From NCBI GenBank assembly GCA_050010755.1, contig JBEKKK010000001.1, positions 608,001-672,000 of the forward strand: a DNA stretch of 64,000 nt. The letters run 5' to 3'. The notes beneath the pieces were generated by a model, which saw only the letters and a program-made list of their open reading frames with translations, made no database searches and was not told where the DNA came from. The position numbers and the translations under genes are program-made. Every line of letters starts with the position of its first letter. The stretch's first letter is position 1. Of the stretch, positions 1-64,000 are shown one piece after another. This DNA is from Candidatus Bathyarchaeia archaeon. Its GTDB lineage: Archaea > Thermoproteota > Bathyarchaeia > Bathyarchaeales > Bathycorpusculaceae.

Positions 1-2
1 TA

Positions 3-503
3 CTTGCCTTAGCAGCATTCTATGAAGGAAAGTATGCGCAGTCCTTTCCTTACTTTGGACCAGAAAGGCGCGGCGCTCCAGTTGTTGCGTTTACAAGAAT
101 TGATGATGTGCCAATACGCCTTAGGACTGAGATCCATCATCCAAGCTGTGTTGTCGTTCTCGACCCCAAGCTCATTAAATCAGTCAATGTTACGGAAGGT
201 CTAGTCGAGGGCGGCATACTAATTCTCAACTCAGTGACGAAGCCTTCTGAAATGACAATTCAAGGCAAGCCGTCCAAAATAGCTGTGGTGGACGCGACAG
301 GGATTGCTTTGAAGACGATTGGCAATCCAATCACGAACATGGCAATGCTGGGAGCTTTCTCGGTCGGCACCGGCTGGGTCGGGATTAAAGCAGTACGCGA
401 AGCGATAACAAATCGATTCTCTAAGGATGCCGCGGAGAAGAACATCAAGGCGGCTGATCTCGCTTTCGAAGAGACAACGGTATTGGAATTGAAGGTGCTT
501 TAA
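3..503 (+). CDS. porC: 2-oxoacid:ferredoxin oxidoreductase gamma subunit (5'-truncated by window)
   Basis: Open frame runs from the window start: LALAAFYEGKYAQSFPYFGPERRGAPVVAFTRI, later NMAMLGAF; upstream of delta and alpha/beta subunits. Confidence 0.92.
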   Translation, partial: LALAAFYEGKYAQSFPYFGPERRGAPVVAFTRIDDVPIRLRTEIHHPSCVVVLDPKLIKSVNVTEGLVEGGILILNSVTKPSEMTIQGKPSKIAVVDATGIALKTIGNPITNMAMLGAFSVGTGWVGIKAVREAITNRFSKDAAEKNIKAADLAFEETTVLELKVL

Positions 504-504
504 A

Positions 505-759
505 TTGAAGAAACTTCCACTTGTTCCTATTGGAACCGAAATCGAGAGCGCAGAAACCGGTAGTTGGAGAACATTCAAGCCGGTTGTCAAGAAGGAGACT
601 TGCAACAAATGTGGTCTCTGCGTGATGTTTTGTCCTGACGGAGTAATTCTTAAGACAAAAGATGGGATTGAAATTGACTACGTATTTTGTAAGGGCTGCG
701 GAATATGCGCGAGAGAATGTCCAAGTAAAGCCCTCGAGATGATTCTGGAAGAAGAGTAA
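505..759 (+). CDS. porD: 2-oxoacid:ferredoxin oxidoreductase delta subunit (2x[4Fe-4S])
   Basis: TGSWRTFKPV; CNKCGLCVMFCP and CKGCGICARECP ferredoxin motifs. Confidence 0.95.
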   Translation: MKKLPLVPIGTEIESAETGSWRTFKPVVKKETCNKCGLCVMFCPDGVILKTKDGIEIDYVFCKGCGICARECPSKALEMILEEE

Positions 760-774
760 GTAAGAGGTTATCTC

Positions 775-2895
775 ATGCCTAAAAAAGATTTGATCTCTGG
801 AAACTTGGCTGCTGCACACGGAGCAAGACTCTCTAGACCAAGAGTAATAGCTGCCTATCCGATCAGCCCATCGACGACAATCGTAGAACATCTTGCGAGC
901 TTTATCAACCGTGGGGAACTAGAAGCAGAGTATATCCCTGTTGAATCGGAACATAGTGCGATGGGTGCCTGCATTGGTGCGTCTTTAAGCGGCGTCAGGG
1001 TCTTCACGGCCACGGCCTCACAAGGCCTCGCCTATATGCACGAGTTTGTTTATCACGCTCATGGATATCACTTGCCAATTGTTATGGCCATCGCAAACAG
1101 GACTTTGTCAACGCCCTGGGCTACAACGTGCGACTATTCTGACACAATGGCAGAAAACACTTCTGGTTGGTTGCAACTGTTCGCAGAAAATGCCCAAGAA
1201 GTCTTGGATACAATAATTCAAGCATACAAGATTGCTGAGGACAAGAGAGTACTATTGCCAACAATGGTCTGCATGGACGGCTTCCTCGTCTCCCATACCG
1301 CTGAAAATGTGGAGATTCCGGATCAAGAAGTCGTCGACAATTTCCTGCCTGCTTATTCCCCTGAACACTTCATACTTGATCCCGACAACAGAATGGCCGC
1401 TATTGTTCCTCCTCGTCCCTGGGTCATTTCATTTGAGCATCAGACCGATGATTGCATGAACAATGCCAAGGACGTGATTAAGGAAGTCGGCAGTGAATAC
1501 GGGAAAATATTCGGTAGAGAATATGGTCTGATAGACAAGTACAGATGCGACAATGCAGAACTTTTGTTGATGACAATGGGTTCCATGACCGGTACAGCCA
1601 GAGTTGCCGTAGACGAGCTCCGAAGAGAAGGCCTGCAGGCGGGTTTGGTTAGGCTTCGATCTTACAGGCCCTTTCCAGATGAAGAACTGAGAGAAGCATG
1701 CAAAGACGTGAGAGCCGTTGCCGTTGTTGATCGTGATGTAACCCACGGCATCGGGGGACGCGGCGGGGCATTCTTCACAGAACTCAAGTCTTGCTTGTAC
1801 AATCTGGACAGCAAACCTCATTTGACAAACTTCATCGCGGGACTAGCCGGTCGAGAGATAACTATTGAGAACTTCAAATTCATGGCTAGTAAAACGCTTG
1901 AAAGTGTGAAGAAAGGACTGGGAGAATCTGTAGAATGGCTAGATGAGGTTCAAATACCGGTCACCAAGTCAGCACCACTTGAGAAGTATGCAGACCGTAT
2001 AGTTCTCCCGGGAGTGCGAGCATGTGCAGGTTGCGGCATGCTGTTGACTGCTCGCCACGTATTTCAGACCCTAGGAAAGGATACAGTTTTCACATTCATT
2101 CCAGGCTGTGCAGGTGTCACGATGCAAAGTGCCCTAGCTCTGAAACCATTAGTGAGACTGCCTTTTGCTGAAGTCGTCTTCGCTGGCACAGCAGCAGTGG
2201 CTACAGGTCTGAGAGAAGGCCTGAAGATCCGTGGCAAATCACACGTAAACGTGGTTGGACTCGCGGGTGACGGAGGAACAGTGGACATTGGCCTGCAGGC
2301 CCTTTCAGCCGCGGCTGAACGAGGAGAGTCGATAATCTACATTTGCTACGACAACGAAGCTTACATGAACACGGGAATTCAAAAGAGTGGAAGCACTCCG
2401 TTTGGCGCCTGGACCACGACTACTCCACGTGGAGCAAGAAGGAAAAAGAAGACGTTCAAGAAAGACATGGCCGCTCTTATGGCGATGCACAGAATTCCAT
2501 ACGTGGCAACAGCGTCGATAGCCTACATCCCAGATCTCGAAAAGAAGGTCAGGAAGGCCGCGAGAATAGTTGCGGAGGACAAGGGTCTTGCTTACTTGCA
2601 CGTACATGCCCCTTGCCCGACAGGCTGGAGGTTCCCAACGTCGGAAACGGTGAATGTGGCAAGACTGGCTGTTCGAAGCGGTATGTGGATTCTCTATGAA
2701 GTCGAAGAAGGCAAAATGAAGCTCAACCTGAAACAAGAAAAAAGAACACCCGTACGTGAATATCTAAAGGTTCAGGGGAGATTCGATGGCTTATCAGACC
2801 AAGAAATCCAAGAAATCCAGCAAGAAGTGGACCAAAACTGGAGTTCGCTCTCCTCTGATCAGAAGCCCTCTTCAACTCAGACAATTGAACCTTAA
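775..2895 (+). CDS. porA: Fused alpha+beta subunit of a pyruvate/2-oxoacid:ferredoxin oxidoreductase
   Basis: N-half: AAYPISPST, VESEHSAM, TATASQGL (alpha). C-half: CAGCG, GDGGTVDIG, YDNEAYMNTGIQ, PCPTGW (TPP-binding beta). Single 706-aa ORF. Confidence 0.93.
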   Translation: MPKKDLISGNLAAAHGARLSRPRVIAAYPISPSTTIVEHLASFINRGELEAEYIPVESEHSAMGACIGASLSGVRVFTATASQGLAYMHEFVYHAHGYHLPIVMAIANRTLSTPWATTCDYSDTMAENTSGWLQLFAENAQEVLDTIIQAYKIAEDKRVLLPTMVCMDGFLVSHTAENVEIPDQEVVDNFLPAYSPEHFILDPDNRMAAIVPPRPWVISFEHQTDDCMNNAKDVIKEVGSEYGKIFGREYGLIDKYRCDNAELLLMTMGSMTGTARVAVDELRREGLQAGLVRLRSYRPFPDEELREACKDVRAVAVVDRDVTHGIGGRGGAFFTELKSCLYNLDSKPHLTNFIAGLAGREITIENFKFMASKTLESVKKGLGESVEWLDEVQIPVTKSAPLEKYADRIVLPGVRACAGCGMLLTARHVFQTLGKDTVFTFIPGCAGVTMQSALALKPLVRLPFAEVVFAGTAAVATGLREGLKIRGKSHVNVVGLAGDGGTVDIGLQALSAAAERGESIIYICYDNEAYMNTGIQKSGSTPFGAWTTTTPRGARRKKKTFKKDMAALMAMHRIPYVATASIAYIPDLEKKVRKAARIVAEDKGLAYLHVHAPCPTGWRFPTSETVNVARLAVRSGMWILYEVEEGKMKLNLKQEKRTPVREYLKVQGRFDGLSDQEIQEIQQEVDQNWSSLSSDQKPSSTQTIEP

Positions 2896-3066
2896 AGCAA
2901 AATATATTACATCTGACTCTGGGTTGGAGTCGCAAACCGCATTTTCTTGCGTAGGATGCTTGCGATCCACCTTCAGTTAACAGGTGTATGTTCTATATGA
3001 GCTTGAAAACCTTGATCAAGGTTTGTTAAAGTTTATTAATCTCAATGTTTAAAGGACTTTGAAATA

Positions 3067-4266
3067 ATGGTGATGCCTTTGGAAGAAAAGTGGTGGGTTA
3101 GTCCATTTAACTCAATTGATGAAGTTAGACACGGTATGAATCTGCCCAAGAAGGTGAGCTTTTATGATGTGACTCTGAGGGATGGAGAGCAAACTCCTGG
3201 AGTTGTTTTCAAAAAGGAAGAAAAAGTGCAAATAGCTAGAGCATTGGACGAACTTGGTGTACAAAGGATCGAGGCAGGCATGCCTGTCGTCTCTCCAGAA
3301 GACAAAGCTGCCGTTAAAGCTATAGCGAACCTAGGGTTGAGTGCCGAGGTCTGGGGTTTCTGTAGATGCATCAAAACAGACGTCGATGCCTGTCTGGAGG
3401 CAGACGTCGATGCGGTAGTATGTGAAATCGCGACCAGTGAGCTGAAATTCAAGGCTTACGGCATGGACAGAGAAAAAGCTGTGACGCGTGCTGTAGAGAC
3501 CCTTAAGTACGCTAAGGATCATGGGCTTCACACAGCATTCTTTTCTGTGGATTTGACAAGGGCTGATTTGGATTTCCTGAAGACAATCAACACTGCGGCT
3601 GTGAAAGAAGGAAAAGCGGATGAGCTCATAGTTGTGGATACTCTTGGAGTGGCCCTTCCAGAGGCGATGTACTACCTGACCAAGAAATTCAAAGAATGGT
3701 TCAAAGTTCCGATTCATATCCACTGCCACAACGATTTTGGGCTCAGCACAGCATGTGAACTAGCAGCAATAAGAGCAGGCGCCGAGTGGGCCCATGTAAC
3801 AATAAATGGTCTAGGTGAGAAAGCAGGTAACACTGACCTCAGCGAACTTGCGTTGTCGCTATATCTTCTATACGGAATTGACGTTGGATTGAAGTATGAA
3901 AAGCTTGTCCAGACTTCGAAGCTTGTCGAAAGAATATCAGGGGTTAAAATGCCACCCTTCAAGCCCGTCGTCGGCGAGAACGTGTTCAAGAGAGAATCAG
4001 GGGTCACTGTAATGCAACTGATAAGCTATCCACCAGCTGTTGAAAGCTTCGTTCCTGAACTCGTTGGCGGCAAAAGGGAAATAGTCTTGGGAAAGAAGAG
4101 TGGAAGACACTCTATAGAGTGGAAACTGAAGAATCTCGGAATAACCGTACCTGAAGAACAAGTTGAACCAATACTAGGCAAAGTGAAAGCTTTAGGAGAG
4201 AGCAAAAAGGGACTAGTCTCCGATGAAGAATTCAAATCTATCGTCAACGAAATACGTGGGAAGTAG
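3067..4266 (+). CDS. DRE-TIM metallolyase (homocitrate/isopropylmalate/citramalate synthase family) without C-terminal regulatory domain
   Basis: DVTLRDGEQTPG, HIHCHNDFG, NGLGEKAGN, LGKKSG motifs. Confidence 0.88.
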   Translation: MVMPLEEKWWVSPFNSIDEVRHGMNLPKKVSFYDVTLRDGEQTPGVVFKKEEKVQIARALDELGVQRIEAGMPVVSPEDKAAVKAIANLGLSAEVWGFCRCIKTDVDACLEADVDAVVCEIATSELKFKAYGMDREKAVTRAVETLKYAKDHGLHTAFFSVDLTRADLDFLKTINTAAVKEGKADELIVVDTLGVALPEAMYYLTKKFKEWFKVPIHIHCHNDFGLSTACELAAIRAGAEWAHVTINGLGEKAGNTDLSELALSLYLLYGIDVGLKYEKLVQTSKLVERISGVKMPPFKPVVGENVFKRESGVTVMQLISYPPAVESFVPELVGGKREIVLGKKSGRHSIEWKLKNLGITVPEEQVEPILGKVKALGESKKGLVSDEEFKSIVNEIRGK

Positions 4267-4314
4267 TTTCCAAAGACTCACTCTCTTTTTTCCCTAATGT
4301 TAGGAGAATGGAAA

Positions 4315-5283
4315 ATGAAGATATTGTTGACTGAGCCGCTAATTGAACCAGTGGACAATGCTGGTCTTGACATCCTAAGAAAAGTTGGTACAGTGATCAT
4401 AGCATCGGGTACATCTGAGGAAAGTCTCATCAAAGAGGCAAAAGACGCAGACGCGATAGTTGTTCGCTTAGCAAAGATCACAGGAAGAATCATTGAGAAC
4501 ACTGACAGGCTGAAGGTGATAGCAAGGACTGGAGTCGGCGTAGATAACATAGACGTTGCGGCGGCAACCAAAAAACGGGTAATGGTCGTCAATCTGCCTG
4601 TCATGAACACCGATTCAGTGGCAGAGCACGCTCTCTGCTTGATTCTGGCAATGGCGAAGAACCTAATAGAATTCGACAGAGAAGTCAGGAAAGGAAATTG
4701 GGGCATAAGAGACAGGCTTCTTCCCAAAAACATTGACTTGATAGACAAGACACTTGGCATAGTTGGCTTGGGAACGATAGGCATAGCGGTTGCTCGAAAG
4801 GCAAAAGGCCTCAACATGCGTGTCCTGTATCAGAGTAGAAGAAGAAAGGCTGATTTGGAAAAGGAGCTCGGAATTGAATACACTGATCTTCCAACTCTAT
4901 TGAAGGAAGCAGATTTCATAACGGTGCACATCGCTCTTTCAAAAGAGACAGAGCGCATGTTCGGTGAAAAAGAATTTAAAACAATGAAGAAAACCGCATA
5001 CTTCATCAACACGTCTCGCGGTGGCGTGGTGGATCAAAAAGCTTTGTACTCAGCATTAGAAGATGGAAGAATAGCCGGGGCAGCCTTGGACGTCTTTGAA
5101 GAAGAGCCGATTAAAGCAACCGACCCTATCCTCAAACTGCAGAATTTGATTGTGACACCGCATGTTGCAGGTCACACAAGAGACTCCAGAATCAAAATGA
5201 TAGTAGTATTGGCAGAAGATGTTGTCAGAGCACTCAATGGCAAAACACCTGTCAACTTGGTCAACAAAGACGTGCTCCGCTAG
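4315..5283 (+). CDS. D-isomer-specific 2-hydroxyacid dehydrogenase (SerA/glyoxylate reductase-like)
   Basis: GVGVDNID, GLGTIG, INTSRGGVVD, LDVFEEEP, TPHVAG; ORF could start at 4297. Confidence 0.9.
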   Translation: MKILLTEPLIEPVDNAGLDILRKVGTVIIASGTSEESLIKEAKDADAIVVRLAKITGRIIENTDRLKVIARTGVGVDNIDVAAATKKRVMVVNLPVMNTDSVAEHALCLILAMAKNLIEFDREVRKGNWGIRDRLLPKNIDLIDKTLGIVGLGTIGIAVARKAKGLNMRVLYQSRRRKADLEKELGIEYTDLPTLLKEADFITVHIALSKETERMFGEKEFKTMKKTAYFINTSRGGVVDQKALYSALEDGRIAGAALDVFEEEPIKATDPILKLQNLIVTPHVAGHTRDSRIKMIVVLAEDVVRALNGKTPVNLVNKDVLR

Positions 5284-5292
5284 AGACGAATC

Positions 5293-6699
5293 TCAGAATA
5301 CCCTTTGTTTGCTTCTATATTTTTGATATTCAACCAAAGCCGCAATCGCTCTTGAGGCTTTCCCCGGCGTTAGGAAAACAGGTACGCCCTCAGCCTCGAG
5401 TTTTCTCAGTACCTCGAATTCACATTTGCTGGCTACCGAAACCATAACGATGGGTTTCCCGTATTCCTTCAACTTGATGAATTCTTCGACAGCCGCCAGT
5501 TCGACCGAAACCATATCTGTTCTCCAGCCAAAGCCCATCGAAATCACCGAGTCTATTATCTTATCTCGGAGTACTATTTCTGTACACTTTACTAGGCGCA
5601 TTGGATCAAAGGGGGGTGTAAGATCTACGGGGTTGTTAACAGGGGCATAGGGCGGCAGGATGGCCTTCAACTGGGCGATTGTGTCTTTGGAGAATATTGG
5701 AACATTCAACTCCCGCTTTGTGCAGGCATCTACTGCGACGACTCCCATTCCACCGCCTGCCCCAGTCACTATTCCGACATTGCTTCCTTTAGGGAGAGGT
5801 TGAGTTTCAAATGTCATAGAAACATCGAAAAGTTCGTCAACATCTTCAACTTTCACTATACCAGTCTGTTTACAGACTGCATCGAAGATAACGTTCGAGC
5901 CTGAGAGAACACCAGTGTGGGATGACACGGCCCTGCTCCCAGCCTCTGTTTGTCCGCCCTTCATCAGAACAATAGGCTTCGTCATTGTTGTTCTCCTAGC
6001 TGCCTCCAGGAATAGCTTTCCTTTCTTTACTCCTTCAACGTACATCATGACGACTCTGGTATCTTTATCCAAGCTGACGTATTCAAGATAATCAGTGGAG
6101 CCGAGGTCGGCTTCATTGCCAGAACTGCAAAACACCTGGAATCCTACGCCCCGTTCAGCGCCCCAACGGAACATCGTATTGGCTCCGATAGCGCCACTTT
6201 GGGAAATGAACGAGATGCCTCCTTTTTTGGGAGATTTTGGTGCGAATGTCAGATCCAAGTTTGCTGATGCGTTGAATATCCCCTCGCAATTTGGTCCCAC
6301 AAACCGTAATCCTCCTTTTTCTGCTATCTCAGCCATTTTCTCCTGCAACTCTCTTCCTTTTGCGCCGGTCTCTGCAAAACCAGATGTGATTACTACAGCC
6401 CCCTTAATTTCCTTCTCAACACACTCTTTCATGGCTTGTAAGACAGCTAGCGCTGGGACAACGATTACTGCTAGGTCAATTTTATCTGGGACCTCGGCAA
6501 CTCTTGAGTAGGCGCGGAAGCTCATTATTTCCCTGATGTGGGGGTTAATTGGAAATAGCTTGCCGGGGAACTTTCTGTTTATCAAGTTACTCAATATTCT
6601 GTTTCCAAGCTTCTTTGATTCCGCGGAAGCACCAATTATTGCGATAGACTTTGGATTGAATATGCAATCGAGTTCTTTTGTCAGAGAAGATTCTTGCAT
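5293..6699 (-). CDS. acdA: Acetate/acyl-CoA ligase (ADP-forming) alpha subunit
   Basis: IFNPKSIAIIGAS, GPNCEG, SQSGA, SHTG phospho-His motif, NNPVDL; start trimmed to MQESS. Confidence 0.88.
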   Translation of the reverse strand: MQESSLTKELDCIFNPKSIAIIGASAESKKLGNRILSNLINRKFPGKLFPINPHIREIMSFRAYSRVAEVPDKIDLAVIVVPALAVLQAMKECVEKEIKGAVVITSGFAETGAKGRELQEKMAEIAEKGGLRFVGPNCEGIFNASANLDLTFAPKSPKKGGISFISQSGAIGANTMFRWGAERGVGFQVFCSSGNEADLGSTDYLEYVSLDKDTRVVMMYVEGVKKGKLFLEAARRTTMTKPIVLMKGGQTEAGSRAVSSHTGVLSGSNVIFDAVCKQTGIVKVEDVDELFDVSMTFETQPLPKGSNVGIVTGAGGGMGVVAVDACTKRELNVPIFSKDTIAQLKAILPPYAPVNNPVDLTPPFDPMRLVKCTEIVLRDKIIDSVISMGFGWRTDMVSVELAAVEEFIKLKEYGKPIVMVSVASKCEFEVLRKLEAEGVPVFLTPGKASRAIAALVEYQKYRSKQRVF

Positions 6700-7004
6700 T
6701 TCGAACCAACTCGCACGATACTTAGCATCGCAAGAAACTCCTTTAAGGTTTTCTTTGGTATCACATGTTCTGAGCGAATGCACGGTATGTGAAGTTACGA
6801 GAAAAATAGTCTGGGCAATCGGCAATCGAAAATTTGCTTGTACCCTCAGAGATAGTTCAAGCCTTTTGCTATCGAGAATCTCTTTGCATGCACGAACCCC
6901 ATATCGAACAGGAAAAATGCTGATGCATCATCAGCGCGAGTTTGGAATACAAGTAAGTTTAAGAACGGGTTTTAGTACTAGAACAAAGGGATTGAGGGTT
7001 ACAT

Positions 7005-7412
7005 ATGGGGATAACCACTACTGTGCGGGACATAATGACAAGAGATATCATATCTGTAGAGACCTCAGACAGTGTAAAAAAAGCTATTGATCTAATGGTA
7101 AAGAAGGACATTGGATCTGTAATTGTTACGAAAAACGGCGAACCTGTTGGAATAGTAACTGTAAGAGACATAATGAGAAATGTTTGTCCTGAGGAATTGT
7201 GTACGAGCGGGATTGAGGCAGGAAAGATTATGAGAAGCCCCCTTATCACCGTACCTGCGGACGCTAAGCTTGGTATAGCCGCTTCGCTAATGATGGAGAA
7301 AGGCGTGAGGAGGCTAGTGGTTGAAGAAAATGGTAAAGCAATTGGGATAGTAACGCATAGAGATTTGATCAAAGGAACCATGGACACTTTCATGGCTTTG
7401 GCTATGGTATGA
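7005..7412 (+). CDS. CBS domain pair protein
   Basis: VRDIMT, GIVTVRDI, GIVTHRDL. Confidence 0.9.
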   Translation: MGITTTVRDIMTRDIISVETSDSVKKAIDLMVKKDIGSVIVTKNGEPVGIVTVRDIMRNVCPEELCTSGIEAGKIMRSPLITVPADAKLGIAASLMMEKGVRRLVVEENGKAIGIVTHRDLIKGTMDTFMALAMV

Positions 7413-7569
7413 TCGAGACTGTTATATCACAGAGGGTTTGCCGATTAACAGAGACCATTCTTAATGAATTGCGCTCTCAGAAATGAATCTGACGTGAAAT
7501 CGCGAGGGCCTTAAGTGCCCTCATAATTCAGAAAGCAGAGGTTTAGTGAAATCCGTATTTCTGAGAGAA

Positions 7570-9480
7570 TCAAATAGATCTGGCAACCATGAACCCTTCC
7601 CTAACGGCGTCGTATAGCTTGCGCGGTTTCACACAGTCTCCGATTTCAAGGACAGTTCCCACATGCCCTAGTTCGTCGATGAACTGCCTGTCGGATCGTG
7701 CTCCTGCGGCTAAAACAACTGTATCTGACTGGATTTTCTCAGTATTTTTATTCCTGCGAACTAATACATAGTCCTTGGTTATCTCTTCAGCCCGTGTCTT
7801 GATGAATATCTTCACGTTCTTTTCGGAGAGTCTCTGCAAAAGGAGCTTTTCGTTCCATCCGATGACTCTGTCAAGGAACATGCCTAAGTCGTTCAGCATC
7901 TCTACGATTGTGACATCCCTGCTTTTTTCGGTGAGGAAATCGGCTGTTTCGCACCCTACCAGCCCTCCGCCTATGATTACCACCTCTTTTCCAACTCCCA
8001 CATTCTTTGCCAAAACATCAGTAGCTGTCACGACATTTTTCAAATTGACTCCAGGAATTCTTGGTACTAGCGGCACCGCACCTGTTGCAGCAACTATTAC
8101 ATCAGGCTGAACCTCATCGACAACATCGGCTGTAACTTCTTTTCCAAGTTCAACTTTCACACATAATTTATTCAAAGTCACTTCGTAGTATTTGATGAAG
8201 TCTATGAGTTCTTGCTTGTATGGAAGAATGGAACTCAGTCTGGCTTGACCACCTAGTTGTTCGTCTTTCTCATACAAGAAAACTTCGTGGCCTCTCCACT
8301 TTGCTACTCTGGCAGCCTCCATTCCGGCAGGGCCACCTCCAACGACAAGAACTTTCTTGGGCTTCCTTGCTGGCTCTATCCCGAATCTCCATTCTCGTCC
8401 CGCAAGTGGGTTGACAGTGCATTCAACCTTCAATCCGGTGTTCAGACGATCTTCACAATGGATGCAAGCAATACACTTTCTGATTTCGTCAATCCTCCCT
8501 TCTGCAGTCTTCTTAGGCAACTCGGGGTCAGCAAGTAGAGGTCTAGCCATCTCTATCAAATCCACTTTTCCGTCTTCCAAGATTCTCTCTGCCAAAGCGG
8601 GATTGTCAATTCTGCCTGCGACGGAAACAGGTATTCCAACACTTTTCTTTATTTCAAATGCCAACGGAACGTTGCATCCTCTTTCAACTGCCCTTGGTGG
8701 AACCAAGTATTCGCACAGGCTGCTTGTTTCGCCAGCGGAAACACTTATGGCTGCGACTCCAGCTTCTTCAAGCTTCAAAGCAATTATCTTCGATTCCTTT
8801 GTCGTTAGTCCTCCATTCAGGTAGTCGCTTCCATTGATTCTGGCCATTATTGGAAAACCATCACCCACTTCTTGCTTTATTTTGTCTACGATTTCAAGTA
8901 GGAACCTCATTCTGCCGTGTTGATCTCGACCATAAGCATCTGTCCTCCTGTTTGCCAAGGGTGATAGAAAAGTCCATACAAGATAACCATGTGCTGCCTG
9001 TATTTGAACGGCGTCGAAGCCGGCCTTTTTTGTTCTCAAGGCAGCCTCAGCGAATTTCTCCTCAAGACTTTCGATTTCCTCTATCGTTAGGGTTCGAGGA
9101 ATCGCTCTGCCAAGAGAAGGGATGCTGGATGCTCCAAAGGGATACATTGAAATAGTCTTTGGCGCAATTTTCCTCCCACTATGGTTTATCTGAACTGCAA
9201 TTTTGGTACCGTGAGCATGGACAGCATTGGTCAATTTTGAAAGCGAAGGGATATATCCTTCATTATATATGCCCAACTTTGGGCTGTCGTCGGAACCGAT
9301 ACTTGCACCGCCAACAATAATCAATGCTGTCCCGCCTTTTGCTCTTTCGACGCAAAAGGCCTTCAAACGTTCAGAGACGAAGCCTTCCCTTGTTTCGAAA
9401 CCAGTTTCCATCGGCGCCATGACAATTCGATTGTGCAGTTTAATTCGCCCAATTCTGATTGATTCAAAGAGTTTCTTCAA
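7570..9480 (-). CDS. NADH:flavin oxidoreductase (old yellow enzyme / 2,4-dienoyl-CoA reductase-like, with 4Fe-4S and FAD domains)
   Basis: NRIVMAPM, AHGYL, NRRTDAYG, CIACIHC, CTVNP, GGGPAGMEAA. Confidence 0.92.
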   Translation of the reverse strand: MKKLFESIRIGRIKLHNRIVMAPMETGFETREGFVSERLKAFCVERAKGGTALIIVGGASIGSDDSPKLGIYNEGYIPSLSKLTNAVHAHGTKIAVQINHSGRKIAPKTISMYPFGASSIPSLGRAIPRTLTIEEIESLEEKFAEAALRTKKAGFDAVQIQAAHGYLVWTFLSPLANRRTDAYGRDQHGRMRFLLEIVDKIKQEVGDGFPIMARINGSDYLNGGLTTKESKIIALKLEEAGVAAISVSAGETSSLCEYLVPPRAVERGCNVPLAFEIKKSVGIPVSVAGRIDNPALAERILEDGKVDLIEMARPLLADPELPKKTAEGRIDEIRKCIACIHCEDRLNTGLKVECTVNPLAGREWRFGIEPARKPKKVLVVGGGPAGMEAARVAKWRGHEVFLYEKDEQLGGQARLSSILPYKQELIDFIKYYEVTLNKLCVKVELGKEVTADVVDEVQPDVIVAATGAVPLVPRIPGVNLKNVVTATDVLAKNVGVGKEVVIIGGGLVGCETADFLTEKSRDVTIVEMLNDLGMFLDRVIGWNEKLLLQRLSEKNVKIFIKTRAEEITKDYVLVRRNKNTEKIQSDTVVLAAGARSDRQFIDELGHVGTVLEIGDCVKPRKLYDAVREGFMVARSI

Positions 9481-9593
9481 TTTTCACAGCCAGCAATGTT
9501 TTGGGATAAAATGGTGTTCAAGAATAAAGTGTTTTCGACGTGTGAAATCGGTTTTGACTGTTACTCAAATGTGTATTGCTCGCAAGTTTGCGT

Positions 9594-10007
9594 TCACATT
9601 TTGGTTATTTTGACGAGGTTTTCATTCGCATTGACTTCTACGTGGTCCCCCGTCTTGATTATCTCGAGTGGATTCTGTTCAAGGCTGTCCATTAATGGTA
9701 TGTTTCCCATTATGGCTCCGATTGTGGTGATCGTTTCTGATTTGAGACATATCATAGCTCTGGGGCCGGTCCCAAGCTTTTCCATTTGGTAAATAACAAA
9801 TGATCCGCCAGTGCTTCCCTTCCCGTAGGGGAATACCAATATCTTGGCGCTAATTATTTGCCCTTGAAGCTCATGCCCTGTTTCAACTATCGCCCCGCTA
9901 AGGGGATCTACTCCTCCATTGAAAAGAATCGGATCTTTTGTGACGATGGCTTCCCCTGAAGCTCTTCCTTTTGAAAGACTTCGGCCCTTAATTACGACTT
10001 GCTTCAT
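9594..10007 (-). CDS. Aconitase X small (swiveling, DUF126) subunit
   Basis: GGVDPLSG, LVFPYGKGSTGGS; adjacent to DUF521 gene. Confidence 0.9.
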   Translation of the reverse strand: MKQVVIKGRSLSKGRASGEAIVTKDPILFNGGVDPLSGAIVETGHELQGQIISAKILVFPYGKGSTGGSFVIYQMEKLGTGPRAMICLKSETITTIGAIMGNIPLMDSLEQNPLEIIKTGDHVEVNANENLVKITKM

Positions 10008-10010
10008 TGC

Positions 10011-11273
10011 TCATTCCTCCCATGAACCTTTTGCAGCGGCCTTTAGGCAATCTTCCATACTGCCTAGTAACACATTATGCCACCCTCTTCCAGGGCCTAG
10101 ATAGAATGCTTGCTTTGCGGAATCTGTGGCAATTGTCAGTTTGCCGTGTGAACGCCGGAGAAGGGGACCTAGCGCAGAGGCACAAGTATCAACCGTTACC
10201 AGTCCTCCAGCTTTGCTCACTACGTTAACATACCCTGCGTGCGCTGCCGCTGCGTAAACAGGTTCGCAGGTTTGGATCCACAATCTGACATCTTCATGAA
10301 CTTTCTTCCCTTCAAGTAGCCTAGAAGCTCTCTCTAACTGTTGAAGTGAATAGTGCGGACAACCGAGTGCAACGATATCGATTTTTCCCGACCCAGTACA
10401 CAATTTCCGACAGGTCTCTCTGAGATCACGTTCTTCTATTTCGATAGTCTCCTCGGGTTTTTCGTTTCTGAACATATGCTGTTCCGTTTTTGTCTCGGGG
10501 GTCACACCAGGAATATGATACATCCCAATCACACTAGAAACTCCCAGACCCGAGCCTAGCTCCACCAAATCTTCAGTATATATCTTTCGCGACAGTCCAG
10601 AAAAGACAGGGACCTTGTCAACTACCATTTGTCCTATATAGTATCCTAGAATTCCATATTCATGCGTTGCTTTTGGATGCTTTCTGATCTTCACCAACGT
10701 CTTTCCTAATCGGTTTTCTCTAAGATGATACCCGTAAAGTGGCGTTCTTCCAGTCAGTGCGGCCATCAACGCACTTAGACAGCCTTCACGGTTGCTTCTT
10801 GCGCCCAACACTGAATTAATGAAGGGGACTGTGGAAGACTCTGACCAAGCGACGTGTTCATTGAATCTTGGCAGGTTGCTGAAGTAGTACGGCGTGCAGG
10901 AGCATGTGTTCGCGCAACCTATTCTCTTGAGTGCTTGCAGAATCCTTGACTCTTTTGTAATGTAATCTGCACCGTAAATCTCGAATTCTTTCAAACGTCG
11001 TCTATCAATACCTGTGACGTTCGTTGTCGTGAAAACTCGGACTTTGGCTCCTTTATTCGCCAAGTCTTCAATGAATGCAATGCCTGAATCACCGATGGTC
11101 TCATAGACCAAGTCTGCTATGTGAGTCGAGCTGATTTTGACCATTCTTGCCGCGTTGTAAGCCTCACCCAGCTTCACCAGTATCTCCATCGCCTTCGCTG
11201 CGCATTCACCATATTCTCCTTCAAGCATGCCCCGTTCAGCTTTTGCAAGTCGCAAGGGCGTTCCCATCTGCAA
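10011..11273 (-). CDS. Aconitase X large (DUF521) catalytic subunit
   Basis: CTPY, AWSESS, NSVLGARSNREG, ALTGRTP, LGCPH, DTC motifs. Confidence 0.9.
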   Translation of the reverse strand: MQMGTPLRLAKAERGMLEGEYGECAAKAMEILVKLGEAYNAARMVKISSTHIADLVYETIGDSGIAFIEDLANKGAKVRVFTTTNVTGIDRRRLKEFEIYGADYITKESRILQALKRIGCANTCSCTPYYFSNLPRFNEHVAWSESSTVPFINSVLGARSNREGCLSALMAALTGRTPLYGYHLRENRLGKTLVKIRKHPKATHEYGILGYYIGQMVVDKVPVFSGLSRKIYTEDLVELGSGLGVSSVIGMYHIPGVTPETKTEQHMFRNEKPEETIEIEERDLRETCRKLCTGSGKIDIVALGCPHYSLQQLERASRLLEGKKVHEDVRLWIQTCEPVYAAAAHAGYVNVVSKAGGLVTVDTCASALGPLLRRSHGKLTIATDSAKQAFYLGPGRGWHNVLLGSMEDCLKAAAKGSWEE

Positions 11274-11344
11274 GGATATATAACAGATTAGCTTCTATCC
11301 TTTATGACTTACTTAGAGATAAAGTCTGAGTCGGAATTTCAGAG

Positions 11345-11953
11345 ATGAAAACAAGAAAAGATATGCGCCAAAAGAAGAATACTTCAAAAGCAGCCTGCAG
11401 GCCCGATAAAACTGAAATCGATCTTTCTCACGCATATAGGCTCCTTTATCCAATGCATACTGTTCTTGTTTCCTGCTGTGGAAAAACTGGGGGACCTAAC
11501 ATCATAACGCTGTCTTGGGTAATGCCTACATCAATCAAACCGCCCCTAGTTGCTATAAGTGTGGCACCAAATCGACATAGCCACGCTCTCATCAAAGAAT
11601 CCAGAGAGTTTGTGGTTAACATTCCAACCTTTAGCCTGTTGAAGGATACACTTTTTTGTGGCACAGTGAGCGGCAAAGATCACGATAAATTCAAAGAAAC
11701 AGGCTTGACATCGTTGGCTAGCAGGATGGTCAAGGCTCCTTTCATAATGGAATGTATCGCTCATCTAGAATGCAAACTTTGCGGTGAATTCAACACAGGC
11801 GATCATACGCTGTTCATAGGCGAGATTATTGCAGCATATGCAAACAAAGGAGCTTTTGGGACTGTTTATGATACGAGAATTGCGCCAATTCTTCTTGAAC
11901 TAGGCGGAAACAAATTCGCAATACCTGATCGCAGAGTTATCAAGTTTCAATAG
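11345..11953 (+). CDS. Flavin reductase family protein (flavoredoxin-like)
   Basis: EFVVNIP, CGTVSGKDHDKF, ECIAHLEC, GDHTLFIGEI. Confidence 0.9.
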   Translation: MKTRKDMRQKKNTSKAACRPDKTEIDLSHAYRLLYPMHTVLVSCCGKTGGPNIITLSWVMPTSIKPPLVAISVAPNRHSHALIKESREFVVNIPTFSLLKDTLFCGTVSGKDHDKFKETGLTSLASRMVKAPFIMECIAHLECKLCGEFNTGDHTLFIGEIIAAYANKGAFGTVYDTRIAPILLELGGNKFAIPDRRVIKFQ

Positions 11954-12131
11954 TGAATTGCTTTAAGCTCGTTTGAAGTTTTTAGTGTGTCTGTAAAACC
12001 CGCTAGCCAGCTCTGACACGTGATTCTAAAGGAACGACATGCTAATGTCTACAGCGTGTGGCCAAATCTCGCATTACGAAAAGTTTATTATTCGATTGCT
12101 GCACTCGGATTATTTCATTGGGTGCTGGCTT

Positions 12132-13082
12132 ATGACATCTACGAGCATACTTGTGACGGGCGCTTCCGGTTTTGTCGGGTCGAATATTCTTCAGACTCTT
12201 GTTGAAAAGGGAAAGAGTGCTGTGGGTTATGATGTTGCATCACCTCCGCCAGATCTTTTTGGCAGAGTGACAGTAGTGAAGGGAGACATACTTGACTTGT
12301 CTAGGATTTTGCACTTAACGAACCAATACAATGTCAACGGCGTCATTCACACGATCGCAATAATGCCTTCGACTGGCTCGGAAGATATGCCAGCTCAGGC
12401 AATGAAAATAAATGTGGAAGGGACGTTGACTATATTGGAAGCTGCCAGGTTGCTGAACTTCAGGAGAGTGGTCTTCTGCAGCACAGTTTCAGCTTGCGGT
12501 GATAGAGGTCTTGTTAAGGTGAAAGAAGACGACCCATCTGTTTTTCCTTTTCACGAAATCTATGGGCTGTCAAAATTTATGGCCGAACAACTTTGCCTTT
12601 ACTACAATGAGCGATTTGGGGTCGATGTGGTGATCGTTAGGTTTACCAATGTATACGGACCTGGGCAAAGACCATTTAGGAAGCCATTCATTGCAGGTGC
12701 TCAACCAATCGATTGGTTCCTTCACAGCGCCCTAAGCGATGGCATGATAGAGATGGAGAAGGGGCGTGAAACACGTAAGGATTATACATACATCAAAGAT
12801 GTCGTGCAAGGCGTACTTCTTGCTTATGAAAAAGAGAAACCAAAATACAGGTTGTACAACATCTCAAGCGGTAAGCTCACAACCATAGATGAAATAATTA
12901 AGGCCATCAAGCGAGTGCTTCCAAACGTCAGCGCAAATATCGGGCCAGGGGTTGAGGAAGCCTTGCCATATTTTGACATAAGCAGAGCACAGGATGACTT
13001 GGGTTATCAGCCTTTGTATGACATAGAGAAGGCAGTTCCAGATTACTTAGACTGGCTTCGAAGCAGAATCAATAAGAGCTAA
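12132..13082 (+). CDS. NAD-dependent epimerase/dehydratase (extended SDR)
   Basis: LVTGASGFVG, YGLSK, RFTNVYGPG; start trimmed to MTSTS. Confidence 0.9.
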   Translation: MTSTSILVTGASGFVGSNILQTLVEKGKSAVGYDVASPPPDLFGRVTVVKGDILDLSRILHLTNQYNVNGVIHTIAIMPSTGSEDMPAQAMKINVEGTLTILEAARLLNFRRVVFCSTVSACGDRGLVKVKEDDPSVFPFHEIYGLSKFMAEQLCLYYNERFGVDVVIVRFTNVYGPGQRPFRKPFIAGAQPIDWFLHSALSDGMIEMEKGRETRKDYTYIKDVVQGVLLAYEKEKPKYRLYNISSGKLTTIDEIIKAIKRVLPNVSANIGPGVEEALPYFDISRAQDDLGYQPLYDIEKAVPDYLDWLRSRINKS

Positions 13083-13113
13083 GATTTGGTTTTCATAGAA
13101 ACCATATTTGCTC

Positions 13114-14397
13114 TTAGCTTTCGATTGCCTCAATTCCCATTTGTTCACAAAGCACTTTCAAATCGTTTCTGATATCTCCCGATGCCACGATGTAATGGTT
13201 GCCCGAAATATTTCGAATAAAGGCATCTTTGCCTCCTACAAGCCTGATCCTGATATCCAGAGTCGTTTGATTGAGGCAGGATACAACATTGCCCAAGGCA
13301 AAGTGCATTTTATCCATGTGGGAACCATACAATCTGAGTAAGGTCACTTCTTTTCCTTCCTGAAGTTTTGGTCTGCACATCGCTAACGGAATTGGTTCCC
13401 CAACATGGGATGGTGAGTGCCCTGTTTTTATGGTTACGTCGCTGCAATCTTCGCATAATGAAGCAGGGCCAGCACAATGAAGCATAGTCATCACGCTTTC
13501 CGAATCAATCGTGAAGGGGTCGCTGATTAGGGGCTGTTTGCCTGAGAGGTACAGTATCATTAGTGCTGCTGCACAAGTGACAACATCTCCCTCGCAACCA
13601 ATTGTGTATGATTCATCAATGAAACCGAGACATGGGTTAACTTTGAATTCTTTGATCATCTCAGAATGGCATTCAAGGCAGAAACCCTCGAGCTCACGTT
13701 CATTCGCAATCTTTTTTAGCGCCAAATGCTGGCGCATTGATTGGACGAGAAGCGCGGGTTCGACTTCCACTTTGATGCCCTTTGGGATATTTTCAATTGC
13801 TTTGGCAGCCTCTTTTTCCGTTGTTTTAGTAACAACTTGTTTGTATTCAGATATTGGGATTCGGACAATATCAGGTCCTATCCTATGGCGAAGTATGTTT
13901 CTGTCGTAGTAGGAGGCTGTCATTAGAGAGAAAACGCCTCCGATTGCGCCTATTCTTGCTCTTTTGAGTCTGTTGATAGTATAGTTGACTCTTGCTAGTT
14001 GTTCAATTCGGCGCGTCACTTCCTTGTCTGACGCAGATCCATAAACAAGGTTCGACTTAAAGTCCCTCTCCATTAGCGCACCAATTGCGCTGGCACAAGT
14101 CGGTAACGAGTATCGAGTTGGAAGAGCCCAAATCACTGTTCTGACGACGCTGTTCTCTGCAGCCAAGACTAATAATGGGGCGCTAGCTCCATGGAGAGAA
14201 AACAATATGAGAAGATCGATTTCCGCAGACTGGAGATTTTTAACGGCGAGTATTATATCTTTTTCATCATACAAGGGCTTGGTCTTAGTGAGATCCACAT
14301 TGATGGATTCCAGATTCTCTATTGCAGATTTGATATCGTTTTTGATATCTTCTGAAGTGACCTCCCCTATTGGCATCAGAAATATTCTAGGTCTCAT
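13114..14397 (-). CDS. L-fucose/L-arabinose isomerase-like protein
   Basis: GCEGDV, MLHCAG, VTLLRL, GNHYIVASGD pattern of the FucI-like family. Confidence 0.75.
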   Translation of the reverse strand: MRPRIFLMPIGEVTSEDIKNDIKSAIENLESINVDLTKTKPLYDEKDIILAVKNLQSAEIDLLILFSLHGASAPLLVLAAENSVVRTVIWALPTRYSLPTCASAIGALMERDFKSNLVYGSASDKEVTRRIEQLARVNYTINRLKRARIGAIGGVFSLMTASYYDRNILRHRIGPDIVRIPISEYKQVVTKTTEKEAAKAIENIPKGIKVEVEPALLVQSMRQHLALKKIANERELEGFCLECHSEMIKEFKVNPCLGFIDESYTIGCEGDVVTCAAALMILYLSGKQPLISDPFTIDSESVMTMLHCAGPASLCEDCSDVTIKTGHSPSHVGEPIPLAMCRPKLQEGKEVTLLRLYGSHMDKMHFALGNVVSCLNQTTLDIRIRLVGGKDAFIRNISGNHYIVASGDIRNDLKVLCEQMGIEAIES

Positions 14398-14609
14398 TAT
14401 GGTTCAGCCTGCTCGATTTGAATTCCACAACCAATAGCTTCTAGCATTATTTACATCTTTTGGGAGAATCTTCCTATTCTATTATTCAAGAGTCATTCAT
14501 GTTGAAGACCGAACCAGGCAATATGAAATGAATAAAGAACAAAATAACTGTCAGGAAAATCATGACCGAAAAAACAAAAAGGGTGTATTAGGGCCTTTTT
14601 TTAAGGCTC

Positions 14610-15893
14610 TCAGCCAGACTGTGACTGTGGCATTGGGAATACGACGTTTGTTGCTTTAACATCTGGCGGATATACTGTCGCCCAGGTTCCACTAGTGGTA
14701 CCGTTGAAGAACTGCGTTATGACCAAGCCAATGTTTATGTTCTGTCCGCCTGCATCAAATTTGACGCTTCCAACGCTTGGGATTTGGTCTGATGGAATCA
14801 CTGTGCTGCTGAGTGCGTCTCTGATCTTCTGCGGGTCTAAAGAATTGGCCTTGTTGACCGCCGAACACCATGTTCTAAAAGCAGTGTCCCAACCTATGAC
14901 ATCGGTGTATGCAGATCCATTCCCATAAAGCGAATTGAATTCGTCCCTGACTTGATTTGACAGCGGCTTGTTGACGTCAGGGCTCCACGAAAGGACGTTG
15001 AACCAATAGTCTGCGAGATTCGTGCCTGCTATTGCAGCTATGAACGCCGGTTTGTTTTCTCCATCTTGAGTAAGAATTGCCTTCGGATACCAATTAAGCT
15101 GCTTAAACGCTTTGGCATACAGAAGTCCGTCGTTGACGTAGCCCGCCTGGAAAACCACGTCAGGATTGGCCGACTTCAAGGTTAAGACTTCTGAAGTCAC
15201 ATCAGCAGTATTCATGTTGTACGGAATATTCGCTACGACCGTGTAGTTGTAATCTGTGGAGTTGTTTGTTGCTGCCCATCCTGCCTCGCAACCAGAGCCG
15301 AATGATGAGTCTTCGTAGAGATAAGCTATCGTATGAATTGGGATATTATATGTGGCGCTTTCATTTTTCAAGAATTGGAACAAGGCGCTACCAAACATAT
15401 TGTCGTTAGCAACTACCCTGAAGTAGTATTGGAATCGACCGTCAGTCAATGTGGGGCTGGAAGCGTCACCGCCCATCATAGGAATCTTGTATTGTTGACA
15501 TACTTGAGCCATAGGCAAAGCCAAGGAACTGTATATGCCTCCAAAAACAGTAATGACGTGTTGCTCAGTGATTAGGTATTCTGCCGTTGAGGCTGCAGTG
15601 TTTGGATCCCATTGGTTGTCTGCCCAGACAGCCTGAACCTTCACGCTTTTTCCATCAATAGTTAGGCCGCCTGCATTATTGAAGTCGCTAATCGCCATGT
15701 CGAAAGTTTTCCGAGCTGCTTGACCTTGGTCTGCGCCGGCTCCAGTTAAGCCGTAATCAAAACCAACCAGGGCTACGGTTGGGCTATTTGGTATAAGCTG
15801 TTGAAGCGTTTGTACATAGTACAAGGTTATTCCAGACATTAAGATTGTTATAGCCACCAAAATCACAATCACTTTTTCAAGTGTCGATGCCAT
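14610..15893 (-). CDS. livK: Branched-chain amino acid-type ABC substrate-binding protein, N-terminally membrane-anchored
   Basis: N-terminal TM segment; LTGAGA, FNNAGG, SSPTLT, YYFRV, EDSSFG (Peripla_BP_6). Confidence 0.88.
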   Translation of the reverse strand: MASTLEKVIVILVAITILMSGITLYYVQTLQQLIPNSPTVALVGFDYGLTGAGADQGQAARKTFDMAISDFNNAGGLTIDGKSVKVQAVWADNQWDPNTAASTAEYLITEQHVITVFGGIYSSLALPMAQVCQQYKIPMMGGDASSPTLTDGRFQYYFRVVANDNMFGSALFQFLKNESATYNIPIHTIAYLYEDSSFGSGCEAGWAATNNSTDYNYTVVANIPYNMNTADVTSEVLTLKSANPDVVFQAGYVNDGLLYAKAFKQLNWYPKAILTQDGENKPAFIAAIAGTNLADYWFNVLSWSPDVNKPLSNQVRDEFNSLYGNGSAYTDVIGWDTAFRTWCSAVNKANSLDPQKIRDALSSTVIPSDQIPSVGSVKFDAGGQNINIGLVITQFFNGTTSGTWATVYPPDVKATNVVFPMPQSQSG

Positions 15894-16126
15894 TTTTCTT
15901 TCTCCTTCATTTTGTGGCTCGCACGCCTTATGGCGATATTGATACATTAACTATTTATGGATTGCGTTAATTTAGCGCACGCTAAGTGTTTTGAGCAGTT
16001 TATGGGACAAATGTTATTACAAGGAGAGGCTGAATCTTCTGAGACATGTTACAATAGATTTTTATAGCAACTCAACTCTGCTTTAACAGAAATAGCATAC
16101 AATAATGAATAGAGGGAAAAGTCGTC

Positions 16127-17140
16127 TTGTGGTTCTTGAATCTTGAGCTCGCAAAGGCTTCGGATACTCTTGTAAGAGAAGAAACCTTGCTGGGCCTGAA
16201 GCCTAATGAAAATCTCTTGATATGTGCAGATACAGAAACAGATATGGCAGTGGTGGAAGCAACCGCGAGGGCCGCTCACTTGGCTCGATCTAAAGTAGCC
16301 GTCATATGGTACGCCGCTCCCCCTGACATTGGAGAAAAGGCTACAGTTCCAGAGCCTGTGGCGGCAGCAATGTTAAAGGCCGATATTATGGTTGAGTTTT
16401 CCAGAAAATACTTGCTCTTTTCGAAGGCATGGAGAAGAGCCATGGAAAAAAGTGTAAGATATTTGGGGCTTTGGGGCATGGACGTCGGAATGATGGTGAG
16501 GTTAATAGGAAATGTTGACTGGGCGAAGATGATAGAATTGGGAAAAAGACTTGTCGAAGTAAGTAAGGAGGCAACTCACATGAAGATAACATCATCTGCC
16601 GGGACGAATGTCTATTTTAGGTTAGATTCAGATCGCCCTTTCATTCGGTCGGAAGTCGGCGGCGGTTTGGCAGGTGAAATCGCATGGGCTCCTGTGGAGG
16701 AGACGGTGAACGGTACGATTGTGCTGAACGGAGCGATTTTCCCTCCCGAAATCGGCATTCTACATAGTCCTATTAAGCTAAGGGTCATTAAAGGCAGAGT
16801 GGTAAGGATCATCGGGGGAGCTGAAGCAAAGAAGTTGGAAGGATGGCTCGCTAGTTGGCATGATCCCAGCATGTACAACATAGCACACTTCAGCTATGGC
16901 TTCAATCCTGGCGCAAAGCTTTCTGACAAGATACTAGAGGCTGATAGAGTTTTTGGAAGCGTGGTTGTTGGTTTAGGGTACCAAAGAGAATACTACAAAG
17001 GAAAAGCCGGGGTCGCGGCCGCTCATTCTGATGGCACTATGTTGAATCCGACAATATTCGTTGATGAAGATTGTCTCGAAAAGGAAGGAAGATACGTCCA
17101 TCCTCGTTTGGCTTCGATAAGCAAGGCATTAGGTTTCTAG
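16127..17140 (+). CDS. Leucyl aminopeptidase/M29-like metalloprotein (NicX-related family)
   Basis: APVEETVNGTIV, IAHFSYGFNPGA, EADRVFG, HSDGTMLNPTI. Confidence 0.7.
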   Translation: MWFLNLELAKASDTLVREETLLGLKPNENLLICADTETDMAVVEATARAAHLARSKVAVIWYAAPPDIGEKATVPEPVAAAMLKADIMVEFSRKYLLFSKAWRRAMEKSVRYLGLWGMDVGMMVRLIGNVDWAKMIELGKRLVEVSKEATHMKITSSAGTNVYFRLDSDRPFIRSEVGGGLAGEIAWAPVEETVNGTIVLNGAIFPPEIGILHSPIKLRVIKGRVVRIIGGAEAKKLEGWLASWHDPSMYNIAHFSYGFNPGAKLSDKILEADRVFGSVVVGLGYQREYYKGKAGVAAAHSDGTMLNPTIFVDEDCLEKEGRYVHPRLASISKALGF

Positions 17141-17254
17141 TTATGGCAAAATGTAGCTCATTTCTCGCAAGTCTGGCCACTTATCAAGAAACTGATAAGC
17201 CTTAAATATGTTGCCGACGACTGCATACATTCATACAGCTTACGTCAAACGAAG

Positions 17255-18157
17255 ATGGAAGGAGCAATGGATCCGAGCATCATTGTCCAACTGATAGTCA
17301 ACGGATTACTGATTGGAGGCATATACTCCCTTGTTAGCATGGGGTTGACTCTAATATGGGGAGTAATGAATGTCGTAAACTTTGCCCAGGGCGAGCTTCT
17401 GATGATCGGGATGTATATTGCATGGTTGCTAAACTATTTTTTTGGTTTCAGTCCCTACCTTTCTGTAATTGTTTGCTTCATCGGTCTCTTCTTGATAGGA
17501 CTAATAATCGAGAAGTTCCTTGTGAGTCGTGTCATAGAGCTCTCTATGGCAGCTAGAATATATGTCACGTTTGGGCTATCCTTGTTTTTATCGAATTTAA
17601 TGCTTATGCTTATGGGGGCTCAGGTAAGGGCCATACCATCGGAGACATCAACTCTGATTGTTGGATCGATTTTCATCGATGTTCCTCATTTGATATCTTT
17701 CGTTTTTTCAATCTTCACTGCTTTCGGAATGTACTTGTTTCTTATGAAAAGTAGGACTGGGAAGGCGTTGCGAGCGGTCAGCCAAAATAGAGTTGTGGCA
17801 AGTTCAATGGGCATAAATGTCCACAACATGTATCTGATCGCGTTTGGAATTGGCGCAGCTCTGACGGGGATAGCAGGTTCACTGATAATGGGATACTACA
17901 GCGTAACACCTACAGTCGGCACGGCATTCATGTTATCTGCATTCGCAGCAATTGTTCTAGGAAGCATGGGGAATTTTGAGGGAGCTTTTTTTGCAGGATT
18001 AATAATAGGCGTAGCAGAAACAGTTGGCGGGTACTTCATAGGGCCAGATCTAAAGCAGGCAGCATCCTTCGTGATTTTGGTCGTGATTCTCATGATACGT
18101 CCTACTGGTCTGTTTGGAAAGGAGCTTGGGAAGGAAAGAGTAAAACAAGAGGGTTAA
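17255..18157 (+). CDS. livH: Branched-chain amino acid ABC permease
   Basis: GLTLIWGVMNVVNFAQG, GKALRAVSQN, RPTGLFG. Confidence 0.92.
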   Translation: MEGAMDPSIIVQLIVNGLLIGGIYSLVSMGLTLIWGVMNVVNFAQGELLMIGMYIAWLLNYFFGFSPYLSVIVCFIGLFLIGLIIEKFLVSRVIELSMAARIYVTFGLSLFLSNLMLMLMGAQVRAIPSETSTLIVGSIFIDVPHLISFVFSIFTAFGMYLFLMKSRTGKALRAVSQNRVVASSMGINVHNMYLIAFGIGAALTGIAGSLIMGYYSVTPTVGTAFMLSAFAAIVLGSMGNFEGAFFAGLIIGVAETVGGYFIGPDLKQAASFVILVVILMIRPTGLFGKELGKERVKQEG

Positions 18158-18161
18158 TAAA

Positions 18162-19202
18162 ATGGGAGAAATGGACGAAGCTGGGTCAGGAAGCCGTGTG
18201 AAACTGCTGCGTTCTCAAAGGATATACCTCCCTTTGCTTTGTTTGATAGGCCTATTGGTAGCGCCTGTTCTTGCCGCGGGCAATCCATTTCTAATGCACG
18301 TACTGATAATGTCACTTTTCTATGCTTTCCTCGGCACTGCTTGGAACATCGTCGGAGGCTACGTGGGTCTAGTTTCATTGGGGCACGCAGCATATTTTGG
18401 CCTTGGCGCATATATTTCCACTCTGGCTTTTCTGAATTTCGGTGTCACGCCCTGGCTAGGCATTTTGCTGGCTGCAGTAGGTGCCACATTTTTCGGCTTT
18501 GCGATCGGGGTTCCTTCTATTCGATTTTGGGGAGGAGGCGCTTTTTTTTGCGTGGTTTCAATAGCTTTTGCTGAAACCTTAAGACTCGTGTTTCTAGGTT
18601 TAAAGATCGGAGGAGGATCGGCAGGGACATTGTTGCCAATCGTTCCTTCTTTTGTCAATTTTGAATTTGAATCAAAGCTGCCATATTATTTCATTATTTT
18701 GGGTTTTCTTGTTGTTGAACTTCTTGTATTGCAGAGAATTTCGGTTTCCAAAATGGGCCATTACTTAGTTGCCATCCGAGAAGACGAGGTCAAGGCTGAA
18801 GCAGTCGGAATTGACACACGAAAGTATAAACTTCTGGCGATTGGGCTAAGCGCATTTTTCACTGCAATCGGGGGAGTCTTCTACGCGCAATATGTCCTTT
18901 ATTTTGACCCCTACACGGTATTCGGGCTGAACCTCTCTATTTTCATCGTGTTGGTTGCAACCGTAGGAGGCAGGGGAACTATTTTGGGGCCTGTTCTTGG
19001 ATCTTTCATAATAACGCCAATTTCATTGTACAGCAACGTAATTTTGGGTGGATCCACTTTTCAAGGTCTCTCTCAAGTTGTGTATGGAGTTCTGCTCATC
19101 CTTATCGTTTTGACGGTTCCTGCTGGCCTGATGGCCTTGGTCACAAAAGCGTTAGGCTCAGTTACTCCTTCAGAAAAGGATTTCCACAAAGGTGAAAACT
19201 AG
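18162..19202 (+). CDS. livM: Branched-chain amino acid ABC permease
   Basis: WNIVGGYVGLVSLGHAAYFG, AIREDE, GGRGTILGP. Confidence 0.92.
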   Translation: MGEMDEAGSGSRVKLLRSQRIYLPLLCLIGLLVAPVLAAGNPFLMHVLIMSLFYAFLGTAWNIVGGYVGLVSLGHAAYFGLGAYISTLAFLNFGVTPWLGILLAAVGATFFGFAIGVPSIRFWGGGAFFCVVSIAFAETLRLVFLGLKIGGGSAGTLLPIVPSFVNFEFESKLPYYFIILGFLVVELLVLQRISVSKMGHYLVAIREDEVKAEAVGIDTRKYKLLAIGLSAFFTAIGGVFYAQYVLYFDPYTVFGLNLSIFIVLVATVGGRGTILGPVLGSFIITPISLYSNVILGGSTFQGLSQVVYGVLLILIVLTVPAGLMALVTKALGSVTPSEKDFHKGEN

Positions 19203-19204
19203 GT

Positions 19205-19930
19205 TTGGCCTTGGTTCGGGTGCAAGATCTGACAAAGAATTTCGGAGGGATTTGCGCAGTAGATCATTGTTCTTTTGAGATAAAAGAAAAGATGATTTAC
19301 GGGCTAATCGGACCCAACGGTTCGGGAAAAACGACTGTTTTCAACCTTATTACAGGGCTTTATAAAGAAGACGGAGGCGACATCTTTTTCAAAGGAGAAC
19401 GGATTAACAGATTAAAGACTCATCAACGGGTCCGAATGGGATTGGGCCGAACTTTTCAGCTCGTGAGAATATTTCAAGGCTTGAAAGTCATCAACAACCT
19501 TTTAGTTCCACCCCCAAGAAAGGGAGAAAAGGAAACAGAAACCCGCAAAAGGGCGTTGAATTTGCTGAAATTCGTCAATCTCATGAGACTGAAAGACGAA
19601 TATGCTCGAAATTTGTCTTTTGGACAACAGAGGTTATTGGAGCTTGCAATTGTACTAATGCAGAATCCTGATCTCGTGTTGATGGATGAACCGACATCGG
19701 GCGTAAATCCGGCAATCATACAGGAAATAATCAATCACATCAAGCAACTACGTGATGGAGGAAAAACATTCATAATAGTGGAACACAACATACCTGCAAT
19801 AATGGAAATATGCGACCGAATAATTGTTCTAGATCACGGAACAAAGATTGCGGAAGGCACCGGCAACGAAATCGCGGCAGATAAAAAAGTAATAGAGGCC
19901 TATCTTGGAGGAGGGGCACCAATCAAATGA
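19205..19930 (+). CDS. livG: Branched-chain amino acid ABC ATPase
   Basis: GPNGSGKTT, GRTFQ, LSFGQQR, MDEP, VIEAYLG. Confidence 0.93.
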   Translation: MALVRVQDLTKNFGGICAVDHCSFEIKEKMIYGLIGPNGSGKTTVFNLITGLYKEDGGDIFFKGERINRLKTHQRVRMGLGRTFQLVRIFQGLKVINNLLVPPPRKGEKETETRKRALNLLKFVNLMRLKDEYARNLSFGQQRLLELAIVLMQNPDLVLMDEPTSGVNPAIIQEIINHIKQLRDGGKTFIIVEHNIPAIMEICDRIIVLDHGTKIAEGTGNEIAADKKVIEAYLGGGAPIK

Positions 19931-20637
19931 GCATCGAAGTAAGAGGTCTAAAGTCCGGATACGGCGCCGTGAGAATCTTGCATGGAGTATCCATGCTTGC
20001 TGAGAGGTCCAAAATCACATGCATAATCGGACATAATGGTGCAGGAAAATCCACACTGCTGAAAACAATATTCGGAATAGTCAAGAAAGATGAGGGAAAC
20101 ATCAACTTCGACGGAGAAGACCTTTCTAGACTGAGGCCAGATCAGGTATTGAGGAAGGGCATTTCATATGTCCCCCAAGGCACAACCACCTTCCCCTTTA
20201 TGACAGTTTTAGAGAATTTGGAAATGGGGGCTTACATCGAACGGAATCATGATAAAATAAAGAAGAATATAGAAGAAGTTTTTGATATCTTTCCTATTCT
20301 TCGAGAAAGAAAAGGCGAGGCTGCAGGAGCGATGAGCGGTGGAGAACAGAGAATGCTTGAATTCGGCAGGGCCTTAATGCTACGACCCAAAGCTCTCCTA
20401 TTGGACGAACCGTCAATGGGACTATCGCCAAAACTCGTATCGGAAGTAGTTGAAAAAATAGGAGAACTGAACAAAACTGGGATGACCATACTTATGGTTG
20501 AACAAAACGTCCGCATGGGTTTAAGCATTGCGGATTACGGCTATGTGCTGGTGCTTGGAAAGAATGCACATGAGGGTCCTGCGAAAGATTTGCTCGATTC
20601 ATATGGCGACTTGTTGAAAACGTATCTCAGTGGCTAA
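19927..20637 (+). CDS. livF: Branched-chain amino acid ABC ATPase
   Basis: GHNGAGKST, MSGGEQRM, LLDEPSMGLSP, VEQN. Confidence 0.93.
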   Translation: MSIEVRGLKSGYGAVRILHGVSMLAERSKITCIIGHNGAGKSTLLKTIFGIVKKDEGNINFDGEDLSRLRPDQVLRKGISYVPQGTTTFPFMTVLENLEMGAYIERNHDKIKKNIEEVFDIFPILRERKGEAAGAMSGGEQRMLEFGRALMLRPKALLLDEPSMGLSPKLVSEVVEKIGELNKTGMTILMVEQNVRMGLSIADYGYVLVLGKNAHEGPAKDLLDSYGDLLKTYLSG

Positions 20638-20830
20638 GGCCCTCGCAAAGCGCACCCGCAACCCAGCAGCTGCAGGACAAAAACGTGGAGAAGAATGAAT
20701 CAAAGGAAACTGCATGCTCAAATAGCGCGCGCTCGTGACGTACTGGTATTTGCGTAGGCAATTTAAGAAAGGCTCCTTATCGTGCTAGAGAGATTTATAA
20801 GATTGGCTTGATTTCTCCATATCGATCAGG

Positions 20831-21187
20831 ATGAAGAGTTACATTAAGATTTATGGTCCGCCTATATTGAAGGCTTTAGATGAATTAGAAAAAATTGCAG
20901 GCGAAATGCCTGAAATTGCTTTCTACTATCACTATATTCTAGGATTCATACCTGTAGGAAAAAGTTCTAGCGCGCCATCTATCGATGAAGAACAACTAGG
21001 TTTAGGAGAAAAGTACGAGGAGAAATCTAAACGTTCTGTGAGCAAATCGGGTTATAGTTTAGGAGACCATGATTTCTTCTTTGAATGGGCAAAAGAACCG
21101 GATGGAGAACAATTGCGCAATTTGATCGAAAAGGTTGAAAATGCATTGACGCCACTCGGATGTAGATATACTATAACTACAAAGTAA
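20831..21187 (+). CDS. Hypothetical protein (118 aa)
   Basis: Clean ORF with a TATA-like TTTATAA about 35 bp upstream; flanked by GCGCGCGC sites. Confidence 0.7.
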   Translation: MKSYIKIYGPPILKALDELEKIAGEMPEIAFYYHYILGFIPVGKSSSAPSIDEEQLGLGEKYEEKSKRSVSKSGYSLGDHDFFFEWAKEPDGEQLRNLIEKVENALTPLGCRYTITTK

Positions 21188-21607
21188 ATTTGTGGAATAC
21201 TAGCGCGCGCTTCTTGATCTACAATACTCAATTCCTAATCTTCTCCAGTTGGAAGTGCGCGATAAACCGACCTTCCACGCGATTCCTTTTTTCTCTATAG
21301 AGAAACGTACAGCGCGCGCTGAAGCCGAATCCCAAACACGAGTCTGCCCTGGATTTCTACAGTTCCCAGTCCTCCTCGGCGAATTTTATTCAACTAGTTC
21401 CGCATTCAATCTTCGCAACTAGTCATGTTCTGCCATCACAGCAGATGTCTTAGGTTCTGAAAGCGCCAAAAACAACATGTCTCTTACGAGTTTCGCAACT
21501 AAGCCAACGGTTCGAACTTCATTTAAGGAAATCTAAGCAATAAAGTTTTTACCTCACTTAATTGATTGAACTCGAATAAATGGAATGAAAGCGGAAATGC
21601 TTGGAAG

Positions 21608-22870
21608 ATGAAAATAAAAGCGATTGTTGGTTTGGCCTTGGTTGCGTTGTTCTTGGTTTGGGTGCTTTACATGAGTGTTCCATCCGCAGTAGTCGATTCT
21701 CATGGAAGCTCGGAATATTCTGCAGAACAGTCTTCAGCTGACTCGTGGCCGATGTTTCACTACGACCTAACTCATACTGGCACCTCAACCTCAACGGCGC
21801 CGAACACAAACCAAACTCTGTGGAGTTATACGACTGGTGGGCCTGTGTATTCCTCTCCTGTCGTTGCTGGTGGCGTGGTGTTTGTGGGTTCACTCGACGA
21901 TGTTGTTTATGCTTTCAACGCTTCGAGCGGAGCGTACGTGTGGGGTTATAGGACTGGTGGGCCGGTGTATTCGTCTCCTGCCGTTGCCGGTGGCGTGGTG
22001 TTTGTAGGCTCAGATGATGATGTCGTTTATGCTTTGAACTCTTCCAGCGGCGCGTATTTGTGGGGTTATAGGACTGGTGGGCCGGTGTTTTCCTCTCCTG
22101 CCGTTGCCGGTGGCGTGGTGTTTGTGGGTTCGGCTGACAAAGCTGTTTATGCTTTGGACGTTGTCAGCGGCGCGTATTTGTGGGGTTACACGACTGGCAA
22201 CGATGTGTGGTCTTCTCCTGCCGTTGCTGGTGGCGTGGTGTTTGTGGGTTCGATTGACGGGAATGTTTATGCTTTGAACGCTTCAACAGGCGCTTACATT
22301 TGGAACTATACAACAGGCTGGAGCTACTCAACTGGCTGGAACTACACGAGTGGCGGGCCGGTATATTCCTCTCCTGCTATCGCTGGCGGCGTTGTCTTCG
22401 TAAGCTCAGACGATGGTAATGTTTATGCTTTGAACGCTTCAACAGCCACTCTCATATGGAGATACAGCACGACCGGCAGTCTGGTGGATTCATCTCCTGC
22501 TGTCGCTGGTGGCGTGGTGTTTGTAGGCTCAGATGACAAAGTTGTTTATGCTTTGGACGTTTCCAGCGGCGCGTATTTGTGGGGTTACACGACTGGCAAC
22601 GATGTGTGGTCTTCTCCTGCCGTTGCTGGTGGTATTGTATATGCTGGATCACTTGACGGCAAGGTTTACGCTTTCGGAGTTTTTACTGCTGAAGGTGGGC
22701 TGCCACGAAGCGCGACATACACTATAATTGCTTTTGCAGGCATTGCAGCAGTTGTAGTCGTTGCAGTCGTGTACTCAAGTATTCACAGGAGGAAAGCGCC
22801 CAAGCCACGAGTCAGGGGAGGCATGCAGCTTCTTGACAGATGTAAGTTGGCTTTGGTATCCGAGATATAG
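21608..22870 (+). CDS. PQQ-like beta-propeller repeat surface protein with signal/TM segment and C-terminal TM
   Basis: WPMFHYD followed by seven SSPxxAGGxVxV ~40-aa repeats. Confidence 0.92.
   Translation: MKIKAIVGLALVALFLVWVLYMSVPSAVVDSHGSSEYSAEQSSADSWPMFHYDLTHTGTSTSTAPNTNQTLWSYTTGGPVYSSPVVAGGVVFVGSLDDVVYAFNASSGAYVWGYRTGGPVYSSPAVAGGVVFVGSDDDVVYALNSSSGAYLWGYRTGGPVFSSPAVAGGVVFVGSADKAVYALDVVSGAYLWGYTTGNDVWSSPAVAGGVVFVGSIDGNVYALNASTGAYIWNYTTGWSYSTGWNYTSGGPVYSSPAIAGGVVFVSSDDGNVYALNASTATLIWRYSTTGSLVDSSPAVAGGVVFVGSDDKVVYALDVSSGAYLWGYTTGNDVWSSPAVAGGIVYAGSLDGKVYAFGVFTAEGGLPRSATYTIIAFAGIAAVVVVAVVYSSIHRRKAPKPRVRGGMQLLDRCKLALVSEI
21830..22670 (+). repeat. Intragenic ~120-bp tandem repeats encoding propeller blades
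   Basis: Near-identical TCTCCTGCCGTTGCYGGTGGCGTGGTGTTTGT units. Confidence 0.9.
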
Positions 22871-23347
22871 AATGGATAAAGGAAACTGGCTGCCCAAGAT
22901 GGTTAAATACAATAAGAAAGCGTTATTTTGGTTATTAAAGCCTGCGATGATCTTTGCTATGAACGCTTTTTAGCCGGGATTGACCACGGTGACGGAAAAG
23001 CTTCGTGGCTGGGTTGTTTTGGGTCTAACATCCTAAACAAAGGCTCGAGCGGCTAATGACTGGAGGTTTTGTTTTTCGCTCGCGTGAAAAATTGTAAATA
23101 AATGGAAAGCCTAGCCCACGAGTGTATTACGACTTGAAGATTGCATGCGACATAATGGAATGCCCATTGCGTTAGCGGGCGCTTTGACTCAAAGAGCAAT
23201 CGGCGACTTCCGAGAATGCGACTGAGCGCTTACTCCTTGATGTTTCTGCGCAACTCTCGTTTAAACTGGTTGAGAAATATTTAAAAGGAAATTGATATTC
23301 TAGCATAGACAACATATCCATGGCGAGAGCTGGGAGCGTGTACAGCA

Positions 23348-24475
23348 ATGGTAGGGAAGAAAATCAAAGTCGGTTGCGTGTTGCCCTTGAGTGGTTCCAT
23401 GTCCGAAATCGCCGAAAGGTGCAGAAGAGGGCACGAAATTGCTGTTCAGATAGTAAATGAGAGCGGTGGAATAAAGTCTCTAGGCAATGCAAGTGTATCT
23501 TACGAGTATGTGGACTCTGGTGACAAGCCTGAAGGAGCGGTTCTTGAATGCGAGCGACTAATAAGAAAAGAAAAAATCCCGATCATCACTGGTTGCTACG
23601 CAAGCTCCCTCACGATACCAGCAGCGAAACTAGCTAATGAATACAAAATACCCTTTGTCATAAGTGATGCAACAGCAGATGAACTGACTCAAAGCGGATT
23701 TCATTATGTTTTTAGGGCCAGCGCAACCAATACGATTTACTGCAAAACGGCGTTAGACTTCGCTATTAAAGAGCTCAAGGCGAAAACACTGGGTGTAGTT
23801 TACATTGACCTTCTAATGGGTAGAATGCTTGTGACCGACATTGAAAAGCGTGCAAAGCAGCTAGGATTGAAGGTTGTCCTGAAAGCACCTTATGGCCCGG
23901 ATGCAAGAGACTTCAAAACCATAATACAGCAAATGAAAGATGCAGATCCTGATATTATCGTTGCTGCATCGTACGTCGGTGACGCGGTGTTGATTGCACA
24001 TCAGATACATGAAGAGAGCTATAGTTTTCGCTCGTTTGTTGGTATGGGGGCAGGGCATGCGATTCCTGAATTTCTCAAGAGTGCCCAAGATGATAGCGAG
24101 TATTTTTCTAGCGTTGCCTTTTGGTGCCATGATATGATCACACCGGGATCAAAGGAATTGACCCAAAGATACTTCCGAAAATACGGCGAGTATCCAATTG
24201 AGCATCCTGGCTCCTGTTTTCAGGCTTCCCAAGTGTTATTGAATGCTATCGAAAGGGCGGGTTCCACAAACCCAGAAGAAATACGTGAAGCCCTTTCAAA
24301 AACCGACATGATGACTATTGCTGGTAAAGTGAAGATTGATCCGGCAACTGGGCAAAACTCGATGGCTGGATGCGGAATAGTTCAGGTTCAGAAAGGCCAA
24401 TTCGCAACGGTTTGGCCTGAAGGGATTGCGTCAAAGAAACCAATTTTTCCCAGACCTAAATGGGAGGGAACATGA
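23348..24475 (+). CDS. LivK-type substrate-binding protein apparently lacking a signal peptide
   Basis: Starts directly at KIKVGCVLPLSG; NESGGI, GCYASS, ADELT, YVFR. Confidence 0.85.
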   Translation: MVGKKIKVGCVLPLSGSMSEIAERCRRGHEIAVQIVNESGGIKSLGNASVSYEYVDSGDKPEGAVLECERLIRKEKIPIITGCYASSLTIPAAKLANEYKIPFVISDATADELTQSGFHYVFRASATNTIYCKTALDFAIKELKAKTLGVVYIDLLMGRMLVTDIEKRAKQLGLKVVLKAPYGPDARDFKTIIQQMKDADPDIIVAASYVGDAVLIAHQIHEESYSFRSFVGMGAGHAIPEFLKSAQDDSEYFSSVAFWCHDMITPGSKELTQRYFRKYGEYPIEHPGSCFQASQVLLNAIERAGSTNPEEIREALSKTDMMTIAGKVKIDPATGQNSMAGCGIVQVQKGQFATVWPEGIASKKPIFPRPKWEGT

Positions 24476-25501
24476 ATGAAAGCAGCGCGTTTTTATGAAC
24501 CGAACAAACCTCTAAGGATAGAAGAAGTTCCTTTGCCCAAGATTAGAGAGAGATGGGTTTTAGTTGAAGTCAAAGCATGTGGTATATGCCACTCGGATCT
24601 CCACATAACTAAAGGAACGATAAAAGTCCCGAAAACTCCCTTGATTCTCGGACATGAGATTTCAGGGCGAATCGCAGATATCGGAAGTGAAATCGAAGAA
24701 TTCAGAAAAGGTGACAGGGTATTAGTTTCGGGAATGATCCCTTGCGGAGAATGTTATTACTGTGCTTCAGGAAAAGACAATATCTGCCAACGCAAGGTTG
24801 AATTAGGCATACAAATCGACGGTGGATATGCACAATATGTGGCAGTGCCCTCAAAGAATCTGTACAGGATGCCCGACTCGATGTCCTATGAGGAAGCAGC
24901 GATACTAACGGATGCAGTGGCCACTCCGTTTCATGCAGTGAAGCTCGGACGAGTAACATTTGGCAGTACAGTGGCCGTCTTTGGAGTAGGGGGTTTGGGA
25001 ATGAATGCTGTTCAACTCTCTACGCTAGCTGGCGCGCGAGTTATAGCCGTTGACATTCTTGATCAGAAACTGGCGTTAGCCAAAGAATTCGGAGCGGAAG
25101 AAACAATTAATTCCAAAATTGAGGATCCCATTCATCGAATATTGCAGATAACAAATGGAAATGGCGTAGATGTCGCATTTGAATTTGTTGGACTTCCAAC
25201 AACCCTTGAGCAAGCAATTGCAAGCGTAAGAAGAGGCGGAAAAGTCGTTTTGGCCGGTGTCGGAACACAGAAAGCAAATCTCTCAATGAGAGACATGACT
25301 GCCAAGGAGATTGAAATAATTGGAGTACAAGGATTTGTCGCACATACAGAATATCCAGCGCTGATAGACATGGTCGTTCATGGACGATTGGACGTTAAAA
25401 AGATGATATCACAAACAGTTCCTTTGGAAGAAGTTAACCGGGGACTCGATATCTTAGAGAAGCAGATCGGGAATCCTATTCGGGTTGTGCTAAAGCCCTA
25501 G
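24476..25501 (+). CDS. Zn-dependent alcohol dehydrogenase (MDR)
   Basis: CGICHSD, GHE, CGECYYC...C, GVGGLG. Confidence 0.93.
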   Translation: MKAARFYEPNKPLRIEEVPLPKIRERWVLVEVKACGICHSDLHITKGTIKVPKTPLILGHEISGRIADIGSEIEEFRKGDRVLVSGMIPCGECYYCASGKDNICQRKVELGIQIDGGYAQYVAVPSKNLYRMPDSMSYEEAAILTDAVATPFHAVKLGRVTFGSTVAVFGVGGLGMNAVQLSTLAGARVIAVDILDQKLALAKEFGAEETINSKIEDPIHRILQITNGNGVDVAFEFVGLPTTLEQAIASVRRGGKVVLAGVGTQKANLSMRDMTAKEIEIIGVQGFVAHTEYPALIDMVVHGRLDVKKMISQTVPLEEVNRGLDILEKQIGNPIRVVLKP

Positions 25502-25587
25502 TGAATGACCAGTGAAAAGTCGATTGCTAACAGGCAAACTGGGTTCCCGTTGTAGACATCCTAATCAAGGTATGCTCCATCCTTTTG

Positions 25588-26790
25588 CTAGGAATCGCTG
25601 ACCCGTTCCAGCCTTGAAACCCGCAGAAAAAGCAGAGGAGTCGTTAAAACGAAGGTAAGCCCTGCCAAACAGAGCCCCGCAAGTGAGTATCCGTACCGTA
25701 TCACCAGGGACGAAAAGAGCAACGGGGGAAAAAAATCACCAAACATGGAGAACCCGTTCACCCAGCTAACAGTCAGCGTTTCATATTCCGGATAGATACT
25801 GTTAGTCGCTCTTGCTGCTGAGATCCCGATAGTGAACCCGGCACCAGCTGCTAAGCCAACGAGTAGGGCCGACAAGATTGACAAATATATCGTACCAAAG
25901 AATGCTATGCCGACTCCAAAAGCCATCAGGGCACCTGATGCAAGAAGAAGACGCTTCGCATCACCAGACCTATCAAATAATCTGCCTATGAAAGGCGCCG
26001 TTGCAAGCGCAGCTATTGGGGTTAGCGATGCGATTGCTCCACCTCCTCCAATACCCACGTGAATCACGTTTTCAACATAATACGCCATGAAATTGCCTAC
26101 AACTGTATTACCAACTCCAAGCGCTAGCATCGCCACTGATATTCCGATCATCCATTTGTTGAACAGAATAGCCTTCACGCGAACAAGATTCACACTGAAG
26201 TTCGAGCGCAGACTATCTTTCGGTATTGAAAGAAATAGCAAGGCAGACGTAAATAATCCTAGGGCTCCGCTAACGACCAAACTGTTCCTCCATCCTAGTG
26301 CGCCCGCGAGTAAGGACCAGCCTGATAACCCGATGGCACCTCCAAGATAGAATGCTGATTGGTAGAGACCGACGCCTAATCCCTCCGACCCTTTCTGCAT
26401 GCATCTAGTGATTAGAATGACACACGGAGCGAACACGAGGGCCATGCCCAAGCCGACGAAAAATCGCAGAGCCGCTATCTGAACCAGGTTGCTTGCGAAG
26501 CCAGTCAACAACGCGGCCAAGGATGCAATTGATGTCCCATAAATCGCAGTCAGTCGCGGACCTATCTTAGTTGCGAGAATTGCACTTGGCACCTGAAAAA
26601 TCCCAACACCAACGTAGAACGTTGCAGTGACCAATCCCAGACCAGACACGTTCTGACGCAGTTCGGAAGCGGTGAGAAAAAACACCGCGGCAAGGTTATA
26701 CCAGTTTATTGCATAGACGATTCTTCCGAAGATCAGAGACGCGAGAGCGCCACGGTTGGCCCCCCCTACACGCACATTCATTAGATTCAA
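25588..26790 (-). CDS. MFS transporter
   Basis: About 12 hydrophobic segments; KIGPR and GRLFDRSG motif-A-like loops, RFFVGLG. Confidence 0.88.
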   Translation of the reverse strand: MNLMNVRVGGANRGALASLIFGRIVYAINWYNLAAVFFLTASELRQNVSGLGLVTATFYVGVGIFQVPSAILATKIGPRLTAIYGTSIASLAALLTGFASNLVQIAALRFFVGLGMALVFAPCVILITRCMQKGSEGLGVGLYQSAFYLGGAIGLSGWSLLAGALGWRNSLVVSGALGLFTSALLFLSIPKDSLRSNFSVNLVRVKAILFNKWMIGISVAMLALGVGNTVVGNFMAYYVENVIHVGIGGGGAIASLTPIAALATAPFIGRLFDRSGDAKRLLLASGALMAFGVGIAFFGTIYLSILSALLVGLAAGAGFTIGISAARATNSIYPEYETLTVSWVNGFSMFGDFFPPLLFSSLVIRYGYSLAGLCLAGLTFVLTTPLLFLRVSRLERVSDS

Positions 26791-27116
26791 ACTCCCTTTG
26801 TGGACTCCGCCTTAGAACGAGGACACCCCGATTCGTCTTCCCTAAACCCAATTTGAGCGGTAGCTAAGTCTTTTAAGTATTTCTTTTGAAGGTTCTCTGA
26901 AGTCTTGCCAAATTGCTTGTTTTTTGTTCTGTGGTAAAACACATCTTTCCTCTTTGCTCAATGACAGAACCGGCGAATTCTCGACACAACCTGGAGAGCA
27001 AGGAGAATGCACTGCATTCAACAAGTGGAGGTCCTTTTCGTATCATTATGACCATAAATAGTGCGTGTACTAGAGATCACTTTGCTTATTGGAAAAATTA
27101 CATCGGCAATGGCTTT

Positions 27117-27920
27117 TCAACTTTTTATGTGGGCTAGAGCTGTGTTCACAGCTTTGTCCTTATGTACGATCTCAACGAGTGCCTTAACCATGCCTAAGGG
27201 GTTGCGTGACTGCCAAACATTTCTTCCGAAAGCGACGCCGTTCGCTCCAGCTTCAACAGCATCTCTTGCCACTTCTAAGGCGTCCTTCTCCGTCTTCATT
27301 CTCGGGCCTCCAGCAACTACGACGGGTGTTAGGCATCCCGATACAACCTCCTTGAAAGACTCTACAGAGCCAGTGTAGAAAGTTTTTATCGTATCGGCTC
27401 CCATCGCCGATCCGACCCTCGCGGACAGTTTTACGAATTCAGCTAATCGTTCCTTTCCGCAGAATTCCCCTGTTGGAAACGTTTCAGCTATTAACGGCAT
27501 ACCGCACTCTTCGCATTCTGAAGCAACATAGCCGAGTGCTTTTAAACTCTCCGTTTCGTACTTTGTTCCTATGTAAGCCATCATTATGACGGCATCTGCG
27601 CCGAGACGAATAGCACCGTTAACAGTGTAAGTAAGGACAGAACGAGGTGCAGGATTGGGATGTAACGAGGTTTGCCCCCCATCTATTCTCAGAACAACCC
27701 CTAGCTTTCCAGCAATGATTTTGCATCCTTTTGACAGGGTTCCAGGGGTAACGATAACCGCGTCGGCTCCTCCCTTCACAGCTACTTCCAACACTTTCAG
27801 TGGATCTATCAATCCAGGCATCGGCCCGGCATAACCTTCATGATCCAATGCTATAATCACTGCCCTATTTTTCGAAGGATCTAAAATCCGACCCAGTCGT
27901 AATGTCTTTCCTGAAATCAT
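27117..27920 (-). CDS. Class I DhnA-type aldolase (FbaB/LsrF/ADH synthase family)
   Basis: GKTLRLGRI, ALDH, GADAV, GADTIKTFY Schiff-base Lys, AGGP, GRNVWQ. Confidence 0.9.
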   Translation of the reverse strand: MISGKTLRLGRILDPSKNRAVIIALDHEGYAGPMPGLIDPLKVLEVAVKGGADAVIVTPGTLSKGCKIIAGKLGVVLRIDGGQTSLHPNPAPRSVLTYTVNGAIRLGADAVIMMAYIGTKYETESLKALGYVASECEECGMPLIAETFPTGEFCGKERLAEFVKLSARVGSAMGADTIKTFYTGSVESFKEVVSGCLTPVVVAGGPRMKTEKDALEVARDAVEAGANGVAFGRNVWQSRNPLGMVKALVEIVHKDKAVNTALAHIKS

Positions 27921-28074
27921 TCATAACCCATTGGAAATTTCCTGGGATTTCATATAAGCTTTGCCTCATCCACCTTCACAACTTCTGCTTTTCAACGTAA
28001 TGATCGTCGGATCTCCCAATGAACGGGCATGATGATTGCAGCCTGTTTGCACTGTCATAGGCCTTACCGCGCGC

Positions 28075-28175
28075 CTTTTGAACAGGTGAAACAAGCAGCA
28101 ATGGAAGCAGAATATTACGAGTCGCCAACGTGGGGCCACAAATACCCCAAAATCCAAATACTGACTATTCCAGAC
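28075..28175 (+). pseudogene. C-terminal remnant of a DNA methyltransferase/Mrr-like fusion protein
   Basis: KQAAMEAEYYESPTWGHKYPKIQILTI resembles the (A)GxYES..WG.KYPKIQILTI tail of MTase-Mrr-like proteins; no plausible N-terminus. Confidence 0.55.
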
Positions 28176-28197
28176 TGCTTAGGGGCTCTACCCTATT

Positions 28198-28425
28198 CTA
28201 CCACACACGCATTGAAGCCGTTATGACCACCAACGTTTCCGATTCCAGCCTTCCCTCCTTACGACAACCTGATTCCGCTACCCTGTAATTCTTGTTCAGA
28301 CTGTTTGCTTCTTTCTGGACTCGCCTTTTCAAATAAAAGTGCTTTCCAGCGACCACTCGCACAGGTTTGTTGCCTTGTTTTCCAAGGACAAGCCAAGGCT
28401 TTCGAGGTTTTTGCCGAGAACTCAA
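28198..28425 (-). CDS. Small basic hypothetical protein (possible mobile-element remnant)
   Basis: 75-aa basic ORF only. Confidence 0.35.
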   Translation of the reverse strand: MSSRQKPRKPWLVLGKQGNKPVRVVAGKHFYLKRRVQKEANSLNKNYRVAESGCRKEGRLESETLVVITASMRVW

Positions 28426-29109
28426 ACAACCTCGCGAAAGAAAAATATGGACTTCGTTGCGATGGCCAAAAAGCTTAACAGTATTTGAGTGGGTAACTTA
28501 ATAGTACCTTATAGATGGAGTGAGTTAAAACTTGTGCATAAGGAACTTTGATGTTAGTGAGTGGAGTGGAAGAGACAAATGGAAAGTACGTGCTTGGGAA
28601 TGGAGAAATGCTAATAGGCCTGTAATTACCAAAAGTCCTTTAACCAAATAATACTTTCCTTAACAGGAAAATTCAAAAAACTAAGCCATGACAGATAAGT
28701 TTACAATATCTAAGAGAAAAAATCGCCGTGGGCTTATTTCAAGCGGAAAAGCCCCGCGAATCAACAAACTCTTTTAAAACCCTAAAAGCTAACAGAACTT
28801 CACACTCCAACAAAATTGTCCCAGACAAAAGACAGGAATTTTGCCTTTACAACAATTTCGGCGCGGGGCAACGCGTTGCCGCATCCGTCGGATTATCGCG
28901 CATCTGTTCCTAAAGTGGCAAAAATGGTTCCTATTCTTCTCTTGACATTCGCACGCGCTTTCATGGGGATTTATTCGAAAGACTAATCTTCACCCTGTGA
29001 GGGGCAGCAAAAAGCGAATGCTTTCCACCAGGTTGAAGCCTCAAGACAAACGTTCGCGCCGAAACGACCCGCCAGATAACAAAAAGAGCAGCTAACCCTT
29101 CGTAGCCCT

Positions 29110-29395
29110 TTCTCGTCAGGGCGCAACATCGAAACTTACAAAGCAACATTACACGGCAACATTACATCTGATGTAAAGAAAAAAAGGGGAGGGGCTAGCC
29201 GTTCATCATCGAAGCTTTCTAACCCAAAATCGAAGCTAAACCCGAACTGAGGATACCCACTTTAACAAGCAGCGACCCTTTCTTCAGCCCCTCTCAGAAA
29301 ACATCTTTCTCCAACATGGAGACACACGTGGATCCATTATGCGGATCCATTACATCTGATGTGTGTGAAAAAAAGGGAGGGGCCGACCGCACGAG
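29110..29395 (+). repeat. Left cluster of 188-bp-period repeats (2 units)
   Basis: Cores TTACATCTGATGT at 29162 and 29350, each followed by an A-run and G-string; inverted homolog of 33630-33915. Confidence 0.85.
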
Positions 29396-29633
29396 TAAGA
29401 GTCTTCTCACTCATCGCCAGCTTGGACCAGAGCCTCGAACTTGGGCGAAAGCCATCAAAACATAGGGCCCCCAAGATTGTGGAACAGGATTGCGCTACAA
29501 TGCTCTGATACCAACGCATCATCGTTTGCATTATAGGATTTCAGTATCAGTAAGCCGCGCGGATAGAGAGAATTGAGGAAATTCCTCGCCTTCAAAGTAG
29601 GATAGGCTGATTTCCGGTTTTGAACCTGAGATT

Positions 29634-29710
29634 TGGTGCGGTCGCCGGGATTTGAACCCGGGTCGTCGGCGTGGGAGGCCGATGTCCTGGCCAGGCTAGA
29701 CTACGACCGC
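29634..29710 (-). tRNA. tRNA-Gly(CCC) with encoded CCA
   Basis: GCGGTCGTAGTCTAGCCTGGCCAGGACATCGGCCTCCCACGCCGACGACCCGGGTTCAAATCCCGGCGACCGCACCA; anticodon arm TCGGC-CTCCCAC-GCCGA. Confidence 0.97.
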
Positions 29711-29753
29711 ACAATGTCTTGGAGATTTACGAAGCGGGAAATGGTTTTAGCTT

Positions 29754-31418
29754 TTACTTGGCTTTCTCTGATGCAAGCTTATTGGCGGTAGAGTTGGCAT
29801 GTTGGGTCAGAATCGGTTCTCTCTTTTCCGGAGGTTCTTTTGGCTGTGAGTACATTCGTTTTGAGAAGTAGACCGTGGCTACTATGAGAATTGCCGTGCC
29901 TGCCGCGAAGATGTACATCAGGCTGCGGACGTTCTGCACGTTTTGGTTTTCGCTGGTCAGGTGTTGTTGATAATTGTTGTTCAAGTTTTGGTACTCCTGG
30001 AGAAGCAGACTGTAGTTTCCAAGCAGGTTGACATAGGTGTCGTTCAGCTGTGCGGCATAGTTGCTGAAGAGGTTAAGTTGAGCGGTTTCGTTGCTGAGTG
30101 TGCCGAATTGTGTTGTGTAGTTACTGAGAAGTTCATAATAAGTTGCGTTGAGGTTGAGATATTGGGCTAAGAGCTGATTATTGAGATCCAGGGTTTCGGA
30201 CGAGATTATTAGGATAGTCTGGCTTCTGGAAGAGTATGTGAGATACAGGTAGTTGGCTCCGGATATATTCAGCGGGGTCGGAGCGACTTCTTTGTCGCCG
30301 ACTAGTACGACAACGGAGCTGCTCATTAACCCCGTTGGGATGGCTATTCGCGAAAAACCAGCGGTGCCTTCTGCACCCGTGACGTTGAACTGTATTATCT
30401 CGTTCCCTGTTTCTGTTCCAACTTGGAACGCGAAGCCGGAGATTGTGGAGTTGCTGATAATTGAGACTTGGAAGGGCTGACCCGCATAGGTTGCTGTGAA
30501 GCTTGAAAATGGTCCCATTAGTGGATGGTTGTCTCGGTTGTTGCCTGAAGCTACGATATAACTTCCAGTGCTTATTCCGTAAACGCTGTTCTGACCTACG
30601 TAGCTGCTCCAGTAGTTGCCTTGACCGCCAAAGTCCCAATGGTTGGGACCGCTGCTGACCAACCATGAATCAAGAAAATTGTTGTCGTAAAAAGTGTTGT
30701 CAACGCAAAGTGTCGCGATAGTCTCTCCCACCGCACTGTTGTTATCAAAAGTGTTGCCTGAAAACGTGTTTGAGCCGCTCGTGTCAATGTAGATCCCACC
30801 AAAGTTTTCTGAGATAACGTTTCTCGAGAACAGGTTGTAGCTCGACGCGGCGAGGTAGATTCCGTATTGCCCGTTTGCCGTTATGGTGTTGTCTGAGACT
30901 GTGTTGTATTGTGTGTAAGAGGATACGATGCCCTGTTGTTGGTTGTTTAATATCGCATTGCTTGATATTGTGTTGTAATTAGAGTTTGTTATGTTGATTC
31001 CTTGTTGAGAATTCTCTATTATGTCATTACTTATCGTGCAATTGTTGAAGAATGACACAGCTATTCCAATGCTGGGGTTCAGGCTTGATGTGACATTGAA
31101 ACCTTCGATTGTGACGCCGTTAGCCGTTACGTCAACGATAAACTGGTTGTTTGATCCGTTGATGAACGTCGTGTCACTGCCCTCGCCGATCAGAGAAACG
31201 GTCTGGTTGACCACAAGGCTTTCGCTGTAGATTCCAGGGCTCACGAAGATGGTTTCTCCAGCTGTTGCGTTGTTGATGGCTGCCTGAATCAACTGATCAG
31301 GGCCCACTGTTACACTCGTCCCCTGTGCCTTTGCAGGCAATGCGAATCTGGACAGTAATGCTAGGATTAAGCAGAAGACGATGCAAAGGACTGAAAGGGT
31401 TTTTTTCAGTCTGAGCAT
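29754..31418 (-). CDS. NosD/pectin-lyase-like parallel beta-helix surface protein with coiled-coil stalk and C-terminal TM
   Basis: Signal peptide MLRLKKTLSVLC; IQAAINNA..G.Y.E; GIxxxxSxxNxxxxN repeats; GNYWSSY; DNHPLM. Confidence 0.88.
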   Translation of the reverse strand: MLRLKKTLSVLCIVFCLILALLSRFALPAKAQGTSVTVGPDQLIQAAINNATAGETIFVSPGIYSESLVVNQTVSLIGEGSDTTFINGSNNQFIVDVTANGVTIEGFNVTSSLNPSIGIAVSFFNNCTISNDIIENSQQGINITNSNYNTISSNAILNNQQQGIVSSYTQYNTVSDNTITANGQYGIYLAASSYNLFSRNVISENFGGIYIDTSGSNTFSGNTFDNNSAVGETIATLCVDNTFYDNNFLDSWLVSSGPNHWDFGGQGNYWSSYVGQNSVYGISTGSYIVASGNNRDNHPLMGPFSSFTATYAGQPFQVSIISNSTISGFAFQVGTETGNEIIQFNVTGAEGTAGFSRIAIPTGLMSSSVVVLVGDKEVAPTPLNISGANYLYLTYSSRSQTILIISSETLDLNNQLLAQYLNLNATYYELLSNYTTQFGTLSNETAQLNLFSNYAAQLNDTYVNLLGNYSLLLQEYQNLNNNYQQHLTSENQNVQNVRSLMYIFAAGTAILIVATVYFSKRMYSQPKEPPEKREPILTQHANSTANKLASEKAK

Positions 31419-31441
31419 TTTCTTTCCGTGGTGCAAACGGT

Positions 31442-32086
31442 TCACCTTAACTTCAGCGGGAAACGCAGGTCGAGTCTTGACAGCATCCTTCCCAGGCCCA
31501 CAGAGCCTGCTATTGCGATTGAAAAAGCAGGTAAAATGATGATGGCGCTGACGGTTGGCTGCAGGACTTGCCAAACGATGGTTGCGTAGGATGCGGCGAC
31601 TGCGAGTGCGAGAGCGATCGTGTAGAGCTTGTACTTGAAACTGGGGATTTTGCTTGATCCTGCTTGAAGTTGGCTCAGCGTCGTGTTGAGCAGGTTTTGT
31701 GCCTGTTTTATCTGTTCATCGGTTGCCAAAGCCGTCATGTTTTTGTCGATGTCTTGGAATTTGAAGCTTGAGAGGGCGTACTTTTGGAGTTCCCAGGGTT
31801 TCTTTTTGGGCAGGATTTTGACTATGCCGTTTTTCTCCATTTTTTTGAGGATGGTTTGGATTTTTCGTACGAGTTGAACGTCGGCTGTTTTCTCTTCTCC
31901 GTACAGTCTCTGTATGATGTTCTTAACGTCTGGAAAGGATAATTCGAGTTGAAAGGATGCTATTGCCTTGGCCAGACCGAACTGATGTTCTCCCTCGCGT
32001 AGGCGTATGCTGCTTAGTTTGTAGTCTGTTTTGAAGGCTTCTTGCAGGAACTGTGCCTCGTCTGGCGTCAGTTTGGGGTCTGACAC
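31442..32086 (-). CDS. Putative winged-helix protein with two C-terminal TM helices
   Basis: VRKIQTILKKMEKNGIVKI recognition helix/wing; hydrophobic C-terminus; GTG start inferred. Confidence 0.7.
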   Translation of the reverse strand: MSDPKLTPDEAQFLQEAFKTDYKLSSIRLREGEHQFGLAKAIASFQLELSFPDVKNIIQRLYGEEKTADVQLVRKIQTILKKMEKNGIVKILPKKKPWELQKYALSSFKFQDIDKNMTALATDEQIKQAQNLLNTTLSQLQAGSSKIPSFKYKLYTIALALAVAASYATIVWQVLQPTVSAIIILPAFSIAIAGSVGLGRMLSRLDLRFPLKLR

Positions 32087-32234
32087 GCTTTGTCGCCTAT
32101 TCAATATTGTCAGTTGAAACAATATAATAAAGGCTTCGTGGTTTGGATACGTATTTTCAATAGTTGGGGGCTTTGCTGGGGTCGTTATCAATTCGTTCAA
32201 CGGAAACAACCGCTAAAATTGTCAATGAGCCTAT

Positions 32235-32603
32235 GTGTATAGCGGGGTGCGAGGTATGGCAAACCGGGTGAGGACCGTGGATATGCTGTTCCTGCCGCCG
32301 AGCAGAAAGTATAATGTGAGTAGTTTGCAGCCCTTGCACAAGAAGTATCGGAGCCACTTTGAAATCATCGGTTTGGTGCTTGAGGCCGTGAAGGCTGAGA
32401 GCGCCACTCCCTTCTCCATCATGAAGCATGCGGGCGTCAACTTCATGCAGCTGAAGAAGTACTTGAAGTCTCTGACTGAGATTGGGTTTCTTGAGGTTGA
32501 AATCAGGAGAAGCACTATTCTGTACAGGTCCAGCAAGGAAGGTCTTGAATTTCTGAGGCAGTATTACACTCTGGTTGATATGCTATTGACTGCGAGAGCC
32601 TAG
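32235..32603 (+). CDS. Archaeal winged-helix regulator (HTH_45-like)
   Basis: YRSHFEIIGLVLEA...IMKHAGVNFMQLKKYLKSL...GLEFLRQY. Confidence 0.85.
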   Translation: MYSGVRGMANRVRTVDMLFLPPSRKYNVSSLQPLHKKYRSHFEIIGLVLEAVKAESATPFSIMKHAGVNFMQLKKYLKSLTEIGFLEVEIRRSTILYRSSKEGLEFLRQYYTLVDMLLTARA

Positions 32604-32810
32604 GGCAGCAGAAGATTTTCTAGCGCTGTTGATGCGGGTTTGGGCAGGTTTTAGGGTTGCCTCTAGGTTGAAGTGTAAATGTTCTAGGGTGGGAGTTGTG
32701 TTTTGAATTCGAGGTTTGGGTTTGTGTGTGGCGTTTGCAACAAACCTTAAACGAGACTTGTGTGAATGTTAATTTGAACGCGCAGTTGAGGTTTGTTGGG
32801 GGCATATGAT

Positions 32811-33338
32811 ATGGGAAAGAGGGAGACTGAACTTAGTATTGTTCGTGAGTTGGTGAAGGGTGCGAGGAGGAGTGACCGTGAGATTGCTAAGGTAGTGGGT
32901 GTTTCTCAGCCTACGGTGAGCAGGTTCGTCAAGAAGTTGGAGGGTCAGGGTCTTATCAGGGAGTACACGATTATTCCCAAGTTGAGTAAGATGGGGTATG
33001 AGCTGTTGGTGTTTACTTTTCTTTCGTTTGCTGAGGATAGGCCGGAGCTTTTTGAGAAGGCGAGAGAGTGGACTAGTAAGCAGCCGTGTGTGATTTTTGC
33101 GGGAAATGGGGAAGGGTGTGGGAGTAACAGCATTATGGTGTCGATTCATGAGGATTATACGAGTTACACGAATCTTATTACTCAGCTTAAGCGGGATTGG
33201 CAGCCGAATCTTACGGGTGAGCAGAGTTTCGTTATAAGTCTTAACAGGTCGGATCAGATGATAAAACAGTTTTCTTTCAAGTATCTGATGGAAAACCGTG
33301 CTCCTCGTCCGATGGCGTCCGTTTCGCCCGGCACGTAA
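32811..33338 (+). CDS. Lrp/AsnC-family transcriptional regulator
   Basis: ARRSDREIAKVVGVSQPTVSR...LEGQGLIREYTIIP..SKMGY. Confidence 0.88.
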   Translation: MGKRETELSIVRELVKGARRSDREIAKVVGVSQPTVSRFVKKLEGQGLIREYTIIPKLSKMGYELLVFTFLSFAEDRPELFEKAREWTSKQPCVIFAGNGEGCGSNSIMVSIHEDYTSYTNLITQLKRDWQPNLTGEQSFVISLNRSDQMIKQFSFKYLMENRAPRPMASVSPGT

Positions 33339-33449
33339 GACGTTTCATCTTTTCGAAGGTTTGGCGCGCTGGACTCTGCTAATGTTGGACCCTGCTCTCT
33401 TTGAGTTTGGATCAGAGACCCTTTCGGGTTTCAAGGCTTCGGGCTGAAG

Positions 33450-33915
33450 GGTGCCCCCTCCCTTTTTTTCTTTACATCCGTTGTAATGTTGCTGTGTAAT
33501 GTTGCAGTGTAAGTTTCCATGTTGGTGGTGTGCATGAGCCTTTAGGGGTTAGTGCTGGTTCTTCTTGATGGTTTTTGTTGGATTTTGGTGCTTGTCTGCC
33601 TCTTCGATTCATGGAAGATTGGGTTTGTCGGAACGCGTTCGGCCCCTCCCTTTTTTTCTTTACATCTGATGTAATGTATTCGTGTAATGGATCCACATGT
33701 GTGTCCATGTTGCTCGCGGGTGTTTCTAAAAAGGGTTAAAAATGGCACGTGCGTTAGAGTCGGCCCCACTCTCTGTGAGTTTAGGTTTGGCATTGTGTTG
33801 GATTGCAAGATGTCAAGGGTTAACGGTGGCCCCCGCCTTTTTTTCTTTACGTCCGTTGTAATGTGTGTGCGTAATGTGTGTGCGTAAATTTTCATGTTGC
33901 GCCTTGACGAAGAGT
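33450..33915 (-). repeat. Right cluster of 187-188-bp-period repeats (3 units), inverted relative to the left cluster
   Basis: Cores TTACRTCYGWTGTAA at 33472, 33660 and 33847, each preceded on + by a C-rich run and a T-run. Confidence 0.88.
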
Positions 33916-33949
33916 TGGAGATGTGTTTTGATTTTGTGAGGGGTTGTGT

Positions 33950-34387
33950 TTATTGGAGGGTTTTTTCGATCCACGCTTTTATTTTGATTTCTGCGTTTGT
34001 TGGGTAGTTGTAGCTCAGCTTCAGTGCGGTTTCGTTTGCTATTCGGGTGAACAGTGTTATGGATGCGTTCAGCGATTTTTGAGTGTCTTCTTTGTCGTAG
34101 TGTGCGAATGTTTTTCTGAGTTCATCGATTACTCCGGGTTCGGCCCATTCTTCGAGGAAGCGTCCGCGGAACCATGTGTCCTGTTTTCCGTCGCTATTTG
34201 CGAGTGCGTGCCATTCTATCATCGTTTTCATCAGGTCCTGGAGTCGACAGTTCAGGCAGAATGCGGTCCACCATAGTTCGCCTCGGCGAAGATGTTTTGC
34301 CGTGAAGACTGCGTGATAGAGGAAATCGCTGACGATGTCCTGAAATTCCTGCTGAGAGGGTTTTTGGGAGCCTTTTTTCTGGTTTGA
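33950..34387 (-). pseudogene. 5'-truncated aminoglycoside 6-adenylyltransferase-like (ANT(6)/AadE family) fragment
   Basis: PSQQEFQDIVSDFLYHAVFTAKHLRRGELW...MIEWH...DTWFRGRFLEEWA; in-frame TAG immediately upstream and nucleotidyltransferase domain missing. Confidence 0.75.
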
Positions 34388-34498
34388 CTATTTTTTTCTT
34401 TTTTGTGTTTGTAGTATGGCGTTTTTCCTAATTGTTGGAACTCGTGGGTTTAAAGCTTAAAAACTGATGGCATAATAGTTCTGGGGGGTTGGGTAGAA

Positions 34499-35464
34499 AT
34501 GTTGAAGTCCAGTTTGAAGCAGACGAATGAAAGGTACAAACTGTTTGGTTTGAAGGAGTTGAGGACGGTTGCAAAAGTTGAAGCAACTCTGCTTAGGAGC
34601 GCGCGTGAATGGCTTGACAGGAACGGCTTCATGGAGGTTATCGTGCCGCACGTGGTTAATGCGACTGGTTCATGTGAGATTGTTGATACGCTGTTCAGGG
34701 TTCCGTATTTTGGCAAGGATGCTTATTTGACGCAGACGGGCCAGTTGTATCTGGAGGCGTTGGTTCCTTTTCTGGGCGGCAAGGTTTGGACGTTCGGCAG
34801 CAGCTTCCGCGCGGAGCCAAGGGCTGATGACAGGCATTTGACCGAGTTTTCGCTCTTGGAGTTGGAATTTGAAGGCGATTTTAACGCGTTGTTGAACACG
34901 ATTGAAGACATGTTTAGCAGCATGATGGCGGCCGTGCAAGAGCTACCTGAAGTGATGAACTGGATGAACCTGAAACATCCATTCAAACGGATGCGCTATG
35001 AAGACGCGATTGCCGAGTTGGGATTGACTTTTGGCATGGACACGACTTCTGCCGACGAGAAGAAACTGTTGGAAAACAACGATGACCAGCCGATGTTCAT
35101 TACACATTTTCCGAAAGACCTGAAGTATTTTAACATGCGACAGAACGATGCTGACTCACGCATTGTGAACAGTGCAGACTTTCTGTTGCCTTTTGGCGGG
35201 GAAAGCGCGGGTGCAGCTGAAAGAGAGTTTAACCCGAACAAGCTAAGGCAAAGACTTGTCGAGTCGGGAATGTGGACGCAGTTCATCGGGGACGGCGGGG
35301 ACAAGCACGCTTTCGACTGGTACTTAGACGCTTATCAAAAGTATGATTACAAGCTGCATTCCGGCTTCGGTATGGGTATCAACCGCGTGACCAAGTACGT
35401 GTTGCAGTTGGATGATATTAGGGCAACGACGGTTTATCCGACCAACGCGGAAACAATTTACTAA
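34499..35464 (+). CDS. asnA: Archaeal asparagine synthetase A (AsnRS-like, lacks anticodon-binding domain)
   Basis: ATGSCE, YLTQTGQLYLE, SFRAEP, RHLTEF, HSGFGMG; no N-terminal OB fold. Confidence 0.82.
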   Translation: MLKSSLKQTNERYKLFGLKELRTVAKVEATLLRSAREWLDRNGFMEVIVPHVVNATGSCEIVDTLFRVPYFGKDAYLTQTGQLYLEALVPFLGGKVWTFGSSFRAEPRADDRHLTEFSLLELEFEGDFNALLNTIEDMFSSMMAAVQELPEVMNWMNLKHPFKRMRYEDAIAELGLTFGMDTTSADEKKLLENNDDQPMFITHFPKDLKYFNMRQNDADSRIVNSADFLLPFGGESAGAAEREFNPNKLRQRLVESGMWTQFIGDGGDKHAFDWYLDAYQKYDYKLHSGFGMGINRVTKYVLQLDDIRATTVYPTNAETIY

Positions 35465-35466
35465 GG

Positions 35467-35500
35467 CGCTAGTTCGCGGGGCGCCCGCGTCCGAGCGCTT
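35467..35500. terminator. GC-rich hairpin between convergent genes
   Basis: GCGCT..CGCGGG-GCG-CCCGCG..AGCGC inverted repeat. Confidence 0.45.
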
Positions 35501-35502
35501 CA

Positions 35503-35919
35503 TCAAATTCTCTTTTTTTGGAGGGTTGCGATTGTTTCGTAGGCAAAGTATGTGGCAGCTAGTGCCAGCATCGTGGTTGAAAACAGGTATTCTCTTGTGA
35601 TTTGAGTTGGTTTGAACAAGACTATTTGAAGTAGGACGGATGTGGTGAAGGCTGCGAAGTAGAAGAGATATTTGGGGAAAAGGAGCTGACGGAACCTCAC
35701 GAAGTTTTCAAGCACCAGTTTTTCTACGATGTATCCCTCGGGAGTCTGTTTCAATAGTCCTGCTTGTTCCAGTTTTTCTAGGTGGAAGGCTGCAAGCGTG
35801 GGGCTGCTCAGTTTAAGTGCTCTCTGGACTTCTCTGATGCCTATGGGTTTTCTCTGTTTTATGGCGTACCTGTAGACTCTGACGGTGTTACCGGTTAATA
35901 CGTCGTGTTCGTCTTTCAT
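35503..35919 (-). CDS. HTH regulator with two C-terminal TM helices
   Basis: VYRYAIKQRKPIGIREVQRALKLSSPTLAAFHLEKL; hydrophobic C-terminus; paralog of 47234-47671. Confidence 0.85.
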   Translation of the reverse strand: MKDEHDVLTGNTVRVYRYAIKQRKPIGIREVQRALKLSSPTLAAFHLEKLEQAGLLKQTPEGYIVEKLVLENFVRFRQLLFPKYLFYFAAFTTSVLLQIVLFKPTQITREYLFSTTMLALAATYFAYETIATLQKKRI

Positions 35920-35971
35920 GTTTCAGTCAACTCATTAGTGACTAGTCTTTGAATGTTATTCTAGCTATCTA

Positions 35972-35998
35972 TGTACAACGGACTTGTACAACTGTACA
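35972..35998. promoter_or_regulatory. Putative operator: three TGTACA hexamers in a divergent promoter
   Basis: TGTACA at 35972, 35985 and 35993; equivalent triplet at 47160-47187. Confidence 0.5.
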
Positions 35999-36037
35999 AG
36001 TGTAAAGGATTAAGACGGACTTCTCAAATATGCTGAA

Positions 36038-36856
36038 GTGGTGAAAGCTTTGAGTCTATCGAAGAAAAAGGTGACAATATACGCGGTTGCTGGAGTATTG
36101 GCAGTTTGTCTTTTTGTTGCAACTCTGTTCTATCTTGTTCCAAACAATTCTCAAATGGGCTCAGTCGTGTTCGCAATGGGTCCTTCCGACTCTTCGTCAC
36201 CCAACGGTGTGTACTCTATGGGGTTTATTCTCGGTGTGACATTTGCCAATGGGAGTTATACGCAAAATTCTGGCGAATTAAACTCTACAGATATTCAACA
36301 GATTGAGTTCGATCCGACCAACGCGTACGGCGGACTTGTCACCATTTCGGATCCTTATTATTGCGCGTTCCAGTTTGCCAACGATTATCAGATCTTTACG
36401 GGAGTGACAGGCGAAACCCCGGTAGACCTAGGTATGGTTGATGTCGTGAACACCACACAGTCCTTCGTCACGGCGAATAAAGAATTGCCACCGCCACACT
36501 ACGTGGTTCCAGGTCTCCCAGATTATGTGGTCCAGTATAATTATACAGGTTACTGGACCAGTTGGGAAACTGCTCTCCCTCCCAGCTCTATGGCCGCCTC
36601 CCGTTGGGCGATGAATATCACGCAGATCCAGAGCATCCTTGCCAACGCGACAGACCCTGTTAATATAGTGTTCAACTTAGACCTGACCAGTACATGCTTT
36701 TATCAGCTCACAACATCGGGTGGCACCCAGGCCGGCACCGCTACTGAGCAGTATTCGGGGCCAGCTGCAACTCTTCAACTCTTTCATGAAGGGGACCAAC
36801 TGGTGGGATTACAATTCAACTCTTCAACTGTCAGCGTCTCGATGACAGTATCGTAG
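36038..36856 (+). CDS. Membrane-anchored extracellular beta-rich protein
   Basis: N-terminal TM; S/T/N-rich; C-terminal half similar to 46238-47110. Confidence 0.75.
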   Translation: MVKALSLSKKKVTIYAVAGVLAVCLFVATLFYLVPNNSQMGSVVFAMGPSDSSSPNGVYSMGFILGVTFANGSYTQNSGELNSTDIQQIEFDPTNAYGGLVTISDPYYCAFQFANDYQIFTGVTGETPVDLGMVDVVNTTQSFVTANKELPPPHYVVPGLPDYVVQYNYTGYWTSWETALPPSSMAASRWAMNITQIQSILANATDPVNIVFNLDLTSTCFYQLTTSGGTQAGTATEQYSGPAATLQLFHEGDQLVGLQFNSSTVSVSMTVS

Positions 36857-36897
36857 CCTTTGCGAGCGTAATCGTATTAGCCTATCAAAGTGGTCGA

Positions 36898-37635
36898 ATG
36901 GTTGACCAAAAAGTGCGCGACATAATAGTGCTTGTTGTGTTGCTAACCTGTGTCTTGACCTCCACTCTTAATTGCGCCAAGGCTCAAGAGCAAGAATCTG
37001 TCACACTTTACATCGTTAACCCACTTACAGGGAACGGCTCATTCAACGTCAACGACTATGCGGTCAACAGCGTTTTCACAGTTGATTTCTACATAGGCAC
37101 CGTTACAAACCTTGTTGCATGGCAGATACGCTTAACATACAACCGCACTCTGATTCAGTACGACGCAGCATGGTTCCCCGAAAATAACGCGTTCGAGATG
37201 GCAGCAAAAAGTGGCGCAACGCCGTTGTGGGAGGTATTGAACAACGTGAACAATGCCTCTGAAGTGGGAGATTTGGCAATAATAATGACGAGTTCATACC
37301 CTCCTGACAATTCTGCTCAATATCCAGTTAATGTCACGTCGAAAGATCCTTTGTGCGAAGTCAACTTCACGATTGTGTCACATGGTGGCGACACTCAACT
37401 CGACTTCGTCAACGCTCCGTTAAAGGGCACTGTCGTTTCTCCTGAATTCATGTTGTCTGACTACACGACGTGCGTCGAAACGACCAGCGGCACATATCCC
37501 GCAGGCGGACAACCTGCAACAATTGACGATTTTGCTGAAGTGTCTGAAGCTTCGGCGATGCTTGTCCTGATAATGATTCCGGCAACGTCGGCTTTTGCCC
37601 TCGCGCGAAGACGAATGAAGAGATACCATCCGTGA
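36898..37635 (+). CDS. Cohesin-domain surface protein with C-terminal TM anchor
   Basis: Signal peptide; FTVDFYIGTVTNLVAWQIRLTYN, LCEVNFTI; PEF-like VSE plus TM and RRRMKR. Confidence 0.7.
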   Translation: MVDQKVRDIIVLVVLLTCVLTSTLNCAKAQEQESVTLYIVNPLTGNGSFNVNDYAVNSVFTVDFYIGTVTNLVAWQIRLTYNRTLIQYDAAWFPENNAFEMAAKSGATPLWEVLNNVNNASEVGDLAIIMTSSYPPDNSAQYPVNVTSKDPLCEVNFTIVSHGGDTQLDFVNAPLKGTVVSPEFMLSDYTTCVETTSGTYPAGGQPATIDDFAEVSEASAMLVLIMIPATSAFALARRRMKRYHP

Positions 37636-37731
37636 TCCAAGATCCTGGCGCACGCGCTGGAGAAATCATAAACTTGCCAGCGCATTCATTTTTATAAGCT
37701 GATTTCTTAACTAAGTTAGCGAGGGTTCCTG

Positions 37732-38808
37732 TTGGGTCGCAAGCTGACTTACGCCGGCGCTGGCGTTGATAGAGATTTACGGGCTGAATCTAAGAAGGCT
37801 TTGAGCGTTCTGAAAAGAACTTACGGGTTTAGCAGGTATGGCAAAGTTGTCGAACTCCCTTATGGCAGGATATTTCCCTTTGGCGATTGCTATTTGGACC
37901 TGGTCATCGAGGGTGTGGGCACTAAGGTGCTAGTGGCTCAGCTTGCTGACAGGTTTGACACTATAGGCGTTGACGGTGTGGCCGTGGCGGTTAACGATGT
38001 GATTCGTTCTGGAGCGAGGCCGCTTGCGGTGGCGGATAACATTCATGCTCAGGTTTCTGATCCAAAATTGATTTCGGAGTTTATGAAGGGGATTGTGAAG
38101 GGCGCGGAGGATGCTGAGTGTGTGGTGCCTAGCGGCGAGATCGGCGATGTTGTCGAACTCATCAAAGGTTTGACAGAGGGCAAGGGTTTCGACATGGTGT
38201 TCGCCTCTGTCGGTGCGGTGGCCAAGGACAAGGTTATCTGGGGCAAGAATGTGAAGCCTGGAGATGTGATAGTGGGTTTGCGGAGTTCGGGAGTTCACAG
38301 TAACGGTATCTCTCTTGTTAGGAGGGTGTTGTTTAAGCGGTGGGGTGGAAAGTTTGAGGCTGATATGGTTCCTGAGGGTTTGGACAGGGCTGTGGTTGAG
38401 GAGGTTTTGGAGCCAACCGTGATATACGTTAAGCCTTTTCTGGCTGTTGCGGAGAAGGTTGAAGTCAAGGCCGCGGTGCATGTGACGGGTGACGCTTATC
38501 TGAAGTTTAACAGGCTCCGAGAGTTTTCAGGAGACATAGGGTTCGAGTTTGACAATTTTGAGCCTCAGCCGATATTCAGTTTAATTCAGAGGTCGGCTGC
38601 GGAGTTGGGAGGGTCGATTTCGGATGAGGAGATGTTTAAGACGTTTAACATGGGATGGGGCTTCGCCCTCATAGTCGACAAGGAAGACTGTGAGAAGACG
38701 CTGAATATTCTTAAGCGGGCAGGCACTGAGGCCGAGAAGGTAGGCTGCGTGACAAGTGGAGAAGGGGTCAAGGTTCGTTACAAGAACAGAAAGATTGCTT
38801 TGAACTAA
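37732..38808 (+). CDS. purM: Phosphoribosylformylglycinamidine cyclo-ligase (AIR synthase)
   Basis: TYAGAGVD, EGVGTK, VNDV, SSGVHSNG, HVTG, TFNMGWG. Confidence 0.95.
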   Translation: MGRKLTYAGAGVDRDLRAESKKALSVLKRTYGFSRYGKVVELPYGRIFPFGDCYLDLVIEGVGTKVLVAQLADRFDTIGVDGVAVAVNDVIRSGARPLAVADNIHAQVSDPKLISEFMKGIVKGAEDAECVVPSGEIGDVVELIKGLTEGKGFDMVFASVGAVAKDKVIWGKNVKPGDVIVGLRSSGVHSNGISLVRRVLFKRWGGKFEADMVPEGLDRAVVEEVLEPTVIYVKPFLAVAEKVEVKAAVHVTGDAYLKFNRLREFSGDIGFEFDNFEPQPIFSLIQRSAAELGGSISDEEMFKTFNMGWGFALIVDKEDCEKTLNILKRAGTEAEKVGCVTSGEGVKVRYKNRKIALN

Positions 38809-39032
38809 CTTTCATCTGCTCGTCTATGAGATTTCCTTCTCATATTTTCAGGGTGCGAGCTTCTGATGCTATGTCGAGGTAAAGCAATGCTTTTGCGACG
38901 GGGATTATTACAACCCAGAAGAATATGAGCAGCAAGGGGAATTGTAGGCAAGCGGCGCGAATTTGGTATGCCAAGCTCCTTTGATTACTCGGGCGCGCGG
39001 AATCAAGGCTGCTAGCGGCCATGTTCAAGCGA

Positions 39033-39899
39033 TCACGATTTCGATTTTCTTCTCGAATAGGCATGTTTTCTTACCCAAACGATTGCGACGGCAACGACTG
39101 CAATCACGACAATTATGATTATTATGATTGGAAGAGAAATTGGTGAAGTAGTTATGAGAGAAGTAGTGGAGAACTGGGCGTTGTCAATGTAGACTTCTGC
39201 CTGTTGTAAATTCACGTTTGCTGTTGGAATACCCACCTGTAAGGCGTTGACTTCACCGATAGCACTGTTGTTCAGGTTTGTCTCTTGTATTAGCATTGCA
39301 CCGTTTACCCATAAGGTTGACCATCCATGAGTTGAATCGACGAATCCTCCGGCCGTCACCGTGTACCACGTGTCCAATTTTGGCAGATGAGACGCGGTGG
39401 GAATGCAATGAAAAATTTGGTTCCCATCTCGATAATGCAAGCACCATTCGGGGACTCCGTCAACAAGAGTTATCGCTGCACAGGCAATAGCGTTCCCCTC
39501 TTGCGATCCTCGTAGTCTAAGAAATCTGGTCATTTGGGCAGATCCATTGTTTGTCCATACGGGATCTCCGAAGCTGACAAAATAAACCTCGCAACTGGCG
39601 TATGCAGTTTGCAAAGCGGTGGCAAAATCTTTCTCTACGTAAGCTGAGCCGCCATTCGAAGCAGAGCTGGCGGTGCAATGTAACGAATAATTGTCGCCAG
39701 CAGCAACGATGGAGCTTGAAATGTTGATAGATCCACTCGCGACCACTTGACGGGTCCACAAGCCACCATCAGTGACATCAATGCCTTTGCTGTTTGCCCA
39801 AGTGTCCGAAAACGTTACCGATGAGGCATGTGCTGCCAATACAAGAATTACGATTAAGATGTCAACGATCAGAATGTTTAGCAAATTTTTCATAATCAA
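39033..39899 (-). CDS. Secreted concanavalin-A/polysaccharide-lyase-like beta-sandwich protein with C-terminal TM
   Basis: Signal peptide; GDNYSLHC, LDTWYTV, TLWVNG, VYIDN; TM plus basic tail. Confidence 0.65.
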   Translation of the reverse strand: MIMKNLLNILIVDILIVILVLAAHASSVTFSDTWANSKGIDVTDGGLWTRQVVASGSINISSSIVAAGDNYSLHCTASSASNGGSAYVEKDFATALQTAYASCEVYFVSFGDPVWTNNGSAQMTRFLRLRGSQEGNAIACAAITLVDGVPEWCLHYRDGNQIFHCIPTASHLPKLDTWYTVTAGGFVDSTHGWSTLWVNGAMLIQETNLNNSAIGEVNALQVGIPTANVNLQQAEVYIDNAQFSTTSLITTSPISLPIIIIIIVVIAVVAVAIVWVRKHAYSRRKSKS

Positions 39900-40102
39900 A
39901 ATCTTCCTTAATTATGAATAGCAGGACCTAATTAATAATTTTTTTCTGAAGGAGGCAATTATAAATTGAGCATGAACACGGGCAGCATATGTTTCCTTTG
40001 GATAATGTAAACCTAGATTTGAAACGCTAAAGACGAAGATGTCGGTTTTGGACTGAATAATTCGTAAGTGAAACCGCTCGTGCTCGTCAGTAGGCGCGCG
40101 CG

Positions 40103-40259
40103 TGTGCAGATTGCGAACCCTGTTGAAGAAGAGAAACTCAAACGTGCTATTGTTCAGATTCGGGATTTGGGTTTGGCTTCTCACATTACTGATCCCGGCG
40201 GTGGGGGCTTATCTTCTGCGGTGGGTGAGACGGCGAACAAGTACGGTTGCGGAGCGGTG
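40103..40259 (+). pseudogene. Diverged internal purL fragment bounded by (CG)n runs
   Basis: VQIANPVEEEKLKRAIVQIRDLGLASHITDPGGGGLSSAVGETANKYGCGAV versus purL VQIANPVEEEKLKRAIVQVRDLRLASGITDLGGGGLSSAVGETANKYGRGAV. Confidence 0.9.
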
Positions 40260-40270
40260 GCGCGCGCGCG

Positions 40271-40389
40271 ACAGAACCGCAGCAGGTGTTTTGGGCAAGA
40301 TGGGCATGGCGGCTGAGGTGATAGGTCGCGTGACGCATGCCGAAGGGGTCAAGATTCTTTACAAGAACAAGAAGATTGCTCTGAAGTAA
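40271..40389 (+). pseudogene. Diverged purM 3'-end fragment
   Basis: AEVIGRVTHAEGVKILYKNKKIALK* versus purM AEKVGCVTSGEGVKVRYKNRKIALN*. Confidence 0.85.
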
Positions 40390-40399
40390 CCTTTGCATT

Positions 40400-41767
40400 T
40401 AGTGTGGAAAGCGTTTTAGAACGTTGCATAAGCTATTGTGTTGTGTCTGCAGTCAGTGCCATGTACATTGAGAGGCTCATCGTTGATCCTTCTGAATTTC
40501 CTGTTTCCTGTAAGCTGAAGTCGATGACGTGGCAGGTTGTGTAGTCCATTCGGATCTGCGCTGTCATGCTGAAGGTCGCACTGTTGCCTTGGCTTGTAAC
40601 TTGAAAGTTGTTTGTGGAAATTTCCAGCTTGAAAGTTTTGTAGGTGCCTGCTTGCACAGTGATGTTTTCGATGTCGGCGACTTTGGTGTTCACCGTTCCA
40701 CTTATGTTCATGGTTGAGTTGCTGAAGTTGATCGGAAACTGGTAGGTTTGGCCTACTTGGATTTCTGATGTGTTGAAGAACATAGGGGTCATTGTGTTGC
40801 CCTGAAGTATTGAATAGGCGTTCTGAAGCTCGGACGGACCGTTAGATGTTCCAACCAATTTCCCAGCTTTGTTCATTATCAGTGTGACTGATGTGTCGAG
40901 TGGGATTCCTTCTGCTTCGAGATGTGTCGGCTCGTTGATGGTGTAGTTTTCACCGTCGAAACCCACAACACTCATGTTCATGTTTCCAGTTTCGGTCACT
41001 TGCTGTCCGTTTTCATTCACTGTGGCAGACAGGCTATAGCTGAGGTTTTCTCCCACGTTGAAGCTGAGGCTGTACGGAATTTTCTCCCCTAATCCTTGGG
41101 GAACCGGGGGTATGGATCCAAGTACGACGGCGATGAGCACGGCCGCAACTGCAACAGCCCCTATGAGCACGTACAACTTCTTTCTAGACTTTCCAACAGG
41201 TTCAATAGGTTCAATCGGCGGTTGCGAAATTGGTTCGGGCTCCACAGTTGGCGGAACATCTGAATCTGAAAAAATATTCCATTGCATCAAACGATTCTTC
41301 CCCCATCGAGGAAGACTCCCAGAGTCGTATTTAATGTTTGCCATTTGGCGGGTTCTGCAGCGTTCGCCTGCAAGAACTGTTTGGCGGCACTATTCCTTTT
41401 CGTCTGAAGACGAGCCAAGGCTTGAGAGAAGAATCCTATGGTAACTCGAAAGAGTCAGGGAAGAAAAATCGTGTTTTTTTTTGGTGGGATGCGTCATGCA
41501 ACAACGAGAAATGCGCACGTATATTATCGGGGAAAGGACTTTGCATGACGCACCTTAATCTTATCTTACGATACGAAAAGATTTAATGTTTATGGAAGCT
41601 AGAGGCATCGTTTGGTATCAAAAACAAATTTGCTTCTTGCTGTTTGTCAAATCCCAAAAAATCAGACTTGGCTGAAGCATTAGAGGAAAATTCAGGACGA
41701 GGACCATGACAAACAAGTTTACTATCAAGCCGAAGTAGCGATTGCCTTGATAGTGTGGAAAGCGTTT
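40400..41767. repeat. 17-bp direct repeat TAGTGTGGAAAGCGTTT flanking an inserted gene
   Basis: Identical copies at 40400-40416 and 41751-41767. Confidence 0.8.
40433..41344 (-). CDS. Membrane-anchored protein with Pro-rich N-terminus and beta-rich ectodomain
   Basis: EPEPISQPPIEP, TM helix, ENITVQAGTYKTFK motif. Confidence 0.75.
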   Translation of the reverse strand: MANIKYDSGSLPRWGKNRLMQWNIFSDSDVPPTVEPEPISQPPIEPIEPVGKSRKKLYVLIGAVAVAAVLIAVVLGSIPPVPQGLGEKIPYSLSFNVGENLSYSLSATVNENGQQVTETGNMNMSVVGFDGENYTINEPTHLEAEGIPLDTSVTLIMNKAGKLVGTSNGPSELQNAYSILQGNTMTPMFFNTSEIQVGQTYQFPINFSNSTMNISGTVNTKVADIENITVQAGTYKTFKLEISTNNFQVTSQGNSATFSMTAQIRMDYTTCHVIDFSLQETGNSEGSTMSLSMYMALTADTTQ

Positions 41768-41793
41768 AAATCTTGTTTTGCCCAGTTTAGCCT

Positions 41794-42045
41794 ATGAAGT
41801 ACCGTCTCAAAATCGAAGTCAGCTTGAAGCCGGGCCAAAGTGACCCTGAGGGCGAGACCACTGCCGGTCTGTTAAAAGAGTTGGGCTACAGGGTTGAAGC
41901 TGTCAATGTGGGAAAAGTCTACACGTTTGTTCTTGATGCCTCCAGCAAGAGGGAGGCTCAGGGTGAGGCTGTGGAGATGTGTAAGAGGCTTTTGGCGAAC
42001 CCGACTAAGGATGATTATGTGATTCGTGTTGAGGAGACGAGATGA
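41794..42045 (+). CDS. purS: FGAM synthase subunit PurS
   Basis: LKPGQSDPEG, VGK, MCKRLLANP. Confidence 0.95.
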   Translation: MKYRLKIEVSLKPGQSDPEGETTAGLLKELGYRVEAVNVGKVYTFVLDASSKREAQGEAVEMCKRLLANPTKDDYVIRVEETR

Positions 42046-44429
42046 CGGCGTCGGCGAGCCTGTTTGTGCGCAGGAAAGCCCGTTTTTCACTTGTTGACGT
42101 GAAGGTTCTTGGGGCGTCTGACGAGCAGCTTCTGGAAATCAGCCGAGAGCTTGGCTTGGCCCTGAGCCTGCACGAGATGAAGATGATCAAGGAGCATTTT
42201 AGCAGGCGGGGAAGAAACCCGACCGATGTGGAGCTGCAGACAATCGGTCAAACGTGGTCTGAGCACTGTTTTCACAAGACTTTCAAGGACAGGATCAGGT
42301 TTGACGGAAAAGTGGTTAACGGTCTTTTCAAAACGTACATTGCGGCTGCGACGAAGAAGATTAAGCCGGACTGGTGCTTCAGCGTTTTTGAGGATAACGC
42401 GGGCATCGTGAACTTTGAAAAGGGCTATGGCGTGGCGGTGAAGGTTGAGACGCATAATCATCCATCGGCTGTTGAGCCCTTCGGCGGTGCGGCAACGGGA
42501 ACTGGCGGCGTCATAAGGGACATCTTGGGCGTGTGGGCAGATCCGATAGCGTGCACTGATGTGCTGGGTTTTGGGCCCTTGGATTTTGAATATGAAAAGC
42601 TGCCGGCCGGTGTTAAGCACCCTCGATACGTGTACATGGGTGTCGTGGCAGGGATAGGAAGCTACGGCAACAACATGGGAATCCCAACCGTGAACGGCGC
42701 GATATACTTCGATGAGAGCTACACTGGCAACGTTGTCGTCTACTGCGGCTGCGTGGGCCTGCTTCCGTTTGACAAGTTCAGGAAGGATGCACAGGCCGGT
42801 GATGCACTTGTGCTCGCGGGTGGAAAGACGGGCAGGGACGGTGTTCACGGCGTGACTTTTGCGTCTGCGGAGCTGACTGAGAAGTCTGAGACGGTTTCTC
42901 GGCCCGCAGTGCAGATTGCGAACCCTGTTGAGGAGGAGAAGTTGAAGAGGGCGATTGTTCAGGTCCGAGACTTGAGGCTAGCCTCGGGCATAACGGATCT
43001 GGGCGGCGGAGGCTTGTCATCGGCCGTTGGCGAGACAGCCAACAAGTACGGTCGCGGAGCAGTAGTTGACCTTGACAAAGTGCCCCTGAAGTATGTGGGG
43101 CTGGCTCCGTGGGAAATTTACGTTTCAGAATCCCAGGAAAGAATGCTGCTAACGGTGCCGCCTGACAACGTTGAAAAGGTTCTCAAAATTTTTGGCGGAG
43201 AGGATGTTGAGGCGACGGTTATCGGGAGACTGATTTCCGGCGGGTTGTTGAGGCTTGATTATTTGGGTGAGAGGGTTGGGGAGGTGGGCATTGCTTTCCT
43301 TTTCAAGCCGCCCAGGATCACGAGGACGGCAGAGTACCGCCCTGCAGGCGATGCAGAGCCGACGTTTCCAGAGCCTAAAGACTTGAACGACGTGTTGATG
43401 CGGGTTTTGGCATCGCCCAATGTTGCGAGCAAGGAGAGTATTGTGAGGAGTTATGATCATGAGGTGAAGGGGCACACGGTGCTTAAGCCGTTGCAGGGCG
43501 AGTTCGGCGGGCCGAACGATGCGGCCGTGTTGAAGCCGCTGGATGATTCTTGGAAGGGCATAGCCATCTCGTGTGGGATGAACCCGAGTTACGGGAGGAT
43601 TGATGCTTACTGGATGGCGGCTTCGGCGATTGATGAGGCCGTGAGAAACAACGTTGCCGTCGGCGGGAGAAGAATTGCGTTGTTGGACAATTTCACGTGG
43701 GGCAATCCCGAGAGGCCTGAACGGTTGGGCAGCTTGGTGCGAGCTTGTAAGGCGTGTTACGACTTTGCCGTTGCGTTTGGGACGCCATTCATATCTGGAA
43801 AAGACAGCTTGTACAACGAGTCGCCACTGGGACCTGTGACGCCGACGCTTCTGATTACGGCTTTAGGATTTGTTCCCGACATTCGTTCAACGGTTTCGAT
43901 GGACGTTAAGGCTCCTGGCGATTCTGTCTACGTTGTGGGCGAAACTCTTCTGGAGTTGGGCGGCTCAGAATATTACAAGCTGAAGGGGTGCATGGGCAAG
44001 TCTGTTCCTAACGTGCGTGGTGCTCAGGCTAGGAAGGCGTTCAGGGCGGTTACTAAGGCTATTGACGGTGGTTTGGTTAAGGCGTGTCATGACTTGTCTG
44101 AGGGCGGTTTGGCCGTGGCTACTGCGGAAATGGCCTTTGCCGGAAGTTACGGTTTGGAGTTGAATTTGCGCAAGATTCCTAGGAAAGGTTTGGAGCGTGA
44201 CGATTTTGTCTTGTTTTCGGAGTCGAACAGCCGGTTTCTTGTGGAGGTTTCTGGGAAGGCTCGGGACGAGTTTGAGGCTTTGATGAAGGGCGTGGTTTGT
44301 GCTGAGGTTGGCAAGGTTACGAGGTCTCCTCGGCTGTGTGTTAAGGGACTAGGTGGCGGAGTGGTTGTTGACGTTTCGTTGGGTGATTTGTTGAAGAGTT
44401 GGAAACGTACGCTGAGTAGTGGGGTGTGA
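42042..44429 (+). CDS. purL: FGAM synthase subunit PurL
   Basis: WSEHCFHK, KVETHNHPS, GAATGTGG, SESQERM, ISGKDS, HDLSEGG. Confidence 0.97.
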   Translation: MTASASLFVRRKARFSLVDVKVLGASDEQLLEISRELGLALSLHEMKMIKEHFSRRGRNPTDVELQTIGQTWSEHCFHKTFKDRIRFDGKVVNGLFKTYIAAATKKIKPDWCFSVFEDNAGIVNFEKGYGVAVKVETHNHPSAVEPFGGAATGTGGVIRDILGVWADPIACTDVLGFGPLDFEYEKLPAGVKHPRYVYMGVVAGIGSYGNNMGIPTVNGAIYFDESYTGNVVVYCGCVGLLPFDKFRKDAQAGDALVLAGGKTGRDGVHGVTFASAELTEKSETVSRPAVQIANPVEEEKLKRAIVQVRDLRLASGITDLGGGGLSSAVGETANKYGRGAVVDLDKVPLKYVGLAPWEIYVSESQERMLLTVPPDNVEKVLKIFGGEDVEATVIGRLISGGLLRLDYLGERVGEVGIAFLFKPPRITRTAEYRPAGDAEPTFPEPKDLNDVLMRVLASPNVASKESIVRSYDHEVKGHTVLKPLQGEFGGPNDAAVLKPLDDSWKGIAISCGMNPSYGRIDAYWMAASAIDEAVRNNVAVGGRRIALLDNFTWGNPERPERLGSLVRACKACYDFAVAFGTPFISGKDSLYNESPLGPVTPTLLITALGFVPDIRSTVSMDVKAPGDSVYVVGETLLELGGSEYYKLKGCMGKSVPNVRGAQARKAFRAVTKAIDGGLVKACHDLSEGGLAVATAEMAFAGSYGLELNLRKIPRKGLERDDFVLFSESNSRFLVEVSGKARDEFEALMKGVVCAEVGKVTRSPRLCVKGLGGGVVVDVSLGDLLKSWKRTLSSGV

Positions 44430-44432
44430 GTT

Positions 44433-45248
44433 GTGAAGCGTGGGGACATTAGGGTTTGTGTTTTGCGTGTGGGTGGGACTAATTGTGATGCGGAGACGAG
44501 GCTTTCGTTCGCGGCGTTGGGTGTGCAGGCTGAGGTTGTGCATGTGAATGAGGTTGTGAAGAGAAAGAGTCTAATGGAGTATGATGTGCTTGTTTTTCCA
44601 GGAGGTTTTTCTTATGGAGATTACGTTCGGGCTGGGGCTATATGGGCGAAGTGGATCCTGGCCAAGCTGGGCAAAGAGTTAAAGGCTTTCGTTGACGAGG
44701 GCCGTCTGATTCTGGGGATCTGTAACGGTTTCCAAGTGCTCGTCGAGACGGGTCTGCTGCCAGGCTTTGAAGGAATGAGCCCCTATCCCGAAGCGGGCTT
44801 GGCAACAAACTTTCCGCCAGGATACAACTGCCGCTGGATAAGCCTAAAACACGAAAACAACGGCAAATGCGCGTTCACCTCACAAATTCCAAAAGGAAAG
44901 GTCCTTCGCGTGCCGGTTGCACACAGCGAAGGCAGGTTCCTATTCCCGAAAGAGAAAGAGAAGCAGTATCTGGAGAAGCTTCGAGAAAATGATCAACTCG
45001 TCTTTCGGTACTGCAACAAAGACGGCGAGTACGCTGAAGACAGTTTCCCTACGAATCCGAACGGCTCTTTCCACGACATAGCAGGCATATGCAACCCCGA
45101 AGGAACAGTGTTCGGGCTGATGCCTCATCCTGAAAGAGCATTCCACTGGTGGCAACAAGCTGACTGGACAAGACACCAGAAGATGCCGGAACACGGCGAC
45201 GGGAAACTGATCTTTGAAAACTTAATTAACTACTTAGAAAAAGTCTAG
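44433..45248 (+). CDS. purQ: FGAM synthase glutaminase subunit PurQ
   Basis: GTNCD, PGGFSYGDY, GICNGFQ, AHSEG, NPNGS, MPHPER. Confidence 0.97.
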   Translation: MKRGDIRVCVLRVGGTNCDAETRLSFAALGVQAEVVHVNEVVKRKSLMEYDVLVFPGGFSYGDYVRAGAIWAKWILAKLGKELKAFVDEGRLILGICNGFQVLVETGLLPGFEGMSPYPEAGLATNFPPGYNCRWISLKHENNGKCAFTSQIPKGKVLRVPVAHSEGRFLFPKEKEKQYLEKLRENDQLVFRYCNKDGEYAEDSFPTNPNGSFHDIAGICNPEGTVFGLMPHPERAFHWWQQADWTRHQKMPEHGDGKLIFENLINYLEKV

Positions 45249-45609
45249 CTTGAAAATTCTTCCAACAGGGATAAAGTGTTATCCCAAACAAACTCGCGTT
45301 ATATTTCGATTGGTCGACTAACTTAGAAAGAGCTCACACCCAATTGCCGAAATACAGAAGCACGATTATGGAGCGCGCGCACTAAGGTTCCAGTCAAGCT
45401 GAAAAGCACGCGCTAAATACACCTACGGCCACAACGGACACAAGCGCGCGTTCTTTGTTTCAAGTTACTTGTCCATGTATGGCTGAAGTAGTTGTGCATG
45501 GACATGCTTGAACTTACACGTCCGTAACGTGTGCATTGAACTCTAATACGGATTTCAAATTCACAAACCAGTTATTCTGGAGATGTAATCATGTTCCTAG
45601 TGACCCGAA

Positions 45610-46029
45610 ATGAGTTTGCCCAAGGAAATTTCGGAACTAAGAGACAGGAGAGCAAATTTAGAGGCTGAAAGGCGCTCGTTAACAGACGAAAAGAAAAAGA
45701 AAAAGGAGAGATTGAAAGCGCTTGAACAAATGATGATAGTTGAACTCGCAAATTGCAACGAGAAAATGCGGCAGGACCTGTCTCAGCTTGACGCCAGTAT
45801 CAATAATCTGGAGAACAGATTAGAGCAGGCCAGACAAGAAGCAGAAAACCAGAATAATGAATTGAACCAGGCAAACGAGGTACACATGCAGACCTGGGCT
45901 GCAGCACTCGAAGAATCACCGATACAAGTGGAAGAGGCCTCAACAGAGACAACTTCCGAGAGTTCTGTTCCGTCATCGGAAAACAAGAATGAAATAACGA
46001 ATCAAGAAAGCCAAAAGAAGAAACGCTAA
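45610..46029 (+). CDS. Coiled-coil hypothetical protein
   Basis: Heptad-rich E/K/L/N sequence. Confidence 0.7.
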   Translation: MSLPKEISELRDRRANLEAERRSLTDEKKKKKERLKALEQMMIVELANCNEKMRQDLSQLDASINNLENRLEQARQEAENQNNELNQANEVHMQTWAAALEESPIQVEEASTETTSESSVPSSENKNEITNQESQKKKR

Positions 46030-46237
46030 TTCTCAGCGCGCACTATGAATGTACAAAACTAAATCTTCTTGCATCGTCGCAGCATCGTTCCGTCGTTTCC
46101 ACAGATTCATTTACTCTCTTGAGTTTGGGGGTAAAGTTTTATCCCAACCCAACCCAAAAAAAGAGAAAAGAAGGAAGGTTGGGACCGCGCGCACTTGCCC
46201 ATTCGAGATTATAGTTCGAGTTTCGAGGACGTCAAAA

Positions 46238-47110
46238 TCAATCGGATACCGTCAGCGCGGTTAGTTGAATTGCCTGAAGTTGCTGTTCCATCCATACTAT
46301 CGTGCTCTGGTCATATGTGACTTGGACTACTGACAAGTTTCCTTCCCACGAGGCCGTATTCACACCCGTCGTGTTCACTCCGTTTATTGTTGTTTCATAG
46401 TCCACCTCTGCGTGAATTACTGCGTGAAAGGTGATTGAAGCGTTTCCTGAACCCTGAAGCATGCCAGACAAATCTTTAGTTTCCATTCCCCAGTTCGCGC
46501 CAGACAAATCCTGAATTTCCATTCCCCCGTTCACCGTAGGTTGCCAGTAACCTGAATTGTTCCACGTGGGCTGGCCTACACTCGAACTTTGGCTCTGGTT
46601 ACCGATTTGAGAGATAGTATACGATTCATTCGAGCAAACATATGTGCCTAAATCAACATTCTGTGTGGCTTCGAGAGTGGTATAAATCGTCGTGTCCAAA
46701 GTTACGGTCATGCTAAATGATCCGTTCAGGGCAAGATCCTCAGCTTTGCACACTATGGTCTGAGGTTGATAGCCAAAGGACGTCATCGACGTCGACGTTA
46801 TGTTAAAGTCTGCTTGACCTGACAATGGAAGACCCGTAGGTATCCCAAATGTTCTCAGAAATACCTGCTCATCAATCCTACCACTGGCGTTTATAAACGT
46901 GAATTCTGGAGACAGCGTAGAGATCACGAGGGCGACAGTGCTGTTTGCGGTGTCATTGTTTCCTTCCGACCATGCGAAAGCAAAGGGCGTTGGAGAAATG
47001 CTTGGCAGTTTCAGATATGGCGTAAACAGGTTGCTTGCCAAGAACAAGGCGAATACGACTAATGCGGCAAGTGAAATAGCGGTTAGAATTTCTTTTCCGT
47101 GTTCCTTCAT
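46238..47110 (-). CDS. Membrane-anchored extracellular protein, paralog of 36038-36856
   Basis: N-terminal TM; WGMETKDLSGMLQG..ITF resembles WAMNITQIQSILAN..IVF. Confidence 0.75.
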   Translation of the reverse strand: MKEHGKEILTAISLAALVVFALFLASNLFTPYLKLPSISPTPFAFAWSEGNNDTANSTVALVISTLSPEFTFINASGRIDEQVFLRTFGIPTGLPLSGQADFNITSTSMTSFGYQPQTIVCKAEDLALNGSFSMTVTLDTTIYTTLEATQNVDLGTYVCSNESYTISQIGNQSQSSSVGQPTWNNSGYWQPTVNGGMEIQDLSGANWGMETKDLSGMLQGSGNASITFHAVIHAEVDYETTINGVNTTGVNTASWEGNLSVVQVTYDQSTIVWMEQQLQAIQLTALTVSD

Positions 47111-47233
47111 ACAAACACCATCATGAATTGCTTCTGGCTATCACTTATTTCTACGCTTTTGAACAGGTGTACTAATTTTTTTGAACACGAATCGCTTAAG
47201 AATATAGAAAGATTCACAGCTTCCTTGATTGGC

Positions 47234-47671
47234 ATGTCGTCAGATGAACAGAGCGATGTTCTCAAAGATTTGACTCTCAAAGTTTATCATCTTCTTCTAA
47301 AAGAAGGCAAACCGTTGAGTATTAGAGCAGTTCAGAGAAAGTTGAACCTTAGCAGCCCCTCACTTGCTTCCTACCATCTGAACAAACTTGAAGATGTTGG
47401 CTTGGTAAGGCAGACACCTAACGGGTACGTGGTTGATAGTGTCTTGTTGGGTGATTTGATTAGGATAAAGAGTATGTTTATTCCCAGATTCGTTTTTTAC
47501 GCTTGCTTCTTCTTCTTTGTGTTAATGGTTGAGTTGACCATTTACAAACCACCGCAGCCGACGACAGAATATGTTTTTCATGTATTGGTCAGTTTGTTAG
47601 CGACCTTGCTCTTCATTCATGAAAGCATCAGAATATGGTCCAGAGAGAGAAAAAATCTCGGTAAAGGTTGA
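47234..47671 (+). CDS. HTH regulator with two C-terminal TM helices, paralog of 35503-35919
   Basis: VYHLLLKEGKPLSIRAVQRKLNLSSPSLASYHLNKL..GLVRQTPNGY. Confidence 0.85.
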   Translation: MSSDEQSDVLKDLTLKVYHLLLKEGKPLSIRAVQRKLNLSSPSLASYHLNKLEDVGLVRQTPNGYVVDSVLLGDLIRIKSMFIPRFVFYACFFFFVLMVELTIYKPPQPTTEYVFHVLVSLLATLLFIHESIRIWSRERKNLGKG

Positions 47672-47753
47672 CATTCATATAGAGCGCGCGCAAGGATGAA
47701 AAGCGCGCGCTAGTATCCATAATAGATCACTAACAAACCGTTTCTCTTTTTTC

Positions 47754-47972
47754 CTAAGACAAGTTTCCAACAGAAATCAACGAATCAAGTTCTTTACTGG
47801 AAACGCCTCTCTTCTGATTCTGATTGTAACTCAAACCTAACTCAAGAAATATAAGGTGAACGAATTTCTCGTATGGAATAGGCCAGTGTTTTTTAGCAAG
47901 TTTGAGAATGTCCTGAATCTTTTTTCTCCGTTGCTCTTCAAATTTCTTGCTCCAATCTTCAAAATCACTCAT
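47754..47972 (-). CDS. Small hypothetical protein, last gene of the MGE operon
   Basis: ATG overlaps the end of the upstream gene; MSDFEDWSKKFEEQRRKK. Confidence 0.6.
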   Translation of the reverse strand: MSDFEDWSKKFEEQRRKKIQDILKLAKKHWPIPYEKFVHLIFLELGLSYNQNQKRGVSSKELDSLISVGNLS

Positions 47973-48606
47973 TGTTTTTAACCTTCCTGAAATTTCTCGA
48001 TTCTTCTTCAAGAAAGTTAAAGACAAAATCCCGATTAGAAAGATACGCTGCAATTTGCTTATCCTGATTGCCGAAACGATAAACTATTTTCGGAGGCTCC
48101 TTCTTTCCCTTGAAGCCAACTCTAAGCGTATATGTGCCTTTAATATTCTGTAGAAGATACCAAGTAATCAGCTTATTGTCTTTCGTAAACAGACACAACC
48201 ATGCAAGAATACTGTTTAACTCTTCATGAGAAACTTGACGGTTGAATACGGTGTGAAAGCTTTTTGTTCTGTATTCATAAGCAATTCTGTCAAGACTTTC
48301 ATCTCTAACCTTGTGCAGTGTCGTGCTTGACTGCAAAATTATGAATCCATCAAGATTATACCTTTCATTCATCAATCTACTGAAAAGTTTAACTTCTGAA
48401 TACGGTCTCTCATCCCAATCAACCTTAACAATATCGTTATTCCAATCGCCTAATACCACGTTTGGAAAAGGATTATAACGCGGAAAACGACTTTCGGGAG
48501 GATGAAGAACTGCAAGTTTTAAGGCAGGTTTAAGCTGTTTTGCTGTTCCTGAAAGCTCCCACCTTTTGCCTTTTCCGTCATGCGAACCATAGACGGACAC
48601 ATGCAA
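47965..48606 (-). CDS. Putative archaeo-eukaryotic primase-like (AEP fold) protein
   Basis: IVKVDWDE (DxD), FIILQSS and KSFHTVF (His motif) in AEP order; ORF may start at 48654. Confidence 0.55.
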   Translation of the reverse strand: MHVSVYGSHDGKGKRWELSGTAKQLKPALKLAVLHPPESRFPRYNPFPNVVLGDWNNDIVKVDWDERPYSEVKLFSRLMNERYNLDGFIILQSSTTLHKVRDESLDRIAYEYRTKSFHTVFNRQVSHEELNSILAWLCLFTKDNKLITWYLLQNIKGTYTLRVGFKGKKEPPKIVYRFGNQDKQIAAYLSNRDFVFNFLEEESRNFRKVKNNE

Positions 48607-48610
48607 TTCT

Positions 48611-49006
48611 TTATTGTGAAATGACTTGTGGGCGAGAATCCCAATCCTCTCCATGTCTTGCTTTGCTCATTTCACGTATTACCCAATCTTTCAGAACATT
48701 GCCTCTTTCCGTTTTCTCTATCTGTTTGTTTTTGCCTTTCCATCTTCCTCGAAGAATAACTCTTTTTGAAAATGTGAATTGTGCTGATGGAGGTCTAGGA
48801 CGGTATCTTATTCTTGTGTATCTTTCAACGTTTGGCCTTGCAGGTTGTCCTTTAAACTCTCGGACGTAACCTAGAAGCTTCTGTCTTCTCATACCGATGT
48901 GTCTAGCTCTTAGCTTTTGTTGAATCCGATTTGCAGACCATCCTTTGCGCGCACAGCTTCTGATAACACGGATTTGTCTTTGCGATACACCTTTAGTTTT
49001 TGTCAA
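48611..49006 (-). CDS. Highly basic HTH-like DNA-binding protein of MGE type
   Basis: IRSCARKGWSANRIQQKLRARHIGMRRQKLLGYVREF; R/K-rich. Confidence 0.65.
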   Translation of the reverse strand: MTKTKGVSQRQIRVIRSCARKGWSANRIQQKLRARHIGMRRQKLLGYVREFKGQPARPNVERYTRIRYRPRPPSAQFTFSKRVILRGRWKGKNKQIEKTERGNVLKDWVIREMSKARHGEDWDSRPQVISQ

Positions 49007-49021
49007 TGTGCTTCACCCACC

Positions 49022-49945
49022 TCATATTGCGTTAAAATCGTAGTTGATGTAACTGAGAAGTTTTATCACCGTATCGACATGGTGTTGTTTTATCTGGGAA
49101 TCTCCCTTGATGATTGCTGTCATTTTGACAAGAGAGATTAACTGATTCATTGAACGGTAAGGTAACGCTTCTGTTCTTTCTCCTAATGGTTCTGCATATC
49201 CTCTAAGCTGTAACAAAAGCTGAGAATCACACTTGATAGGTTGAGGGTTTCGGTTAATGACATATCGAAAATCCTTCAGAGAATCAGGTTTTTGTAACGC
49301 GATATTCTTCAGAATTTGGTCGATTGTTTCTTTACTGTGAACAAAACTGTAAGGAATCAGTCTTGAGAGAAAACCATCTTTCTTCCATCTCTCCGCAAAT
49401 TGACTATAACTTGCAATTGTTGTTGCAGTTATGAGACCTGCTCTTACCAAAAATTTAGGGTGAAACTCTAAACCGTAATCGTCAAGGTTGCCCACTCCGT
49501 CACTTATCATCTGTCGGAATATTGAGATTGTTGTCCCGTATGTTTTTCTTCCATGACTGTGAGTTATCACTTGAAAATCAGGTATTGCAAGAAATCGCTT
49601 TTCTCCTTTCTCAACGCCTTTGAGAAATTCCACAAGAAACTTGGGCGTTATGTCGTCCGTGTATGTTACGAAGTCCAAGTATTTCTTTCTGAGGGTGTGC
49701 ATGGTCATTAAAAGCCGACTTTTACCTGTTCCAGCTTTGCCTAGAATCAAAAGGCTCAATGGATGATAATCTAAAGAGTTGATGGGTATATTTTGAAAGG
49801 CTGATTGAAGAATCAGGTTTATCGTGAACGTGCCCACATGGTCAACTATGTTAAGTGTATCACTCTCAACAGTGGGTAACCCTGATGTGAGGTGTAACCT
49901 CTTTTGAGGCTGATACACCTTTTCCTTTGATTGTATCGCTTTCAT
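49022..49945 (-). CDS. AAA+ ATPase, MCM-like helicase domain of MGE type
   Basis: Walker A LLILGKAGTGKS, Walker B variant LAIPDF, sensor-1 ITATT, Arg finger GFLSRL, sensor-2 PYRS. Confidence 0.72.
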   Translation of the reverse strand: MKAIQSKEKVYQPQKRLHLTSGLPTVESDTLNIVDHVGTFTINLILQSAFQNIPINSLDYHPLSLLILGKAGTGKSRLLMTMHTLRKKYLDFVTYTDDITPKFLVEFLKGVEKGEKRFLAIPDFQVITHSHGRKTYGTTISIFRQMISDGVGNLDDYGLEFHPKFLVRAGLITATTIASYSQFAERWKKDGFLSRLIPYSFVHSKETIDQILKNIALQKPDSLKDFRYVINRNPQPIKCDSQLLLQLRGYAEPLGERTEALPYRSMNQLISLVKMTAIIKGDSQIKQHHVDTVIKLLSYINYDFNAI

Positions 49946-50092
49946 AGAGTTAATACACCTTTCTGTGAATATTGCAGTAGAGGCATAGCCTTTAAAGACT
50001 GTTTTAACACATTGTTAAGTTAGTGAGAAACCTTGAGAATGAACAGGGGACACGAAAAGAAGGTTCATGATGCTCAGGGCGAAAGGTCAAAA

Positions 50093-50446
50093 ATGAAAAA
50101 AATAGACAACCAACAGCGTGTATGGATGTTGATTGGTGAACGTGGAAACTTCACGTTTCCTCAATTGCAGAAGGCCACTGGTCTATGTAGACAGTCTCTT
50201 GCGAAAATTCTAAGAGAATTGGAAAAGAATGGCATGATTGTTAAGGATACGGTTAAGCCTTGGGAAAAATTTGAGCACTTAAAGATTTTTGATGGTTTTC
50301 TGGGCGCTTCGATGCAAGCTTTAATGCAGTCTTCAACGAATGAATTGACAGATACTAGAAGTGCAGTTGAGGCTTGGTTTTTGAGACTTGTTTCGGTCAA
50401 ACCTCAGCATGTTGGTGAAGTTGTTTACAGGATTGCTAAAACGTAA
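50093..50446 (+). CDS. Winged-helix (MarR/ArsR-like) regulator
   Basis: FTFPQLQKATGLCRQSLAKILRELEKNGMIVK; divergent from the ATPase operon. Confidence 0.75.
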   Translation: MKKIDNQQRVWMLIGERGNFTFPQLQKATGLCRQSLAKILRELEKNGMIVKDTVKPWEKFEHLKIFDGFLGASMQALMQSSTNELTDTRSAVEAWFLRLVSVKPQHVGEVVYRIAKT

Positions 50447-51464
50447 CAATTCTTGGATTCCATGAATCTCTTTCATTTCTCAGATACATGGCAAGCAGTA
50501 GAGCCTCTTCGTTAATCAGGGTCTCGATTTCTTGCTGTTCCCCTCTTCTAACTCTTGGAAGAACTATTTTATTCTCGAAATATTGATTCAAACTTTTAAC
50601 GAAACTAAGTGTTTGAAAGTCTTTCAAATATTCTCTTTTTCCTTTTCTGTTTGCTGAGAAATCTTCTTTCTTAACGGTAAAATCTTGTTTGTGAAGGTTG
50701 CCACAGTATTCAATTATGAAATCATCCACTAAATGGCGATAGAGTTCTTGGAAGTCACAGATTAGGCTAGGCTTTCCTTTTGCTATGCTGTGCAAGAATC
50801 CCAGATAAGGTTCAAGCTTTGCTTTGATTAGTGCATACTGAACCTTCCACGATAGAATCTCATAGCCCAAATTGAAGAGGTTGTTTATTCCATCGTAAGC
50901 CTTGAATGTTTTTCTAGAATCAGGTCTGAGAGAGTAAGAGAACAAACCAAATATTTGAGCAAAATAATTTTCTGAGTAGTGGCCTTCAATGCTCATTAGT
51001 CTAGTTCTGAGTTTTGCGTTATCCTCAGCATCTAAATTCTTTATTTTTTCCACAACTGAATAATCATGTTTTCTTAATCCGTATTTGCTGAGAACTTGAT
51101 TTTGTCCTTCAAGCTTAGAGAGAACGAGTTGTTTAGCTATTTGTTTTCCTTTCTGAGCGTTCAATGCTTCATACTGAGAAATCCTAGTTTTAACGTGGCT
51201 ATCATCATCTAAAGTTCTGAGCATAGCAACAGGTTTTCCTTTCTGAGTTAGAAACAAACAGTCTATTCCCCAGAATCCGCAACAGGCTAATGCTCCAGAA
51301 GAAATTGTGTTTCCGCTTTTGATTTTGATTTCGTCTATGAGGTTTTCAAACAGTGGATACCTGTCTGTTTGTCCTTCTCTGTTTTTGACTGTGAAGCAGC
51401 CTTTTTCCATTCCCAAATAAGAGCCGAAGCCTTCCAGAGCTATCTTTACGGTTTTAGTCTTCAT
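50436..51464 (-). CDS. cas1: Stand-alone Cas1 integrase (casposase-like)
   Basis: GFGSYLG N-terminus; TRISQY; LMSIEG (Glu), INNLFNLGY, EPYLGFLH (His), SLICDFQELYR (Asp/Glu); no cas2 or array nearby. Confidence 0.95.
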   Translation of the reverse strand: MKTKTVKIALEGFGSYLGMEKGCFTVKNREGQTDRYPLFENLIDEIKIKSGNTISSGALACCGFWGIDCLFLTQKGKPVAMLRTLDDDSHVKTRISQYEALNAQKGKQIAKQLVLSKLEGQNQVLSKYGLRKHDYSVVEKIKNLDAEDNAKLRTRLMSIEGHYSENYFAQIFGLFSYSLRPDSRKTFKAYDGINNLFNLGYEILSWKVQYALIKAKLEPYLGFLHSIAKGKPSLICDFQELYRHLVDDFIIEYCGNLHKQDFTVKKEDFSANRKGKREYLKDFQTLSFVKSLNQYFENKIVLPRVRRGEQQEIETLINEEALLLAMYLRNERDSWNPRIVTF

Positions 51465-51582
51465 TTCTTTCTCCTTCTACGTTAATAAGGCGAGAATGTG
51501 ACTAATATATACCAATAGAAGAATCCTCTAATCTAACTAAATCAGATTCTGTTCGATCTAAATAATTTCTCTACTAACAATT

Positions 51583-51981
51583 CTAGAACTGTGCTCCACT
51601 GTAGAAATATTCAGCGCGTGCGCTTGTGGACGAAACTACTATGTCCAGATTGTACCATTTTGGTGCAGAACTGACATTTTGTAACAAAACAATGTAATCT
51701 CCTAGAGGGATGTTGCGCAGAAATTGAGTTGAAACATTCTGATGGGTAACTCCATCCTGAGCTATGATTTCTAAGGTGTAAACTCCATGTGGATAGGAAC
51801 GCGGAAGCCATGTTGAAAAATACGTAACCATGACAGTTTCGGGAGATTCTACCTTGAGTCCTCCTTCTAAAACACTGATATGAATTTGGTGCTGTGGTAC
51901 CAGTGGTGCAACAAATATCAGTAACGCAATAATTGTGACGACTACTATTGGCATTGCCAAGCGAAGAACCTTTAATGCCAA
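51583..51981 (-). CDS. Small membrane-anchored hypothetical protein
   Basis: N-terminal TM and beta-rich remainder. Confidence 0.6.
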   Translation of the reverse strand: MALKVLRLAMPIVVVTIIALLIFVAPLVPQHQIHISVLEGGLKVESPETVMVTYFSTWLPRSYPHGVYTLEIIAQDGVTHQNVSTQFLRNIPLGDYIVLLQNVSSAPKWYNLDIVVSSTSARAEYFYSGAQF

Positions 51982-52234
51982 AGTTGTTTCTTCCTGAACC
52001 TATGATTAGCCGTTCTCAGAAATAAACCTAAGTGCGTTACAAGGAAATAATTTATTGTGTACGGTGATTGTCTAATCATTGATTTGAGAGACTATCTAAA
52101 GTCATATGTTGAAAAGCTTCGAGATGCGCGCAACACCGAAGCTAGAAGGAATTTTGAGAAACGATTTGACTATCTTAGTTAAGTCTCTCTTTGGGGTTGG
52201 GTTGGGGGTAAAGTTTTATCCTAAAGAAGCAACG

Positions 52235-52381
52235 CGACACACACACCACGCCACCCACAACTACAACCAGAAACACTGACACACTAACACACACTGAGAC
52301 CGATACCGATACCCACCGATACACACAGAGAGACCGGCACACACACTAACACACACTCTAACACACACTCTAACACACACT
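52235..52381 (+). repeat. CA-rich low-complexity tract
   Basis: ACACACTCTAACACACACTCTAACACACAC and similar, next to the GGGTAAAG motif. Confidence 0.8.
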
Positions 52382-52560
52382 GTTTTTCCCCTATTTCCCG
52401 GAAGATCTAACCGGGAAAATAAACGGGGAAGAAAAGGGAAAAAGGTTTTAGTAAAACTAATCCCTATTTGGTCCATCCATCGGGACAGGTATGGAATTTT
52501 CTTTCACAAATCCTTTATAAGGCGATAGGCTGATTCTACAGTTGGAGGAAAGGAGTTAGG

Positions 52561-54849
52561 TTGTCTAGGAAGACTTCTTCGGTTGTATTACTGTTTTTGC
52601 TTCTAATAAGCGCGTTAGTGGTGGCGTATAAGAGTCGGCCAGCAAGTGCGGGTTCTGTAACCGTGAGTGTTCCCGGGACAGCTGGTCAAAATCCTCCTCC
52701 AGATTCTTGGGCTGATTCAGGCATTTCTCTTTCTTCTGGTGACACTGTCTCTATCACTGCGACAGGTCGAGTGAGCTGGGATGGGGGTTATGATTGGGCG
52801 GGTCCAGATGGGGACCCTTCTTGGCCTTCTTCAAGTGGGTTTGAAAATCCTATCTTGCCGGGGGCACCAGTTGGAGCGCTAATAGCCAAGATAGGTGACG
52901 GGCCAATCTTTCTTGTTGGAAGTGGACCTACCCCCGCCAATGGAGAAGGAGAGCTTATCTTCGCTGTAAACGATGAGAATGGCTCCAACTACAACAATGT
53001 TGGCAACTTCACTGTCACCATAGTGATGTCCGTGCCAACCTGTGTCGTCACCTTCACCGAGTCGGGCCTACGCCTACCTGATGGAGCAAACTGGGTCGTC
53101 ACGCTCAACGGCCCTGATGTGGATGAACCATTGTCGTCAAGCACGAACAAAACAGTATTCAATGTACCCCCTAACGTCTATACTTTTTCTGTCACTCCAA
53201 TTGCAGGTTATACCATTTCGCCAGCATCGGGCAGCATAACGGTCAACGGTGCAGGAATTGTGGAGTTTGTTACATTCAGCCCCGTCGTGAGTTTGAAAGG
53301 AATTTCAAGCACGATAACAGGTGCGACAAGTCTTGTTGCGAATACCAACTTCACGTTTCAACAGAATTTCTATTTGTACACGGGCAACAAGGATGCACAA
53401 AACCCGGAAGTGTATTGGTGTCAGAATTGTATGGAAATGAATTTGACGGCCGGCAAGGGGATTTATTCTCGTGCGAGCATGTTTATTTGGTCATGCTATT
53501 GGGAGGGGAACGATATTTATGTCGACAAGAGCAATCCGTTCGACGAATGTCCGAACTATTGGGTAAATATTCCAGGTGACAGCATGGTTTTCAAGTCTTA
53601 TATTGGCACTGACAATAAGCTGCACATGGAAAATGACATAGCTTGGTTTTCGTGGGTATCCAATAAGCTGGTGTTAACCAGTAGCGCCTATATAGCCTGC
53701 GAGTTTATCAGTACCACTTGGAATATTGTCGCTCCCAATTTTGTTATTGTTGGGCCTGCTGGCGGAGGACAAGCTGATTTCAGTAGTGGGTCGGGCACTG
53801 TTACCTGCGAAACAACAACAAATATTGGGGGCACATGGCAGACGGCATTGAACCTCGCTATTGTTGGGTTCCACCAATCAACAGGAGAAAGTTCGACAGG
53901 ATTAATGTTTTTCACAGCTCAAGGACAACCTGCTGGAGGTTTTGGGTATCAATCCGGGGCACAGGATCAAGGGATCTTTTTTGGAATTGACCCTGATGGC
54001 CACTCAACCCAAGCACCTATGGTCAGCAGTTTAGGTAATCCTCCAAAGACCCTTGTTGTCACTGCTCAGTGCCCAGTGTATCTTGACTTGTTTGACGAAC
54101 TCGGAAATTGCGTGGGCTATAATGCGACTTCAGGAACTGTTGATATCCAGATCGACAACGGTGTTTGGATTTCGAACCAGACTTTGCTGGTTTTTGATCC
54201 TTCCGGCACTTATCATCTTGATGTGACTGGTTCGGGTAATGGCACCTATGAGCAGGAAGTATTTTGGCAGGGTACTACTGGACCAACCATTACTGTGCTA
54301 GACTTCAACAGTACCATAACAGAAAACGAAACGCAGGCCTATGTCGTTGGAGCCGAGGCGAATGTGGCCCCGATAAACATTGTGTCTTCCAAAACTGTCG
54401 TGGGCCAAGGCTTTGGTATGCAAGTGAATGCGACAGTTGCAGATTTAGGAGGACCCAACGCGACTTCCGACGTCTCATTGTATGCTAACGGAACCCTAAT
54501 AGGAACCCAGAGTGTCCTTAACGTGTCTGGATGGAACTCGACAACTGCCTGCTTCACATGGAACACCACTGGCATCGCCTATGGAAACTACACTCTCTGG
54601 GCTACTACTGCAAACAACAATAATTGCACAGGCGGCATGGTGACAGTCTCAATTCCGGGCGACATCACGGGTTCGAAGGGTGTGTCCGATGGCAAGGTTG
54701 ACATGCGAGACATAGCAGTAATTGCTAGGTGTTTTGGCTCTAATCCCGGCGACATCAACTGGAACCCCAACGCGGACATCAACGGCGATGGCACGGTCAA
54801 CATGAGAGACATCGCATTAGTGGCCAGACAATTCGGAAACCACGTATAG
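52561..54849 (+). CDS. Secreted multidomain protein: LecA/PA-IL-like lectin, thermopsin-like region, CARDB/Ig domain, C-terminal dockerin
   Basis: WADSGI..GDTVSITATG..GALIAKIG..LIFAVND; FTESGL; YWCQN; GDIT..DGKVDMRDIA..FG..WNPNADINGDGTVNMRDIA. Confidence 0.8.
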   Translation: MSRKTSSVVLLFLLLISALVVAYKSRPASAGSVTVSVPGTAGQNPPPDSWADSGISLSSGDTVSITATGRVSWDGGYDWAGPDGDPSWPSSSGFENPILPGAPVGALIAKIGDGPIFLVGSGPTPANGEGELIFAVNDENGSNYNNVGNFTVTIVMSVPTCVVTFTESGLRLPDGANWVVTLNGPDVDEPLSSSTNKTVFNVPPNVYTFSVTPIAGYTISPASGSITVNGAGIVEFVTFSPVVSLKGISSTITGATSLVANTNFTFQQNFYLYTGNKDAQNPEVYWCQNCMEMNLTAGKGIYSRASMFIWSCYWEGNDIYVDKSNPFDECPNYWVNIPGDSMVFKSYIGTDNKLHMENDIAWFSWVSNKLVLTSSAYIACEFISTTWNIVAPNFVIVGPAGGGQADFSSGSGTVTCETTTNIGGTWQTALNLAIVGFHQSTGESSTGLMFFTAQGQPAGGFGYQSGAQDQGIFFGIDPDGHSTQAPMVSSLGNPPKTLVVTAQCPVYLDLFDELGNCVGYNATSGTVDIQIDNGVWISNQTLLVFDPSGTYHLDVTGSGNGTYEQEVFWQGTTGPTITVLDFNSTITENETQAYVVGAEANVAPINIVSSKTVVGQGFGMQVNATVADLGGPNATSDVSLYANGTLIGTQSVLNVSGWNSTTACFTWNTTGIAYGNYTLWATTANNNNCTGGMVTVSIPGDITGSKGVSDGKVDMRDIAVIARCFGSNPGDINWNPNADINGDGTVNMRDIALVARQFGNHV

Positions 54850-55235
54850 CGCACAGCGCATACAAGTGAATTTGTCGCGTGGCGAGTTGAAAACAAACTC
54901 CACTTTTGGGGCAAAATAGATTAACTCTGGGGAAAATACAAGCGATCTAACTGCCGGAAAAATAATGGATCAAGATCTTCTCCATTGTTTTGTCTTCTTT
55001 CCGAAGTGTCCGCCCTCCTCAATGTGGTAGTATCCGAGTTGGTTCCTGCCACGTCTCTTCTTGGCCTTGATCTCCGGAGCGTCTGGGAACTCTAGATGGA
55101 CGTTGGCTTGCGTGCCTATCAGCTCTTCAGGGGTAAAGTTTTGTCTTCTTCTCTCTCTAAAAAAACCAAATAAAAGAACACACGCGCACGCGTGAATAAT
55201 TTCTTTCAATCAGTCACTATCTCTCTGTGTCTGTC

Positions 55236-56159
55236 TCAGCCACTTAGAGCCTGCATTTCTCTGATTTTGTGAATCATGCTAAGTATCTCTGTGCAATACT
55301 TGTTGACGAAAGGTTTCAAAACCCCGATTCTATTCATATCTTTTTCAAAAGGTGAGAAAACATGTGCACATGCGTCTCCGTGTTGTCTTATTTCTCCCAA
55401 GAATCTAAGGAAGTCTTCCTTGTCTCTGTAGAAAGATTCATTATATCTTCTAAACTCATCGAATTTTGTTCTCATGTTAGGAATTAAACGGTTCAGACTG
55501 TGATGCCTGTTATCTTTGACTGAATAATAGAGGTCTATTTCTTCTTCTCCAAATTTCTGTTGAAGCAAGTCAACTATTAGATTTTCAAATATTTTTCTTA
55601 ATAATACCAATGTTGCATTTGGAAGCTTATAGTAATAAGCGCGATTCGTCTCCATTGCTAAATCAGAATAGAAACCCTCTTCAAACTTGGTCACAACTAA
55701 CAAATCAGAGCTAATCAGGATTTCTCCTTTCTCATTTTTCGGTTCAACATCCATTGTCCCCCGCTCAATCTCATCAAATATGTTTTCTGTTTCTTTGCCA
55801 AAAATATCTTCCATATCTGTGTCTCTAATGGTTTTGTTTAGAAACAAGTGTATTGGCATTCCCTCAGAAATCGCATATCCGTTAACTAACTCTCTTGGAA
55901 GAATAAGAGTGCGCGTTTCACAAGTTTTTCCATTGTCTAGGTAAGATTGCTTCACATCTAGTTCAAAAGTATAATCCTTAGAGATAACACGTTTTATTTG
56001 CCCGTTCCTATCCAGTAGCTCTGCAACTGTGCCAGTTATATCTGGTCTGTTACCAACGTAAAGTTGAAAGCGTCTCCAAATATTATCATCATCAAGGTCA
56101 ATCCCGAATAGAGGTCTATCTGATAAAAGCTTGATTATCTTGACAGTTTCATATGGCAT
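55236..56159 (-). CDS. Hypothetical protein with C-terminal HEPN-like (DUF4145-type) domain
   Basis: ETNRAY..LPNATLVLLRKIFENL and IRQHGDACAH. Confidence 0.65.
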   Translation of the reverse strand: MPYETVKIIKLLSDRPLFGIDLDDDNIWRRFQLYVGNRPDITGTVAELLDRNGQIKRVISKDYTFELDVKQSYLDNGKTCETRTLILPRELVNGYAISEGMPIHLFLNKTIRDTDMEDIFGKETENIFDEIERGTMDVEPKNEKGEILISSDLLVVTKFEEGFYSDLAMETNRAYYYKLPNATLVLLRKIFENLIVDLLQQKFGEEEIDLYYSVKDNRHHSLNRLIPNMRTKFDEFRRYNESFYRDKEDFLRFLGEIRQHGDACAHVFSPFEKDMNRIGVLKPFVNKYCTEILSMIHKIREMQALSG

Positions 56160-56502
56160 TCTCTAACCCGAAAACAATCAGGGATTTTTTGCTTATTTGA
56201 TTTGTCCATGCATGCCTTCTTTGGGCATTAGTCGAAAGCGCGCGCTTGTCTAGTGCGTTCTTATGACCTATGTCATGATGGTAGAAAACCCAAATTCAGA
56301 TGGAAAATTTTATAGGAAAAGCACCTGTAAAATGGCCATGTAGGCGCCGCGCGCGAGATACCGAAACTCGGAAACGCGCGGCGCCAGTAAGGTTTTTTTG
56401 TTATTATTGATTTCAAAAACTCGCCAATCATTATCAGATTACACGCCAATGCGATTAAATCGAATATGCCCATTCAAAGGAAGCTGAAGCCGATTCTGAT
56501 AT

Positions 56503-56826
56503 TTAAGGTTTCCTTATAAAGCGACCCGTCTTGAGGTCTCTGTAACGGTCTTGAGAGCTACCTTTCACAGTGACAACTTCTTGTCTCCATGTTACAGCAA
56601 CCCTGCTTTCACGAGGGGCTGTAGTTCTCCTTTCAACAAAAACGGGAATTCCAAGTTTTCTAGCTTCAACTCTCAACGCTTCATTCTGTCCGTACGTGTC
56701 AAGCCATTTTCGACCAGCCCATGAAGAGAAAGCCAACTTCAAGTGGGGCAAATTTCTGATTCTGTCAACATCAACGACCCGCTCGAACCGTTCAAAACAC
56801 TCTGGAAACTTATCCACGGTTACCAC
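56503..56826 (-). CDS. Small basic MGE/virus-like protein
   Basis: GGAGGT RBS immediately upstream; C-terminal YRDLKTGRFIRKP motif. Confidence 0.65.
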   Translation of the reverse strand: MVTVDKFPECFERFERVVDVDRIRNLPHLKLAFSSWAGRKWLDTYGQNEALRVEARKLGIPVFVERRTTAPRESRVAVTWRQEVVTVKGSSQDRYRDLKTGRFIRKP

Positions 56827-56943
56827 CTCCTAAAAGTATATTGTGCCCTCTTCTTTCCAGACCGATGAAACGAGCGGAGATGTCTCTCGCTAGAGCGCAT
56901 TCAAACGAAAAGCAGATATTCCAAAAAATGCAAACGGTTCAAC

Positions 56944-58041
56944 ATGAAAAGTCAAGTTGAACTTGATGGCATAGTTTATGGAAGGCTCGTTGATGACCTT
57001 AGTAAACTTGAATCTGCCCCTCTTCTTAGGATTACGTTGGTTGAGGCAGTCAAACTTGGCGAACTTATTGGCTTTATCAGAGAATTTGTCCCAGAAGCAT
57101 TCTTCATGTTCGTTGTTCATCGTGTATTCAAGAAAAGCTTCAAACCAGTCCCAGAAGCCCCAATAGCGTCTTGGGAAGACAGAATGCAAAAAGGTTTTCG
57201 AGAGCAGGGTAGTGTAACTGGTGAGTATGACACAGGGTGGGAGCTTATTAATCCCGCCGTTTTTGAGGGACTACCCTTTGGAACCAATCCGAAGGACCTG
57301 CTTGCCTCCTTGAAAGAGAAGCATCAATTCCTGCTACAAACACTCAAAAAAATGCGAAAAGGAACATTCCCGCAACTTTGCTGCATAATTTTGTCGCCAC
57401 ATTGGGAAAAAATGGAAAAAATCGCAGTGAAAGACGCAAAATCAAAGAAGTCGTGTTGGATTCCCGCAAAGAAGTTTATTGCGGAATTTCGTACCGAATC
57501 CAATTCTCAGGGTATTGAGGTTCTGACCTTTCAAGGATTCTGCAATAAGTATCAGAAAGAAATACTAGACAAAGATTTCAGATATGAATGGTCAGAGTAT
57601 CAACGGAAGTTATATTTGGATTTCATGAAACACTTTCCTATGATGGCGTATTCTCTCTGCCATGATGACTACCTCGCATACAAAGACTACCAGAATAAAG
57701 CCGAAGTTGACCTAAATGACGGAAAATATCCGGAAGCAATAGCTATGGATTGCAAAGCACTTGAACACGTTTTGCGGGTTTACTCTTTCATGAAAACCAT
57801 GGAAGAAGCGCCTGAAAAAGAACTTGGCTGGTTTTATCAATCCCTCAAAGCGGATATCATGAAGGAATTCGGCGAGATATATTGCAAGGACTTAGAGCTC
57901 ATTCTATCTTATAGACCTCATGCGGTTCACGCAAAAATCATAAAACAAGAACCGACAGAAATTCACGCACAGGAAGTCCATGACCGAGTTAATCTATTTT
58001 GCAAGACCTTCTTTCACAGAAAATGGAATCTAAGGATTTAG
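56944..58041 (+). CDS. Hypothetical protein with C-terminal HEPN domain (possible defence effector)
   Basis: KAEVDLNDGKYPEAIAMDCKALEHVLR followed by YRPHAVH (Rx4H). Confidence 0.65.
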   Translation: MKSQVELDGIVYGRLVDDLSKLESAPLLRITLVEAVKLGELIGFIREFVPEAFFMFVVHRVFKKSFKPVPEAPIASWEDRMQKGFREQGSVTGEYDTGWELINPAVFEGLPFGTNPKDLLASLKEKHQFLLQTLKKMRKGTFPQLCCIILSPHWEKMEKIAVKDAKSKKSCWIPAKKFIAEFRTESNSQGIEVLTFQGFCNKYQKEILDKDFRYEWSEYQRKLYLDFMKHFPMMAYSLCHDDYLAYKDYQNKAEVDLNDGKYPEAIAMDCKALEHVLRVYSFMKTMEEAPEKELGWFYQSLKADIMKEFGEIYCKDLELILSYRPHAVHAKIIKQEPTEIHAQEVHDRVNLFCKTFFHRKWNLRI

Positions 58042-58238
58042 TGCGCGCGCTCCATCTGCACTTGTTTTGTCTGTTTTGTTTGCGTCGAGGTGTAGAAAGC
58101 AAGAGAGGTATTAACAGTATAAGAGAGAGAGAAAAAGGGTAAAGTTTTATCCAAACCGTGCGCTATGTCTTCCTAAACCAAAAAAAGAAATATAACGCGC
58201 AAACTGCGATGCGTTGGCCAAGTGTTGGCGGTGATGTT

Positions 58239-59009
58239 TTGGCTGATTCTTCCGTATACTCGGTGAAGGAGCCGGTCATCGAAACTTCGAACCTTGTCAA
58301 AGTCTACAAGGAAGGAGCAATTAGAGCTGTAGATGGAGTCAACCTGGAAATAGGGAGAGGGGAAATCTACGCCTTGATCGGCGCGAACGGTTCGGGCAAA
58401 ACCACAATCATCAGCATGCTTACCGGGAGCCTCTTTCCCACATCAGGCGAGATCCGTGTCCTCGGCTTGCAGGTTCCGAAAAAACGCAGAGTCGTCGCCG
58501 CTGCGATCGGTGTGGCTCCGCAGGAATATGCCTTGTACAGCGATTTGACGGTGGAGCAGAACATTTGGTTCTTCGCCAAGCTCTACAACATGGACCGCAG
58601 TTTCTTCCTAAAGAGACTCGACGAACTTTTGCCCATTTTGAGATTGGATGAGCGAAGAAAAACCGCTGTCTACAACCTCTCTGGAGGAATGAAGCGCAGA
58701 GTCAGCATAGCCTGCGCACTCGTACATCAGCCCAGAATCGTGTTCTTCGACGAAGCAACAGTCGGCATTGACCCTGTACTCCGTGCCTTCTTCTGGGACT
58801 ACTTCCGATCGCTGGCCGAAGCCGGATTGACGATTGTTTTGACATCGCACGTTATGGACGAGGCCGAGAGGGCGAACAGGATCGGGCTAATGCGAGCCGG
58901 AAAACTCATCGAGTATGGCACGCCTGAAGAAATCAAGCAGAGACACTCGGCTTCTTCAATCGAGCAGGTTTTCCTCAAACTCAGTGAAGGAGCGGTGGCA
59001 GATGAGTAA
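58239..59009 (+). CDS. ABC-2 type exporter ATPase
   Basis: GANGSGKTT, LSGGMKRR, FDEATVGIDP, TSHVMDEA. Confidence 0.93.
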   Translation: MADSSVYSVKEPVIETSNLVKVYKEGAIRAVDGVNLEIGRGEIYALIGANGSGKTTIISMLTGSLFPTSGEIRVLGLQVPKKRRVVAAAIGVAPQEYALYSDLTVEQNIWFFAKLYNMDRSFFLKRLDELLPILRLDERRKTAVYNLSGGMKRRVSIACALVHQPRIVFFDEATVGIDPVLRAFFWDYFRSLAEAGLTIVLTSHVMDEAERANRIGLMRAGKLIEYGTPEEIKQRHSASSIEQVFLKLSEGAVADE

Positions 59010-60156
59010 GACTCGAAATTTCTCGCCAAGCAGAGTCATTGCGGTCACGTGGCGTGTCTTGACCCAAATTCGCCGAGACAGACGCACAATAGCCCTGATG
59101 ATATTCATACCTGCCTTAATCATGCTCATATTCGGCTTTGTACTGGGCGGACAAACGAAAAACCTCCCCATCATGGTTGACAACCAAGACGCCGGCTACA
59201 CTGTTCATGCAGGACAAAACTCGACTAGCTTCAATTTCGGCAACGAGGTTCTGTCTTCACTTCAATCGGATGATCGAGTAAAACTAAGCCAGGGAAGCTT
59301 TGACTCAGGAAAGACCGGCGTGGACAACGGAACCTATTACGCTGCCATAGCATTTCCAGCAAACTTTTCCGAAGTATTAGCCCTAAGAAATGCTGGACAG
59401 AGCATTGACGCGCCAGTCACGGTTTACATTGATGGATCCAACCCCACGATTGAGGCTACCGTTCTGGCAGCACTGCAGAGTTCCCTGCAAAACACGTTCG
59501 GCAGCGGAGGGGTCGTTCTGAGCGAACAATTTGCTTTTGGGGGCATTCAGTTCTCAAGCTTGGACATAAGCATTCCCGCAGTGATTTCTCTGGTGCTGAC
59601 TCAAACAGTGCTCCTCGTTTCTCTCATAGTCATAGTCAGAGAAACCACGTCAGGCGTCTTATCGAGACTCTACGCCACGCCCCTTTCAGCCTTTGAAAGA
59701 TTGCTCGGATACTCAATCGCGCTTCTCCTCTTAGGACTGGCAATGACGGGCATCGTTCTTTTCATGGGACTAGGAATCTTCGGAGCAATCGTCCAAGGAA
59801 GCTTCGCTTTGCTGCTCCTCGGCGCGGTCCTTTATGCCTCGCTCAACATATTCTTAGCCGTCTTCCTCTCCAACTTTGCAAGAAACGAGCTTCAAGCAGT
59901 CCAAATGGTACCATTGATCACCCTGACCAGCATGGCTCTAAGCGGAATGCTCATCCCCGTTGACAGCTTCCCAAGCTGGGTCCAGACACTTGCCAGGTTC
60001 ATTCCCATGTACTACGCCAACAAACTGTTCGAGGGCATAATGCTAAAAGGATACGGAATAGGCAACCTTGCCCAACAGTTCACCATCCTCAGCGGAATAG
60101 CAGCATTATTCTTCGTCCTAGCCGTAATGACCGTAAAGGACAAAATGGCCGACTAA
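59002..60156 (+). CDS. ABC-2 type exporter permease
   Basis: QIRRDRRT, RETTSGVLSRLYATP, ARNELQAVQ, LSGMLIP. Confidence 0.92.
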   Translation: MSKTRNFSPSRVIAVTWRVLTQIRRDRRTIALMIFIPALIMLIFGFVLGGQTKNLPIMVDNQDAGYTVHAGQNSTSFNFGNEVLSSLQSDDRVKLSQGSFDSGKTGVDNGTYYAAIAFPANFSEVLALRNAGQSIDAPVTVYIDGSNPTIEATVLAALQSSLQNTFGSGGVVLSEQFAFGGIQFSSLDISIPAVISLVLTQTVLLVSLIVIVRETTSGVLSRLYATPLSAFERLLGYSIALLLLGLAMTGIVLFMGLGIFGAIVQGSFALLLLGAVLYASLNIFLAVFLSNFARNELQAVQMVPLITLTSMALSGMLIPVDSFPSWVQTLARFIPMYYANKLFEGIMLKGYGIGNLAQQFTILSGIAALFFVLAVMTVKDKMAD

Positions 60157-60230
60157 GAAAGAAGCTTAAAGCCCGCGCTAAACATAAAAGCGGCCAGATG
60201 TTTTGAAGTCACATAATCGGGATGAGTTAA

Positions 60231-60515
60231 ATGGCGATAAAGGTTCGAATGAGCAAATGGGAACCAGAGGCCAGAAAAGAACCAGGCGCCAGGACGGAGC
60301 CAGCGGCAAGAACCGAACCGGAAGCTAGAACGGAACCAGCGGCGAGAACGGAGCCAGCAGCAAGAACTGAACCAGCAAAAAGAACTGAACCAACAAACGA
60401 TAAAAGACAGGCTATCAAGTGCCCATCCTGTGGATATCTCCTCTTCTACGTCAAAGAAACCGAAAAACGTAGCATCAAATGCACAAAATGCGGTCACGTC
60501 TTCCAAGTAGAGTAA
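60231..60515 (+). CDS. Zn-ribbon protein with EPAART hexapeptide repeats
   Basis: About seven 18-bp repeats, then CPSCG and CTKCG. Confidence 0.75.
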   Translation: MAIKVRMSKWEPEARKEPGARTEPAARTEPEARTEPAARTEPAARTEPAKRTEPTNDKRQAIKCPSCGYLLFYVKETEKRSIKCTKCGHVFQVE

Positions 60516-60549
60516 TATTCCGTTCGTTCTTGGGTTTGGGATAAAACTT

Positions 60550-60690
<141 letters not shown>

Positions 60691-60853
60691 CAGACAGAGA
60701 ATAAAAGAATTGAAACCATTTTTGCGCGAGGTTTTTTAGTCAAAACTCGAAACGTTTTAACTATTTTCTAATAGTCACGATTTCAATTGAAGGTTCTTCC
60801 GACAATCGTATAAATTGGTTTAATCCATAGACTACGTATGGAAATGACAAAGG

Positions 60854-63094
60854 ATGAACAGAGTTGTTCTTGTTTTGGTTGCAATTCTTTTTTTGCTTTC
60901 CGTATCGTCGATAACGGGATTGATTCAAGTTGCAAAGGCTGATGGCGCAACCATTACCATCAATGCAGACGGAAGCATAAGCCCATCAACTGCCCCTATC
61001 TATACCGCAGACAATATCACATACACATTAACTCGCAACATCACCAGTAGCTCCGATGGAATTGATGTTGAAAGAGACAGCATCATTCTGGACGGAGCTG
61101 GATTCACGGTTCAAGGAGAGGGAACTGGAAACGGAATAGACCTATCCAACACTAGTAGCGTAACAATCGAAAACACAAACGTAGCAAACTTCAACTTGTA
61201 CGAGCTTGACTATGGCATCTATCTCGAAAACTCTTCAAATGCTTCAATTAATGGAAACAACATAACAAACAACTACGAGGGCATCTATCTTGACTCTTCC
61301 TCTAATGCCAGCGTGACCGGAAACAACATAACAGCAGACACGTATGGCATCGGGCTTGATTCTTCTTCAAACAACAACATCAGCGGAAACAACATAACAA
61401 ACAACGGTCAAGGCATCGGTCTCTACTCTTGTTCCAACAACAGCGTAAGCGAAAACAATATAACAAACAACTATTCTCCCACCCTGCCCGCGGAAGGCGT
61501 TTATCTTTTTTCCTCTTCAGACAACACTATTTCCCAAAACAATATAACAACAAATTATTTTGGTCTTGGTGTCCAATTTGGGGCCTCTTCAAATAATACG
61601 GTTTCTGAAAACATCATAGCAAATAACATTGTTGGCATAGTTCTCCGGTCGTCGACGCCTTTATTCAACGCACCGATCTATTATTCTTCGGACAACATCA
61701 TATACCATAACAGTTTCATAAACAACGCTATACAGGCCTCTGGAGGCTGGCGAAATGTTTGGGACAACGGCTATCCTTCAGGCGGCAACTACTGGAGTGA
61801 TTATCTGACGAAATATCCGAACGCCACTCAACTTGACAGTTCAGGCGTCTGGGATCAACCTTACGTAATCGACACAAACAATACTGACTATTACCCGCTT
61901 CTGATTCCAATTGTAGTGGTTCCGCCCGCGCACGGTGGTGGAACCGTTACCATTAATGCTGACGGAAGCATAAGCCCGTCAACTGCCCCTATCTATACCG
62001 CAGACAATATTACATACACCTTAACTGGCAACATCATCATCACCAGCGATACCAACGGAATTGTGATTGAAAGAGACAACATTGTTTTGAATGGGGCAGG
62101 CTACGCCGTGACGGGAAGCGGAAGCGGGAACGGAACAACACTAGCGAACGTAAGCAACGTGGAAGTAAGAAACATGACGATAACAAACTTCGCCACTGGC
62201 ATTTGGCTCAACTCCTCTTCTAACAACACTTTATCTGGCAACCACGTTACAAACAACGTGATTGGCATTTTTCTCTGGGAATTTTCCAACAACAACACTT
62301 TGTCTGGAAACAACGTTGTAAACGACGACTATGGCGTCTGGCTCTACTCTTCTTCTAACTGCACTTTGTCTGGCAACACCGTCACGGCAAACAACGTAGA
62401 AAGCATTTATCTCTACTCTTCTTCTGACTGCACCTTGTCCAGCAACACCGTTGCAAACAACGACTTCGGCATTTATCTCTACTCCTCTTCTAACTGCACC
62501 TTGTCTGGCAACACCGTCACGGCAAACCCATTTGTTAGCATTTATATCGACTCTTCTTTTAACTGCACTTTGTCATACAACAACGTCACAGACAACAAAT
62601 ATGGCATTTGGCTCGACTCTTCAGATAACAACACCTTGTCTGGCAACAACCTCACAGCAAACAGCTACTACGGAATTTCGCTCTACTCTTCTTCAAGCAA
62701 CACCATTTCTGGCAACAGCGTCACAGCAAACAACTATAATGGCATTAGTTTCGAATCTTCTTCTAACAACACAATCTACCATAACGACTTCATAAACAAC
62801 GCCAGCCAAGTTTCTTCTTATAACTCAACTAACTTTTGGAATAATGGGAGCGTGGGTAACTACTGGAGCGACTATCTGATGAAATATCCGAACGCTACTC
62901 AAGTTGAGAGTTCAGGCGTCTGGAACACTCCATATGTCATTGACGCAAACAACACTGACTATTATCCGCTTACAGTTCCAATCGCGATAGTTCCAGAGTT
63001 TCCATCATACCTCGTTCTTTCGTTGTTCATGGTAGCAACATTGGTGGCAGTCATAGTCTGCAAAAAGGTGCGAAAACAAGGGAAATGCTGGTAA
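60854..63094 (+). CDS. Tandem-duplicated NosD/beta-helix surface protein with PEF-CTERM sorting signal
   Basis: Two ITINADGSISPSTAPIYTADNITYTL...GNYWSDY...DYYPL modules; ends VPEFPS, TM, KKVRK. Confidence 0.9.
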   Translation: MNRVVLVLVAILFLLSVSSITGLIQVAKADGATITINADGSISPSTAPIYTADNITYTLTRNITSSSDGIDVERDSIILDGAGFTVQGEGTGNGIDLSNTSSVTIENTNVANFNLYELDYGIYLENSSNASINGNNITNNYEGIYLDSSSNASVTGNNITADTYGIGLDSSSNNNISGNNITNNGQGIGLYSCSNNSVSENNITNNYSPTLPAEGVYLFSSSDNTISQNNITTNYFGLGVQFGASSNNTVSENIIANNIVGIVLRSSTPLFNAPIYYSSDNIIYHNSFINNAIQASGGWRNVWDNGYPSGGNYWSDYLTKYPNATQLDSSGVWDQPYVIDTNNTDYYPLLIPIVVVPPAHGGGTVTINADGSISPSTAPIYTADNITYTLTGNIIITSDTNGIVIERDNIVLNGAGYAVTGSGSGNGTTLANVSNVEVRNMTITNFATGIWLNSSSNNTLSGNHVTNNVIGIFLWEFSNNNTLSGNNVVNDDYGVWLYSSSNCTLSGNTVTANNVESIYLYSSSDCTLSSNTVANNDFGIYLYSSSNCTLSGNTVTANPFVSIYIDSSFNCTLSYNNVTDNKYGIWLDSSDNNTLSGNNLTANSYYGISLYSSSSNTISGNSVTANNYNGISFESSSNNTIYHNDFINNASQVSSYNSTNFWNNGSVGNYWSDYLMKYPNATQVESSGVWNTPYVIDANNTDYYPLTVPIAIVPEFPSYLVLSLFMVATLVAVIVCKKVRKQGKCW

Positions 63095-63227
63095 CACCTA
63101 AAGGGAAGTGTGGGCCAAATGCTCGCAGGAAACTTCAGGTTTTGGGGTAAAATGGATCAACCGGGGCACGTCAGGTTTCCTCCGGGAACCAAAAATCTGT
63201 ACTAAGCAAGGCGCAGACCAATGAATG

Positions 63228-63998
63228 TCATGTTAATTGATTCTTCTCTAAATCTTTCAGGTCTGGAAGTCCTACTCTAGCTCCCATTCTTGTTATGCAT
63301 CTCGATGCGATAAAATTCCCAATCTTTCCACATTCCTCAAGATCCTTATGTCTGATCAATCCGTAGAGGAACCCTGCACAAAAAGCGTCCCCGGCACCGG
63401 TCGTGCTAACTACATTCACTTTGAAACCTTCTACGTTATGGCTCCGTCTCCCATCAGTAACGTAGCATCCTCTGCTGCCCAACTTGACCGCAACAATCTT
63501 CACACCTCTCTTGAGCATGGTTTCGGCTCCCTTTCTATAGTCAGCCATGCCTGTCAGAAGTTCAAGTTCGCCTGCGTTCGGCATCAAAACATAACTCCTC
63601 TCAACAATCGATCTCAATGCAGCCAGTCCTTTCCTCGCGTACAATGCGCCAGGATCAAAGCTTACCAGAACGTCCCCAAGATTCTCAAGAATTCTCTTCT
63701 GTGTCTGAAACGATTTTTCTCCCACGAAGGATGTTAGATGGAGAAATTTGGTTTCAGAAACATATCTCTTGATTTTCTCATTAAATTCCACCTGGTTGTT
63801 TACGCCCGGGTCAACGTACAGCGCTCGATCGCCGTTTTCGTCCACGAAGCCCATGACTGTGCCGCTTCTGCCCCTCTTTGCACCGGCTATGCCTTTTGTG
63901 TCGACTCCCTCTCGCCGGAATTCTTCGAGCAGCATCGTTCCTTCTCTATCGTCGGCGACTTTTCCTATGAAGCCGACTTTGCATCCGAGTCTCGCTAG
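63228..63998 (-). CDS. PfkB-family carbohydrate/nucleoside kinase (5'-truncated by window)
   Basis: LARLGCKVGFIGKV, FDPG, PNAGE, VKLGSRG, TTGAGDAF. Confidence 0.93.
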   Translation of the reverse strand, partial: LARLGCKVGFIGKVADDREGTMLLEEFRREGVDTKGIAGAKRGRSGTVMGFVDENGDRALYVDPGVNNQVEFNEKIKRYVSETKFLHLTSFVGEKSFQTQKRILENLGDVLVSFDPGALYARKGLAALRSIVERSYVLMPNAGELELLTGMADYRKGAETMLKRGVKIVAVKLGSRGCYVTDGRRSHNVEGFKVNVVSTTGAGDAFCAGFLYGLIRHKDLEECGKIGNFIASRCITRMGARVGLPDLKDLEKNQLT

Positions 63999-64000
63999 GC

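Follow-up and report, generated by a model that had tools for sequence, protein, structure and literature searches.

The eight-letter palindrome GCGCGCGC was found in intergenic regions of an uncultured peat archaeon (Bathyarchaeia) in hundreds of copies. As it occurs almost only where the gene content differs from that of relatives, it has the appearance of a flexible-genome joint, and GCGCGCGC may well be the sequence at which the flexible part of the genome is joined in this Bathyarchaeia genus, arising through cutting and joining of DNA in variable islands. The window referred to below is the whole 64,000-nucleotide stretch that was analyzed, and G000 is its source genome (93% complete).

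The genome-wide count in G000 was 253 copies, approximately 9-fold above the first-order Markov expectation. Counting both strands gave 506 occurrences against 54.6 expected from the first-order model, an over-representation as in iterated octamer palindromes of the HIP type. The motif was mostly (GC)4 and sometimes (GC)5, and the run lengths in G000 were distributed as 152 (7 nt), 169 (8 nt), 66 (9 nt), 19 (10 nt), 1 (11 nt) and 0 (12 nt or longer). The bulge at 8 nt was peculiar to GC runs and was not seen for five other dinucleotides. The 8-nt runs began with G in 147 cases and with C in 22, and all 19 of the 10-nt runs began with G. GCGCGCGC is a specific sequence, not a generic repeat. 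The sequence logo of the 253 sites was limited to (T)A-GCGCGCGC-T(A); the preceding base was A in 53% and the following base T in 53%, and nothing was conserved more than 2 nt out on either side. The left and right flanks were independent, with 69 A..T pairs compared with approximately 71 expected from the flank frequencies. Beside 202 perfect intergenic copies, there were 556 one-off variants (170 expected), and internal transitions numbered 129 (25 expected); the runs lack conservation, and their decay resembles that of neutral DNA.

These features bear on the possibility that the runs are a mutational by-product of GC slippage or biased repair in unconstrained DNA, variable DNA being the least constrained. 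We consider this origin quite unlikely, as a length maximum at 8, a cut-off at 11 and a bias to G starts are not signatures of slippage, and the other dinucleotides behaved differently. It draws support from the abundance of decayed and shorter variants, from conserved spacers free of runs, and from some other genomes, such as G018, G030 and those of the genus g81, in which tracts were longer or G-first and C-first 8-mers occurred in nearly equal number.

All 11 runs of at least 8 bp listed in the preliminary description were present in the window, as CGCGCGCG at 56348 and as GCGCGCGC elsewhere, along with the shorter runs at 38993, 45444, 46036 and 46186 (Table 1). Shuffling of the window (n = 100) gave a mean of 0.60 GCGCGCGC, and 0 of the 100 shuffles reached 11. 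Alternating CG runs of at least 6 nt were absent before position 20725, in agreement with the described lack of runs in the first 20 kb, and by the ORF list all runs of at least 8 nt were indeed outside intact genes, with those at 40094 and 40260 touching only short gene-fragment ORFs. The partly conserved flank also held true, ATACTAGCGCGCGCTT at 21197 being the reverse complement of 47701-47716. The statement that many runs lie within ~50 bp of a stop codon applied to just 4 of 12 runs (21203, 47684, 47703 and 58043); GCGCGCGC starts at both 40260 and 40262. Independent X3 contigs covering 38001-42680 and 44822-58000 showed no difference from the window, nor did the X4 pieces spanning 40094, 40260, 56238 and 56348. 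The motif belongs to the whole genome and to the genus and is not specific to the window.

Table 1. Runs, gene fragments and neighboring features located in the window.
Feature	Position	Strand	Remarks
Segment without counterpart in the collinear region of G003	18158..23090		Comparison with congener G003
GCGCGCGC run	20725..20732		87 nt past stop of ABC-transporter ATPase gene 19927-20637; within 18158-23090
GCGCGCGC run	21203..21210		15 nt past stop of small ORF 20831-21187 (no Pfam family)
GCGCGCGC run	21312..21319		101 nt from the 21203 run; upstream of PQQ beta-propeller gene 21566-22870
Segment of ~2.9 kb	38809..41730		Absent from congeners G002 and G003
7-nt run GCGCGCG	38993..38999		Within inserted segment 38809..41730
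GCGCGCGCG run	40094..40102		Left end of purL fragment; purL homology begins 1-2 nt later
purL fragment, 157 nt	40103..40259	+	76% identity to own purL (42909-43063), 82% to purL of congener locus L001
GCGCGCGCGCG run	40260..40270		Right end of purL fragment; homology stops at ...GGAGCGGTG directly before
Fragment: 3' end of AIR-synthase-like gene and purS promoter spacer	40303..40420	+	By homology
GCGCGCGC run	45373..45380		124 nt past purQ stop, where synteny with five congener loci ends
7-nt run	45444..45450		One-off variant GCACGCGC between this run and the 45373 run
7-nt run CGCGCGC	46186..46192		Adjoins short repeat 46106-46169, which matches many congener places
Two GCGCGCGC runs, 11 nt apart	47684..47710		12 and 31 nt past stop of winged-helix gene 47099-47671
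Cas1 gene	50436..51464	-	PF01867, 1.1e-49
GCGCGCGC run	56238..56245		78 nt upstream of start of minus-strand gene 55236-56159
Hairpin, GGCGCCGCGCGCG and complement, then T7	56343..56400	+	-30.7 kcal/mol, z = -2.69; terminator-like
GCGCGCGC run	58043..58050		1 nt past stop of gene 56944-58041

The association with variable gene content was strong when the source genome was compared with its congener G002. Intergenic regions of G002 harbored a run in 11 of 469 syntenic cases and in 167 of 867 cases at a synteny break or accessory gene (Fisher p = 5e-22). Long spacers behaved in the same way: among those of 101-400 nt, runs were present in 2 of 109 syntenic spacers vs 81 of 397 others, which also argues against the mutational by-product. 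DNA collinear with G000 held 4 of the 254 intergenic G002 runs, compared with 207 of 1000 random intergenic positions. Runs are thus concentrated at accessory-gene junctions and missing beside conserved gene pairs. The description of the runs as marking accessory junctions was borne out as an association, but not as a systematic rule, because a run at the filled site accompanied just 21 of the 102 simple indels between syntenic genes (some of them artefacts of crude gene calls), and runs also followed core genes such as purQ. Among these 102 indels, a run was found in both junction spacers in 3 and at the empty site in 10; runs are not obligatory at insertions. Variable DNA could also simply derive from a run-rich source.

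The enrichment of runs at the ends of homology was modest, approximately 3-fold, for paralogs and orthologs alike. Paralog endpoints carried a run in 59 of 1852 cases, compared with 1.05% of intergenic bases. Runs at the ortholog homology end numbered 18 in G002 (5.6 in shuffles) and 12 in G000 (4.2 in shuffles). Among 554 breakpoint-containing ortholog flanks, the nearest run (109 flanks in G002 and 81 in G000) never lay deeper than 9 nt within the region of homology. A test of separate flanks, itself confounded, gave no boundary excess of runs. Genes side by side in a G000 island corresponded to blocks on five G002 contigs, and runs separated these blocks; a cassette common to both genomes had a perfect or decayed run at the matching end in each. 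In some islands, a run stood between nearly every gene.

Several junctions were exact. Inside the segment lacking from G002 and G003, two runs delimit the purL fragment exactly (Table 1). In these two congeners, the AIR-synthase-like gene abuts purS-purL-purQ with gaps of 15 and 25 nt; X4 showed a weak contig joint from 38665 to 41754 (side 22). The neighboring fragment at 40303..40420 matched L010 at 84% identity and the copy in the window itself (38722-38812) at 77%. At the equivalent of 18158..23090, G003 carried a (GC)5 run 1 nt past a stop codon, where homology ends. In a 1-kb alignment at purQ, a run overlapped the stop codon in L002 and followed it after 18 nt in L001 and after ~280 nt in L004. 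A paralogous block began both at the 58043 run and at the run G000:C1:948844. Outside the window, a fragment of the window gene 47965-48654 was located between two runs (G000:C1:790540-790873), a dockerin fragment began 2 nt after a run, and an in-frame domain deletion had a run at its joint. In four collinear alignments, the run took the place of a 4-11 nt patch and altered the length by 0 to +5 nt overall. Such gain and loss by patch replacement rather than unit expansion, and runs placed exactly at both ends of a fragment, also speak against a mutational by-product.

We then weigh whether the run would be the binding site (TAGCGCGCGCTA) of a dimeric protein, acting as an insulator, a silencer of acquired DNA or a termination factor. 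On this account, accessory genes would carry the site in their spacers, and its coincidence with junctions would arise only because whole transcription units move. In G000, 214 of 253 copies (85%) were outside genes in a genome that is 81% coding, and 256 of 299 copies in G002, whereas 10 of 12 other GC-rich 8-mers tested had just 0-36% outside genes. Within 0-50 nt upstream of starts, runs were avoided, and 0-30 nt past stops they were approximately 2-fold enriched. These positions, the strict 8-bp palindrome with its flank preference, the runs between nearly every island gene, and one gene family with a run directly upstream of a TATA-like box are in line with a protein site; the flank preferences and the excess past stops would suit such a site too. 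The distances to gene starts or stops were, however, not fixed, and T5 tracts after stops were equally common with a run (19/83) and without (379/1928). Further points against a protein site are that congeners do not conserve the sites and a large halo of decayed copies exists, that the two flanks vary independently, and that runs delimit fragments of genes and mark the joint of an in-frame domain deletion. The winged-helix genes, tested as two families of 17 and 10 members, were near runs no more than by chance, and the same held for every other family of at least 5 members, variable surface proteins excepted. Judged from the sequence features, a protein-binding role is unlikely.

Returning to GCGCGCGC as a probable joint, we infer a joining reaction and an enzyme for it. 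Within variable islands, GCGCGCGC bounds single genes, small blocks of genes and pieces of genes, and a lineage-specific cut-and-join activity would either add the self-complementary 8-mer at joined ends or cut and rejoin at the 8-mer. Copies of GCGCGCGC travel with the flanked cassette, and with no selection holding them in place they decay through point mutation. Many identical GC-only palindromes would allow any two to pair in either orientation, so that further insertions, deletions and swaps would end at palindromes. The two forms of this reaction correspond to the cassette recombination site and the end-joining scar proposed in the preliminary description; both fit the junction examples, and the data do not separate the two. 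In the enzyme search, none was found and each candidate tested failed. Cas1, PolX, Ku, C5 methylase, RAYT and TnpB were not supported as the responsible enzyme.

The distribution across genomes was patchy and burst-like. All four congeners searched were also rich in GCGCGCGC, and at least 100 copies were present in 29 of 301 Bathyarchaeia genomes, unevenly even inside genera: counts ranged from 11 to 346 in g112 and from 1 to 512 in g81, and were 41 and 300 in g106. This pattern disagreed with that of Cas1, to which the preliminary description had attributed a possible capture of DNA. A solo Cas1 (Table 1) would integrate DNA at the palindrome and duplicate it, in a casposon-like manner. The two runs flanking the purL fragment resemble a target duplication, the Cas1 gene is in a variable region, and a crude scan of G000 detected no CRISPR array. 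Nevertheless, G002 with 460 copies had only a Cas1 fragment, none was found in G018 (227 copies), and G008 and G012 carry Cas1 yet have 3 and 4 copies. In addition, no run was within 200 nt of a Cas1 fragment elsewhere in G000. CRISPR and casposon systems are marked by a regular repeat-spacer array or by terminal inverted repeats plus a target duplication of 14-15 bp; the runs did not fit this description, as the crude scan revealed no array and the gaps between runs were irregular. Capture mediated by Cas1 is therefore extremely improbable.

Several known systems resemble the runs in part. REPs are imperfect folding palindromes of 20-40 nt with a conserved GTAG head, moved by a Y1 transposase. 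Like the REP/BIME and RAYT systems of enterobacteria and pseudomonads, the runs are high-copy extragenic palindromes biased to the 3' side of genes, lineage-specific in sequence and number, and tied to genome plasticity. Unlike REPs, the unit is 8-10 bp, the flanks are not conserved, neither a 20-40 nt palindrome of stem-loop type nor a head motif occurs, and Y1_Tnp/RAYT (PF01797) was not found in G000 (93% complete). Integron arrays and CALINs (attC, IntI) are similar in that unrelated single genes form an array with one site copy separating each, in that cassettes common to genomes differ in order, and in that an integrase gene borders one island, here a tyrosine recombinase at G000:C1:1350-1373 kb. 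A single-gene cassette array with a site after each gene was seen in two islands but does not hold genome-wide, attC-like folded sites of 55-140 nt were lacking, genes lie in both orientations, and most simple insertions have no site. The suggested integron/REP-like nature of the site was thus not upheld. Relatives of the island recombinase (E up to 1e-20) occurred in 5 of 40 other genomes and did not track the run counts; the total integrase count correlated with the run count in 41 related genomes (Spearman 0.56, not corrected for kinship).

HIP1 of cyanobacteria (GCGATCGC) is likewise a hugely over-represented, lineage-specific, GC-rich 8-bp palindrome, but HIP1 lies inside genes too. A HIP-like, restriction-linked origin, in which a methyltransferase or restriction-modification system for GCGCGC(GC) either drives or maintains the motif or cleaves incoming DNA at it, leaving imported pieces that end there, would agree with a motif shaped like a restriction site and with the N4/N6 methylase genes in G000, where PF01555 matches were present. 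A run-rich island encodes an MvaI/BcnI-type system; its methylase family presumably points to CCWGG or CCSGG specificity, and this methylase gene has an internal stop. We regard this origin as very unlikely: in contrast to HIP1, the runs are 85% non-coding, relatives do not conserve the motif, and C5 methylase (PF00145) was not found in G000 (93% complete). The ends of the 40103-40259 fragment also did not coincide with pre-existing sites in purL of relatives. The precedent remains the tie of HIP1 to orphan methylases in cyanobacteria (PMC4390886), an article in whose text neither 'GCGCGC' nor 'archaea' occurs.

Microhomology-mediated or homology-facilitated illegitimate recombination and filler DNA at end-joining junctions also join unrelated sequences at a short GC-rich stretch, with small patch replacements gaining few bases and gene fragments seemingly captured at joints. 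Known joints use microhomology at hand or variable filler, and Ku was looked for and not found. Literature searches returned nothing in print on the GCGCGCGC motif, and none of the papers returned describes one constant 8-mer shared by hundreds of joints. DNA uptake sequences (Neisseria DUS, Haemophilus USS) are short lineage-specific motifs at about one per few kb; enrichment of DUS in the core genome has been reported, in contrast to the depletion of runs from conserved, syntenic DNA here.

It is conceivable, though rather doubtful, that some Bathyarchaeia possess a gene-exchange system, in which a horizontally spreading enzyme writes one universal 8-bp palindrome, (GC)4, at DNA ends or cuts and rejoins there. 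If so, single genes, domains and fragments would be inserted, deleted, inverted and swapped between chromosomes, as in an integron without attC hairpins or a natural restriction-ligation cloning, and the system would appear in bursts, differing even among species of one genus.

The earlier suggestion of a Z-DNA-prone site appeared at odds with the position of the runs. Z-DNA tracts would be expected at supercoil-stressed promoters, and the density of runs was lowest in divergent regions (0.40 per kb), compared with 0.54 in tandem and 0.76 in convergent regions, with no fixed distance to genes. The run at 56348 (CGCGCGCG) was unlike the other runs, forming part of one arm of the hairpin at 56343..56400, the only site that fits an intrinsic terminator, for which a hairpin followed by a T run or, in archaea, a T tract alone would be expected.

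All of the alternating CG/GC tracts (runs) named in the preliminary description were present in the window sequence. The eight-letter palindrome GCGCGCGC, mostly (GC)4, was observed 11 times in the window against a mean of 0.60 in dinucleotide-preserving shuffles, with at least 11 copies in 0 of 100 shuffles. The enrichment held genome-wide, as the genome of the window, G000 (2.19 Mb, 47.7% GC; window at C1:608001-672000; placed in Bathyarchaeia by the purL gene of the window), contained 253 copies, or 506 on both strands, compared with 54.6 expected under a first-order Markov model, and AGCGCGCG/CGCGCGCT were the top over-represented 8-mers under a sixth-order model. Run lengths in G000 showed a bulge at 8 nt and ended at 11 nt, every other dinucleotide behaving differently, and the first letter of the 8-nt runs was G in 147 cases and C in 22. 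The runs were preceded by A and followed by T (53% each), with a weaker T and A one position outward; no flank conservation was seen beyond these two positions per side, and left and right flanks varied independently. The motif is a specific octamer, not a microsatellite. Misassembly does not account for the runs either: the X3 contigs, which come from an independent peat run, matched 38001-42680 and 44822-58000 with 0 differences, as did pieces from X4 over 40094, 40260, 56238 and 56348, the comparison leaving out the runs at 20725-21312 and 58043.

The preliminary description had set these tracts, as marks of accessory-gene junctions, against a run-free first 20 kb. Indeed, the first 20.7 kb held no CG alternation of 6 nt or longer, and the blocks 3-6817, 11785-14410 and 16132-18056 of this part were collinear with the congener G003 and not with the other three congeners. 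All runs of at least 8 nt up to 58050 were located in segments lacking a collinear congener counterpart. The 1.525 Mb fetched from the congener G002 (approximately 65% of that genome) contained 299 runs, 256 of them outside genes, and its intergenic regions were classed by 855 reciprocal best hits with a median amino-acid identity of 85.8%. When only spacers of 101-400 nt were compared, a run was present in 2 of 109 syntenic spacers and in 81 of the 397 others (p = 1.3e-7). DNA collinear with G000 held 4 of 254 intergenic runs of G002, compared with 207 of 1000 random intergenic positions.

Window segments without collinear congener counterpart (window coordinates) and classes of G002 intergenic region with their run content
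Feature	Position or number	Compared with	With run	Runs per kb
Non-collinear window segment	18158-23090	G003		
Non-collinear window segment	38809-41730	G002 and G003		
Non-collinear window segment	45267 to at least 58000 (query end)	congeners		
Intergenic, syntenic gene pair	469 regions		11 (2.3%)	0.28
Intergenic, break between two core genes	121 regions		28.9%	1.15
Intergenic, core next to accessory gene	413 regions		16%	0.79
Intergenic, accessory next to accessory gene	333 regions		19.8%	1.02

The runs were strongly clumped (mean 2.32, variance 7.51 per 20-kb window), the densest tenth of the 20-kb windows holding 91 of 244 runs. Among 102 simple events with one to eight extra genes between syntenic neighbours, some of which were gene-calling artefacts, any run was detected in 21 filled sites, a run in both junction spacers in three, and a run in 10 empty sites. 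Of 1852 unique endpoints of paralog homology in intergenic DNA, 59 fell at runs, compared with 1.05% of the intergenic bases, an enrichment of only about 3-fold. Since most simple insertions or deletions lacked a run, endpoint enrichment was about 3-fold and the runs were clumped, the motif belongs to certain variable DNA and not to every insertion.

Several exact junctions were found. The stretch 40103-40259 is a piece of purL: homology extends from the run at 40094-40102 up to the one at 40260-40270, with 82% identity to a congener purL versus 76% to that of G000 itself. Next to it comes a copy of the 3' end of the adjacent gene together with the purS promoter spacer (84% to a congener versus 77% to the own copy). 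Elsewhere in G000, a 315-nt piece of the window gene 47965-48654 was flanked by a run on each side, a dockerin-coding fragment started 2 nt past a run, and a paralog lacking a domain of about 1 kb had an in-frame run at the joint. The branched-chain-type ABC transporter operon of G003 ended after the permease gene with a (GC)5 run 1 nt past the stop codon, where its window counterpart goes on into ATPase genes. In 554 ortholog flanks containing a breakpoint, the nearest run was never located further than 9 nt into the homologous sequence (none of 109 run-bearing flanks in G002, none of 81 in G000), and runs at the homology end numbered 18 versus 5.6 after shuffling in G002 and 12 versus 4.2 in G000. 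A boundary test that took the two flanks separately was confounded by query ends and gave no excess. Two contig joints, 38665 to 41754 in X4 (side of 22) and 46151 to 52195 in X6 (side of 27), were set aside as too short-sided, with relatives or repeats as a possible source. Runs as the joint of a DNA cut-and-join process fit best with the analysis as a whole. The 3' end of an AIR-synthase-like gene occurred three times within 38780-41800 (intact gene end at 38808, fragment at 40303-40389, remnant at about 41720-41738), suggesting repeated insertions at one site, and the fragments of this gene were nearer to congeners than to the own copy.

Two islands of G000 (C1:936-990 kb and 1350-1373 kb) carried a run between nearly every gene, and their genes were unrelated, including a P-type ATPase, PhzF, old yellow enzyme, an aminotransferase, an MvaI/BcnI restriction-modification pair and TIR-domain proteins. 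Adjacent small genes of the 936-990 kb island had orthologs of 82-94% identity spread over five G002 contigs, in surroundings likewise rich in runs and with runs between the blocks. One cassette had a run downstream of its stop codon, at 16 nt in G000 and at 5 nt in G002, past which the DNA was unrelated; another kept its end run in G002 and had a decayed AGCGTGC at the same place in G000. Run-to-run gaps shorter than 200 nt numbered 27 against about 6 expected, in keeping with junctions that consist of two runs separated by a short spacer. The MvaI/BcnI-family endonuclease gene (C1:958628-960373; locus L183:13628-15373) had as its neighbour, likewise within the 936-990 kb island, an N4/N6 methylase gene whose reading frame shows an internal stop. 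The other island contained two CAP12/Pycsar-type TIR-domain genes (C1:1351735-1354254; locus L081:3735-6254) and started beside a tyrosine recombinase gene (L081:836-2134). We also noted a non-coding repeat of about 390 nt (C2:143192-143602 and eight more copies, e.g. L081:13830-14205; at least nine copies at 70-88% identity), which opens with a CG run immediately before a TTAAATAAT box and closes in a T-run. No Rfam match and no convincing ORF were found in it, and it may be an RNA gene cassette.

Intergenic DNA of G000 contained 556 one-off variants, where 170 were expected, beside 202 perfect copies, and internal transitions prevailed among the variants (129 versus 25 expected). By our estimate, copies that arise steadily and then decay neutrally would give a ratio of about one to two decayed to each perfect copy. 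In four collinear alignments with homology to either side, a patch of 4-11 nt was replaced by a run, the net change being 0 to +5 nt. Judged from these alignments, patch replacement resembles one local event more than mutation in steps or slippage of repeat units; a mutational origin of the runs is possible, at lower odds than a joint. The joint itself might take two forms. Exchange between pre-existing identical palindromes would explain the arrays, the carriage of runs with cassettes and the paired runs. Alternatively, a self-complementary octamer might be added at broken ends before joining, which would account for fragments that end in runs and come from a source gene lacking the site, for the patch replacements, and for the G-first form of even length, as would be expected from the same extension at both 3' ends.

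Positions relative to genes were examined with a home-made ORF and codon-usage caller, a crude one that gave 81% coding, by which 214 of the 253 copies of GCGCGCGC in G000 were outside genes. Ten of 12 other GC-rich 8-mers tested were outside genes in 0-36% of cases, and the two nearest variants, AGCGCGCT and CCGCGCGG, in 60-67%. Run density was higher in convergent spacers (0.76 per kb) than in tandem (0.54) and divergent ones (0.40). After normalisation for available positions, runs were rare 0-50 nt before start codons, about 2-fold enriched 0-30 nt after stops and flat elsewhere; G002 showed a similar pattern with a weaker post-stop excess. Seven genes ended in TAG|CGCGCGC. That the runs serve protein binding is possible, with lower odds than the joining of cut DNA. 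T5 tracts after stops were equally frequent with a run (19 of 83) and without (379 of 1928), and 56343-56400 was the only run site with a true hairpin followed by a T-run. This perfect GC-rich hairpin (-30.7 kcal/mol) with T7 has a bacterial-style terminator shape in an archaeon, and no plus-strand gene lies directly upstream. Adjoining a 7-nt CG run, a short repeat at 46106-46169 (GGGGGTAAAGTTTTATCCCAACCCAACCC...) had dozens of matches in G002-G004 at 85-100% identity. The Rfam search over the window detected one tRNA and nothing else.

The preliminary description had linked the runs to Cas1 among other roles, a link that found no support, as the window Cas1 (50436-51464, minus strand; PF01867, 1.1e-49) does not track run counts across genomes. 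No CRISPR array was detected in G000 by a crude scan, congeners carried many short Cas1 fragments (e.g. nine matches in G003), and the window Cas1 may be solo or casposon-type. PolX (C1:1196345-1196527, 574-aa frame) was rejected as the joining enzyme: within the genus it was found only in G000, and not in four congeners. In G000, no Ku, C5 methylase, TnpB or Y1/RAYT transposase was detected. An origin linked to restriction or methylation is likewise possible, and again less probable than a cut-and-join process. G000 carries the island integrase, but relatives of this gene do not track run counts. Total tyrosine recombinases rose with run count (Spearman 0.56 in 41 related genomes, uncorrected for kinship), a correlation that may only reflect mobile-DNA load. 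The 20 largest multi-copy families of G000 and G002 included no transposase, and variable beta-helix/dockerin surface proteins were the only family near runs above chance (9 of 26). The winged-helix gene beside 47684/47703 had a run nearby in one of 10 relatives. Alba chromatin-protein genes were multi-copy, with four in G000 (e.g. C1:534363-534728) and five in the fetched part of G002.

Integron, REP/RAYT and pdif-module exchange types are known from bacteria. On defining features, the motif falls short of REP/RAYT, integron attC/IntI, HIP1, CRISPR or casposons, uptake sequences and terminators, and its working is most like an integron or CALIN array, or a microhomology/filler joint. If the joint reading is right, a minimal mechanism for exchanging cassettes would join the three bacterial types named above. 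A single 8-bp joint for gene turnover, if real, would make the question of how the flexible genomes of Bathyarchaeia are built testable through an enzyme co-varying with run counts. For practical use, the runs serve as a cheap marker of variable islands and rearrangement points in these genomes. The papers found to pair GCGCGCGC with archaea contained nothing on the motif by title or abstract, supplementary files being outside the scope, and those listed for Bathyarchae- with palindromes and intergenic DNA nothing relevant; the text of the HIP1 paper (PMC4390886) contained nothing on the motif.

GCGCGCGC was found in 168-646 copies in all four congeners searched, and in 0-7 copies in most genera of the same family. 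The Bathyarchaeia, an abundant and uncultured group, have large flexible genomes. Across 301 Bathyarchaeia genomes at least 80% complete, which as relatives are not independent samples, we counted at least 100 copies in 29, taken as raw counts. Copy number varied widely within genera, with 11-346 in g112, 41 and 300 in g106, and 1-512 in g81. G-first and C-first octamers were nearly equal in number in another compared genome, G018, and in several g81 genomes, so that their tracts may differ in kind.
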